51,517 nt of DNA from Rozella allomycis CSF55 (lineage: Eukaryota): contig KE561068.1 in the NCBI GenBank assembly GCA_000442015.1, forward strand, positions 62,001 through 113,517, written 5' to 3'. Both the position numbers and the translations under genes were made by a program. The notes under the pieces are model-generated. The model worked only from the letters and a program-made list of their open reading frames with translations, had not been told where the DNA came from and did not search any database. This document shows positions 1 through 51,517 of the stretch, in pieces. The number at the start of each line of letters is the position of its first letter. The first letter of the stretch is position 1.

Positions 1-3000
1 TTTTAACAAGTATTGATATATTTTCCCATCAGTCCCTTTAATTGAACATTTACGCGGTCTCTGCTTTGAAGTAATAACAGTCAACGTTGGATGGAACATT
101 TGGATTCTGATTATCTGTGAATTGGATTTATAAGTGCCTGGAACAGCCAATTCCAAATCTTTCGCGTTTAATAGTTTAGGTGAAATGTATTGTAGATCTA
201 AACTAGTCATTTGAGATAGTTGCTTGGTGATTCTCTTAAACACGTGGTAATACAGATCCCATGCCATATTCAAATCATTAACGTTGTTTGATTTCTTGTA
301 TTTTTTACACCAATCATTCGCTTCTTGTAAATCTCTTCCATACGCTTGCGTAAATGAAATCTCTCTCAACGTCTCTGCACCCCTTTCCATCATCAAATGC
401 AGCGGTTCCAAAACACCAAGCATCCCTCATCTCCTATAAACTAAATGTTTACCTTCAATATTATGATCACTAAAGTACAATCTTGACGCTTCTTCCAACC
501 CCTCATGCCAAACTTCCTGCCACAAAATAGCGACTCTAATCAGCTCTTGACTTACAAGCAAAACCTAAAACAAATCAACTAAAATCATACCTGCTCAACT
601 AGATGTAACGAATGCGACTTCATCTTTTCAATAATAGCCAACGCCGACGTCTTTCTAGAATACGACGTAGATTTCGAAGCAACAGTCAGAGAATACACAA
701 GCGCCTGCGGATGCTCCTTCCCAACATCATTCAACACACAATGAATCAATCTCCTAACCTGCGGCGTCGGCGCATGAATCCTCGCAATCAACTGCGGAAT
801 AACTTGCAGCCAAGTGTCAATCCTCACCGAATTGAATCCCTAGCTGATCGCCATATTGACTTCAGGATGGTATCCGTATTTAAACATCAGCGTCAATAAC
901 CTCAACGTATCTTGCAGCGAATTTTCAAATGACAGTGAAATCGATTTAAAGAATCCTTGCACAGCCGGCACTACAAATGAAACGATCGTTTGCTTGTTGC
1001 CCTGCCCACTCTTTTCCATATCAGACACAACCTATAATAACATTGTCAATTCATTACCTGGAAATTAGCCAACGCCCATGAATGCCACGCCTTGTACCAT
1101 TCAGGATTAAATCTAGTCGCCTCCAAAAACGCATGAATTATACTAGAATGCGAATCATCAGACAACAACGACTATTCACCCATACAACATTTAATTACTT
1201 TTTGGTATTGACCCAATTTATGGTAACATTTAGCCAACAATTTTGAATGCTCATTGATTGAAAATGTTTCTGAATTTGATTCTGAATTTTTCCTAATTTC
1301 CAAATCACCCGCCAAATTCAAAGTAAAATCGTACAAACTCTTCAATGTCTCCACCTTGTCTCTAGTCTCCCACGAATATTTCAAAAACGAATAAATTATC
1401 AGTGGCGGCGACTGGTCAAAAGAAATCAAATTCAATGGAATAGAATTCAGCAGCCCAGAGCCCAGTGATTTACTTGCTTTCAACGAAGAACCCTTCAACG
1501 AAGATTCTTTCAACGCCAACACTTTATCCACCTCGGCGTTTTTAAACACAAAATTGTTTTTAAACAAATCCAGAAATATTTTATTACAAATGCTAAACCT
1601 CCCAGCTTTCCTGCACAGATTAGCAAACTTTATCCACATTTCAATATTCTCTTCAGGCTCCATTACAAGCGATCGTATTTTTAAAATTCTCTGCCAAACT
1701 TCCACATTCCTTTGACAGCCACTCAATCTTTTCATCCAGCATTCTTTGATAATTGGCTGCTTTTCAGGATACTTTTTAAATGAAATAATCTCTTCCAACT
1801 CTACAATCATCTGAATTCTAACAAGAACACTTTAAATGAAACTTTATAATTAACTTTACTTGTAGGCTCTGTTGTAGCTTTCACCAATCAATGCAGTCAA
1901 TTCAGTATCCAGTAAATCCCTCGTCTTTTCAATCAAACCCTGCGCCAAACTAAAATCATTTTTATTCAACGCCGAAATAGCTCTAAAGAAAGATCCATCA
2001 GCAGTGTCTTCTCTGATAACAGACAAATAGTCGTCAAGAGACTCCCACTGCTTCAAACCCCATGCAGCACCAGCAGCCAATGGAGCTATTTGCTTTCTAA
2101 CATCTTCATCAGCCTGCAACCATTTCTCTTGCGACACTTCACTCAACCTCTCCCAATCACCCAATGCATGCAAACATCGCATTTTGCCAAACGTATACTC
2201 TGAATTATCGGGATCTTCCAATGATCTCTTTTCATAGGCAATTAAAGCTTCTTCCCATCGATGTAATTTTTCATACCACGATTCTTTCAATTCAAAATTT
2301 TGCTTTGATTGAGTGTAGACTAGAATACCAATAGCTGCATCTGGCTGTTGAAGTTGATTGTTAATGCTAATTAGAGATTCAATTGTATTTGGAGATGATT
2401 TGTTAATAAATTCTAATTCCTTGTAGTGTAAAGCTTTAGCAAACGCATGACATTTAGCAGCATAAGCGCCCAACAGTTTAACATCAATTGGCAACGACAT
2501 TTCTTCATGTTCCATAAATTCAGCCAAATTTAAAATAATTTGAAGAATCTCTGGTGGAATGGTAGGCGAAGACAAGGCTATTTCCAACGATCGAATTAAC
2601 TCATCTTGAAACTGATCAAACATTTCAGTCCAACAAGAAATAAAAGCAACATTGAATAATTCTCTTGCTAGTGGGTAATAAATAGAAGATAAACTAGCAC
2701 AAGATCTTAAAGAATGGCAAGGGGATTCTTTTAATAATTCAACTGAAAATCTTCTTATCCATTCATTCCAATCTTCTTTTGTTGATCTTTGTGTTGCTTC
2801 AAATGATTTACACAAATTCATTTGATTTACAGGCAATTTCTTTACAGATTGATTTTGATTAACTTCTTCTCTTGTCTCAACATAGTTTACTCTTGTTTCT
2901 TCATTATTCAATATCTTTGAAATAGTTTCATTTAAAGCATTCGATTGAATTTTATTTTTTATTAAACTTTTCTGTACCATTGGAATAAAAACTATAAAAT

Positions 3001-6000
3001 CTTTATTCAACTGTTTAGCAATAACAATCAGCGCTTCAACACAAGTTGGTTTCAATTCATGAACATTCAATATTCTCAAAATTGGATGAATAAATCTACT
3101 CGAATAATTAAAGAAATTAATTCTCAAACAAATCTTTCCAATTGTCTCAATCGCTACTCTTCTCAATTGCATTAAATTTTCATTCTTTTCAAACAACTTT
3201 ATTATTGGAGGGATCGTTAAATAAATATACTCTTCCAAATCAACTCCAAACACAATTATCGTTTGCAACGCTTTAAACGTCAGCTGCTTCTTTTCACTTG
3301 AATCATTCTCCAATATCCCCAAAATCAATGGAAGAAGTTTAGGCAAATAGTCTCTAAACTCTCCATTCATCGCTACTGAAATTGATTCTATTAAATCCAA
3401 CAAACTATTCTGAATATTCACATTCCAATGCTCATTAATCAATTCTATTATCTTATCCAAATACTTTCTTATATGATTTCTCACAATAACAATCAATATA
3501 CTCAACTGCTGGAAATAAAACTCCAACAATCCTTTCACTAAAACTAAATCTATTTACCTGCTTGACACACCTTCATTATACTCAGATATGGATCCATCAC
3601 TTGTGGCAAAAATGTTACACATCTCATCCCCATAGTCTTAAAAATATACATTATCGCTTGAACAACCCCCGTATGATGCATACTCAATGAACTATCCTTC
3701 AATATTCTAACCAAACTCTTAATAACTATCGTGGGATAATAATCATCATGCGTTGGATGCAGATTAACAGACACTTCTTCATTACCAACTTCAACCAGTC
3801 CCTTAAAACACTCTTCACTCTCTTCTTTATCCATCTGCGTCACTTTATATCTATATGGATCCAATGCCCCCATAACACCCAACAATCTCGTCGTCTCCTT
3901 TCTAATCCCACTCCCCTGCTCCATCTTCAATATACTTATCAAATTAGTCAGCAAATCTGGATAATCAACATACGGCTCTATCACATACGCTGTAGATGAC
4001 GTCAATCTACAAAGTGCCTTCAACGCTTCCATTCTTTTCATTGGTGAACTCTGGTCTTGCAACGTTTGTATAATAATCGGACACAGTCTCTTTAAATACG
4101 GTCGCAGTTCATTGCCTCCAATATGCGCCAACTCTCCAACTGCAAACAAAATACTTCCAACAACACCTCTTAACTTTAATGATAAAATTTACCTGGAGTA
4201 TTATTTTGATCAAGTTTGGGTAATAAAACTCTCAAGATTGGTTCAACATATGGTTTGACTAGTCTTGTTGATGCTGCTATAATATGAGCCAACAAAGTCG
4301 CACTCTCTTCCTTTCCTCTACTAACACTTGAATATTCCAGTTGTGTTAAAAGTTGAATCAATGTCTTTCTCAACGATGGAAGAACACACGCAGGATTCAA
4401 ATCCGCCATTCTTCCCAACGTAGAAACAACAATCTCTCTAATCTGAAACACTTCATCATTCAACGCTAAAAACAAAGTTTTAATATTTTGTGCATGTGAC
4501 AAGTAATAATCAAACCTATTATCACCATCATATGCTCAATTTACCTCTTGTCTAATGATTCAAACACAATCCTTCTAACTTGCGGCTCTGGATCTGTTAT
4601 CCCCACATTCAACAATTTCTCCAATATTTCATTCAACGATTTAATTGCCATCGCACTCTTCTCCAAATACATTTCATCTCTTGCAACCAACTCTGTACAT
4701 GTTAACACAGTTTCTTTTCTAACTAGAACATTATCATAATCCAAATAAAACAAAACACATTCACAAATAAATTCTAAAAGCGATAATCCCTCAAAATTAA
4801 ATGTTTGCAAAATTCTCATTGACAAAATTATCGTCTCCTCATCCTGCGTTGGCTCCACAACTATTTGATTAGATTTTGGTGCGCCAACTGGAGAAAAGAA
4901 CGTCCCCTTCAGCAACAATGATATCAAATCCAACAATTTCACTATTTCATTCAAACTATTTGCTTACTCTTTATAACTGAATTAAAGTTGGGAAGTGCTT
5001 TAGTTATTTTAATCAAACATTCGAAAAGTGGCAACGAAAGTCCATTCAAAAACAAAGGATCCAAAATCTCTTCAATCTTTCTCGACATTGTTTGCCCAAG
5101 CGCTTCAGCTAAACATCCAATACAAACATAAACACCATCTTCAACTAGCTTATTTTTACTATCACAAGTATAATTTATTCTTACTTTTTGTTTGTCAATG
5201 TATCTTTTATAAATGAAAATATCTGATCAATAAACTCTGTTATGCTATGCTGCACTTGCTTGGCTATCAATCCAAATGACTCAAACAAATTCCCTCTTTC
5301 CTTTTCTTTCTTCATCATATTCAAAATATGACTGCAAAATGTCGTCAAATAGAAACTACAAAATTGCTGCACATCATACTCTGCCAACAACGGGATAATC
5401 ACTAGCACCGTCTTTCTAACAACAGCATCCTTGTAATCTTTATATTTTATTGTAATCTCGCAAATCTCATTATACTTTTCAGCCAAATTCTATCAATTAT
5501 CAACAAACATCATCTTTACATCACCCGTCCCTGTCAATATAGACTTTACCGCCAACAACGATCCATGTATACTTTCTACATTATTCATCTTTATCCCCTT
5601 CAACGCCTCATCATAAATCTTCTTATACCACTGTATCTTAAACTGACTCTCCCGCAGCCCAATCAATTCCAAACACGTATCCAAACACCCACTCGCCGCC
5701 TCTCTCACAACTTGCTTGGGATCTCTCAACGCACACCATATACTATCAATTATCTGGCCAACATACGAATACACCAAACTAGGCGCATTCTTCGCCAGCT
5801 CCATAACAATATACACCGCAGACAGTCTTTTATGCTCATTCCTATCCCCTATATCCAACCCAAACAACCATCCTACCTTGCAGCCAATCCAGCGCCCTGC
5901 GCATCTCAAAATCCACAAAATCAGCCGTCAGCGTGCCCCCACACTGCGCAAGCTTGCCAAGCGCCCGTGCCCCACTCACAATAACCTTTCCCATCCACTC

Positions 6001-6317
6001 ATTCACATTACCTGCAGGTCAGAGCTCGGAAGCACCATCCGCAAATAATTCGCAAACCTGGTAATCTTTGTGGCATTCTCCTCGGTCTGGAAATCAATCA
6101 GAGTCGTTATTGCGTAAATGCCAGCTAGCTTGTCATTCATGCTCGGTGAATGGATCAGCTCGAATATTCGCTTGTTCACATCGTTCAGGTACTTGCTGAA
6201 TTGCTCCGCAGACATTTCGCGTGATATGTACGTTATGTGGTTGTATAATTCATGGCTCGCTGGAACGCGTGTCTCGGTGACACTGAGGTCGCCAAGAATT
6301 CGTACTAGTTCCTCCAT
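1..6317 (-). CDS. TOR: TOR kinase (HEAT, FAT, FRB and start of the kinase domain; runs off the window start); 13 short introns; one in-frame TAG at 840-842
   Basis: Spliced translation gives hallmark TOR motifs [73 protein letters not shown]. Introns of 26-30 nt (e.g. 5986-6011) restore the frame. ATG at 6317. Confidence 0.97.
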
Positions 6318-6407
6318 ACTGGAGTTTAGCCACAATCTTGGGGATCCCAGAATTGGACTATTTGGTTAAAAATGTCACAAAATAGGTTATAATTTTAGAA
6401 ACATTTA

Positions 6408-8077
6408 TTATATTCGAAAACAGTTGTAGTCCATTCTTTCGCTTCCGCCACCTCTTATGGCATTGATGTCAAGAGGACACTCATAAATAGTTTCTTCTTT
6501 TGAAAGATCGAAAGAACTATTCCTCAATTTCTTTAGTAACTCATCTTTTATACTGTCTATTCTCTGTAGTCCAGCGTTGATGAATCCTCGAATCATGCCT
6601 CCTTCATTCCCCGGTGTAAGGATATCATAAGCATCAAAACCTCCGCAATCATGATCATTTACTTCAATAATATATGGACTTGCAATCGGCTTCCCGTGCT
6701 CTACATTCCGACTAATTTATTAGACTTACCATCGAACCCATCCAAATGAAGCATTACATCCAATCCAACCATCATAGTCTCTGCGCGATAAGGACCTCCA
6801 TCAGCCCTCGTCATTGTCTTCTCATATTGGCTCCATTCCTCAAAGAATTTCCTACCGAGATCCTTAATTTCACGAAAACATTCGTCCCAATTGGATATCT
6901 CTGCTCTTCTGAATGCATCTTCTATACTCGTCCAAAATCCTCCGTTGGGTCCTTTTTGAAATTTTATAATTGAATGTACCTGCATTTACTGGTGCCCCGC
7001 GTTTTCCCACACGCGCCAAACCACCGCAAGTTTCCCCTATACCTTTTATCGAAATATCATTAGAATATACCATTTGCATTTTTGGCACAAACCACACGAA
7101 GAACCCAGTCAAATTTGTGATCAAGAAGTGCTACCGGTCCATTGAATGTTGACTTATCTAGCGATATGGTGGGAGACTCAATTTTCTTGTCTACAAGCAC
7201 AGAATCATTGTCAGAGCAAATGGATAGTAAATGTAATACATGGTCAACTGCACCTTCAAGATCGCCTTCCGACTCTAACTTGAAAATTTTCACACCATCA
7301 CACGAACAGAATCTTGGACCAGATGGTTTTATGACGATTTGATTGTATTGAATCATCGACACAAATTCCTTGATTTTATCAGCAACCGTCTTTTTTGAAG
7401 CATCATCAGACGAATTTAATAAGATTGTCAAAGGTTCGGTTAAAGAAGATCTCTCTATAAACTTCCTTTTTCTATCATTCAATGGACAGAGTTTAAACGC
7501 TATGAAATTAGGGACATTTATCCGCGCTTTGGACATTAGTAATCCAATTTAAATAACTGCAAATACATTACCTGGTAAATAGTTTGTCATTGATATCCAA
7601 TTCAATAGACGAAGAGCTTGACATAAATCCAATGTTATTGACTTCAAAATTCTTGGCTTGTATACATAGCGGTTGCATTTTAGGATATTCGGCCCAGCTA
7701 GAGCATGACAAAAAGTTGACATAAAGCCCAATTATTCTTGGTTTTTTGAATTTGACATATTCCAATCCTTTACCGTTGAAACGAATTCCTTGATTCATTA
7801 CCAATATTGACTCGCTTTTTGAAATTGAATGAGATTTGATCCATGAAGGATGAAGACATATGTACACGCTAAATTCTTGCTTATTCACACCCAATTTAAA
7901 TCCTTCTTGAAGGTAAGATATGGCATAAGAGATTGGACCTAGCACGACCAAAGTCAATTTACTGGCATCTAAGTCGTCTATTGTTTGTATTAGAGACGAG
8001 AACTTCCAAGAATTTGTAAGTTTTACGATATCCAAAGCCTGTTCCTCTAAAAAGAAATTATATTCGGCAGTTGGCAT
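6408..8077 (-). CDS. ATP-grasp ligase resembling the N-terminal domain of carnosine synthase 1; 4 introns
   Basis: Motifs in order: LVVLGPISY..ICLHPSWI, INDKLFTR, IVIKPSGPRF, DSVLVD, GGPYRAETMMVGLDVML, PYIIEVNDHDCGG (ATP-grasp ExN). These parallel the CARNS1 N-terminal half as I recall it. Confidence 0.7.
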
Positions 8078-8138
8078 TTTATGCAAAATGTTCCGAGATG
8101 TCAAAATTAAATTAGAAGTCCGTAAAAATAGAATCGGT

Positions 8139-10119
8139 TTATTGAATGAAAATTTCGTGACTATTTTTCAATAAGTGCTCAATTATCTTGTTAATGTTAC
8201 CGTAATCCTCAATGCTTTGATTTTCCGTGAATAGAAGAGCAGGTCCAATTACAACAGCCAGGCTAGCGGCATCCATACCGTTTAAGTTTGAATTTTGCAC
8301 AACCTTTTCAAAACATTGGCAAACTCTCCACAATAGATGTAAGTTAGTATTGGGCAGTAACATTAAGTAAAATCGTATTACCACATCTAAATTATTTGGT
8401 GAAATATATTCTTAATTTAACGGAATAATAGATCATACTTGCTGCTGCCATAAAGAAAGGATAGAGCTTACATGACAAAATGGGCTCTGGCAATTCTCGT
8501 AGATACATCTTCAACAAAGTAGCCATATCAAATGGGGAAATAGGAAAACGCTTGAAATCGAAATCCAAAGGACTCTCATCAATTTTATCTTTTAACTCTT
8601 TGGTTAATTTAGCCGATCCGGGTATGCGAAATATTCCTTGAGTGCTTGCTCCGTTTATGATTATAGGCGATTTTACCATTTTCTTCAATTAATATACATA
8701 AATCATCAACAAGTTTAGGGATCAACAAACCTGGGTATTGAAGCCCTTGATGATTCATCCAGGCGTTCAATTCCGTCCCAAAAAGTTTGACCTTTTCTCT
8801 TTTAAAAAATAACGAAAAACCTATTCATTTAAGGAACATATTTTACTGGCAGATCTACTGATTGTACCGTTTTTGCCAAACAACGGCTTTTTGGATATTG
8901 TTTTGACGATTTTCTCGAAATCTAGTCGATGCTGAAACCTAGGATCCGTAAAGAGCATTTTTATTTCAGGAATTAAATTCCTTATAGCTTCATTTTTCTC
9001 CGTTAAACTCAAATCAAGAATTGATTTTGTCAACTTTGGCGTAAGAAATTCACCGAAAGCATCATCAACATTTTGAAGTTTCCGGTGTTGCGCGTGTCTA
9101 CTTTTTTTAGCTGGCTCTACGTTAGAATTGTGAGGAAAAATGTTTCTAGCTGCAGATGGTTTTCGTAAATTACCTCTTTGAAGTATTAATTGTCGTGCTA
9201 TGAGTCTTTGAAATAAACACTAATCGCCAAGTAGACAGTAATTCTCGTTTAGTAAGCGTATAATTTGTGTTTTTGGTGTTAATCAAGTGTTTAATAGAAG
9301 ACAGGGTATCGTAATCGTTTAAAACACGTCCTGAAATATATATCTTTAAAATTTTACTGTGCGTCCCTTTAACTAAGCATAATGTAAATAACCCATGGCC
9401 TTCCAAACTGCTTAGTCCAAATTTTTGGGCTATTATAGAAATTGAGGGGTCTACTAATGTATCATCTTCAAAAGCCAAAGTTTTATACGATGAAAAGTCT
9501 TCAGAATAAATAGGGTAAAGTGTTTTCTTTTGTGAATGCTGAAATGTGACATACTGGATTCGATGGACCTACAAGAGTAGTTATGGCCAAGTCATTCAGT
9601 CTAATTAGTTCATCTTCAATTGAATTATTATTTTCTCTTCTTGTGTTTGATTTAATTATTGGGGTTTGCTTATTTGATTTCTGTGTATTTGCTGAATTGA
9701 ATGTGTGACCAAACTTGATGTTCTGCCCGAATCTTAACATTTTCGGTGTATTGTCTCCATTTTCGGCTTTTTGATACTGCTTTGGCGTTTCACCTACTAG
9801 TGGAATTAATAAACGACCTCCAATGAACTGTATAGAAATTTCTGATGCGTCACTATCCTTTTTAGATGTATTATCTAATTCGTCAATTCCAGAGTCTCTT
9901 CGAATAGATTCTTCTCCAATGAATTTAATTTTCCGTTCATTCCCATTGATTTTGACAAGTGTGTTTGCTACCCATTCACTCGCCCATTCGCTTTCCCAAT
10001 CCGACTGGAGCTAGATCGCACAATATAATTAAATATACGTGTAGGTTATTGAATTCTGATTCGATGGAATTCTGATTCGACGGTATTTGTTTTATGTTTT
10101 TACTTTGGTCTTTTATCAT
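8139..10119 (-). CDS. RhoGAP-domain protein (C-terminal GAP domain); about 6 introns
   Basis: LFGTEL..IPKLV, TQGIFRIPGS (arginine finger), ATLLKMYLRELPEPIL, NGMDAASLAVVIGPALL. Upstream exons join in frame to ATG 10119. Confidence 0.88.
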
Positions 10120-10449
10120 TCCCACCTTGGAGATAATAACAACATGAAATATAACAACATGAAATATCTAAATAAAATAAATGAAATTGGGTAAAACGGG
10201 AGCGCACTCGTATGCCCTTCGGCACAAACTAAAACTAAATGAAAAGGAAAGCAAGTAGACGCAAGCGTTTCCATTGACTCATTTAGGAAAAGGCAAAAAT
10301 AGTGTCGAAGCATTTATTTTCAAGAATCCATTTCATAGGAATTTGGTAAAACCTTTTCAAGCATATGAACTTGCTTGTCGATTTTTTTTCATTTCTTCAT
10401 GTCTTACTTCTTTATTCATTCATGAATTAATCGTTAATTAAGTATTGGA

Positions 10450-10471
10450 TGGGTGAGTGTACACTCACCCA
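10450..10471. repeat. Perfect 22-bp palindrome TGGGTGAGTGT-ACACTCACCCA
   Basis: Read directly; no spacer. Confidence 0.95.
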
Positions 10472-10564
10472 ACACACGATGGCGTCTTTCAATTCCATGC
10501 ACCTTATTACTTATCATTTTTTGGTGACTGGGTGAATTTTTTAAAGTAATTTGAAATTTCGTAG

Positions 10565-10894
10565 TTATACACGGCACCCACAGAAAGTTTCTTCTTTAAT
10601 AGTGATTTCATAAATCCTGAATTCGTCATTAACATTCTCCTTTTTTAATAAGTCCAAAAATAGGATCGTCTGGATTACCTGAAGGGCGTTGCCGCGTTGG
10701 CTTTTTAAAGATTTTATCTTAAATGCCGTTTTCAAATCCAATGATTGCGATTTTGAAAGCTCTTTAAAATTTTCAGGATCTATGTCTTTCCCGTGGGGAT
10801 TTTGACGAATGGTTTCCCCTTCTTTTTCTTTAAATAAAGAACATCTAAAATATTTTTCCAGTGTCGGCAAACGAGATTTCAGAATTGGGTCCAT
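10565..10894 (-). CDS. Hypothetical ORF or gene relic in a gene-poor island
   Basis: Open frame of about 110 aa with protein-like composition; no recognised domain. Confidence 0.25.
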   Translation of the reverse strand: MDPILKSRLPTLEKYFRCSLFKEKEGETIRQNPHGKDIDPENFKELSKSQSLDLKTAFKIKSLKSQRGNALQVIQTILFLDLLKKENVNDEFRIYEITIKEETFCGCRV

Positions 10895-11346
10895 GCTAAT
10901 GGGGGACAACTAAGGTTACACACCAGGAACGTCATACATATAATATACATTTCCACTTTTTCGATGTTTTTTCATTATATGCGGTGGCAGGATTTCAAAT
11001 CCCACAAGAACAAAATTAACTCGTTCATTGCTGATTTTAGCATTTTTTGTGTTATTGGTTGCAATTGTGATTCACAATTACACCAGGACCGTTGACGTTT
11101 TCGATTTTTTTTTCAGATTCTTATGGTTCTAAACCGCAAATAGGCAAGATAAAACAACAATTTCATATTTTATTTTAATTTAATTGTAAAAAGACATATT
11201 ACTTGATATTGGATGTTCTGAGTTCATAGACCAAATTTGGATTTTGGGGTGAATCGGGAGCACAAAATGGTTACATTCACACACCATTCGACAACCAACC
11301 TTTCAAATCCCTTAAAGTGAGTGTGTATTCGAGGTGAAAATGGTAT

Positions 11347-12063
11347 TAACTCAACATGCCAATAATCGTTTTTGAAGTCCGGGTCGTAAACTCCCCGTGC
11401 GATAAAAAATTGATGAAAAATATAAGAAAACTTGGGTTTATGTCAATAGAAGATGTTGCTGAAAGAAATGGTTTGGTCATTTCTTTTACATCTAGACGAA
11501 AAGTCTATCTGTCACGTTCTGTCTTGAGATTGTCTTCAAAGCACTTGCACGCTTGCATTTCTTGGTGCCACCCGCTACGTTTAAATACTTGTAGCGACTG
11601 TTTTGTTGTTTTACGTATATTTTGAATGGCCACTTTTGACTTTTTAGATTATAGAAACCTAGTCATGACAGATAATCGGTGAAAATTTTAGCAACATAGC
11701 GAAAAATAATTATCAGCACGATTATTCTCATTCTTGGAAAAAACCTCCTTCCGCATATTGCTGGTTTTAGATGATCCAACTTCAACTGATGATCGTCAAT
11801 ATGCAGAACAAAAACATCAATTGTATTTAGCACTTCTATTTTATTATAATATATTTCCCTTTATTGCTGTTGAAGTAAATATAAATAGCCAAGTCTAGAA
11901 CTTCCTTATCGGGACCTATAAATTTNACAAAGAACGAGCGTGCAGTTGAAGCCTCGATGGTTTCACACGTATCAGATCTCAAAGCCTCAGCAACTACAAG
12001 CGCCGGGATACCATTCCAGTATTCGTCAGAGTTTTCCAAGATTTGGAGTGCCTCGTGAAGCAT
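11347..12063 (-). pseudogene. Possible degraded coding sequence
   Basis: Protein-like minus-strand frames (MLHEALQILENSDEYWNG...; KVAIQNIRKTTKQSLQVF...) interrupted by stops and an N; no family recognised. Confidence 0.2.
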
Positions 12064-12298
12064 TAAGATTGTTGCTCGNACTTCTACTATCTTTCTTACT
12101 CTATTTCAATAATTGCAGCTCCTTATATCTTTTTATACTTTTCTGCCAACCCGCTGTCACACAAGACGTAACATTAGGCGATAAAATTCAACCAGTAAGG
12201 GTGAATTTATCGTTAGACATAAATTGCGCGCTCTTTACTCATTGTCCCATTAAGAATCGTGTCATTCTGGAGAGCTATTTTCAATTTAATATTCCCAT

Positions 12299-12877
12299 TC
12301 AAAAGGCCTCCATTGCCCCCCATTCAAGGTCTTCTTCAAAGTCTTCTTCTTGGCATGGACTGTTTGNTCGTTGGTACTGAACACGGACCATGTTGCATCC
12401 TTGCGTAGCCTTGCTCATGTCGGCTTCCATGGGGGCCCATTCAAGATCTTCGTCAGAGTCTTCCTCTTGGCACTGATTTTCTGCATTAGGAGTTTGGGCT
12501 TCTTTGGCTGCAAAGTCATCAGTGACCGTGTGTGCGTTGGTAATCTTGGCCTCCATTGGCGCCCATTCAAGGTCTTCTTCAAAGTCTTCTTCTTGGCATG
12601 GACTGTGTGAAACAGAGGTTTTATGTTTCTGGACTAAAGAATCATCTGTGATTTCCACAGTCTCTTGGGTGAAAGTTGCTTCGCAGGCACTACTTGAGGA
12701 TTTGGATTCGCCATACTCTATTGGTTCCATGAACTTTTTGAATGGGAATATTAAATTGAAAATGGCTATCCAAAAGGAAACGATGCTCAATGGGACAATG
12801 AGTAAAGAGCGCGCAATAAGAGTCATAGTGTTATGCATAAACATTGCGAGAATCACGTGAACTGTAAACAAACGCAA
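12299..12877 (-). CDS. Hypothetical protein with a hydrophobic N-terminus and three acidic repeats (CQEEDxxEDLEWxxMEA)
   Basis: ORF track 192 aa; repeat units near 12305, 12421 and 12548. Ns at 12367 and 12882 make the structure uncertain. Confidence 0.4.
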   Translation of the reverse strand: MRLFTVHVILAMFMHNTMTLIARSLLIVPLSIVSFWIAIFNLIFPFKKFMEPIEYGESKSSSSACEATFTQETVEITDDSLVQKHKTSVSHSPCQEEDFEEDLEWAPMEAKITNAHTVTDDFAAKEAQTPNAENQCQEEDSDEDLEWAPMEADMSKATQGCNMVRVQYQRXNSPCQEEDFEEDLEWGAMEAF

Positions 12878-12988
12878 ATGANGGACACGATGCTCAATGG
12901 GACAATGAGAAAAGAGCGTGCAATAAGAGTCATGGTGTTAAGCATAAACATTGCGAGAATCACGTGAACCGTAAACAAACGCAAATGA
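12780..12988. repeat. Near-identical 102-bp direct duplication (12780-12881 / 12887-12988) flanking an N
   Basis: Copies differ at about 5 positions; N at 12882 suggests a contig overlap or two haplotypes. Confidence 0.85.
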
Positions 12989-13073
12989 CTATTTCAGAAA
13001 TTCATAAGATTGTAAAATTAGAAACTAAAGCCATTAAATACAAATCTAATTGTAAATCAATACTCAATTTATT

Positions 13074-16000
13074 TTATGAATCCTCTTCAGTCAACAACGC
13101 TCTAATACTCTTTACAATAGCTCCAACAGATGAATCGGCCTAATAAATTATATTTGATATACTTACCGGATAAGCTATATTTTTCAACAATGGTAACACA
13201 TGAATTTGGCAAGAATACTTGAAATCCTGTTTAGAATTCTGATCCAACAAGAGCAGAGAGAATTGCTTTGAATGTTTTTTGAAGCAAGGATGGTCTTTGA
13301 TATTTTCTAGTAAGAGATTCAAAGCGCATTCAATTGAGACTAGATTAATGAGAAGACAATTATTTACAGGCAATGTTATCGATTGTAGAGATTGTGTTTT
13401 GTTTTAAAGTAAAGAGTATTGAGATTGATTTGTTAATGTTGAAATCGTTTGACTGAATTAATAGTTTTGAATCTTCAATAGAGATAGATTGAGGGTTGTT
13501 TAGTTTAGAATCAATAAAAGATAAATCTTGTTTGAAAGAAATTTCCCAATGATAAAGAAAAGAGATTGAATCTAACAATAATTTAAGATTGAAGTTATTA
13601 GAGTTGAAATCATTTGAATCAAAACTTGGATTGAAGCTGAATGGAGAAATATTTAAATAAAAGAGAGAATTGAAAACAATTTCCAGTTTAGTTTTTAATA
13701 AATCATTTTCAAATTCATTTCTGCTTGGCATTCCAGTAATGTGAGGTCTAATCAACAAAGAAGATTCAATTTCTTCTTGATTGATTGGCAAAATATTCTT
13801 TTCAGTTAAACAAAAAGATAAATTGTTTAAAATTATTTCATCAAATGATTTTGGAACTTCAATTAGATTTGAATTTCTTAAGACTATTAGAATGTTTGAG
13901 ATTATTTTGATTAATTTGAGATTATTTAAACTTTTTATTTCAATTAAATAATTTTTGTTTTCTAGAATTAATTTTAATAAATTTGAATGAATTTTTTTTG
14001 TTGAAATTGAAATCATCAAAATTATTTCAAAATACGAAATTTCCAAATTATAGTTTTTAGAAATTTCAAATAAATTTAAAATTCCAAATTCTATCAATTT
14101 TTCACTTCCAATTAAATAATTTGATAATGAAAGAAAAAAGTTTAATTTAATTTCAAAAACTTGAATATTTTTTTCATTTTGACTATTTTTTATCAATAAA
14201 GAGAAATAGTTTCTAATTGACATTAAATTGAAGATTTTATCAATTAATTCATTTGGAAATTTCTCCATTATTTTAATCAAGAAATTTAAACAAAGACATT
14301 TAACAACTGGAATTGATTCTAAACAATCTGAAATTATTTTATCAAAATTATTAATCAATTCATTCATTATTTTATTATAATCCAATTTCAATTCCATCAA
14401 TTGATTCAACGTTGAATACAAAATAATCTTTTTTCTTGAAGTATTCAATCCATTCAACAACCAAACAAAGGTACTAGTACAAGTAGAACTATATCCAAGG
14501 GATACATTAGTAAACGTTGGTTGAGTATAATCTATACTATCTCTTCCACCTCTCCCATCTACATCTATACTATCAGTTTGCTCTTTAACAATGTTATTAA
14601 CAATGGCAGAAACACCTTCAATAGAAATATCAAAATAACTATTCTTCCTATTCTTCACCAAAAACATCAAACAATCATTAATCTCTCCTCTATTCAACCC
14701 ATGCAATGAAATAATATTAACCAACAAACAAAAATTATTCAACAAGAGCAAATTCCCCTTTTGCTTTTCAATCATTTGATTATAAATTAAAACTTGATTC
14801 AAAATTATTGAAACTTCACTCCCATTCACATTATTCTCTACTAAATTCTCGTGAATGCTCTTTATATCGTATATTAAACAGCCTCTATCATTCATCATCT
14901 TGAATCCCTCATATTCATTATTCTCTTCAATCAGATTCTCTTCCTGCTCAAACAAACTCATAAACTCCATTATCAAACTATTCTCTATTCCCTCATACAG
15001 AAGTTCCATCAAATGCTTCACTTTAATCAGTTGCTCTGTTATACTCCCGAAATGTATCATCAATCCAATCTGCTTCAAAAACCATCCACTCAAAAAGATC
15101 CCATCCAAACTTTTATCAAACTTCCATCCTTGCAACTCTTCTATAAACGCATCAAATAAATTCTGCAAAATTATCGTATTATTCGGCAACATCGTCAACT
15201 CTACTAAAAAATGCTGAATCTTTTCCTTCATTCTCACATCTCCCTGGTTCAACAATTCTTCAATCATATAATTCAACAATAAACAATTCTCATACTTAAA
15301 ATACCTATTCATCATTTCAAACTCACTCTTCTTTTTTATTCCCATCGCCCAATGAACTATATTCATAACATTTGGATACTTTTCTATCATTTTCAAAAAC
15401 AACTCAATAATCATAAACGAAACCTCGCCTCCCATCTTCAATGTTTCAATAAACCCTTCAACACTCTCATTCTCTATCACTTGCACTATTCTATGCACTC
15501 TTTGCTCAACTACACTAGCCTCACTCAACCACGCTATTATCTTAACAGCAATTCTACAAATCTCAACACTCATCTCTGGCTTAATCATTCTCACAACACC
15601 AACAACACTCTCAGGCTTCAAAAACATAATCTCATACATTTTATACCTCTCCAACACAATCTCTACTAAATTCATCGCTTTCAACGTACACTCTTCATCA
15701 TCATTCTCAACCAACGGATTCACAACCATCTTCACTATCATATCATTGCTCTTCAACTTTCCTATCAAATATTCACTAGCATTTCCTTTATCTCTCTTCA
15801 TTATCCAATAAAACATCTCCAAACAATTGCCAATGATTTCATTCTTTTCCTTTTCTTGTCTAAATCCCAAATAATTCACTTTCAAGAATATATTCATAAC
15901 AACAAACTCTACAAATGGTACTATCCCTGGTATTCTAGATCCAGCTCCCAAACCCTCTGGTATCACCTGTTTAATCAACATTGTCAACAATTTAATAAAT

Positions 16001-17850
16001 GACTTCATAAATGGATACGTTTCATTCCTCATTTCAATTTCAAAATCAATTGCGATGGAATTCATTGAATCTCCCACAGGCAACAATTGCGCCATTTCTA
16101 AATAAGTCCAAATCTGAATCGCTATTTCTGGAGTTCCAGAAAAACTACAAATAGCTTCAACTATCATTGCTTTCACTGAACATGGAACTCTAGTCCCAAG
16201 TAAATTAAACAACAAATAAACAACCTTCCATTGCATATTCTCAAATATCGTTATCCTAGCAGCCACTGAATAACTACAAACATTCTTCAACACTATCAAA
16301 AACGATTCTAAAACTGGTATATCCTGCGGCGACAAATCTTGATTCAAATTGTTTCTTAAAAATTGATTACAATTATTCAATGTATAAAGCATATGATTCC
16401 ATGATAAAACTGGATTCAATGGCGTAAAATTTGCACTTGATCCAAAGAACTCATGAACTGCCATTGCACATCTTTCTCCAATAGCTAAACTACCAATCAC
16501 TTGTAAATACATTGGTAAAATATTCACAGATCTTGTATCACCAGCCATCTTTATAAATTGATACAATTTTCCATCTTTGTTCCAAAACACTAACCCACTC
16601 TCTGGTCTCTGAAACACTTTTGCAATCAATTCTAAAAACAGCTCAAAATATCTATTCTCATTCTTCTTAACAGCTTCATCTTCCTCTTGCATTGTCTTCA
16701 ATTTCTTTATAGCCCTAGAAAAGTTTTCAATCAATCCAACCACAAATTCTTCCAACATTGATTTAATATAATCATGAACTAGCGCAGACTCTATCTGAGC
16801 ATTATTAAATGAATTCAATATCCAAACAAACACATCCCCTTCAATACATGAATTAAACATTGAAGCCAACTTTTCTTCATTCATACCAATTAACTGGTCA
16901 ATTTCAGTTCCTTTAACATCTCTAGCAACCTGCACATACAATGCCCATTGCAACTGCGCAATCTTATTCATTTTACCAATCTTCTCCCCAATCCTCTTCA
17001 AAAACTCAACTCCAAACAATCCACTATTAGCCTTTTCCTCACTCGGCGTAAAATCCAAAGAAGCCATCAAACAATACACACCAATAACACTCTCATTTAC
17101 ACTCAACCAATCAACCAAAGACTCAATCTCCTTTTCATCAAACTGTCTCTGGTAGCTAATCTGAAACAAAACATACATCAACATTGTCCTCTCTTCCTCC
17201 AAACTCATCACATGTCTCGCATGCACATTCTCTCCAAACACCCCAAACCTACTCTCCTTGCTAACACTCTCCATCCTCTTCGCCTTTTCGCCCAGCACCC
17301 TATACATCCCAAGAATCATCTCCACAATCCCGCTCCCATCCTCGCTCTTCGCAAGCACACGCCCCATAAACCCATCCAGCACATACCTCAGCCCAGCATT
17401 CACATTCCCATCCGTTGACCCAACACACACATCATACATACACAGCAACATACTCATCCTCTCCCCATGATACATATTCATCACCCCCTCAACCACATTC
17501 CCGCCACCCCGCGGAATCTGCAAAACAGCATTCAACAACTCACAACAACTAAGCTCGTTCAACTCCAAATAGTCGCTAATCAGGAGAGCCAACTGCCGGA
17601 ACTCTTTCGTCGCACTAATACTAAAACCACTCGGTAGACTAATAACACTGCCCTCGCTCTCAACACTTTTGCGGTCCTTGGCACTGCGCGACGCATTCTT
17701 CAACACTTGGCGGAATTTCGGCTCCAGATGATGCAGAAGCGTGCTCAGTGTATGAAGATCACTAGAATCGATCTCGCGCTGCGGATAGAGTCGGCGAAGA
17801 AGCGTAGAAAGATACTGAAAAGGTCGAGATAACTGTTCTAAATTTACCAT
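13074..17850 (-). CDS. NUP192: Nucleoporin Nup192/Nup205; one 4.5-kb exon plus two short 3' exons
   Basis: ALLISDYLELNELSCCELL, EIEMRNETYPFMKSFIKLL and IPEGLGAGSRIPGIVPFVEFV match Nup205-family motifs. 28- and 27-nt introns extend the frame to TAA at 13074. Confidence 0.85.
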
Positions 17851-18122
17851 GACCAGGGTTAAATGTTAGGGAGACTAGGAATCGTACTTGCTTGGACTGT
17901 GATACAGAAACAGAAGATTGGAAGTGAACTTTGAAAAAAAATAAAGCTTCAAAGTATAATATTGTAGGAACCTGGCAAGTTATGCTGATTATTGGACAAT
18001 TATTTCCGCCAGAATAAGTCGACCGTCGAAAGTACTTACATAGTCTGTTTTAATTTATAAATAAATAAAATAAAAATGTTAAAAAAAGGATCTAAATACC
18101 ATTCCATGGCAAAGGACAAAAA

Positions 18123-18169
18123 AGGGCACGGCCGGAATTGAACCAGCGACCATTCGATCTGCAGTCGAA
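18123..18169 (-). tRNA. Partial tRNA-Cys(GCA), 3' 47 nt, cut by N at 18170
   Basis: Identical to the 3' part of the tRNA at 19949-20020, with a different downstream flank. Confidence 0.8.
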
Positions 18170-18170
18170 N

Positions 18171-18610
18171 ACCGCTTTCGCGATTCGTAATGCGTCTGAT
18201 GGCTTATTGAGTGAAGGCGATGATCAACAGAACTATTTTCGCGAAAACGGTAGAAAAGACAGAGCATTGGCCAACAAAAGAATCGCAAGAGAAATGATTG
18301 AAACAAAGCGATGGGCCTTAATGAATGAAGCACTACAAAACGATGCAGATATCTTAGATAATAAGAAAAAGAAATCACAAATAACTAAGCATAGTGTAGG
18401 ATACAATTTGATAAATTTTTCTCCCTCTGAAAATGAAAAAGAAGCGATTGATTTAAAAAAGGTAAAGGGCTGATTAAACTATACTAGATGCTCCTCAAAA
18501 ACAGATCAATGAAATTGTATTACAAGAACAACACGTTAAATCCAATCACAGGCTTGGAGATTAAGTCGAACGATAATATAGAAGACGATAAATGGCATAG
18601 ACGATACTAA
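18171..18610 (+). CDS. 3' end of a hypothetical gene whose 5' part is lost at the N gap
   Basis: Open frame from the N; 26-nt intron 18462-18487; last exon MLLKNRSMKLYYKNNTLNPITGLE...RRY*. Confidence 0.6.
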
Positions 18611-18657
18611 TTAAACTAGTGCATTAATCACTGATTTTTTTTGTTTTCAAATTATCA

Positions 18658-19817
18658 TTATTTATTTTTACGGTTCGCATATTTTGGAAAGTGCCTCTTG
18701 ATGTTGTAAAACTTCCCGATAGCTTTAGCAAGTTTTCCCCACTTCGTCTTTGGTAGTTTATTCTTTTTTCTTCCACTTGAGCTTCCATTAGGATGATCAC
18801 ATGCGTTCATGGCAAGGCCTCTCACACTTGGACGAATCCCCAGATGTCTTGATTTTCCAGCTTTTCCAAGATCAACATTTTGCCATTCAGGATTACTGAC
18901 AGTTCCAATCACAGCGCGACAATTGATATGAAACTCCTTTGTAAAACCAGAGGGCATTTTAATATACGCGATCTCCTTCTCCAGATCTTTGGATAACAGC
19001 GTAGCCGACGTTCCAGCCGCGCGTACAAATATAGCGCCTGATCCAGGTACTTTTTCAATGCTACAAATAGTGGTTCCATCTGTTATATTTTTAAGCTCTA
19101 TCATGTTGCCTTCATTTCCTTCTTTGCCATTGGTTATAATTTGTCCTTTTTTAAGGCCGTTTGTAGCTAGAATATAGGATAACTCGTCGGTAACCATATT
19201 TCGTACCAGTGCTATATGGGCAGTTCTAAGTGGATCATAGTCGATTCTTTCAACGATCTGAGGCTCAGTTACTTCCCTCCATCGATCAAGCAACCTAATA
19301 CGTTGTTTATGACCGCCCCCTATATGGCGCACTGTGATTTTACCCTATAATGCGATCTTATCAATTTTACCGTGCGGTTTCTCCCTCCCGATTTAAACTT
19401 GCGAAAAGTCAAATGCCTGGGTACTAATTGACCGTCTACAGACGTAATATCTCTTGCTCTGTATTCTACTGGCAAAACTTGCTTATGCCTAATTAATTTT
19501 GCCGCTTGTATATATTGGGATCCATTCAAATAATTCTTAAGTTTTCCTTCTTTAATTAAGGACGCAAGTATTTCTTGTTCATTCGTTGGAATTTCTAAAG
19601 GAAACTTCGGTACTGGTATAGGTTCCAGGTACGTCTGATATCTTCGCCTTGCCTTCTGGACTTCCCTGAGCAAGTTTAGAAGTTGAGGATCTGCTTCTGC
19701 GGGATTTTTAAACGCACTAGTTAGATAGTTATTGATAGTTATTGATGTTGAAAAATTAGACCTTAATGCAAAATTGACGAATGCTTTCATTGACAGTATT
19801 GTTTGCAAGGGTTTCAT
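18658..19817 (-). CDS. MRPL2: Mitochondrial ribosomal protein uL2m
   Basis: SGGRNRT|GKITVRHIGGGHK (26-nt intron 19345-19370), YDPLRTAHIAL, RPSVRGLAMNACDHP; N-terminal presequence-like extension. Confidence 0.93.
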
Positions 19818-19948
19818 GATTCATCAGTAACCCAAAAGCATAACTAGTGGAAATTTGACAAAAATTTTTTAATCCTAATTCTTGATGATTTTACATTTAA
19901 GTTTAAGAAATATAAAGGCGTGAAAAAATAACAACAAAAAGTGATAAA

Positions 19949-20020
19949 AGGGCACGGCCGGAATTGAACCAGCGACCATTCGATCTGCAGTCGAAAGCTC
20001 TGCCACTGAGCTACTTACCC
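19949..20020 (-). tRNA. tRNA-Cys(GCA), intronless, 72 nt
   Basis: GGGTAAGTAGCTCAGTGGCAGAGC TTTCGACTGCAGATCGAA TGGTCGCTGGTTCAATTCCGGCCGTGCCCT. A and B boxes, U73 discriminator, downstream T-run; one A6:G67 mismatch. Confidence 0.93.
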
Positions 20021-20197
20021 TATGAAGAAGAATAAATTCATAATAATTATTAGTAATCTTAGTGATTGATGGACATCATTTGGTATTCAAGTTAGAATGC
20101 GAATTATGGTAATAAATTTTTTGATTATTATAATTATTTACATCTTTATTTATTCACATTGTGTTTTGTGAAATTTCGATTGTTTGTTTACAAGTTC

Positions 20198-22806
20198 ATG
20201 GCAATATATCGATTGAAGGAGTTGATAAAGTCCATTCGTGCCTGCAAAACAGCTGCAGATGAGCGAGCCCTTATAGCAAAAGAGAGTGCTGCAATAAGAA
20301 CAGCGTTAAAAGAGGACAACTTGGATAATAGGTATTACAATGTTGCAAAACTTTTGTACATACACATGCTGAATTATCCTGCACATTTTGGCCAAATAGA
20401 GTGTCTTAAACTAGTTAGCTCACCCAGATTCGCTCATAAACGCCTTGGTTATCTTGGAATTATGATGTTACTTGATGAGAATCAAGAGGTATTGATGTTG
20501 GTGACAAATTCCCTAAAAAGGTGGAAGAAATTAATGTATAAAATAGTGATATGAACAATTCTAATATGTACATTGTTGGTCTTGCCTTGTGTACCCTTGG
20601 GAATATCTCATCTGTTGAGATGGCTAGGGATTTGTGCGGAGAAGTTGAAAGATTGCTTGGATCTTCTAATTCATATATTAGAAAAAAGGTAATACTGATG
20701 GCTGAATGCAATAGGCGGCCTTGTGTGCATTGAGGATAGTTAGAAAGGTTCCCGACTTGTATGAAAATTTTGTCAGTCGATGTCGAACTTTGTTAAATGA
20801 AAGAAATCATGGTGTGTTGATGACTGGTATCACTTTGATAACTGAACAGTGTTTGATTCACAAAGATTCCTTGAATGAGTATAGAAAGGTTAGTAATTCC
20901 TTTGTTGCTAATAGATGGTACCGAGTATTGTGAGACACTTGAAGTCCCTTATCTCTGGACAAAGTTCCAGTGAACATGATGTTGGGGGAGTCGCAGATCC
21001 ATTTTTACAAATAAAGATTTTGAGACTACTGAGAATTCTTGGGAGCGCTGATGCAGAGTCATCAGAGCAAATGAATGATATTTTGGCGCAAGTAAAATTA
21101 CAATTGAAATATTTAAAGGTTGCTACTAACACTGAAAGCTCAAAAAACGTTGGCAACGCCATTCTATATGAAGCGGTTTTAACTATTCTGAATATCCAAG
21201 CTGATAATTCGTTGAGAGTTATGGCGATTAACATACTTGGTAGGTTTTTAACAAACAAGGATAACAATATCCGCTATGTAGCATTGAATACTCTGACAAA
21301 GACAATAGACATTGGTAACGCCATTTAAGTGGCTTCACGAAAGATAATAATGCAGTTCAACGCCATAGGAATATAATTATAGAATGTCTCAGGGATGCTG
21401 ATATTTCTATTAAAAGGAGAGCATTGGAACTTGCTTTTGCGCTGATCAATGAAAACACTATTAGAGTTTTGGCCAGAGAACTTTTGTTATTTTTGGAAGT
21501 GGCTGATAATGAGTTTAAGGCATCCATGGTTTCCAAAATATGCCAATCAGCTGATAAATATTCACCTAATACTAGATGGTACATTGACACAGTTTTAAGA
21601 ACCTTTTCAATTGCAGGTGATTTTGCAAAGGAAGAAGCAATCTTTAATTTACTTAAAACAATAGGACATGCAAAAGAAATTCAAGCTTATGCGACTTGCC
21701 AATTCTTTCAAACAATGCAGTCTGGAAATTTGCAAGTATAATGCATTTTGATTTATTAAATCCAGGAAGGGCTAGTTTTGTCTTCCCTTTGGTTAGTTGG
21801 TGAATTTGGGGAAGTTTTATTGAATGGTGGAAAAATAGAAGATGAAGATCTGGCAAAGGTAACAAAACTATTTATGGATTATATAAGTATACTGAAGATG
21901 AAGTGATTGGAGTTGTTTCTTCCATTTTGAATACTTCTGATCAATTAGCAAAGCAATACGCAATCACTGCTTTGGTTAAATTATCTTCACGATTTAAAAA
22001 TTCTTCAAATGAAATAAGATCTTTAATCTCAAAGTTCCAAAGCAGTCTTGACGTTGAATTACAGCAAAGATCAGTTGAATATTCGAGTCTTTTGTCTCTT
22101 GAATCTGCTATTAAGTATTATATGTTTTATTCGTTAAAAAAGAAACTCTATTTTGGAAAATATTCCGCCAGCCCCAATAAACAAGGAAGACATTGGGCAT
22201 TCTAAAGAAAATGATGATAAAATTACTAAAACAAAGAATGAAACAGCTGACGTATTTTTTACTCTTGCATAATTATTCTAGTTTTTACTTGAACTTGAAT
22301 CACTTGGGCTAGGAGGAGCAAATCAAACGATTTCAAAACAATCAAAACCTGAAGCAACATTAGATTTAATGGCAGATATATTTGGCCAAACAATCACGTC
22401 CAAGTCACCAGCAGTGCAATCTTTTCAGGTCTACAACAATAACGGCCTTGTCATTACATTTGATCCGTTAAAAGACTCGGCTGGTAACGTAAACATTGAC
22501 GTAAAGTTTCAAAACAACTCCTCTATTATGATTTCCGATTTTCTTTTTCAAGCAGCTGTGCCGAAAGTAAGTGATGGTTAGTGAAAATGATAGTCTATGA
22601 AATTACAACTATTGCCTCCTTCTGGATCTGTCATTTTACCTTCAAACATTATAAATCAGCAAATGAAAGTATCCAATCCTTCAAATGTAATGTTAATTTA
22701 GCTAGAATTATAGGCACCCTTGAAATTTCGTCTAAAGTGGACTTTTATTGCAAACAATTCACAAGCTGGTGACCAAATTGACTATTCCTTTCCCATTCAG
22801 ATATAA
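20198..22806 (+). CDS. APL4: AP-1 complex gamma adaptin; 11 introns of 26-30 nt
   Basis: [60 protein letters not shown] ear [15 protein letters not shown]. Confidence 0.96.
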
Positions 22807-22847
22807 CTCTCAATAAATGTTTTCAACGCTGCGCCACTATTTTTCTA

Positions 22848-23332
22848 ATGGATTCAAATATTTTGTTTGATGATTACTTTGAGGTTAGAGACATAAATCC
22901 AGAAGGGAAAAAATTTGATAAAGGTATTTCGTTACTGTAAACATTATAGTCTCCCGACTCATTGGAAAAACTGAAAACTACGATATGGATCTTATTTTAG
23001 ACGTAAATACCGAAATCTATCCTATGTCTATAAAGGAAAGATTTCATTTAAGCCTTTCCCACTCACTTTCTCTTGATGGAACTCCAGACGATGGCACTTT
23101 TGATCCCCAAGCTAACGACATGCTTGCGGATAGCTATGATTACGTCATGTTTGGTAAAATTTATAAATATGAGCCAGTTGCCTCAGGAAAAGTGTAAAAC
23201 TTAAACTTATTTCAATATAGCGCTGTGTATATATCATATGGTGGTCTTTTGATGCGCCTCGAGGGCGAATTGAGACATTTAAGTAGCTTGAATATTGGAT
23301 CAAACATATATCTTTTAATTAAAAAAATATAA
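22848..23332 (+). CDS. RPB8: RNA polymerase I/II/III subunit RPABC3; 2 introns
   Basis: LFDDYFEV..PEGKKFDKVSRL, LDVNTEIYP, LADSYDYVMFGKIY, YISYGGLLMRLEG. Confidence 0.96.
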
Positions 23333-23387
23333 ATAAACACACCTTTAAAGTTTATTATTAGGTTTTGTTTGTTTACTCTTTCGTGAT

Positions 23388-24660
23388 ATGAATAACAAAT
23401 TGGGTAGAAGAGTAGCCAGCACTAATCCTTCCAACGCGCACATAGATCTGAAGAATGCAAAATCGGTCATGAAAAGCAAAGTCAATTGTCAAGCAAAGAG
23501 TACAAAAACTCAAAAGTTTAAAGCGAAAAGTAATCTTGAGGTCTCAAACACTAAACCATCACGTTTTAACTCATTGACCCTTAAACCAAAAACTACCTTA
23601 GCTCGTGAAGTTATTGCAAAATACAAAAGGCTCCTTTGTAAAACGTCAGGAAAAGATGAGGACACAATCATGGAAATCTTAAAGTTGCTTTTCACCTATG
23701 GCATACCCAGCTCATATCAAGTAAAAATCTATATGGAGATAAATAGTCTGATAAGAATTCGTTGCGATCAGCCGTTTGGCGCCAAATACTGACAAGAAAC
23801 ATCAAAATAAGCGCTGACTATTATATCACATTGTGCGAATCCAATATTCCAGAGTTATATCATAAAATTGATAATGATGCATGCCGCACCATGCCAGAAA
23901 CATTGAGAAGATGTGGGAGATCAACAGAAATGGTCGCTCGCGTCTTAAATGCATTCACTATTCACGCAAAAAGTATAAGTTAAATGGAACTCTATATCAG
24001 ATACTCTTGAGAAATATACTGACTTGCAATTAAAATTCGGCTACATTCAAGGAATGAATGTAATCTTAGCTCCATTTCTTTGCATTATGCCAGAGTTGGA
24101 TGCTTTCTATTGTTTTTCCACGTTTATACAGCATATTGCCCCTATGTATTTTCAACCTCATATTGAAGGGTCCATTTGCGGCATCCAAGTAAGCTTTGTA
24201 ATTCTTGACTAAGTAGCTGTTACGAATAGTCATAAAAGTTCTAAACGATGACTATTTTAATGAAGTATCAAAGATCGGAGAATGGGAAATATTCAATCCA
24301 AGTAACAATATATCTTTACCCAAAAGAAGTGATATTATCTTTCTGCGCGAGTATTGAACCCTTGGATGAGTTATTCATTCTTTGGGATTACTTCATGGCA
24401 AGAGGCTTTCATTACAACATATATGCTGTAGCTGCAATGATACTTTTCGCGCACTCAGAAGTGTATTAACCATATTTTCCGTTTACGTTAGCACACAGCT
24501 TAGAAATTGGACCTTAAAAAGCAAATCGTACATTAAAATAATCGAAACTAGAATAATACCAATATTAGATAATGATTTGCGTAGCCTTGTTTCCAGACAC
24601 TTGTATGATTCTACAGTAATGTCAGACGTGGCCAAATACAAAGCGAAGATATGCATATAG
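23388..24660 (+). CDS. BUB2: Bub2/Cdc16-like TBC (Rab-GAP) protein; 5 introns
   Basis: LRSAVW, KIDNDACRT (R finger), RVLNAF, GYIQGMNVILAPFL (Q finger), LWDYFMARGFH. Confidence 0.75.
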
Positions 24661-24751
24661 AATAGTACCTCAAAATCTTAGGAAATAAAAAATGCTTATT
24701 GTGATTATAATTAGTCAAATAGTAACTTTTGAAATCAAAGTTTATAGTGTT

Positions 24752-24977
24752 TCAAATTAATGAACAACCAACGGAAGGTTTCTTTAGAAAGGGATTATCG
24801 CCACCTCCTTTCACCAAAGGATCTGTAGTAGACTCAGTGTACTTTCTTAGACTAAATTTGAACATTCTTATGTATTTACGCCAAAGCAGCCTCGGAAACT
24901 GGTATTCTTGGCATGTCCAATTCTTCTTTTAACCTTTGATTTAATTGTATCAATTTCTGCAATTTTAATTCAGACAT
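24752..24977 (-). CDS. Heterotrimeric G-protein gamma subunit (not in the ORF track)
   Basis: Spliced over one 28-nt intron: MSELKLQKLIQLNQRLKEELDMPRIPVSEAALALRKYTESTTDPLVKGGGDNPFLKKPSVGCSLI*. GGL motifs RIPVSEA/DPLV/NPF and CaaX box CSLI. Confidence 0.92.
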
Positions 24978-25806
24978 TTCTGTCTCCCGAGATCATTAAA
25001 TGATTACCTTCTACGTAGAGTCAAAACAAATGTGTTGCCAGGGAAATTTCATAATCTCATATCTTCCAGTAGCAAAATGTACATACTGGAGGGGAAAGAA
25101 TTGACAAAGTCACAATAAGGATTTTGATAGACAGGAAAGTGATAAAGTGATTTTCCAGAATATGGAGTGATGGCAACTGAATTTACAATTGAAGGAAATA
25201 TCAATATCTAGATTCCAAAGTCAAAGGACAAAGATATTTAGTTGTAACTTGTAAAATTGTATAATGATTATAGCCTATAGGTTTTCATTTCTTGATTAAT
25301 CTTTTCATGCTGCTAATTAAATGTGAATGTCATTAAATAGTTATCAAAAATGATTAATATGACTAAATATTCGCTGAAGTTTTCCAGAGACTATTTAATT
25401 CGTTTCTGTTCCCTTCCATAGCAGTAACAGCACTATTGGCGGTTTGGAATGTTCAAACATGGTTTAATAAAAAATGTAAATCATTGAAATTTGAAATATT
25501 GTCAATTATACCTTTGGTCCTTTTGGTATATAAATTTATTCGTAGGAGCAGCTTAAGGTTCACGGCCACTGAATTAGCTGCCAGTGATTTTTTTCCGATT
25601 TTTTACTCGCGCCTTGCATTAAAAAATGAATTGCGTTCGCATCAACTGGTTGTTTTTAAAGCTTGTATTCGCTTCGCTCACATTAATAGATTTACAAATG
25701 TTTAGTTAGCACTATTCTTGACAAAATCCAAGTCTAAAGCAAAAAGAACGTTTAAATAGATTCTATTTCATGTTTCAACTCTAGAATTTGGTAACACGAA
25801 ATTTCC

Positions 25807-27238
25807 ATGTCGCTATTTATTTCATTCAATGGATTCGAAGCAAAATTTACAGCAAGACAAAGTCAAACATTAATGGAAATAGTTAAGGAAGCATGTTCAC
25901 ATTTTAATATTGAAGAATTCTACCTTTATTGTTTTCGGTAAACTTACGATCAAAAATAGCCAGACAAGGGAAGACAAACTTTGATAACACCATCACTATG
26001 AAATCATCTGGATTAACTAATGCAGCCCATGTCGATTTGGTGCGTTATTTGGACTGTGTACCAAATGATACTATAGAACTTGCTTTGCAAGTTGTGGACG
26101 AAGGCCGTGTGAATCTTAAAGTCCGAACAGTCGATTCTTTGTGGGATATACTACTGATAGCCGAAAGAGAGTAATTTATTTACAACTTAACTTTATCTTA
26201 GATATCCAAACTTAAATTTTACCAAGAGATGCAAAGAGTCTATATACATGATGCCTGTTATCACTATATTAAATCAAACTGTATGGTTTAATTGTAGTCC
26301 ATTATAGTTTGACTTTATTGACTTGTTGATGAAAATTAAATTGTATTGTCTTGGCATAAAGAAAGGGAGGATACTATGTAGATTAATGTTTAAAGAGAGT
26401 GAGAATAATGTAGAGAGTTATTTACCTATAATGGAAAATTACGCATCGGATAATAACAGGATTGATATAAAAAATGAGAATGTGCTGCCAGCAAACTCAG
26501 GCCCTTTGGATAATCCAAAAAACATGATTTCGGAGAATAACACTGGAAGCCAATCTGCTGAAGTAGACATTTTAAATAATGGAGAAGATAAAGTTCTATT
26601 TGATAGGCGTGTTCAGGTTTTCCAGCCGTCAGAAGTGAACGATATTTGTAAAGATATTTAATTAAATAGAAAGGTGACTTACCTGATAATTTTTATGAAT
26701 TGACCCCTGAAGAAGCTAAAGCACAATATCTTCAAATGGCCAAGAAAAGAAATGAATTGGAAAATGCACCTCTTAAAACAAAGTCAATAAGGGAAAAAGA
26801 GATCGAACAAAGAAAGTTGAAATACCCAAAAGTAAACAATAATATTTCTCTTATCAGGCTACTTTGAGGTTTAAGTTTCCAGATGAAAAGATAATTCAAG
26901 CGACTTTTCTATCTTCAGAAACTTTGTCGAACATTGTTGACTTTATTAAATGCTCATCAACAGAGGAAGATTTTGAACTGTTTGTATCGCCACCAAAAAG
27001 AATTTTAGCAAATAAAGATGCCACATTATTTGACATGAAGTTGGTGCCCGCTGCATTAATTTATGTTTCAAGTCGCAAAAATAGTACAAAATTGTTACAA
27101 AGTATTTTAGTTCAACTTAAATCTAGTTTTTTAGAATCCGTAAAGGACCTTCCATCAAAATCGAACACAGAAACACAATTCACTTCTACATCAGTAAAAC
27201 CTTCAACAAAGCCGAAATGGTTAAAACTATTTAAATAA
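25807..27238 (+). CDS. TUG/ASPSCR1 (Ubx4-like) UBX-domain protein
   Basis: N-terminal TUG-UBL1-like exon (TLMEIVKEAC..SGLTNAAHVDL), DLPDNFYELTPEEAK, PLKTK, LRFKFPDEKIIQATF, C-terminal KPKWLK. Confidence 0.85.
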
Positions 27239-27255
27239 ATTTGCTATTTATTCAT

Positions 27256-28486
27256 TTAAATGTTAGAAAAAATGAAAACACCAGAGTTTTCGTACTTTCT
27301 TGTCAAAATACCTTTTCCAAGAAAAAAATACAGAGCTTCATTAGAATCTCCTTCTTTATAGCATTCTTTAATGATTAATTTGAGCTCATTTATCTCCCAG
27401 AATTTTGTTTTCGAATCGATTAAAAAATGTAGAAAACTTAAATGGCATTTTGATGGTCCTTTAATAGGGAAAGGTGAATCCTTTATTAATAAACTAAGCA
27501 AGTCGCTGATTTAAGTATATCAATAACTATTTACCGCAAGCGAATGCTTAAGAGCCTCCTATTACTCATATCCCTTAAAGCAATGTTTAAATCATTAAAC
27601 TTTCCAACTCTTTCCTCTGCGTACTCTCTGTAAAAATTCTTATTTTATTATAAAAAGGACATTACAGAGTCTTCTTCACAATTAACTTTGGGACCCAAAA
27701 GAGTAATTAATTTATCGCGCCTTTTCAAAGAACTTTCTTTTAAAGCTTTCAAATTAACTTTATTTTCTTTAATTTTCCGCAAAAGTTCGCATTTTTCTTT
27801 TATTCTTCCTTGATTTTTCACTTCGGCCCCAACTTTTTCATCAATAAGTGATGTTAAGCGAGAAACCTTTGAAAATGATCAAACAAGATTACATTATCAG
27901 ATGTTTTAGCAATTTTGATTTCTAATTCGTCAATCATTGATCTTTCGCGATAAATTTTGTCGTTCATCAAGCCTACATTTCGTTCTTTGCTTAACACCAT
28001 GCCTTTCTAGTTTCATTCACATAACTATACTTTTACGCTCTTTTTCAGCTTTCTAATACCCTCTTTAACTAGTTCTAACTCTGCCTTTCTACATTCGAAA
28101 TGTTCTTTATATCCACAAAGCGCAATCCCACTTCATTTTTAAGACCTTAAGCAAATACCATTTTTCAAATATATTTTCAAGGTATTCAACAGTTGCTTCG
28201 CTGATTTCTTCAAACTCTCGACCCTTATTCAAGTCGGGGGGAATTAGTTGATGAAAAATGTCAATTTTTCTATTCACATCGTATTGATTTCTTACGGACT
28301 TATCAAAGATTTTCGTCTGTCTTTATTTCCCATCCTCAAGTATTCCTCGTGCTCTAGAAGAAATAGCCTGTTAGCATTCCCGATCTCATCTACAACCACT
28401 TTTGGATACTCTGTAGAATTTGGGAATTTTAATAAAACGCTCTCCAGATTGTTTATCTGCTTGTCAATCCTTTCCACTAAATCCAT
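27256..28486 (-). CDS. Hypothetical coiled-coil protein with a possible C-terminal winged helix; 6 introns
   Basis: Short GT-AG introns link ORFs 28292-28513 and 27256-27501 into one frame; no confident family. Confidence 0.65.
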
Positions 28487-28998
28487 GTAATCACGAATTT
28501 TACATGTACCCAATTGACCATTTTCTAGATTTAAGAAAACAGAATCTAAATGGCGTTGAATTCCATTGTGAATGTAAAACGGATTTGCTGTTTTGAAAAG
28601 TGCTGTTTTGCAAAATCAACCATGGAAGGACTAAGGAGAGACTTGCCCATGTTATATCCATCGCACAAAAAAGATACAACTCAATGAGTTTGTAAATGAA
28701 GTTGAATTGGACTGTGGGCTGCAGATTTTTGTTCACAGATGTTTGAACATTGCGGGGCTTAGTATGAGGCTTAAGTTATTGTTGACAGGTAAATTTATTA
28801 TCAAGACCCATACACGTTTTTATAAAAGAACTTTAGGCGTTTCCCTGCGTTGCTTTTGTCCCTAGACAAGTCCAACCACGCTCAACTGACAGTACTTAGG
28901 CGGTCTGATAAACTAAGCATATTTCTGGCGGTTTCAATTAAGTCCGCATTCTCAAATCTCAAGGTTGTGAACTTGTGATAGCAATAGAGGCATTGTCT

Positions 28999-29053
28999 GT
29001 CCATGATTTGTCCATAGTTAAGATTGGTCCATGATTTGTCCATAGTTAAGATT
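28999..29053. repeat. Exact 27-bp tandem duplication GTCCATGATTTGTCCATAGTTAAGATT (x2, 1-nt spacer)
   Basis: 28999-29025 and 29027-29053 read directly. Confidence 0.95.
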
Positions 29054-29461
29054 TTAAACGAGAACTGGTGAACAGGCCGGTCAATTTCTTGTTGTTGATT
29101 CTCAGCGGATGGTGATAGAAAGAGATTACAAGTACATAACTGTTGTGTCGTGTGACATGTCTTCTAGGAAAGTATCGGGAATTTTACAACTTTAGTTGGT
29201 TCGTTTGGAACTTCACTTTGTGTCGCCTGCAATTACATTTCGGTGTGGTACATATGAAAAATCTCTCTTCTTTAATTGTTGTGGCTTGTGCTTTATAATG
29301 TTCCTGCAGTAGCGTACTTTAGATATCTTTGATCTTAACTAGCATGGTACAGCACATATTTTTGCCTTTTGTTGTTTTGTGGGGGCCTTATATTTTTGAT
29401 GACAAATAAAATTAGAAAAGTGCCTGCTAATTGCTTCCTGTATCACCCGCGCCACCAATAA

Positions 29462-32400
29462 ATGAGGTCCTCTGAGTCAAAGGAGTCCAAACATCCTTAT
29501 CGTGAAAAGCCATTACCAGAACCCATCATACCTATGCCTATAGATCAATCCGTCTCAAATTCTAGGGTTAGCTCTGATAAAGATTACTGGTTCGAAATGG
29601 CGGCAAAGAACAATGCCGATGCCATGAAAAGTTTTTTGCAAAACATATTGGATGTAAACATTAAAGATAGAAAAGGCAGAACTGCCTTAATTGCTGCATC
29701 GCGATATGGTTCCACAGAGGTGGTAAAATGGCTTTGCTCGATAAATAATACAAATATAAATGAATCAGGTAAATCAAATGCCATGCTTTCAAAAAAGACA
29801 ATGAAGGACAATCCGCTTTGCATTTTGCTGTGATGGGCGGATCTGATTTCATGCAAATAGTAGAGTCCTTACTTTCTAAAGGCGCAAATACGGATAAGAG
29901 GAATAAAGTAATTCTTTATTGCATATAATATAGCATTCATGGACACCACTAATGATGGCTGCATACGACGGACAGTTGGGATTATGCAAAGTTTTAATGA
30001 CGTACGGTGCCGACCCTACATCAACGAATCAGCAAGGAAAAACAGTTCTGGATTTAGCACAAGAGTCGGGAAACCCAGATGTAATAGAATTAATTGAATC
30101 TGGTATTACATAAACTCCCAATTTATTTAGCCGTCTCAAAAATAATGGAGATGCCTGAAACCGCAATTGAAATGAGTTCCGCAGCCACAAGCTTGAACGA
30201 ATTAAATAGGAATTCTAATGTACCTGGGAGCTTACTTGCTCAAAGATCTCTTAGAAGAAAGCTAACGCGTCACGATCAACCACCAACACTGACAAAGCTG
30301 CCAAAAAGCCAAACATACCCCGAAAGAAAACGTCAAGATATGAAAGATGCCATTACGCCTCATCCTTCTATAAAGCCTGTTGATTCTATTAATGAAACTA
30401 CCTTTGCTGGGAGCTGCTGGAGATTCTTTTCGCTTATGGTGACTTTCTGGGCCCCTTCGTTCATTCTGTCATCTTTTGGAATGAAGGATCCACAAGTTAG
30501 GCAAGCATGGAGAGAGAAAATGGCATCATGTTTTATTATTTTGTTAGTTTCAGCGTTGCTAGCGTTTTTATCATTTGGCTTCTCTCAGTTGGTGTGTGTA
30601 CCGTATCCAAAAATCAGTACAAGTCAATTCCAAGGAATGACAGCTACAATTATAAGGGGAAATGTTTACGAGATGAATTCGCTGATCCAAGGTCATCATG
30701 GTGCATCAAAGTCAGCGTTACAAGGTTTTGTGGGAAATGACGCAAACCTGCCTTTTTCTGTGAGCAGTTTATGTCCTGCGGCATTGCCATCTAATGTTAG
30801 TTGTGCCAATACATTTTGTCACAGTACAGCAATGTTGGCTAAAGCAACGCCTATGGGCAAGTTGACGTACCGATGGGAAGATGTCCTTGGCAAAACTGGA
30901 TTTTTAGTGTTTGATGGAAAAGTCTATAATTTAAATTTATATTTACAAAGAGATAAAGGATTTTTAGGGGCAGATGTAAATAACGCACTACAAAAAGTAG
31001 CTGGGAAAGATGCTAGTAGAGAAATTATGGAGAATCCAATTTTGAGTAACGTTATTGGATGTTTAGATCAATTATATTTTGTCGGAATGATTGATGTATT
31101 AGAGCCCGGGTGTGTTGCTTCCAGACTTGTGATCATTATTTCCACTGTGATTTTATTCATTATAGTTGTTACAAAATTTATATCTGCGGTTGTTTTCAAT
31201 TGGTTTATATCGAATAGTCTTGGGAAAATCAGTAGAACTAAAATACCTAAAAGTAACGTTGTCATGCTTGTGACTTGCTACAGTGAGGGAACTGAATCAT
31301 TGAAAACTACATTTGATTCTTTAGTGGCAACTGATTATGACAATAGAAAGAAGTTATTGTTTGTAATTGCAGATGGAAATGTAATGGGATCAGGAAATGC
31401 TAAATCAACACCTGAATTGTGTAAAGATCTTATGGAATATGAACCCTGGTCGACTGATCCAGTACCCCAAGCGTATTGTTCAATAGCAGAAGGACCGAAA
31501 CAAATTAACATGGCAAAAGTATATGCAGGATGGTACGAACATGCCGGTAATAGAGTTCCAATGATTTTTGTTGAAAAATGTGGTGGACCATCTGAGGCGA
31601 ATGGACCAAAGGCAGGGAATAGAGGGAAAAGAGATTCACAAATTTTGTTAATGCAGTTCTTCAGTACCGTTACTTTTAATGAACGAATGACGCCGTTGGA
31701 CTATGAACTATTTTGGAAAATTCAAAAGTTGACTGGCCTTTATGCGATTGATTATGATATTGTAGCTATGGTTGATGCTGATACTCTAGTTAAAAGGGAT
31801 AGCATTAAAAGAATGGTATTTTCAATGGAAAGGGATCCCAAAGTTATGGGGTTATGCGGAGAAACAAAGATTGCAAATAAAAGAACCAACTGGGTTACAA
31901 AGATTCAGGTGTATGAATATTACATAAGCCATCATCTGGGTAAATCTTTTGAATCTATTTTTGGTGGTGTTACTTGTTTGCCAGGTATAAAAGATGAATG
32001 AAATCAAAAGGTTGCTTTTGCATGTATAGATTTAAAGTTAGAAACAAAGATGGGACTATCGTTCCCATTTTAGCTAATCCTGACATTGTTCAATCATACT
32101 CTGAAAACAAAATAGAAACTCTACACAAGAAGAATTTGCTGCTACTTGGGGAAGATCGTTATTTGACAACTTTAATGCTTCGCGCATTTCCCAAAAGAAA
32201 ATTAATTTTCGTTCCAAACGCCGTCTGCAAAACGTAATATATTTAGTCTTTCTCTAATCTTCAAGGGTCGTTCCCGATGAATTCAAAGTTCTATTGTCAC
32301 AAAGAAGAAGATGGATCAACTCAACAATTCATAATTTAATGGAGTTAGTGTTTGTAAGAGAACTTTGTGGTATATTTTGTTGTTCAATGCAATTTGTTGT

Positions 32401-33007
32401 TGTTTTAGAACTCATTGGAACAGTTGTGTTGCCCATTTCATTTCTCCTTTTGATCTTTTTAATATTCTACACTATAGTTCAACGATCTGTCGAAAATGCT
32501 CTCTCATTGTTATTTTTCGTAGCTACAATATTTTCGCAAGCCTTTCTCGTTATTTTTACAAAGAGAAAATTATCTTATGTAGGTTGGATGTTTGTATTCA
32601 TAGCTGGTATGGTAATTTGGAATTTTGTTCTTCCGTTGTACGCCTTTTGGCATTTTGATGATGTCAGCTGGGGTGCAACAAGGAAAATTCATGGCCCTGA
32701 CACTGGCCACGGGGATGGCACCCATGATGAGTCGTTTCAAAACAAAATCACTAAAAAATATTGGATAGATTATGAACAAGAAAGAATACAAAAAGAAAGC
32801 GCCAACAAAGAAATTCTTACTACTTCCACTCACCCTTCACAATTTCAAATGCGTTACAATCTTTCTAACCATGGATATAACATTAACCATCCTCAACCAC
32901 TTTCTCAGTCATTCAACCCTAGACGAGAAAGTGTATCTAATAGACGCTCTTCAATGGATAGACTAATTAACACTCCTTCGAATCAAAGAAAACCAAATAA
33001 ATATTAA
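29462..33007 (+). CDS. Class IV (Chs3-like) chitin synthase with N-terminal ankyrin repeats; introns 29769-29797, 29908-29933, 30103-30130, 31985-32010, 32234-32265
   Basis: About 5 ANK repeats ([35 protein letters not shown]). CHS motifs [46 protein letters not shown]. Confidence 0.9.
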
Positions 33008-33050
33008 ATCTAAAATTTCAATTTTTAATTTAAAATTTTATTATTTGCGT

Positions 33051-34050
33051 TTATTGTTTCTTTATTGGCTCAGAGATATTTGAATCCCAGGGATACGGTC
33101 CGCCTGCCACACAAAACTCCAAATCTTCTTTGGTGATAGAATCCCAATACTTGTAGACCATCATAACTGCAAGCAAATTAAATGTAGTCCCAAAGAAGAG
33201 CCCATCGATATAATGTGTGGCCATGTCGCATACCATGGTAGAAACGACAAAATTTAGAATCAAAGCCACGATGAAGGACAGGACTCCAAACAAAATATCA
33301 CCTTTTTAACAAGAGATGTTATTTTTACCTAATGGCCAACGATCATCCAGTGTATTCACAACAAGGAATATCTGGGTGATAATGTAAACAATAAGGGCAA
33401 GTCCGTTAACACAAAAATATATAATGAAAAGTGGAGTTGTCATATTAGGCCCGAGTCCCGCAAATTGAAGAAATGTACCAAGCGCTATAAAAAACACTAC
33501 CGCAAATACTCCAAGACCAGTCAATCGGAAAAATAGCAAGGATTGCCTGGTGCCATCTTCAGCCCATTGAAACCCAACAAATCCATTAAGTAATAAGATC
33601 CAAAACATTGAGGATATTAATGCCACGTGAACCGCCGTTATGACCTACTGTTTTTTCCATATTTTTATTACATTATATGCTGTGGAGCCAGTCGGGATGA
33701 TATTTGATAGCAATAGAAACTCTACGATAGTTAAAAAGAGATAGAGATAGAAAAATTGTACCATTTCCTTACGGCCTCATGTAGTTGAATTGTTTTACTT
33801 ACCGACGGCAGTGTATTTGCTCTTTATATTATAAATCATAATCAACGTCATTATTATTGCTATTATATGGACCACTAAAGTTGCTTTTATAACAATGAAA
33901 AATCAATTTACATGGTTGAAACATTAGAAACCCGTTGATATCGACATTTCTCGAGTAACAAGATGGATCATCCAATTTGATCGCCGAGCATAAAGGCAAT
34001 GAGGCCTGGGAGCAAAAATACGAAAATGATCCAAATGAAAATGTTGACAT
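33051..34050 (-). CDS. CHS7: Chitin synthase export chaperone; 4 introns
   Basis: FGSFSYFC..SLPLC, CYSRNVDI, YTAVGRKEM, LLLNGFVGFQWAEDGT, LDDRWPLGD, HYIDGLFF, MMVYKYWDSITKEDLEF. Confidence 0.95.
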
Positions 34051-34091
34051 TGACACACAACAAACTAATTAACAATATGAAATTTCGTAAA

Positions 34092-35976
34092 CTATCTCTC
34101 GAGAAGTTTATTTATACTTTTCAAAGCATCCACATTCCGTAGCAAATGAGATTCCTATTTCTAAAGATAAGATATATCACGTACTTCAGAGGATATTTTA
34201 GATAAGCCCGTTTCCAAATTAAGAATTAAATATTGAAATTGATTTATATCATCTTTTGACATGCGTGATTTATTTTCTTCAATAAATTTTAAAAATACAG
34301 CGCAAACTTCGTTAGTTAATGATAACATGACTTTGCTGAATGATGAATTTGGCAGTACAGTATACCATTCTCTGGACAAATGAATTAAATGTTTCATTGC
34401 ATTTTTAATGGAATTTTCTAGATTTATAATGATTGCATCCTTAAGAGGCAATTCAGCAGTTGTTAGCTGAGGACAGACAAATTTCAGTAGCGACTCCTTT
34501 TGTTTATCCTACGTTCAAATTATCAGAGATAATTACAATTTCTCCGAGAAATATTTTTATAGCCCGATCTCTAAATAATGGTATCAAATCTATGAAGGTG
34601 TCATTATCACGTAAACTTAAACGATGGTGATAGGCAAGTGTGGATAAATGATATGTAATGTACAAACAATCATTATGAAAAACCATGGCTCTTCTGGTAT
34701 CTTTTTCGATTTCTGATTTCCAATAATGAAATCCAATCGCCCAGTAGAGTTCTAGGATAGATCTACAATAAGAATATCTTTCTATCATCCTATTGAATAG
34801 CATTGATAATTTTACTTTTCTTGAGATCCTAGAATTTCATAAATCATTTCGACAATAGTTTGAACTTGAACGCTAACTTTGCATTTCTCTAACTTCACTG
34901 CTTTGTTAACATTTTCACGCGTTTTCTCACTATTTTTTACTTTTTCTTCCAACGAAAAATGCAAACCGCCTATTCACACCAAATTTATAATCCTTGCCTC
35001 TTTCAGTAGCATCGCTAACTTCTGTAATGTTCCTGTCACCGCTCGATAATAATTCCCTTATAGAATGTAGAATTTCATTTTTTCTTTTATTAAATAGTGA
35101 CCCTGTAGTCTCATGGAATAAATCCACTAGGTAATGAGGATCATGATGACAGTAGCCAAGTTCAATTATATTCTCTTCAAATGAGTTGATGTCTTCAATG
35201 TTTAATTTCTTCAAACTATCCTTCGCTTTTAAAAATAAATCATGAATTCTTTGAATAATGACAGATGAAATCATTTCAAAAATAACTGTGTACTCATCGT
35301 CGTAAAGTATATCACGTATGAATTTTAATATCAGCAGCAAGTTAATAAATATATTATCACAAGAATTTACTTTAGATTCTTTATTCCATTCCATTGAAGA
35401 GACTATCGCTCCAATGTTGACCTTTATTGCACCACTTTTTAATTCAATAAACGGAGCGACAAAGTTCATGCAAATAACTTCAGCTAACCAATCCAGTTTT
35501 TTTTCCAAATAAATTGATAAGCAAGAAGATTGGATTCCCTTTACTAAGTGATCCATAAACTTTTCTCCCCTTGAATCAATTATGTTGATTGTAATTGAAC
35601 AATGATGATCTGAAATTGATTCAAACTTTACAAAATCATTATGCTTATCTTCCCAATTTATAATAAAAATATTTCTTTTCATGGAATACATTCTTTTCAA
35701 AACTGGCTTCATTCTCGTAGACGTTTCTTGCAAATTCAAAACCAAGTCTTCAAGAACCTCTATGTCTTCTGAAATAAGATCTCGTTTCTGTAAATATGTG
35801 TGGATTTGATATATTTGAAACAAATACACATCTTCTGGTTTCTGTTGGGCGTGTGCTTTCAATGTATCTGTCATATCCAAGCAAAATCGGTCTGTATCAT
35901 CAAAATTTACATAAAAGGAATCCACTATCTCTGTTATTCTTGTCTTTAATTTAAAGCTTTGATCATCCAAAGTCAT
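34092..35976 (-). CDS. ZW10: ZW10/Dsl1-family kinetochore and tethering protein; includes GC-AG intron 34970-34997
   Basis: KCKVS, AMVFHNDCLYITYHL, TFIDLIPLFR, HLIHLSREWYTVLP match ZW10 C-terminal motifs. Confidence 0.78.
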
Positions 35977-36095
35977 TGTGAAATTTTGAGAAAAATCGGC
36001 CCACTGAATTGTTAAAGCATAAGCTTTTTTGAATTGAGAGTTTAAAAGTTAAACCTTATAGCACTAAAAAGCTTGAACTTAAAGTAAAGTTCATA

Positions 36096-36535
36096 ATGGC
36101 TAGAGTTTCTGCTGTGGCAAGAAAAACTCATGGGGCCAAGAAGAGAAGGCCAGCCCCTGTTGCCATTAAAAGAGTTTTTGTCCCTCCGAGGGTAGAAGAG
36201 CCTGTGAGAAAAAGGCGCGCCCGTCCCGGTGTGGTTGCATTGCGTGAAATTCGAAGATACCAAAAATCAACTGAATTACTTTTGAGAAAGCTGCCTTTCC
36301 AACGCTTGGTTCGGGAAATTGTTCAAGACCTTGGACAAGATTATAGGTTTCAATCCACAGCGCTATTGGCGCTTCAAGAGGCAACCGAGGCATATTTAGT
36401 GAATTTATTTGAAGTAATAGTTAATGGGATATATAAAAGGATGTGCAATATTGTGCTATTCACGCCAGAAGAGTAACAATTATGGTGAGAGATATCCAAT
36501 TGGCACTACGTTTAAGAGGAGAGAGAAAGGATTAA
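36096..36535 (+). CDS. Divergent histone H3 variant (CenH3 candidate); intron 36414-36439
   Basis: Histone fold [45 protein letters not shown]; non-canonical N-terminal tail. Confidence 0.92.
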
Positions 36536-36617
36536 ATAAATTAAGTTTTGCAATTATAATCTATAATTTTTAATATTTTCATCATAGTTTTAATAAAAAA
36601 TATAAATGTTCTCTTGA

Positions 36618-37817
36618 ATGCACCAAGCCACACAAATGGATTCGGATTTTTCATATGAAGAAAGCCTAGATTCAGAACAAGAGGCTTTAATTTACAGTCA
36701 TATATATTACAACCCTGATATATCAGCAACTATAAATGAAAACAAGGACAACGCGCGACATAGCGATGCGGATACTGACATCTTAATCAATATAATATCG
36801 GATGGGTCAGAAGAAAGTGATGAAGACGAAGGAAGTGAAGAGCTATCACGCAAAAAAGTAAAACTTGAAACTACAGAGTCTTCAGGGTCTGACGGCGACC
36901 TATTTAATGATGAGGTAAGATTCGTGTATAATTATCAAAGGATTCTCGATACTTTGGTGAAGGGCCCACATGCCATAAATGTGGACAAAAAGGTCATCTG
37001 AAGAAAGATTGCGACAGTGAAAATGTTTGTTTCTTGTGCGGGGAACTGGGACACTCTCGAGATACCTGTCCATATGAAATGTGCTTTAACTGCAATAATG
37101 TGGGGCACATTAGTCGAAATTGTCCCAATAGAAGGAAATCAAGAGCGAGGGATGATGATGAATGTGAACTTTGTAGATATAACGGGCATAAATATGATGT
37201 AACGAATCAAAAATGCATAAATTAAGGACTGTTCGCTTCTTTGGAGAATGTATTTCACAGCACCTTTACCAGCCGAAAATGAAGTTCGGCTGGCAAGAAA
37301 TTCAATTTCTATAAAGGTTTGCTTCACTTGTGGCTCTCAAAGCCACTTTGGTGACGTAATGAGCTATTTTTATTATAAGAAGGATTGCCCTGATAGCAAA
37401 GATCCCGGGGATGTGTCGATATTTCATGACCCATCAACTCACTTTATTTTAGAGAGCTTGTTTAAATTGAAGCCGACTCCTGAATATATAACTTCTGTTC
37501 ATACCTCACACTTAAATCCACAAGATGTTGTATCAGATATCGAGGCGGCAAACTTTGCTCCTGGATTCTTAAAATATCATTCCAAAAGAAATTCTAAAAA
37601 AATTGCCCGTACTAATAGACCAAAGCAAAAACAAACTTGTAAAAACGTTACCGCAAAGAAATTTGATAAAAATTTTCATGAAACAAAGTCCAATAATTTT
37701 CCCCGTGGTAGATCAAATAAACCAAAAGAAGCATTAATAGAATCAAGTAGTAGAAATAACCCTCCAAGGGCTGCCAAAAATAAACCTAGGTTTAAAGGGG
37801 GCTATGCTCGCAATTAA
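36618..37817 (+). CDS. Air1/Air2 (ZCCHC7)-like zinc-knuckle protein, TRAMP subunit; 3 introns
   Basis: RYFG, then five CCHC knuckles (CHKCGQKGHLKKDC ... CFTCGSQSHFGDDC) with LWRMY linker motif. Confidence 0.85.
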
Positions 37818-37957
37818 ATAAACATATAAATATAGTTTTGCTAGTATCAAAATTTTTTCCCCTCTACTGACTTATTTTGGTATTTTGTATATTGTTATTG
37901 TTCAATGTTGTTATCAGTTATTTGTTATCGTAGTTCTATTTTCAAAACAAAGTAGGT

Positions 37958-40089
37958 ATGAGTGAACTAGATGATTTGGAGAATTCACTGTTTGGATTCA
38001 AGCCAGGTACGCCAAAAAGGTGTTCTGAAAAGATTCTAAAGTTAATAAGGCTCCTCAAGCGAAGATTCAAGTAGTATCCAAAAGTAATTTGAAGAGCGAC
38101 AGGAGACATTCAAGACCAAGTTCTTCAATGTCAACTGATAGAAGAGATATTAATTCGGCCACAATTCCGATGAAAGAGGATGAAAATGAAGATATTTTAA
38201 AACAGCTAGGTCTAGCTGATTCTCCATCCGCCAAGTAAGCGTGCAGAAAGTCAAATTTGAAGGAGCGTCATCGACGCCGCTGTCGTAAAAACGGAAGATG
38301 TACCGACTTTTCTTGAAAAAGCAGATTCTCTAAGACGAAGACGGAGAAGAACAATTGATGTTGGTCAACCTTTAAACGAGATTGATAAATCAGAAAAGCA
38401 CGAAGAAAATGCCACAGACGATGGCAAGATTAGTGGTGATACTAATTTGACAAAGAAAGTGGTAGAGCTTCAAAGAGAGCTCCGAAGGTCTAGTTCAAAC
38501 AATAATGACGTAATTCAGGCACATCAAAAATCCATCGAAGATTACACTAAGAAAGTGTTGGAACTTAAGGATTTACTATCTACTGAAAAGAAAAAAGTTG
38601 AAGATTTAGAACGCAATATGACTGACCTGTCACAAAAATGGAAAGACGATGTGGTAATTTATCGTCCTAACTGGGATAAGGAAAAAATTCGAAATGAAAA
38701 TGACCATAAAATAAGCGAAATAAATTCTAAGCATCTACAGGATATACAAAACTATAAAAAAGAAAGGGAAAGTATACTATCTTTAAAGGATATGTATTCA
38801 AAAGCAGAAATAGCTACCAAAGCTTTGTCAAATTTAGAAAATATACTAAAAGAGAACTTGCAGACACAAAATGAAGTAAATTGATAAGAAATTTATCTTT
38901 GACAAGAGAAAATTGTTATTTGGTTCGAGAAAAACACCTCATAGAATGTAGGCAAGAAATTGAATTTGAAAAGCAAGCATTAAAAATTGAAAAAGAAAAG
39001 GTATTACTTATTGTTATTGGTAATAAAAGTTGCAGAATCTCATGGATTCCCTTCAAGAATCAATTAACGCCTATAAATGCCGCGAAGAAGATTTAAAAAG
39101 GCAAATTTCATTAGAGAGAGAATATCTTCAAACTAAGATCAATGAAATTTTGAAAGACAAAGCTGCTTATGACAAAAGAATGCAAGACGATTCATTAGAA
39201 GTAGAGAAAATTAAAGAAGAATTCAGAAAAGAAAAGAAACTTTTGTTGGAGGATATTCAAAGAGTAAATACGGAAAAATAACTAAAAAAGGAAAAAAGTG
39301 AACTGAGTATGGAAAAGAATAGAATGCGTATTGAGGCCGAGAGACTTCGTGAATTAGAAGCAGAAACGAAACGCCGTATCGCTATTTTAGAATCTCAAAG
39401 TCAATCAGGTAAAAATTAGTAGTAATTAAGAAAGATTTACAAAATGCCGAAAGAGAAAGAAGCAAAATTGATCAAGAAAAATCGGAGATATTGCGTGAAA
39501 AGTCCATTTTAGGAGCAGAGCGTGACCGGCTAAAACATTTGAAAGATGCTATAGACATTGAATCTGAACAATTAAAAATCAACAAACAAAGTTTTGAATC
39601 AATGTACGCTGCCGCTTTTGACTCTAGGAGAGAAGCCCAACGAGAAAAGAGGGAAGCTGACCTTTTGAACCAAAAAAATATGAAATTATTACAAGAATTG
39701 GAACAAAAAGATCATTTGGTATTTATCATATTGGTTTGGTATAGATTAACATGAAAGAAAGGGAATTACGGAAAACACAAAAGAAGATTCAAAAAGATCG
39801 ACTAGCGATTCTTCAATCATCTTCGAAAATTAATATGCTGGAGAATGAGAATGAAAAGTCTGTTGAGGATTATAACATTGAAAATCAATTTCACATTTCA
39901 CCTAATTCGAAGCACGATGCCTTTGATATTCAACCAAACAAAAATTATCCAAGGCCACAATACATTCAACCATTAAAATCGATACGTAATCAAGGCCAAA
40001 TAAAGAATGCTTTAAAGTACCTGGCCTATGATCAAGGTCACAATGATATCTTATCACAACAGAAATATTTGACACAATTGAAACAATAA
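37958..40089 (+). CDS. Long coiled-coil protein, FBF1-like (centriole distal appendage) tentative; about 8 introns
   Basis: Exons join into one E/K/R-rich coiled coil. TRENCYLVREKHL and C-terminal ILSQQKYLTQLK recall FBF1. Gene is solid; identity is weak. Confidence 0.55.
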
Positions 40090-40096
40090 ATCATGT

Positions 40097-40791
40097 TTAT
40101 AATTTTGATTTTGGGTAAACATCTATTTTAAATTCAGGTGTAATTCTTAGGCAAACACCGTTTATCGATCTATCGTCCAAAGCTATTTCAAGAGCTTTTA
40201 TAACATAAGATATTGGGATGAGGTATTTTTCATATAGACGTTTGTCCACGCCTTTTAGTAACTTTGTTTCTGCAAATGAAGGACACAAGCACGCTATACG
40301 AATTCCGTTCTTTTTTGCATAGTCGCCTAATGCTCTAGTGAAACTAACAATACCCGCTTTAGATGCAGAGTAAACAGGCGCGCCTTTGAAAGGGTATATT
40401 CCGCTCAACGAAGATATATTTACAATGAGCCCATTTGGTTTCATTAGATTAAAAGCCATGTAGGTTCCATGTATAGTTGCGGTGAAATTGACATCAATCA
40501 GTCTTTGATGCTCTGACCATTCTGTATTTAAAATCCTTTCGACGATTCAATTATGCCGGCATTATTAATAAACAAATCGAATTTTCCGTGACTATTTGAT
40601 ATATCTAACAAACTTTTTTTGAACATTCCTTGATTTGTAATGTCGCATGGATAAAACATTGTCCCGGGTGAATTCGTTTGTAATGAATCGGCCAAATCAA
40701 TTATGCAGCAAAAATAATTTCTTTTCTTTAACATTTCTACAAAAGCAGTACCGAATCCACCATTTCCACCAGTAATGACAGCTATTTTCAT
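40097..40791 (-). CDS. Short-chain dehydrogenase/reductase (15-PGDH-like) with a frame break near 40530
   Basis: TGGNGGFG, NNAG, NISS, YSASK, LCPSFAET. Confidence 0.88.
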
Positions 40792-40822
40792 GAGTCTTTA
40801 GTTTCCTGAATTTTCCTAGTGG

Positions 40823-43800
40823 ATGTCAAAGTTTGCATTTCATGTAGAAAAGGATGAGGAAGAGGAAGAGTCGAACAACCCATTTATCGACAATAATTCG
40901 AGCCGAAATAATGTTTCAAGAAAAGGGTCAACAAATAACCCATTTGAATTGATGCTTGAAAAGAACAAGAATACGATGTCGCAGATGGAGTTGCAGAAGA
41001 ATAAGAAGGATAAAAATGAGGAAATAAAAAGCAATAATCCATTTGAGAATATGATCTCGAGTAATGAGAAAAAGTCCAAGAACTCTGTGGCCAATTTGTA
41101 TTCGAGTAATAATCCATTTGAAGAGGAATTAAAATCTGAAAGAAAAAATAGTTTGGATGAAATGAAGAGACGGGGTTCGGTGAATGAGATTAGAGATAAA
41201 AGAAAAGCATCCATGTTTAAACCTGAAGACGTTGAAATTTCTGCAATTGATGGAGACAAGTCGCAAAATTTAGGATCTGGAGAATTAGAGACAATTGAAT
41301 GGACAAGACAGGAGGAGATGGCTGTTTTGGAAATGTATCATTTGGAAACATTACAGCCAACCGAGTGGAATGACGCACCAGCAATGAGGAAAATGGAAAG
41401 CATGGCAAGATTGAATATTGATCATCCAGCACATGCATCGATAGCCAATATAGCTGAACATTTGCATGAAGAAGAAGATCCGCTTGGTATAAATGCAAAG
41501 TAGGCAAAGCAATTTAATGATTATAAAGGAACAGAAGGAATAAAGGAATGACTCTACAAAAGACAATATCAAGTTTAAATTTAGATGGGAGTGGGATAAA
41601 GTTTTCTAGCAAGAATTTTGATCCTGTGGCGTACCTTATCCATGTGCATGGGTCAACATTATATTCTGATTTGATTAAAGGATCTGAAAGTAAAATATAA
41701 TTTTGAAATTTAAAGATTTGAAAAGATCTATAAAGGAAAAACAAGAATGGTCAAAAAAGTTGGTGAAACAAAACTTTGATAGGTTTGTGCATGCCAAGAC
41801 TCTTGTAGATAGTAATGTATTGATGATGAAATGAATATTAGATGTTTATAGAGAGATGAAGGATAATGTGTTTAGAAAACCAGAGTTTGGGACAAGAGAA
41901 GCAAACAAGTTTATTTCAGAATCATTTAACGTCTCCGATCATCTTTATAATCCAATTATTGAGAGAAGAGATAAAACTGAGAAAATTCGACTTCAACTTT
42001 CAATTTTGGAACAATTTAAATTTTTCTTTTCTTTACCTAAATTAATGAAATCATATTTGATCAAAGTAAATCAAATTGCTTAAATTTTAATAGAATGAAT
42101 TTGATCAAGCAGTAAAAGATTATAAAAAGGGAAAGTTTGTTATAAAGTCACATGAGCAAGATGTGTTTAAACACATTTGGAAAGAAGTTTTGTTGACTGT
42201 TAAATCCATTCAAGAAAAGTTAATAAAGAAATTATCAGATTCATTTCAAGATGTGAATATTCAAGAGAAAATAATTCAATCTTTGATAGATTTGGATATT
42301 GAAAGCGATCCAATCTCTATTTATTTAACAAATCAGAAATCTTTTATAATTTCCAAAATAGATTCAATAAATAAAAAATTCAAATATTTAGATCAAGATA
42401 TTTTAAGAAATTATGAAATCAATAGACAATCTTTAGAATATCTCTACAAGGACAAAAAAGATCATATTCAATATTTAAGAAAAATGTTAATAATTTCTGT
42501 TACAGATCAAATAGATTCAAATTTCTCAAATAATGTTCAACATTCATTGTGGAATTCTAGATTAAATTTAATAAATGAAATAAACAATGAATTGATGTTG
42601 CAAATTACTAATTTATGGAAAGTTTCTAAACCATTTCATTCAAAATCTAAATCTATCATAAATCAAGTTCAAAATATTCTTGAAGAAATATCAAACATTT
42701 CAATCTCTTGCATTAATGAATCTTTTTCTTTCAAAAATAATCTTTCTAAAATTGCTTCAAGTGACGTTCTTGCTATTTCGCATTACACCTTGAAAATAAT
42801 AAATAATTTATCTTTAACATTCAATCAAATTAAAAGTTTAAGACAAAACTCAAATCTTCTTTACAATTACGCAGAATTTATCTTAAACTTGAAAAACTCT
42901 TTTATAGATTTTATTTCAACATCTTTAATGAATGGTATGAAATTAAATTTTATTTTAATAAAGAAATAAATGAATTTCATGTTTATGAAACTTGGTCCTC
43001 TGATCCAGACCCATTGGATATTACATCATGCACAAGGGTAGCTTACAGAATAATGAAATACGCCTTGCGATCAATTTATATTCTCCATTCAACAGAAATA
43101 ACTATAGAAAAAGAAAATTATCCAATAGAAAATATCAAATCTACTTTTATTCAATGTCTAACCTCATATCTAAAAGGACTAAAATTTACAGCATTTCAAT
43201 TTGAAGATTTCCTCTTAGAACAATCAGCCTCTGGAATCTACAATTTTTCAAACACTTCAGAAAAACTATCCTCAAATCCAATCTATTACATTTCCACAAG
43301 CGGTGCTCACATTCTAGTTAATAACAATGTAATAATTTTTTATCGTCATTAAAAGGAAAACAGATACTTAATACTTTTAGGAAACCTTTTATACGCAAAA
43401 AATATAATGTTCCCAAAGTTAATTTCCCTGTTTAGCGAGATGTTTGAATGTAGAATTGAAATAAATGTAACCATATTCGACTTAATAAATAGAATATCAT
43501 CAAATTAACAGAAGAAATTGAAGATTCTTTATTTGATTCTTACTCTAATCCAATTCTCATTACAGTAAAGGAAATCAATACGCATGGTTTATCCTCCCCT
43601 CCGAATTGGCACTCATCATTAACCTTTGAAGGTAATCCATCATTTATTTATAAATAGATATTCGATTTTACGTGCCAAAAGTATTAATGCAAATTGTACA
43701 TCACTTCTCCCAAATCATGGACGTCTCAAAACCATTGGTAAACCGCTTCATTCCCTACTTTGTTGAAAATATTTACTTTTACATTCTTGAATACTTAGCA

Positions 43801-44040
43801 TCAATAACTTCAATTTCAAAGGGCGCATGCCTCCAACTGAAACTCGAATTTGACTACTTGGACGCTGTTCTGGCATCTTTCTACACCTCAAAAGCAGAAA
43901 GAAACTTTTCAAAATTACAAGAAACTATCATAAAGATGTCCAATTACTATGAACTAAACAAAGATGAAATAGAGAGTCTTAAAACTAAATTGCAGTCCAT
44001 GATACAATCCACAAAACTACAATTCTACTGTCTTTCCTAA
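40823..44040 (+). CDS. SEC5: Exocyst subunit Sec5 (EXOC2) with an NPF-repeat N-terminus; 8 introns
   Basis: DPLG, SSKNFDPVAYLIHVH, LVKQNFDRFVHAK, LEQFKFFFSLP, DYKKGK, STKLQFYCL. Intron 41500-41528 joins the NPF exon in frame. Confidence 0.9.
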
Positions 44041-44545
44041 TAAATATATATCATTTGCCATTATTTTGTTCAATTTTACAAAGGTCTTGCAAATGCAGAC
44101 ATTTTTATATTTCATCCCCAAATAATCATAAATTTGTTAAGATATCGAAATTGTTAAAGTTTATTTGTTTTCGATGAGAATTTTAATCACCTTTGTGTGA
44201 CATGCCGAACAGCCACCGTTTACCGAAAACGGCAAGTATGTCAAAATAAATGAACTTTCACGTAAAAAATAAAAAATAAATTCGTAAAGCAATAAATTTC
44301 TACAATATTCCTAAATAATCTACAACGGTGCACACGTGTGTTATTTTTGGCACTATTAGATCGTGGCTTAGCCCGAAATAACGGCTAATTGCAATGTAAA
44401 TACCGCTAATTTCATTAAATTACCGGTGAAAATTACATTAAAGTGAAAAATTAAATGTTCGCCTTGACATAAAGAAGACTAGAACAGCCGAACGTCTGGA
44501 AAATCAATAACGACCCCTTGCGATCACTTTTAATTTGCAGGGGTT

Positions 44546-45387
44546 ATGAATGACGAAGCAAACACCGGAGCCTTAAACGAACTTGTTAGGGCCATCGAAA
44601 AAGAAGAGAAAAATCCGGTATGTACAACATCGAAAAAGGTCGACAGAGAACCAACAAAACGCAGAAGACTCACAATGGAACAGCTCAAGATCCTAAACAA
44701 TTTTTTTGAACATACGTATTTTCCAACGCAACAACAACGTCAAGCTCTTGGAAAAGAATTAAATCTTCCGCCTAGAAGCGTGCAAATCTGGTAAGATCGT
44801 GTAGATGTCGATATAATAGGTTCCAAAACAAAAGGCAGGCACATCGTGTCAAACTTCGAAATGTAAAAAATACGCTTTTGCAGGAAAACGTGTCCAAAGA
44901 GAATAAGAAACGACAGGAAATGTTCAATGCATTGCTGACACCGCCACGAGGCCGACCACTCGCCATACGATCCCCACCGCGGCCAAAAGAAGATCCACAT
45001 ATGGAAAATGTACAGCGAATATCTTTAACAAACTTTCTTCCGACTTGGTCTCCCAGAGATGAACTGATATCACCTACAATAGATTCATTTCCGTTTTGTA
45101 CGCCGAGATTACCAGGAATGATTCCTTTAGCGGATCAAATACCGAACACTGTACCCGCCAGTCTAATTCTTTCGCCTATTAATCAATCCCATGATCGTAA
45201 AGAACAAAGCCACCAAAGGTTACCATCTCTACATTCTGTGATTGAGAACGTATCGAGTATGAACATGAAGCCGTATTCCGTAGATCCAGATTTATCGAAA
45301 CCTAATTTCCCTACAAGGTCCCATGCATCTAGATTGCTAGAGTCCTTGTCCAACACGTACGAGAATCTGTATCCAATAAACAAATGA
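44546..45387 (+). CDS. Homeodomain transcription factor; intron 44791-44819
   Basis: KRRRLTMEQLKILNNFF..FPTQQQRQALGKELNLPPRSVQIW|FQNKRQ. Confidence 0.93.
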
Positions 45388-45514
45388 AGTGTTGTAAATA
45401 AACATCTTTAGATGATAGTTCGTAGTTCATCTATAAAAAGTTCAATATTTAATACATGATAATTTATTGATGCTTTGAGGCAGGTAAAGAAAGGTTCGGT
45501 GTTCAAGATGCCGT

Positions 45515-45838
45515 TTACTCAATCTTGAAAGAATCCAGCGCAAAGTGGGGCCATATTTGTTCATTTTCAAAGTTTTTATCATATATGTCATCATAATCTT
45601 GATCAGCCATTGTTGGCTTGAGATTATCGGGTACCTTAATTTCCTCGTCAGGAAGTCGTTCCTTTTTAAAATTTTCAATTCTTTGAAATACTTTGTCAAA
45701 ATAGCAATTCTGGTGAATATGGTTGAATTGAGAGTCCTAGTATTCTAAAAACAAAAAGCGTACCATTCGAATGCCAATAATTTCGAGAATTTCACTGAAT
45801 TCAATAGACTTTAGATAACACGCGTGATTGGACTTCAA
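45515..45838 (-). CDS. Possible small gene (last two exons; start not found)
   Basis: LKSNHACYL..IGIRM, 27-nt GT-AG intron, DSQFNH..QIWPHFALDSFKIE*; no upstream exon resolved. Confidence 0.35.
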
Positions 45839-46050
45839 GCTAATCCTTCAAATAAATTTTAAAGTTAATGAGTTTCAGTTATCTCCATCCTTTCCCTTTG
45901 CAGAATAAACCAAAGGACATCACTAGACTTTAGGCATTAGATTGGGAAAGGCTCCATAATACCTGAAACGCGCAGTAATAAAAGTTATCCAACAAAGAAT
46001 ATTTTCCCATTCATGATAACATTGTACTATCTCTTTATGAAAATTCCAAC

Positions 46051-48226
46051 ATGGAAAGTCGAAATCGTTTAACAGGCATAGTCTACGATGAAAGAATGCT
46101 AGATCACAAAACTAGAAAAGATTACGTCGGTGTTCATCCGGAACGCCCAGAAAGGATCAAAGTTATATATGAGGCTATCCAAGATGTGTTGAAGAATAGC
46201 CCCGAAAAAACCATACATTATGCCATAGATGAATTAGACATGGACTGTCTAAGTATTGTTGAGGAGACACATGATCCCGAATACGTTAGACAGATTATGC
46301 TTTTGAGCAGTAACTACAACCGTCTTACTTATTCAGCGAGAAATGATATAGAATTAGACGCGATGCAAAAGAAATATGACTCAATATATTTACATCAACA
46401 AAGTGGAATTTCTGCCTTTATTTCATGTATGGGAGCTATTACATTGGCCAAACGAATTTTGCACAATGAAATCCAAAACGGTTTTGCCATTATTCGACCT
46501 CCTGGTCATCACGCTGAAACTAACTGTGTAAGTATTTTTGAAGCAATTAATTCAGGCAATGTAATATTATTGTAAAGTTGTATTCAGGGGATTTTGCTTT
46601 TTAAATAACGCGGCCATTACTGCAAATTATCTTAGAGCTAATGGAGTCGACAGAGTTTTGATTGTAGATTGGGATATTCACCACGGTAAGAAAGGATTGT
46701 TATATTTTGAAAGGAAACGGAACTCAAAGTATATTTTTCAATGATCCAAATGTATTGTATTTTTCTATCCATCGATATAACAACGGTGAATTTTATCCAG
46801 GTCGAAAAGATGCTTCGCCTGGTATTGTAGGAGGAGCGAGTGCATTAGGAAAGTAAGATGACCATGGAGATATCATAGAACCGTCAATGTGGGATGGTCA
46901 TCGTCAGGGGCTACTGACGCAGATTATTTATATGTATTCAATAATATTCTTATGCCTATTGCCCAAGAATTCAATCCTAATTTTGTAATTGTTTCAGCTG
47001 GATTTGATTCTGCAAAAGGGGACCCCATTGGTCAAACTTTAGTGACCCCGGAAGGTTATGGTCAAATGACTTACATGCTTTCTTCTTTAGCTAATGGAAA
47101 GGTTTTGCTACTTTTAGAAGTAAGAAAAAGTAACAATTTCTGAGTCAGGGTGGATACAGCTTGGATGCAATAAAGTCCTCGGCTGTTTCGTGCTTTAAAG
47201 TATTGACAGGTGATAGACCACAACCGATTTCAGATTATAATCTACGTAAACAAGCTGTTTTTGATGCAGAATCGACAATTATGTCCCATTCACGATATTG
47301 GAAGTGCTTGAAACCTAAATATGAGAATCTTAATGTTTCACATAAACAATGCAAAAGATTAAAAGAATGTATATCTAATTCAAGATGCTCAATATTAACG
47401 GGAAAGAAAATGTTTCCATTAAGCGTTGCAACAGAATACGATGAAATTTTCCCTCAAGCGACATTTTCAACGTAAACATGATTGTATTATTAAAATACAA
47501 AGAGCAAATTTACTAACCAACAATTCAATTTTAATTGTTAACGTCCATGAAATACCATTTGTTAAAGCCAATGAGCCTTTGTTAAACAGTCATATAAATG
47601 ACCTCACTGCTACAGTGGTAAGATAATTCCAATTATATTTTATGATATTCCCTGCTCTTCAGTACATTGATTATTTTCTAAAGAATGATTTTGCTTTAAT
47701 TGATATTTCTATTGGTCATCGTCAGAACAATGCTGGGCAACCAGGTGTAGAATCTTACGTCGCATGGGAATTGGAAAAAATGGAATCTTACTTGATTAAA
47801 GTTATTGCAGCCTTTGTAGAGTAATAGCAATTGTGTATAGTTGATAGTAAAACTGTAGCTCCAAGTATCATTTTCATTGGAACTGGAAAGCCCTTCAAGG
47901 CTCTTTTAAGAATATTGAGCAATATAAAAACTGAATCATCAACATTCAAACGAACCAAAGCTCTTATTGGATTCGTGACAGAAGTTCCCGCAATATCCCC
48001 GCAACCAAAGATTCAAGATTGGTTTCAAAGAGTAAAACAAGAAATGTTCTGAAAATAGATAAGCCTTATTTACTTGTCCCATATAAATATTAAAGAAGGT
48101 GTAAAGTTAAATTTGCTACCTTTTCTTAATTGTCATTCCGCAGGAAATATGAACTTGTACGAAGCCCTAGAAAGATACGAACGAAACGTGTTGGAATTTA
48201 TTTATTCAATCAAAAATCAAAAGTAA
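46051..48226 (+). CDS. HDA1: Class II histone deacetylase (Hda1/Clr3-like) with C-terminal Arb2-like region; includes a 5-nt microexon
   Basis: HPERPERI, RPPGHHAE, GFC, DWDIHHGNGTQ, VSAGFDSAKGDP, LLEGGY. Confidence 0.93.
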
Positions 48227-48253
48227 TAAAATCTATAAAATATTTTTTATTAT

Positions 48254-49498
48254 TTATGGTCTCCATAGAATTACTTTTTTAGCACGATGAATCGCTACTT
48301 TCAATTGAGAACCAACGTAAGTATCTGTCGTATTTGCTAAAATCTTTTCCATCTAAAACCTAAACCTTTGCTTGCTTACTTTTGGTAGTGCATGCTGCTC
48401 GAAATAGTGTCTTCCAGGATAATCTTCAGCGCAATTTGTAATGACTTGTATGGTCACAAGTTTGACAGCTTCTGATGGATCGTCTAGGAGAGAAATAAGC
48501 TGGCCTATTCCATCTCTATTCAAGAGTTTTTTGCCTTGAACGTTAATAGTAATTGCCATCAATGTATTTACGGCTTGCTCTCTTACAATCTCGTTGGGAT
48601 CAGATGTACACCTTGACAAGTATAATATTGCACCTTGCTCTACAGCCATTTCTTTGCCTTTGGATGTTGCACTATAAAATTACTTAAACAATAGTTACCA
48701 AAACATCGACAAAGTTTTGCATGTGGCAATTTTTAGTTCAAGAGTACAGTTTGCAAAGTCTTGAATCATTTTGATCAAATGTTCTAATATAGGGCTATTT
48801 AGTGCAACAACTTGATCGAAACGTATACAAAAGTAAAGCGTGTTAAGAATAAGTGCCTAATATAATTACCATATCTTGTATTACTCGAATATTTTGCTCT
48901 TCATTGGGAATTCGATCAATTAATGCTGGTACTTGTCTTTGAATTATAAGTTGCTCTACAGCCTTTTGATTTGATGAAGCTAGGCGGTAAATACTTAATT
49001 GCACATTTCTTCTCACCAAATAATCAAAATCATCAATCTTTGTGGAAATCTATTGTTCATTACCAATTTTGAAAGTTGAAATATGTATCCTTCCTCTACA
49101 AGGGCTTGACGACCAATGGAATGGCCTTTCTTGATTTCATGAATATTTTACTTGCAAATGAAGATATTATGTCAGTAGAAAACTGTCGAATAGCAGAGTC
49201 TTCTGATATTATCATCAGCTTTAAGACTCCAAGAATATCTATCACAAAAATATGCCGTTACTTGTACTTGTCTTTAGGCCATCTACAATGTTCTCCGGTT
49301 TATGCATCAATTCTGCGAGTGAAATCAATCCTTTTGTCTTAATCAGTAAATCAGCCTCTTGTATATTCAATACCTTTGTATTCTTGGTTTAATATGTACT
49401 AGGTTTTGGACAGCTAAACATCCGAAAGATATCGGGCGGTGAAGAATATCAGATGCTGGTGGAAATCTGGCGTTGTAAAGAGCAGTTTCAAAATCCAT
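48254..49498 (-). CDS. RSPH14: Radial spoke head protein 14 (armadillo repeats)
   Basis: Spliced: PISFGCLAVQNL, LISLAELMHKPEN, ASHSIGRQAL, ITINVQGK, VITNCAEDYPGR; C-terminus VILWRP. Confidence 0.8.
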
Positions 49499-49906
49499 GT
49501 TTGCGCTTGGCAACAAGAGTAAATTACTTGCAGAAGGATCACTTTGCCGTCTTAATGTCTTATTCAAACAAATATAATAAAACTAAAATACATCTACACT
49601 CCAAAGGCTTTATCCGACGTCTTTGACTTTTCAATTGAGCCCGCCCAATTTCCTTTATTACAAAATACATTGCAAAATAATTGCTGCTTGAATAACATAT
49701 ACATATTCAAATCCCGCGTAGATAAATAATATCGCCTATCTGTTTTTGGGGTAAGATTTAAGAACATTTAAGGGGTTAATGGCCACCTTTAACGATGTCA
49801 GCCAATATTCATATCAAGCGGTAATTAAAATACGGTCTAAAAACGGGTTTTCATAATATTAGCTGCTATATTAATTGTTAAATTTCGGCCCAGTCACAAA
49901 TTAGTT

Positions 49907-50875
49907 TTATTTGTTTTGCTGTAAATGCTGGAACAATTGCAGTGCATTTTGCTTAAAAACAGATAGCTGTTTGTTCATATTTTCTTTTATTGAATGAAAA
50001 TATATTTTACCAATAGAATGAGTGATTTTCTTCAGGTTGCATATTTCTTCATTGTGCCAATTGTGATTACCTAAACTTGCAGTTGTAAATGCCTCGCCTA
50101 TATCATTGGTAAAATCTTCAACACAACAAGCGGCTTTTCTGCATATATCTTTTTCAATAGAGTTTAAATTATACCTTGAAGCTTGTGGCGGTATTTTGCA
50201 TCCCATTCGTTAACTGCCATGATATGTTGAAAGAAAGGATCATTTGGATCACATTGAAGGTATTCTTCATTTGTGGGTTGATTTTGATCAATATCATTGT
50301 TGTAATTGGTCTGATCAGCGATTTGCGAATCCCCTTCAGATTCTAATCCAGTCTATTTGAAAGCTAATGTATTAATTTACTTCAATCTTTTCAATTTGGA
50401 TATCGCCATTGGAATTTTTTTCTTCCTCTACTACATTCTTTGTAGCATCAGTGTTTCTTCTTTTGGAGGCTTGCAACTGCCTTTCAGGTGAATTATGTTC
50501 GTATTGATATTGCTGTTGATGGTTATCAATGTATTCGTCCTCATCGAGCGGTATATGAGAGAGTTCTTCGTCATCTTCATCAAACTCTTCATACGCAAAA
50601 GGAGTCTCGTGACGTTGAATTTCGCCTATCTTGATTCTTTTATCTAGTTTTGGAATATAAAAAAAGGTACTATGCTGTTCTAAGTGTACCTGACTACTAT
50701 TTCTTTGCCTTTCCTCCTTTGGCGTAGGCGGGAATCTATGGGGATTGGTAGGTGCAAATGCAGGAGGTTGTGGATGATGAAAATTATTTATAGAGTTCTG
50801 ATTTTTGGGGTTGAATTTGTTTCCGAATGTTTTTAATGGTTGAAATCCGAATTGTGGCGCCATGTCCAGGGTCAT
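49907..50875 (-). CDS. Hypothetical protein (Pro/Gln-rich then acidic); at least 2 introns
   Basis: ORFs 50372-50875 and 49907-50206 join through 28- and 26-nt GT-AG introns. Confidence 0.6.
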
Positions 50876-51263
50876 TCATCCCTGACTCTTTATGCGCATA
50901 CATTGACCCTAGCAATAAGGGAAGTAATAAAATCTTTAGAAAGGAAGGATATTATAGAGTAGTTGTGATATTAATGACTAAACAATGGTGCATGACGGGA
51001 TCCATATCACCAGACACAATTGAAGGATACCTAATAAGATATGCATAAGGGCCCTCTTAGTTCTTACTGTTCCAACTATTGTTGTTAATGCAGAATGATA
51101 AATGTTAAATAACAAGTACATTGTAACTTTAAATCAAGAAAAGAAGTTCTCGCCACATGATTGGTGTACTTTGAACAAAAAGTCGGCGAAACTAAAAGAT
51201 TTGACTATTCGAGCATTAAATAATAATGATTGTAAAAAACTTAATTTAATACAAAATTTTGAT

Positions 51264-51517
51264 TTATTTCTTGTATTCAAATTTCAACCTTATCGGTTTG
51301 CACTTGTCGCCTGATCCACTAATCAAAACTGCGTATTGGTTTTTAAAGTCAAGACACACACCGCCATCCTTTTTTGGTCCACTTTTAAACATCACTTCAA
51401 AGGTGTCGCCAGTTGACCTGACTGGTTCAATGTACACTCGGTGTTTTTCGGCGCTTCCAATCAAAAGGTCTGAATTTACTTGAATGAATCGGTTGTATTT
51501 GTCATCTTTAAAAGATA
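51264..51517 (-). CDS. 3' end of a hypothetical protein (starts beyond the window)
   Basis: Open frame from the window edge to TAA 51264 (...GVCLDFKNQ..KCKPIRLKFEYKK*). Confidence 0.55.
   Translation of the reverse strand, partial: SFKDDKYNRFIQVNSDLLIGSAEKHRVYIEPVRSTGDTFEVMFKSGPKKDGGVCLDFKNQYAVLISGSGDKCKPIRLKFEYKK

What the first reader, a model, noticed from the sequence alone, without database searches (positions are those of the whole stretch)
421..50380. Ultra-short introns whose 3' splice site appears chosen by distance
Seen: on the order of 100 hand-traced introns are nearly all 25-32 nt (longest 34), with no evident polypyrimidine tract or CTRAC-type branch consensus. AAG, TAG, CAG and GAG acceptors all occur. 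Nearer AGs are skipped: GTAAATAGATTTAGTTTTAGTGAAAG in TOR (three internal TAG ignored), GTAAACATTTAGTTTATAGGAGATGAG near 430, GTAACGCCATTTAAGTGGCTTCACGAAAG at 21315. Inference: a reduced spliceosome measuring a minimum span of about 26 nt from the donor.
Basis: partly seen in the sequence, partly recalled or inferred. Interest (0 to 1): 0.7.

Follow-up and report, generated by a model that had tools for sequence, protein, structure and literature searches.

The report
Ultra-short introns in Rozella allomycis
This stretch of the fungal parasite Rozella allomycis is packed with genuine introns only 26 to 32 bases long, whose ends appear to be set by distance from the intron's start, as in a few other organisms with tiny introns.

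Summary
The window is nuclear DNA of Rozella allomycis CSF55, read in the standard code. Removing 31 GT..AG segments of 26-32 nt restores collinear alignment to homologues or unbroken Pfam profile coordinates in TOR, chitin synthase, HDAC, adaptin and one conserved unnamed gene. My own gene parser adds 49 more. No checked intron is under 26 nt, and 13 of the 31 are exactly 26. There is no pyrimidine tract and no CTRAY enrichment. TAG, AAG, CAG and GAG acceptors all occur. All three skipped-AG examples are confirmed.

In introns of 27 nt or more it stays at +23 (31 of 49). My best reading is ordinary U2-type splicing at its minimum size. A degenerate branch A sits about 23 nt from the donor, and ligation uses the first AG at least 3 nt beyond it. 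The "reduced spliceosome" idea is untested, and no RNA data could be laid.

Ultra-short introns are known from ciliates, microsporidia, myxozoans and dicyemids. Rozella is a barely described further case. All four public gene models checked are wrong because of these introns.

The parts
5986..6011 (-). TOR intron, 26 nt
   Evidence: Exact mapping of the window's own TOR model P0035. The junction is collinear with 11 TOR homologues.
5849..5876 (-). TOR intron, 28 nt
5490..5519 (-). TOR intron, 30 nt
5159..5184 (-). TOR intron, 26 nt
   Evidence: The surrounding region is variable, but there is no indel at the junction.
4942..4967 (-). TOR intron, 26 nt
4516..4544 (-). TOR intron, 29 nt
4167..4192 (-). 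TOR intron, 26 nt, GAG acceptor
   Evidence: AGs that would give 19- and 24-nt introns are passed over.
3532..3557 (-).
   Evidence: Internal AGs lie at would-be lengths 8, 14 and 20. The in-frame 20-nt alternative would insert 2 residues absent from all 11 homologues.
1830..1859 (-). TOR intron, 30 nt
1172..1198 (-). TOR intron, 27 nt
   Evidence: It carries an in-frame stop. The alignment has a 3-residue gap two positions downstream of the junction, in a variable loop, so support is weaker here.
1032..1057 (-). TOR intron, 26 nt
565..590 (-). TOR intron, 26 nt
426..452 (-).
   Evidence: AGs at would-be lengths 12, 19 and 22 are passed over.
840..860 (-). NOT an intron: a 21-nt 'intron' in the public TOR model
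   Evidence: All 11 homologues have 7 residues here. The segment is coding and contains an in-frame TAG (842-840) at a conserved Glu position.
7544..7571 (-). 28-nt segment with a GTAATG donor that ends in GG, not AG
   Evidence: Homologues P0170 and P0171 run on without a gap from 7571 to 7542 only if exactly these 28 nt are removed. It is either a non-AG acceptor or an assembly error.
7043..7070 (-). Intron, 28 nt, in conserved gene 6411-8077
   Evidence: Homologue P0172 favours 28 nt over the 34 nt of public model P0169. Support is moderate.
6952..6979 (-). Intron, 28 nt
   Evidence: Collinear with P0171.
6701..6729 (-). Intron, 29 nt
   Evidence: Collinear with P0171.
20521..20546 (+). Adaptin intron, 26 nt, GTGG donor
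   Evidence: The Adaptin_N profile runs from position 86 to 86/87 across the junction.
20689..20714 (+). Adaptin intron, 26 nt
   Evidence: Profile position about 133 continues at 134.
20889..20914 (+). Adaptin intron, 26 nt, GTTAGT donor
   Evidence: It is the only 26-nt GT..AG that links the two frames at profile positions 188-193. It has CTAAT with its second A at +23.
21315..21343 (+).
   Evidence: Profile position 292 continues at 294.
22567..22593 (+). Adaptin intron, 27 nt
   Evidence: The Alpha_adaptinC2 profile runs from position 51 to 52, exactly at the exon ends.
29769..29797 (+). Chitin synthase (ankyrin part) intron, 29 nt
   Evidence: Gap-free alignment to ankyrin-chitin synthase homologue P0005 through the junction.
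29908..29933 (+). Chitin synthase (ankyrin part) intron, 26 nt
31985..32010 (+). Chitin synthase intron, 26 nt
   Evidence: Exact mapping of public model P0001. Chitin_synth_2 profile position 279 ends at the donor, and the 74-residue middle exon fills positions 280-353.
32234..32265 (+). Chitin synthase intron, 32 nt (the longest verified)
   Evidence: It has CTAAT with its A residues at +23 and +24.
46528..46555 (+). HDAC intron, 28 nt
   Evidence: It is needed to restore the six-residue spacing between the HHA and GFC catalytic motifs.
46556..46560 (+). 5-nt micro-exon between two introns
   Evidence: The parse that includes it has 13 alignment gaps to homologue P0157, against 32 for the public model and 37 for the parse.
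46561..46587 (+). HDAC intron, 27 nt
46686..46713 (+). HDAC intron, 28 nt
   Evidence: It restores the conserved DWD-HHGNG block.
46853..46878 (+). HDAC intron, 26 nt
   Evidence: The in-frame 17-nt alternative would add 3 residues that no homologue has.
47120..47148 (+). HDAC intron, 29 nt
   Evidence: An AG at would-be length 25 is passed over.
47472..47502 (+). HDAC intron, 31 nt
8411..50380 (.). 49 further introns predicted only by my own parser; not checked against homologues
   Evidence: Lengths: 26 nt x12, 27 x9, 28 x12, 29 x3, 30 x5, 31 x2, 34 x3, and one each of 38, 45 and 48. Coordinates are listed. That parse used a length prior that is flat over 25-34 nt, so these lengths are not independent evidence. 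Two other introns from the same parse were shown to be wrong and dropped (46664-46694; 20918-20964).

Best explanation
These are ordinary U2-type GT-AG spliceosomal introns of Rozella allomycis, shrunk to the smallest size its spliceosome tolerates.

The donor is (A)AG|GTAA. There is no pyrimidine tract. The branch site is degenerate: a weak U-rich stretch followed by A, with no CTRAY motif. It is defined mainly by position, the branch adenosine lying about 23 nt from the first base of the intron.

Exon ligation then uses the first AG whose G lies at least 3 nt beyond that A, which is 26 nt or more from the donor. AGs nearer the donor are not used because they lie upstream of the branch point or abut it. 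Pressure towards compactness keeps the acceptor within 3-9 nt of the A, which gives the pile-up at 26 nt and the tail to 32 nt.

SHOWN: the introns and their lengths; the 26-nt floor; the A at +23; the lack of other motifs; the passed-over AGs.

INFERRED: that the A at +23 is the branch point; that removal happens at the RNA level; that position rather than U2 pairing selects it.
For: - 31 introns of 26-32 nt are verified by protein collinearity or Pfam profile arithmetic.
- Every candidate under 26 nt that could be tested was rejected. These were the TOR 20-nt alternative, the TOR 21-nt annotated 'intron', and the HDAC 16- and 17-nt parser calls.
- A at +23 occurs in 54 of 74 introns of 32 nt or less, in 25 of 31 verified introns, and in 31 of 49 introns of 27-32 nt (binomial p about 1e-5 against 0.33). 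The control, 272 GTA sites inside exons, gives 33%.
- In the donor-aligned profile, +23 is the only interior position with information: 0.40 bit, equal to donor position 4.
- T is 47-48% at +19 to +21, and 44-59% in an earlier 27-intron version of the verified set. C is 1% at +23.
- Where a textbook CTAAT exists in a verified intron, its branch A falls at +23 or +24 (20889-20914 and 32234-32265).
- Internal AGs are common up to would-be length 25 (67 in 44 of 74 introns; 10 at 20-25 nt) and absent from position 26 to the acceptor (0 of 120 positions).
- Passed-over AGs include TAG contexts, while the used acceptor is often AAG, so local context does not explain the choice.
- Such short branch-to-AG distances have precedent in the sister group. 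A microsporidian intron expression places TAATT 0-4 nt before the AG (PMC3486916, figure legend).
- In myxozoans and Dicyema, a weak run of A moves away from the AG as the intron lengthens (PMC13644364, passages).
Against: - There is no RNA or lariat evidence.
- +23 and -4 coincide in the modal 26-nt class. In longer introns, +23 beats -4 only 17 to 9 among discordant cases (McNemar p = 0.17). Among the verified introns of 27 nt or more, the two are equal (13 of 18 against 12 of 18).
- A branch A only 3 nt from the ligated G is shorter than any case I could document. Stentor has 5 nt. The microsporidian expression gives 4 or more.
- Pairing potential with U2 around +23 is weak.
- 20 of 74 introns lack A at +23.
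- 49 of the 80 introns come from my own parser, which is known to err: 2 of its calls were disproved.
- The absence of AG at or beyond position 26 is only P = 0.015 to 0.03 overall, and is not significant in the verified set alone (0 of 48 positions).
Confidence: 0.5

Rival explanations
1. This is classical branch-to-AG scanning, with an unrecognisably degenerate branch site further upstream (roughly +12 to +20).

AGs within a few nucleotides of that branch are sterically excluded, and the first AG beyond the exclusion distance is used. The 26-nt floor would then be the sum of two minimum distances. The A at +23 (-4) would be a second-step acceptor-context preference (A-W-A-G), not the branch.
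For: - A at -4 is found in 46 of 74 introns, and in 12 of 18 verified introns of 27 nt or more.
- The 3' ends are A-rich from -7 to -4.
- +23 against -4 is not statistically separated.
- A 3-nt branch-to-G distance is unusually short.
- Passed-over AGs lie 2-7 nt upstream of the used AG, as expected if a branch sits just upstream of them.
Against: - No position upstream of +23 carries any information in either alignment.
- No TRAY-type motif is enriched or localised.
- In introns of 27-32 nt, A at -4 is 23 of 49 (p = 0.10 against 0.37), while A at +23 is 31 of 49 (p about 1e-5).
- The acceptor-aligned peak drifts with length class (-4 at 26 nt, -6/-7 at 28-29 nt), whereas +23 is stable.
Confidence: 0.25
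2. The spliceosome measures about 26 nt from the donor and takes the first AG (or whatever lies there), without a sequence-defined branch site mattering for acceptor choice.
For: - A sharp step at 25 to 26 nt.
- All four NAG acceptors are used.
- One homology-demanded 28-nt removal ends in GG, not AG (7571-7544).
- The unverified parser introns of 38 and 45 nt have no AG between position 25 and their ends.
Against: - Lariat formation needs a branch nucleotide, and the A at +23 is the obvious candidate. The 'ruler to the acceptor' then reduces to 'ruler to the branch plus first AG'.
- A ruler alone predicts broad lengths (mean about 51 nt), unlike the observed 26-32 nt.
- The GG case is a single instance in an assembly that also carries an in-frame TAG inside TOR and five Ns.
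Confidence: 0.12
3. This is an artefact. The short 'introns' would be products of gene-model fitting or of assembly errors, not segments that are really removed.
For: - No RNA evidence was obtained.
- Public models and my own parser both contain demonstrably false introns (840-860; the 64- and 121-nt annotated introns; 46664-46694; 20918-20964).
Against: - The 31 junctions restore collinearity with distant homologues or exact Pfam profile continuity in five unrelated genes.
- The annotation-free signals, a spacing step and a fourfold motif excess, are independent of any gene model.
- All have GT..AG ends, and 29 of the 31 verified introns start with GTA.
- Published statistics for this species give 2.5 introns per kb of coding sequence (PMC8476143, passages). 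Another paper notes putative introns of about 30 nt in its S23 gene (PMC6349667, passages).
Confidence: 0.04

Closest known systems
Ultra-short introns of myxozoans and Dicyema (PMC13644364, 2026; passages read)
   Same: - Introns of 20-27 bp in parasites with compact genomes.
- No pyrimidine tract, or an extremely short one.
- Only a weak run of A before the AG, which lies further from the AG the longer the intron is, so it is anchored to the donor. The authors propose it as the branch site.
   Different: - Animal lineages, with median intron lengths as low as 22 bp.
- U2 snRNA and U2AF were inventoried there; that could not be done here.
- Rozella is not in that paper's list of taxa with introns under 30 bp.
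- In Rozella the signal is one sharp position (+23) and the floor is 26 nt.
Ciliate tiny introns: Paramecium, about 24-25 nt; Stentor, 15-16 nt (PMC12862383, PMC5014332 and PMC9505925; passages read)
   Same: - A narrow length distribution pressed against a minimum.
- GT-AG ends with a conserved GTA.
- A/T-rich interior with no strong branch consensus.
- A putative branch A at a fixed position (Stentor: position 10 of 15).
   Different: - In Stentor the A keeps its distance to the 3' end (position 10 in 15-nt introns, 11 in 16-nt introns).
- Depletion of introns whose length is a multiple of 3 (3n introns), with in-frame stops, is documented in ciliates. Here 20 of 74 are 3n, and my set cannot test this fairly.
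- Ciliates are an unrelated lineage.
Short introns of Microsporidia, the sister group (E. cuniculi, 22-76 nt; PMC3629993 passages; expression GTA[AG]GT...TAATT{0,4}AG in a PMC3486916 figure legend)
   Same: - A similar length range.
- GT-AG ends.
- A branch point within a few nucleotides of the AG.
- Phylogenetic neighbourhood.
   Different: - Microsporidia have few introns, with strict 5' and branch motifs. Rozella has many (2.5 per kb of coding sequence) with loose motifs.
- Only 2 of 80 Rozella introns match the microsporidian expression, and only 4 of 80 have a GTA[AG]GT donor.
- PMC6349667 already noted that Rozella's S23 introns of about 30 nt lack the E. cuniculi motifs.
Classical rule that the 3' splice site is the first AG downstream of the branch point
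   Same: Upstream AGs are ignored, and the first AG beyond the presumed branch is used.
   Different: In the classical case the branch is found by sequence and a pyrimidine tract. Here it appears to be found mainly by its distance from the donor, and the branch-to-AG spacing would be only 3-9 nt.

Membership tests
U2-type GT-AG spliceosomal introns | GT at the 5' end and AG at the 3' end | tested here: met
   31 of 31 verified introns. One further homology-demanded 28-nt segment has GT..GG.
U2-type GT-AG spliceosomal introns | Removal restores a continuous, conserved reading frame | tested here: met
   alignments; Pfam profile continuity.
U2-type GT-AG spliceosomal introns | A branch-point adenosine in a U2-complementary context | tested here: inconclusive
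   A at +23 in 54 of 74 introns, with weak T at +19 to +21. There is no TRAY or CTRAY enrichment.
U2-type GT-AG spliceosomal introns | Absent from the mature RNA; a lariat is formed | not testable with these tools
   No RNA run holding the stretch was listed.
Ultra-short-intron genomes (ciliates, nucleomorphs, microsporidia, myxozoans, dicyemids) | Modal intron length under 30 nt, with a narrow distribution against a hard minimum | tested here: met
   The mode equals the minimum, 26 nt (13 of 31 verified; 25 of 80). 74 of 80 introns are 32 nt or less.
Ultra-short-intron genomes (ciliates, nucleomorphs, microsporidia, myxozoans, dicyemids) | Loss of the pyrimidine tract and of a strong branch motif | tested here: met
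Ultra-short-intron genomes (ciliates, nucleomorphs, microsporidia, myxozoans, dicyemids) | Depletion of 3n introns, or enrichment of in-frame stops in them | tested here: inconclusive
   20 of 74 introns are 3n. My parser only calls an intron where the frame would otherwise break, so the set is biased.
Microsporidian-type short introns | A strict GTA[AG]GT donor and TAATT 0-4 nt before the AG | tested here: not met
   2 of 80 introns match the full expression. 4 of 80 have the donor, and 3 of 80 have the TAATT{0,4}AG end.
Microsporidian-type short introns | Few introns per genome | tested here: not met
   13 introns lie in 6.3 kb of TOR. The published figure is 2.5 introns per kb of coding sequence.

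The most novel reading that the evidence does not exclude
The Rozella spliceosome places the branch nucleotide with a physical ruler about 23 nt from the 5' splice site instead of reading a branch sequence. It then ligates at the first suitable dinucleotide 3 nt or more downstream, and can even use a non-AG (GG) acceptor, as at 7571-7544. This would be a position-defined rather than sequence-defined 3' half of the intron, in an intron-rich fungus that is sister to Microsporidia.
Probability: 0.12. Interest if true: 0.8.

Novelty: new member of a known kind. Interest (0 to 1): 0.5.

Why it matters
Rozella sits next to Microsporidia at the base of the fungi. It combines many introns (about 2.5 per kb of coding sequence) with a length floor of 26 nt. 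That gives thousands of natural test cases for a basic question: how are a branch point and a 3' splice site chosen when there is no room for a pyrimidine tract or a branch motif? One lariat-sequencing experiment plus a genome-wide profile would answer it.

There is also a practical consequence. All four public gene models that I could check in this window are wrong because of these introns.
- The TOR model hides an in-frame stop inside a false 21-nt intron.
- The HDAC model deletes a catalytic motif with a 64-nt 'intron' and misses a 5-nt micro-exon.
- One model removes 121 nt of conserved coding sequence.
- The chitin synthase model lacks its ankyrin exons.

Proteome-based comparisons that use Rozella inherit such errors.

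Within the searched library, no paper links Rozella with tiny or ultra-short introns. Only two passing remarks exist.

Tried and rejected
- RNA EVIDENCE. The search for sequencing runs listed no RNA holder of the stretch, only one run with the same species label and next to none of its words.
- WHOLE GENOME. None is held, so U2 snRNA, SF1 and U2AF could not be inventoried. An Rfam scan of the window found only a tRNA.
- PARSER WITHOUT SPLICE SCORES. It swallowed short exons into 100-200-nt 'introns'.
- PARSER WITH FULL SPLICE-SITE MATRICES. It over-predicted.
- PARSER WITH A STRICTER PENALTY. It under-predicted.
- PARSER CALLS UNDER 26 NT. It called introns of 15-24 nt. Three that could be tested (20 and 21 nt in TOR, 17 nt in HDAC) failed against homologues. 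The 16-nt HDAC call is better replaced by two introns of 28 and 27 nt around a 5-nt micro-exon, although its own retained exon carried the conserved motif.
- PARSER CALLS OVER 32 NT. The six of 34-48 nt remain unverified. A seventh, 20918-20964 (47 nt), was disproved, and 10038-10005 (34 nt) has an in-frame 28-nt alternative.
- BRANCH MOTIFS. TRAY, YTRAY, CTRAY, TAAT, TAAC and others show no enrichment or localisation. A twofold TGA excess is a by-product of dinucleotide bias (57 observed against 46.5 expected).
- EXACT LOOK-UP OF SPLICED PROTEINS. I could not look up my spliced models in the protein collection, because joined sequences may not be typed.
- METAGENOME SCAN FOR ROZELLA-LIKE TOR LOCI. 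It gave one distant relative (39% identity, long exons), of no use here.
- LITERATURE. The intron table of PMC8042348 could not be found in the readable supplements, and one file was too large. So it is my inference, not something I read, that its minimum median of 29 bp refers to Rozella. The Rozella genome paper (James et al. 2013) is not held. The paper 'Constrained intron structures in a microsporidian' came up only as a cited title.

Full report
WHAT THE WINDOW IS.

The window is 35% G+C and reads in the standard code, with open frames up to 1501 codons. Pfam finds several eukaryotic housekeeping genes:
- TOR (FAT and mTOR domains);
- Nup192;
- ribosomal protein L2/L8;
- a class IV/V chitin synthase;
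- Sec5;
- a class II histone deacetylase (HDAC);
- an adaptin;
- a UBX protein;
- a histone.

The chitin synthase frame is 100% identical to an NCBI protein of Rozella allomycis CSF55. The window's own TOR model came back from the protein collection as P0035. So this is nuclear DNA of Rozella allomycis, the chytrid-like parasite that is sister to Microsporidia.

No whole genome is held for this window. No RNA run holding the stretch was listed. Everything below therefore rests on DNA, protein homology and statistics, not on RNA.

ARE THE INTRONS REAL, AND HOW LONG ARE THEY?

I mapped public models exactly onto the DNA and then tested each junction against homologues.

TOR (P0035). The model has 14 introns in the window. 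I aligned it with 11 fungal TORs.
- 12 junctions are collinear.
- One (1198-1172) carries an in-frame stop and has a 3-residue gap two positions downstream, in a variable loop.
- One, the only short one (860-840, 21 nt), is false. All homologues have seven residues there, and the segment is coding apart from an in-frame TAG at a conserved Glu position.
- The 13 real TOR introns are 26, 28, 30, 26, 26, 29, 26, 26, 30, 27, 26, 26 and 27 nt.

Chitin synthase. The two introns of model P0001 (26 and 32 nt) fit Pfam arithmetic exactly. Profile position 279 ends at the first donor. A 74-residue middle exon fills positions 280-353. Position 354 starts at the second acceptor. Two more introns (29 and 26 nt) lie in upstream ankyrin exons that the public model lacks. 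They are collinear with ankyrin-chitin synthase homologues.

HDAC. The public model P0155 has introns of 64 and 66 nt. The 64-nt one deletes the conserved GFC..NN catalytic block. Homologues instead require the following:
- a 28-nt intron, a 5-nt micro-exon and a 27-nt intron, which restore the exact six-residue spacing between the HHA and GFC motifs;
- further introns of 28, 26, 29 and 31 nt.

The conserved gene at 6411-8077. The public model P0169 has a 121-nt intron that removes conserved coding sequence. Homologues P0170 to P0172 support introns of 28, 28 and 29 nt. They also require removal of exactly 28 nt at 7571-7544, a segment that starts with GTAATG but ends in GG.

Adaptin. Pfam profile coordinates run on without a break across five introns of 26, 26, 26, 29 and 27 nt.

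Total. This gives 31 verified introns: 26 nt x13, 27 x4, 28 x5, 29 x5, 30 x2, 31 x1 and 32 x1.

THE EXTENDED SET AND THE MODEL-FREE CHECKS.

I wrote a Viterbi-type exon/intron parser, using codon log-odds trained on 16 long ORFs.
- With only a GTAA preference and a linear length cost, it called 96 introns. 71 of them were 25-34 nt by my count of the printout.
- With a prior that is flat over 25-34 nt, and after dropping calls disproved by homology, I kept 49 parser-only introns. That makes 80 in all.
- The parser errs. Two of its calls (46664-46694 and 20918-20964) were disproved. Its six introns of 34-48 nt are unverified.

Three checks need no gene model.
- GT..AG pairs that bridge two long open frames peak at 26 nt. 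They are two to three times enriched at 25-30 nt over five control dinucleotide pairs.
- The count of GTAA..AG spacings doubles between 25 and 26 nt, from 19 to 38, against a baseline of 23.5 +/- 4.3.
- The 26-nt pattern GTAA-N18-A-N-AG occurs 28 times against 6.65 +/- 2.9 in shuffles.

SIGNALS.

Donor. It reads (A)AG|GTA. A3 is 97-100%, A4 is 73-81%, and there is little beyond that.

Acceptor. It is NAG, with T 47%, A 38%, C 11% and G 4% at -3. Both GAG acceptors in TOR are verified.

Interior. Composition is A 0.37, T 0.39, G 0.15 and C 0.10, so there is no pyrimidine tract.

Branch motifs. Branch-type motifs are neither enriched nor localised.

The A at +23.
- It is present in 22 of 24 introns of exactly 26 nt, where it equals -4.
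- It is present in 54 of 74 introns of 32 nt or less, and in 25 of 31 verified ones.
- Among introns of 27-32 nt it is still at +23 in 31 of 49 (binomial p about 1e-5), with flanking positions at 24-35% A.
- At 272 GTA sites inside exons, A at +23 is 33%.
- T is raised at +19 to +21, and C is almost absent at +23. This gives a faint yUnAy look.
- In the two verified introns that contain a textbook CTAAT near their 3' ends, its branch A falls at +23 or +24 (20889-20914 and 32234-32265).

Honest limits on this signal.
- A at -4 is also raised: 23 of 49 in the long class, and 12 of 18 among the verified long ones.
- The head-to-head comparison is 17 against 9 discordant introns (McNemar p = 0.17).
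- So donor anchoring is the better single description (+23 is stable across length classes, while the acceptor-aligned peak drifts). It is not proven with this sample.

ACCEPTOR CHOICE.

- Internal AGs are frequent: 67 in 44 of 74 introns. They occur at every would-be length from 4 to 25 at about 3.5% per position. Ten lie at 20-25 nt, several in TAG context while the used site is AAG.
- None lies between position 26 and the used acceptor. That is 0 of 120 positions, with 4.2 expected (P = 0.015). Counting only out-of-frame positions, which my parser could not have chosen, 3.5 are expected (P = 0.03).
- In the verified set, AGs ending at 24 nt (4192-4167) and 25 nt (47120-47148) are passed over for AGs at 26 and 29 nt. 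Both alternatives are out of frame, so the call rests on the reading frame and on homology.
- A pure rule of 'first AG at or beyond 26 nt' would give lengths with a mean of about 51 nt and only 4% at exactly 26 nt. In fact 30% are exactly 26 nt and 86% are 30 nt or less. So the acceptor is also held close, by compaction pressure or by an upper limit on branch-to-AG distance.

MOST LIKELY MECHANISM.

My best reading (confidence about 0.5) is standard U2-type splicing at minimal size.
- The branch A lies about 23 nt from the donor and is chosen more by position than by sequence.
- Ligation uses the first AG at least 3 nt beyond it.
- Nearer AGs are invisible because they precede or abut the branch.

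Short branch-to-AG spacing has precedent in the sister group. There TAATT lies 0-4 nt before the AG (PMC3486916, figure legend). The same donor-anchored drift of a weak A run was reported in 2026 for myxozoan and dicyemid introns of 20-27 bp (PMC13644364, passages).

The main rival (0.25) puts a cryptic branch further upstream and treats the A as acceptor context. An artefact reading is unlikely (0.04). The 'reduced spliceosome' claim is untested.

WHAT IS KNOWN.

- Rozella has 2.5 introns per kb of coding sequence (PMC8476143, passages).
- PMC6349667 notes two putative introns of about 30 nt in its S23 gene that lack the E. cuniculi motifs (passages).
- PMC8042348 gives median intron lengths of 29-197 bp for a set of fungi that includes Rozella (passages). 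I could not read the table that says which species has 29 bp.
- Searches pairing Rozella with 'short introns', 'intron length', 'spliceosome', and 'tiny', 'ultra-short', 'smallest' or 'shortest introns' found no paper that describes the phenomenon.
- The 2026 list of taxa with introns under 30 bp omits Rozella.
- Ultra-short introns as a class are well known in Paramecium (24-25 nt), Stentor (15-16 nt, branch A at position 10) and E. cuniculi (22-76 nt, strict motifs). Rozella does not fit the microsporidian motif type: 2 of 80 introns match.

VERDICT.

Rozella is a new, barely described member of a known kind. The finding is moderately interesting, and its practical by-product is that current public Rozella gene models mishandle these introns.

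Noticed in passing
window 840-842 (- strand), inside TOR: An in-frame TAG sits at a position where all 11 TOR homologues have Glu. The public model hides it inside a false 21-nt intron (860-840). It is an assembly error, a polymorphism or a read-through site.
   Followed up: partly
window 7544-7571 (- strand): Homology requires removal of exactly 28 nt that start with GTAATG and have A at +23 but end in GG instead of AG. An internal AG at would-be length 15 is not used. It is either a non-canonical acceptor or a single-base assembly error.
   Followed up: partly
window 46556-46560 (+ strand): A 5-nt micro-exon lies between a 28-nt and a 27-nt intron in the HDAC gene. It is needed to restore the catalytic-loop spacing. 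Both the public model and simple parsers miss it.
   Followed up: yes
window 29462-30130 (+), 46051-48049 (+), 6411-8077 (-): Three public gene models are wrong here. The chitin synthase model P0001 starts at 30145 and lacks the upstream ankyrin exons. The HDAC model P0155 has introns of 64 and 66 nt, the first of which deletes a conserved motif. P0169 starts at 7798 and removes 121 nt of conserved coding sequence, although homologues align from about 8077.
   Followed up: yes
window 13360-17865 (- strand): The Nup192 gene has a 1501-codon frame without any intron, while neighbouring TOR has 13 introns in 6.3 kb. Intron density is very uneven between genes.
   Followed up: no
window 46162-46182 (+ strand): Public HDAC protein P0155, from a 24-kb contig, lacks four residues and differs at one more compared with the window. 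So at least two assemblies of this organism differ here.
   Followed up: no
window 11926, 12079, 12367, 12882, 18170: There are five isolated single N bases, which suggests unresolved positions in the assembly.
   Followed up: no
window 19948-20021 (- strand): A tRNA-Cys (GCA) gene lies between the L2/L8 ribosomal protein gene and the adaptin gene.
   Followed up: yes
window 46310-46336 (+ strand): A 27-nt, in-frame, stop-free GT..AG segment lies in the HDAC gene. Removing it deletes nine residues that no homologue has. It is probably an intron that would be silent if retained.
   Followed up: partly

Follow-up and report, generated by a model that had tools for sequence, protein, structure and literature searches.

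An ankyrin-repeat array predicted to be spliced in frame to a class-IV-type chitin synthase in Rozella allomycis

A locus of the early-diverging fungus Rozella allomycis CSF55 raises the question of whether an ankyrin-repeat coding region and the chitin synthase coding region that follows it are halves of one gene or sources of two products and, if they are one, where such an enzyme belongs among the chitin synthases and what the repeats might do for it. The locus lies within a 51,517-nucleotide stretch of contig KE561068.1 (the window), in which the analysis described here was carried out. The explanation that we favor, and hold with good confidence as a whole, is a single six-exon gene whose spliced mRNA would encode an ankyrin-chitin synthase of an old lineage with a cytosolic, partner-binding array. 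Its structural part, namely one spliced gene with a conserved architecture that falls into a single clade, appears very likely from sequence comparison.

Gene structure and the junction between the two halves

The locus occupies 29462-33007 on the + strand, and its six exons form one open frame of 1134 aa once spliced; all five introns are of the GTA..AG type and 26-32 nt long. The parts, with Pfam E-values, are as follows.

29462..29768, +, exon 1: start codon, N-terminal tail, ankyrin N-cap and repeat 2 (Ank_2 6.7e-09, Ank 3.1e-07)
29769..29797, +, intron 1: 29 nt, GTAAAT..AAAG, phase 1
29798..29907, +, exon 2: ankyrin repeat 3 (Ank 6e-07)
29908..29933, +, intron 2: 26 nt, GTAATT..ATAG, phase 0
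29934..30102, +, exon 3: ankyrin repeat 4 and C-terminal capping repeat, ending ...IES (Ank_2 6.9e-09, Ank 8.8e-09)
30103..30130, +, intron 3: 28 nt, GTATTA..TTTAG, phase 1, at the ankyrin/synthase junction
30131..31984, +, exon 4: variable linker, conserved N-terminal region, hydrophobic segments, CHS4/cytochrome-b5-like domain, first half of Chitin_synth_2
about 30865-31086, +, CHS4/cytochrome-b5-like domain in exon 4 (CHS4 PF22997 2.4e-13, Cyt-b5 PF00173 4.3e-07)
from about 31186, +, first half of Chitin_synth_2 in exon 4, with the DAD and QVYEY motifs (8.9e-103)
31985..32010, +, intron 4: 26 nt, GTATAA..AAAG, Chitin_synth_2 profile 278/280 across it; also in the public model P0121
32011..32233, +, exon 5: middle of Chitin_synth_2 with the LGEDR motif (1.4e-32, profile 280-353)
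32234..32265, +, intron 5: 32 nt, GTAATA..CAAG, profile 353/355 across it; also in P0121
32266..33007, +, exon 6: QRRRW, C-terminal membrane segments, SWG motif and tail (1.9e-64, profile 355-527)
33005-33007, +, stop codon TAA of the synthase, at the end of exon 6

The ATG at 29462 is immediately preceded by an in-frame TAA, and the codon split by intron 1 encodes a D that aligns with a conserved D of the orthologues. The answer to the first question hinges on intron 3, whose removal brings ...IES and AVSKIME together, the GCC codon at the seam being divided by the intron, and places the junction between residues 195 and 196. The first-pass annotation had proposed precisely this in-frame join by a 28-nt GT-AG intron; the frame is indeed open after removal, and the deposited protein EPZ33276.1 has the same junction. 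Left unspliced, the ankyrin frame continues for G-I-T and ends at a TAA (30111-30113) inside the intron, again as that annotation had read it. Among GT..AG pairs of 15-89 nt that keep the frame, the junction offers three (28, 70, and 82 nt), and the 28-nt pair alone belongs to the 26-32 nt class. That this is the intron size used throughout the window, a further claim of the earlier reading, is borne out by the 11 other candidates listed, which are 26-32 nt long and, like intron 3, begin with GTA and are poor in G+C; five of the 11 are bridged by an unbroken Pfam profile (TOR FAT 76/77, adaptin 292/294, Chs7 222/221, and synthase introns 4 and 5). We infer that intron 3 is spliced in vivo; metatranscriptome contigs bearing the same species label gave no match to 29300-33100.

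If the 28 nt were instead retained, the locus would give two products, a free ankyrin protein of ~198 aa ending at the TAA at 30111 and a separate synthase starting at ATG 30145, the first ATG in the synthase frame. A second public model for Rozella allomycis CSF55, P0121 (934 aa, without ankyrin), is exactly the synthase from that ATG, and the genome is compact, as illustrated by the downstream Chs7 export-chaperone gene, which lies tail-to-tail with the synthase gene, their stop codons 43 nt apart. However, the gap between the TAA of the ankyrin frame and ATG 30145 would be only 31 nt, too short to accommodate both a terminator and a promoter; the segment 30103-30130 resembles the other introns of the window; and EPZ33276.1 splices the junction. 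The first-pass suggestion of a synthase beginning at ATG 30145 thus coincides with a public model, but this model reflects an annotation choice and provides no evidence of intron retention.

EPZ33276.1 (1098 aa) is the deposited model of the same gene, with the same IES/AVSK junction and a synthase sequence that matches the translation of the window. It differs from our 1134-aa model in starting at the second ATG (29534) rather than at 29462 and in removing a 36-nt in-frame GT..AG segment inside ankyrin repeat 1, which we keep. Residues 57-69, which span the skipped 36 nt, align with conserved residues of the orthologues, and this 36-nt "intron" is therefore probably an annotation artefact; each of the two public Rozella models probably carries an error. 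In the supplement to Liu et al. 2017, EPZ33276.1 is listed as PF12796 + PF13637 + PF00173 + PF03142 and filed as CHSIV, and that survey called the ankyrin-synthase combination a one-off (PMC5353729). A fused gene model has been public for years, and the fusion in Rozella is not new.

The two public annotations disagree at exactly the 28-nt junction, as might be expected if both forms were made, with regulated retention of the intron deciding whether the full ankyrin-synthase or a short ankyrin protein on its own is produced; an mRNA that keeps the intron is not expected to translate the downstream synthase efficiently, and the in-frame stop in the intron would give the short product a defined end. 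Different pipelines explain the disagreement, however, and the argument from the stop codon applies equally to any stop-bearing intron of this genome. We consider such a switch improbable.

Domains of the predicted protein

A Pfam scan of each exon gives the order Ank, CHS4, and complete Chitin_synth_2 for the predicted spliced protein. The ankyrin module, at about 29591-30101, draws on all three upstream exons and comprises three full repeats with N- and C-terminal caps, in agreement with the earlier count of about five repeats. Ank_2 scores 36.6 bits in exon 1 and in exon 3 (Pfam cut-off 27.3) and Ank 29.9-35.6 bits in exons 1, 2, and 3 (cut-off 21.1), so the tandem 33-residue units exceed the Pfam gathering score and belong to the ankyrin repeats. 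The synthase half matches PF03142 (Chitin_synth_2) over nearly its full length (profile 3-278, 280-353, and 355-527 of 527 in exons 4, 5, and 6) and carries the catalytic motifs DAD (residue 744), QVYEY (788), LGEDR (859), and QRRRW (900); QXXEY, (L)EDRXL, and QXRRW are the names given to these motifs in PMC13561034. Judged by both profile and motifs, the protein is a division 2 chitin synthase of the Chitin_synth_2 type. Neither the myosin motor PF00063 nor DEK_C PF08766 is matched by Pfam in any exon, and with CHS4 located N-terminal of the catalytic domain this is the domain composition of class IV. Hydrophobic segments at residues 324-353 and 518-557, found by a crude hydropathy measure, fit a topology in which the ankyrin and catalytic domains are both predicted to be cytosolic. 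Among solved structures, three chains named "chitin synthase" are matched, weakly (about 3e-08, 36 bits) and within the catalytic core only; the ankyrin-synthase arrangement has no structural template there.

Relatives of the enzyme and its place in the family

The first-pass annotation did not know ankyrin repeats as a class IV architecture and had noted that their being common in zoosporic fungi would speak against its proposal. An architecture search yields 47 protein clusters that combine Ank with Chitin_synth_2, from various early-diverging fungi (Glomeromycotina, Mortierellomycotina, Endogone, Calcarisporiella, Zoopagomycota, and Blastocladiomycota); with zoosporic Blastocladiomycota among these and EPZ33276.1 already annotated, the combination is common to many early-diverging fungi and the novelty of the architecture does not hold. 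The domain order of Rozella recurs in the synthases of, for example, Ambispora leptoticha (P0001), Geosiphon (P0009), Blastocladiella emersonii (P0002), Entomophthora muscae (P0011), Endogone (P0013), Calcarisporiella (P0048), Basidiobolus (P0241), Syncephalis fuscata (P0244), and Mortierellomycotina (P0265-P0281); several orthologues are misnamed "ATP-dependent RNA helicase". All eight orthologues rescanned with Pfam show Ank, then CHS4, then Chitin_synth_2. Ankyrin-bearing orthologues are 42-47% identical to the Rozella protein over nearly the full length, and its ankyrin N-cap and C-cap align with theirs, whereas its array is ~three repeats shorter than in the Glomeromycotina proteins and its linker is shorter than in other ankyrin-bearing synthases.

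These relatives also bear on the choice between one product and two. In 15 of 20 ankyrin-bearing homologues, a single BLASTP segment runs from the ankyrin part (query residue 44-66) to residue 955-1129 at 42-45% identity, and in the nearest relative, the environmental ENA protein P0122, in which ankyrin repeats lead into the synthase within one protein, the alignment covers residues 146 to 1083; all of these segments, that of P0122 included, span the junction. In at least five fungal groups a single protein contains both parts, and 15 orthologues align across the junction in one segment, which argues against separate products; these we judge very improbable. The reading of the locus as one spliced fusion gene is thus supported by comparison with relatives and matches the deposited model, although the fused orthologue models are themselves mostly gene predictions. 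Since the linker right after the junction is not conserved among the orthologues, homology speaks for the architecture without fixing the precise splice sites. A metagenome scan with exon 4 returned 30 loci, none with ankyrin upstream of the synthase and none with a Chs7 match; all resemble canonical class-IV-type genes, and their N-terminal regions are about 30% identical.

Phylogenies were built on synthase columns only, with rows chosen from 240-341 fetched proteins, and on these catalytic-region columns alone the Rozella enzyme groups with other ankyrin-bearing synthases. In an IQ-TREE analysis of 45 rows and 748 columns, a 17-row clade, 15 of whose members are labelled as ankyrin-bearing, the Rozella enzyme included, has support of 100/100, and the Rozella enzyme pairs with P0122 (100/98) at the base of this clade. 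FastTree recovers a clade of 24 (21 ankyrin-labelled) among 80 rows with support of 100. In a 62-row tree with three myosin-type synthases as the root, one 31-row clade takes in all 29 labelled rows (SH-aLRT 86, the support having fallen to this value after the addition of long-branched Mortierellomycotina rows). The 28 unlabelled rows form its sister group (99), and branching within the clade tracks fungal phyla. Across the FastTree and 62-row trees, three rows inside the clade lack an ankyrin label: Syncephalis plumigaleata, whose sister species S. fuscata has ankyrin, a Thamnocephalis model marked "partial", and a fragment of 455 aa.

The same tree qualifies the class assignment. The Rozella enzyme lies in the 59-row ingroup (support 100), to which the myosin-type synthases are the outgroup, and this places it on the class IV rather than the class V/VII side; it is not nested in the 28-row clade (99) of Cryptococcus, Coprinopsis, and Tilletia, dikaryan class-IV-type rows that stand in for named Chs3 sequences in the trees, and hence does not belong to canonical class IV (Chs3, IVa) as represented there. 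The "class IV" label of the first-pass annotation accordingly holds in that Liu et al. filed the protein as CHSIV and the phylogeny it had proposed excludes class V/VII, but not in the strict sense, the enzyme being sister to, rather than within, the dikaryan class-IV-type group. We also considered whether the ankyrin clade is the class IVc of Goncalves et al. and tentatively rejected this identification, by labels rather than by sequences: in their supplement, Mucor sequences are entered under class IVc without any ankyrin term (PMC5122149).

Canonical class IV, the yeast Chs3 type (superclass IV of Goncalves et al. 2016, PMC5122149), shares with the Rozella protein Chitin_synth_2, the QXXEY/EDR/QRRRW motifs, and a preceding cytochrome-b5-like/CHS4 domain, and both are devoid of myosin and DEK_C. 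In contrast, none of the 28 rows in the canonical class-IV-type sister group has the N-terminal ankyrin array of the Rozella protein.

Possible roles of the ankyrin array

We posit that removal of the 28-nt intron (30103-30130) would give an mRNA whose product, about 1134 aa long, is a membrane chitin synthase. In this protein a cytosolic array of ~five ankyrin repeats and a poorly conserved linker would precede the conserved N-terminal region of the class-IV type. Hydrophobic segments would then flank the CHS4/cytochrome-b5-like domain, and the catalytic GT2 domain, complete in its signature motifs, would be followed by a cluster of membrane segments at the C-terminus. The lineage of ankyrin-bearing division 2 synthases would be old, vertically inherited, and sister to canonical class IV (Chs3 type); it appears to have been kept in Rozellomycota, Blastocladiomycota, Zoopagomycota, and Mucoromycota and is not seen among Dikarya.

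For the array itself, known systems offer an analogy. Class V/VII synthases resemble the Rozella protein in combining a division 2 synthase with a cytosolic accessory domain at the N-terminus, although they form the outgroup to the Rozella ankyrin clade in the 62-row tree and their accessory domain is a myosin motor, whereas that of Rozella is a passive repeat scaffold without DEK_C. The myosin domain has been linked to trafficking and site-specific secretion (PMC5122149 and PMC13561034). The Rozella synthase gene adjoins a Chs7-type gene and, in yeast, the Chs7-type export chaperone serves Chs3 (PMC11803449). The first-pass idea of a built-in regulatory or localisation module is reasonable. 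The array could be a cytosolic protein-binding platform that steers trafficking, placement, or activation of the enzyme, a role that would parallel both the class V/VII myosin motor and the separate adaptors Chs4/Skt5, Bni4, and exomer, all of which yeast Chs3 needs; we regard this reading, made by analogy, as a real but tentative possibility. Alternatively, the array could act in cis on the catalytic domain of its own enzyme, as an autoinhibitory or oligomerising element rather than as a platform for partners or trafficking. The predicted cytosolic location of both parts would permit such contacts, and the array is kept beside the synthase throughout the clade though repeat number varies by about three; the conserved array positions, however, mostly coincide with the structural ankyrin consensus and favor neither reading. 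An action in cis seems unlikely to us.

A bolder proposal, which we put forward as doubtful, is that the ankyrin-bearing enzymes constitute an ancient class of fungal chitin synthases that has gone unrecognised, a sister group of canonical class IV which would predate the split of Rozellomycota and have been lost in Dikarya, with the array as a built-in adaptor. The full texts searched, which include few subscription journals, contain no paper that joins Rozella, chitin synthase, and ankyrin, nor was an ankyrin-bearing class found described there; the main texts of Liu 2017, Goncalves 2016, Torruella 2018, and a 2026 chytrid paper never use the word "ankyrin". If the proposal is true, the array would stand in for the myosin motor of class V or for the distinct proteins on which Chs3 relies for trafficking and activation, and Rozella, whose wall is built at certain stages only, would have in it a means of turning on chitin deposition in the right place.

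For this window alone the significance is small, the gene and its fused model being already public, and the value to specialists may lie in the wider pattern: the "one-off" of 2017 now extends to 47 clusters across Rozellomycota, Blastocladiomycota, Zoopagomycota, and Mucoromycota, all in one clade. If the array is a trafficking or regulatory handle, these enzymes would provide a second case, after the myosin-motor synthases, of localisation wired into a wall-building enzyme, and also a marker lost on the way to Dikarya.

Gene anatomy and public gene models

When region 29200-33300 was read with frames listed under the standard code, three short open pieces followed by one long piece proved joinable through very short GT..AG stretches. 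With boundaries placed by script, the exons are:

29462-29768, + strand, exon 1
29798-29907, + strand, exon 2
29934-30102, + strand, exon 3
30131-31984, + strand, exon 4
32011-32233, + strand, exon 5
32266-33007, + strand, exon 6

The five introns measure 29, 26, 28, 26 and 32 nt, all five starting with GTA and ending with AG, and the spliced frame stays open for 1134 codons up to a TAA stop (33005-33007). In a Pfam scan done on each exon rather than on the joined protein, ankyrin families exceed gathering scores in each of exons 1, 2 and 3, exon 4 contains CHS4 (2.4e-13) and Cyt-b5 (4.3e-07) domains, and Chitin_synth_2 spans exons 4, 5 and 6. At introns 4 and 5 the profile of this domain carries on unbroken (278|280 and 353|355), which validates both introns. 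The array (about 29591-30101) comprises three full repeats with a capping repeat at each end (N-cap and C-cap), and the full set of catalytic motifs (DAD, QVYEY, LGEDR, QRRRW) is present in the spliced protein. Once spliced, a single open frame carries the ankyrin array and, behind it, a complete, motif-bearing division-2 synthase, and this arrangement is kept as a lineage. The Pfam matches, repeat count and motifs show that what the first-pass annotation observed is right in every particular; frame reading also bears out the GIT-stop that it saw in the unspliced ankyrin frame and the ATG at 30145 that it offered as a synthase-only start.

The public model P0121, a hypothetical protein of Rozella allomycis CSF55 (934 aa, 100% identical) found with exon 4 among similar-length proteins, begins at that ATG. 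It lacks the ankyrin exons and equals residues 201-1134 of our 1134-aa model letter for letter, and is therefore the synthase-only alternative. Liu et al. 2017 (PMC5353729) list EPZ33276.1 / O9G_001627 (1098 aa) in their supplement with PF12796, PF13637, PF00173 and PF03142, and its printed sequence joins ankyrin repeats to the synthase at the same IES|AVSK junction; the proposed fusion is thus already the deposited gene model. EPZ33276.1 starts at ATG 29534 as opposed to 29462 and drops a 36-nt in-frame GT..AG stretch (29627-29662, + strand) in ankyrin repeat 1 of exon 1, removing 13 residues. This cut is probably an annotation error or artefact, because orthologues keep the corresponding residues, which are conserved in the multiple alignment.

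Short introns and neighbouring genes

Pfam matches on open-frame pieces place the following genes in the window, the Chs7 gene being next to the synthase:

1-6400, - strand, TOR kinase (FRB, FAT, mTOR_dom)
13363-17865, - strand, Nup192
18661-19344, - strand, ribosomal protein uL2
20096-22202, + strand, adaptin
26843-27235, + strand, UBX
~33051-34050, - strand, Chs7 chitin-synthase export chaperone (PF12271)
34164-36048, - strand, ZW10
36033-36473, + strand, core histone
40100-40546, - strand, short-chain dehydrogenase
42094-44037, + strand, exocyst Sec5
45982-46572, + strand, histone deacetylase

Tiny introns are the rule here. A scan within the window finds GTA..AG joins of 26-32 nt to be frequent among neighbouring open frames, and for five of them the Pfam profile continues without a break from one side to the other: those in the TOR FAT domain (1830-1859, profile 76|77), adaptin (21315-21343, 292|294) and Chs7 (33302-33328, 27 nt), plus synthase introns 4 and 5. 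The claim that the 28-nt intron belongs to a window-wide size class is upheld by these joins. Candidate intron 3, at the ankyrin/synthase junction (30103-30130), resembles the Pfam-backed introns: it has their length, their GTA start and their low G+C. Of the GT..AG pairs of 15-89 nt there, only three would keep the frame (28, 70 and 82 nt), and the 28-nt pair alone fits the local size class. In the one RNA run covered, metatranscriptome contigs under the same species label, nothing matched 29300-33100.

Almost all genes of the window (TOR kinase, Nup192, uL2, adaptin, ZW10 and Sec5) contain introns of 26-32 nt that begin with GTA; examples are 1830-1859, 13340-13367, 19345-19370, 21315-21343, 34509-34536 and 42066-42093. 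For a fungus this class is unusually narrow and short.

The Chs7 gene converges tail-to-tail on the ankyrin-synthase gene, with 43 nt between the stop codons. Its pieces cover profile positions 1-59, 116-222 and 221-286 of 287, and it too contains tiny introns. In yeast, the class IV enzyme Chs3 has Chs7 as its dedicated factor for ER exit, a role of Chs7 stated in PMC11803449, and by this analogy the pairing may be functional. No Chs7 match was found in 30 metagenome loci (0/30).

Homologues and descent

Among the best 120 matches listed in a search of longer proteins, with precomputed Pfam columns, 19 combine Ank, CHS4 and Chitin_synth_2, including all of the 16 best. Twelve come from Glomeromycotina (Ambispora, Gigaspora, Entrophospora, Diversispora, Funneliformis x2, Paraglomus, Geosiphon, Acaulospora x2, Rhizophagus, Glomus) and seven from Blastocladiella emersonii, Sorochytrium, Entomophthora muscae, Endogone, Calcarisporiella and two others; the similar-length search adds the ENA protein P0122. 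A profile search with an alignment of 14 ankyrin-bearing synthases (A1) returned Ank plus Chitin_synth_2 in 42 of the best 120 matches listed, 27 of them new (Basidiobolus ranarum, Syncephalis fuscata, further Glomeromycotina copies and 17 Mortierellomycotina). All searches combined yield at least 47 such clusters; no named Dikarya or Chytridiomycota row among the matches listed has both domains. Domain order is the same in all eight proteins rescanned with hmmscan: ankyrin at ~10-260, CHS4 at ~440-710, then the catalytic domain. The architecture had been called unfamiliar, a view overturned by the deposited fusion model and by the clusters in early-diverging fungi.

Five chitin synthases from Blastocladiella, Sorochytrium, Entomophthora and Basidiobolus (P0002, P0003, P0011, P0157, P0241) are named "ATP-dependent RNA helicase", evidently a propagated misnaming; all except P0157 bear ankyrin repeats. 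Class-IV-like synthases are fused to a kinesin motor (PF00225) in the chytrid Boothiomyces and to an alpha/beta-hydrolase (PF12697/PF00561) in the chytrid Gorgonomyces (the P0070/P0026 pair), and some Mortierellomycotina ankyrin-synthases (P0266, P0271, P0278) carry a RabGAP-TBC domain (PF00566). Such fusions may be genuine accretions, or the gene models may have been merged.

In a comparison of the spliced protein with the retrieved sequences, 15 of the 20 ankyrin-bearing ones aligned as a single segment of ~980-1160 residues at 42-45% identity, beginning at query residue 44-66 and spanning junction 195|196. P0122 aligns over residues 146-1083 (46.8%) and therefore itself passes from ankyrin repeats into synthase. 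The window's N-cap and C-cap match orthologue caps in position. The arrays of the Glomeromycotina proteins are longer by about three repeats. The array stops exactly at intron 3 and is followed in all aligned orthologues by a variable low-complexity linker; since this linker is not conserved, homology backs the architecture, not the exact splice sites. That the fusion is real is very probable.

Trees of rows chosen from the retrieved proteins used only columns matching residues 260-1060 of the window's protein, which leaves the ankyrin part without influence on them; labels came from precomputed Pfam columns.

Ankyrin clade in three trees (rows x columns; clade rows; labelled rows; support)
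FastTree: 80 x 759; 24; 21 (window included); 100
IQ-TREE, careful: 45 x 748; 17; 15; 100/100
IQ-TREE, quick, rooted: 62 x 751; 31; 29; SH-aLRT 86

The window pairs with P0122 (100/98, 45-row tree). The 62-row tree, with Mortierellomycotina, Basidiobolus, Syncephalis fuscata and second Glomeromycotina copies added and three myosin-type synthases as root, gathers all 29 labelled rows into one clade, sister to a 28-row clade (99) that has no labelled row and includes basidiomycete class-IV-type enzymes. Three rows within the ankyrin clade lack the label: a fragment of 455 aa, a "partial" model and Syncephalis plumigaleata, which adjoins ankyrin-bearing S. fuscata. Truncated models or recent losses explain these rows most simply. 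In the clade, Rozella and an environmental sequence branch first, Blastocladiomycota next, then Zoopagomycota and Mucoromycota groups; because this order tracks fungal phyla, it fits vertical descent.

A possible role for the ankyrin array

Crude hydropathy places hydrophobic segments at residues 324-353, 518-557 and 915-1016, which suggests a cytosolic position for both the catalytic domain and the N-terminus that bears the ankyrin array. Ankyrin repeats are protein-binding scaffolds. We posit that the array would be a handle, built into the enzyme, for its trafficking, placement or activation, because such repeats bind proteins and, by analogy, because the literature links the class V myosin domain to trafficking and site-specific secretion (PMC5122149, PMC13561034). 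As a rival reading, the array may play a regulatory role in cis. Yeast Chs3 depends on Chs7 for ER exit and on other, separate proteins in order to be exported and activated, and its N-terminal cytosolic region controls its itinerary, behavior that fits a built-in handle.

Ankyrin is unmentioned in the main texts of Liu 2017 (PMC5353729), Goncalves 2016 (PMC5122149), Torruella 2018 (PMC6299283) and a 2026 chytrid study (PMC13561034), and a 2022 survey of early-diverging fungi (PMC8778642) handles ankyrin families and chitin synthases separately. Our search, with subscription journals largely outside it, found no publication joining Rozella, chitin synthase and ankyrin and no description of the ankyrin-synthase clade, which is not a claim that none exists. 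The fusion is already annotated and is a member of a widespread lineage, not an oddity; what remains of value is the pattern across the clade and the neighboring Chs7 gene, rather than the window gene as such.
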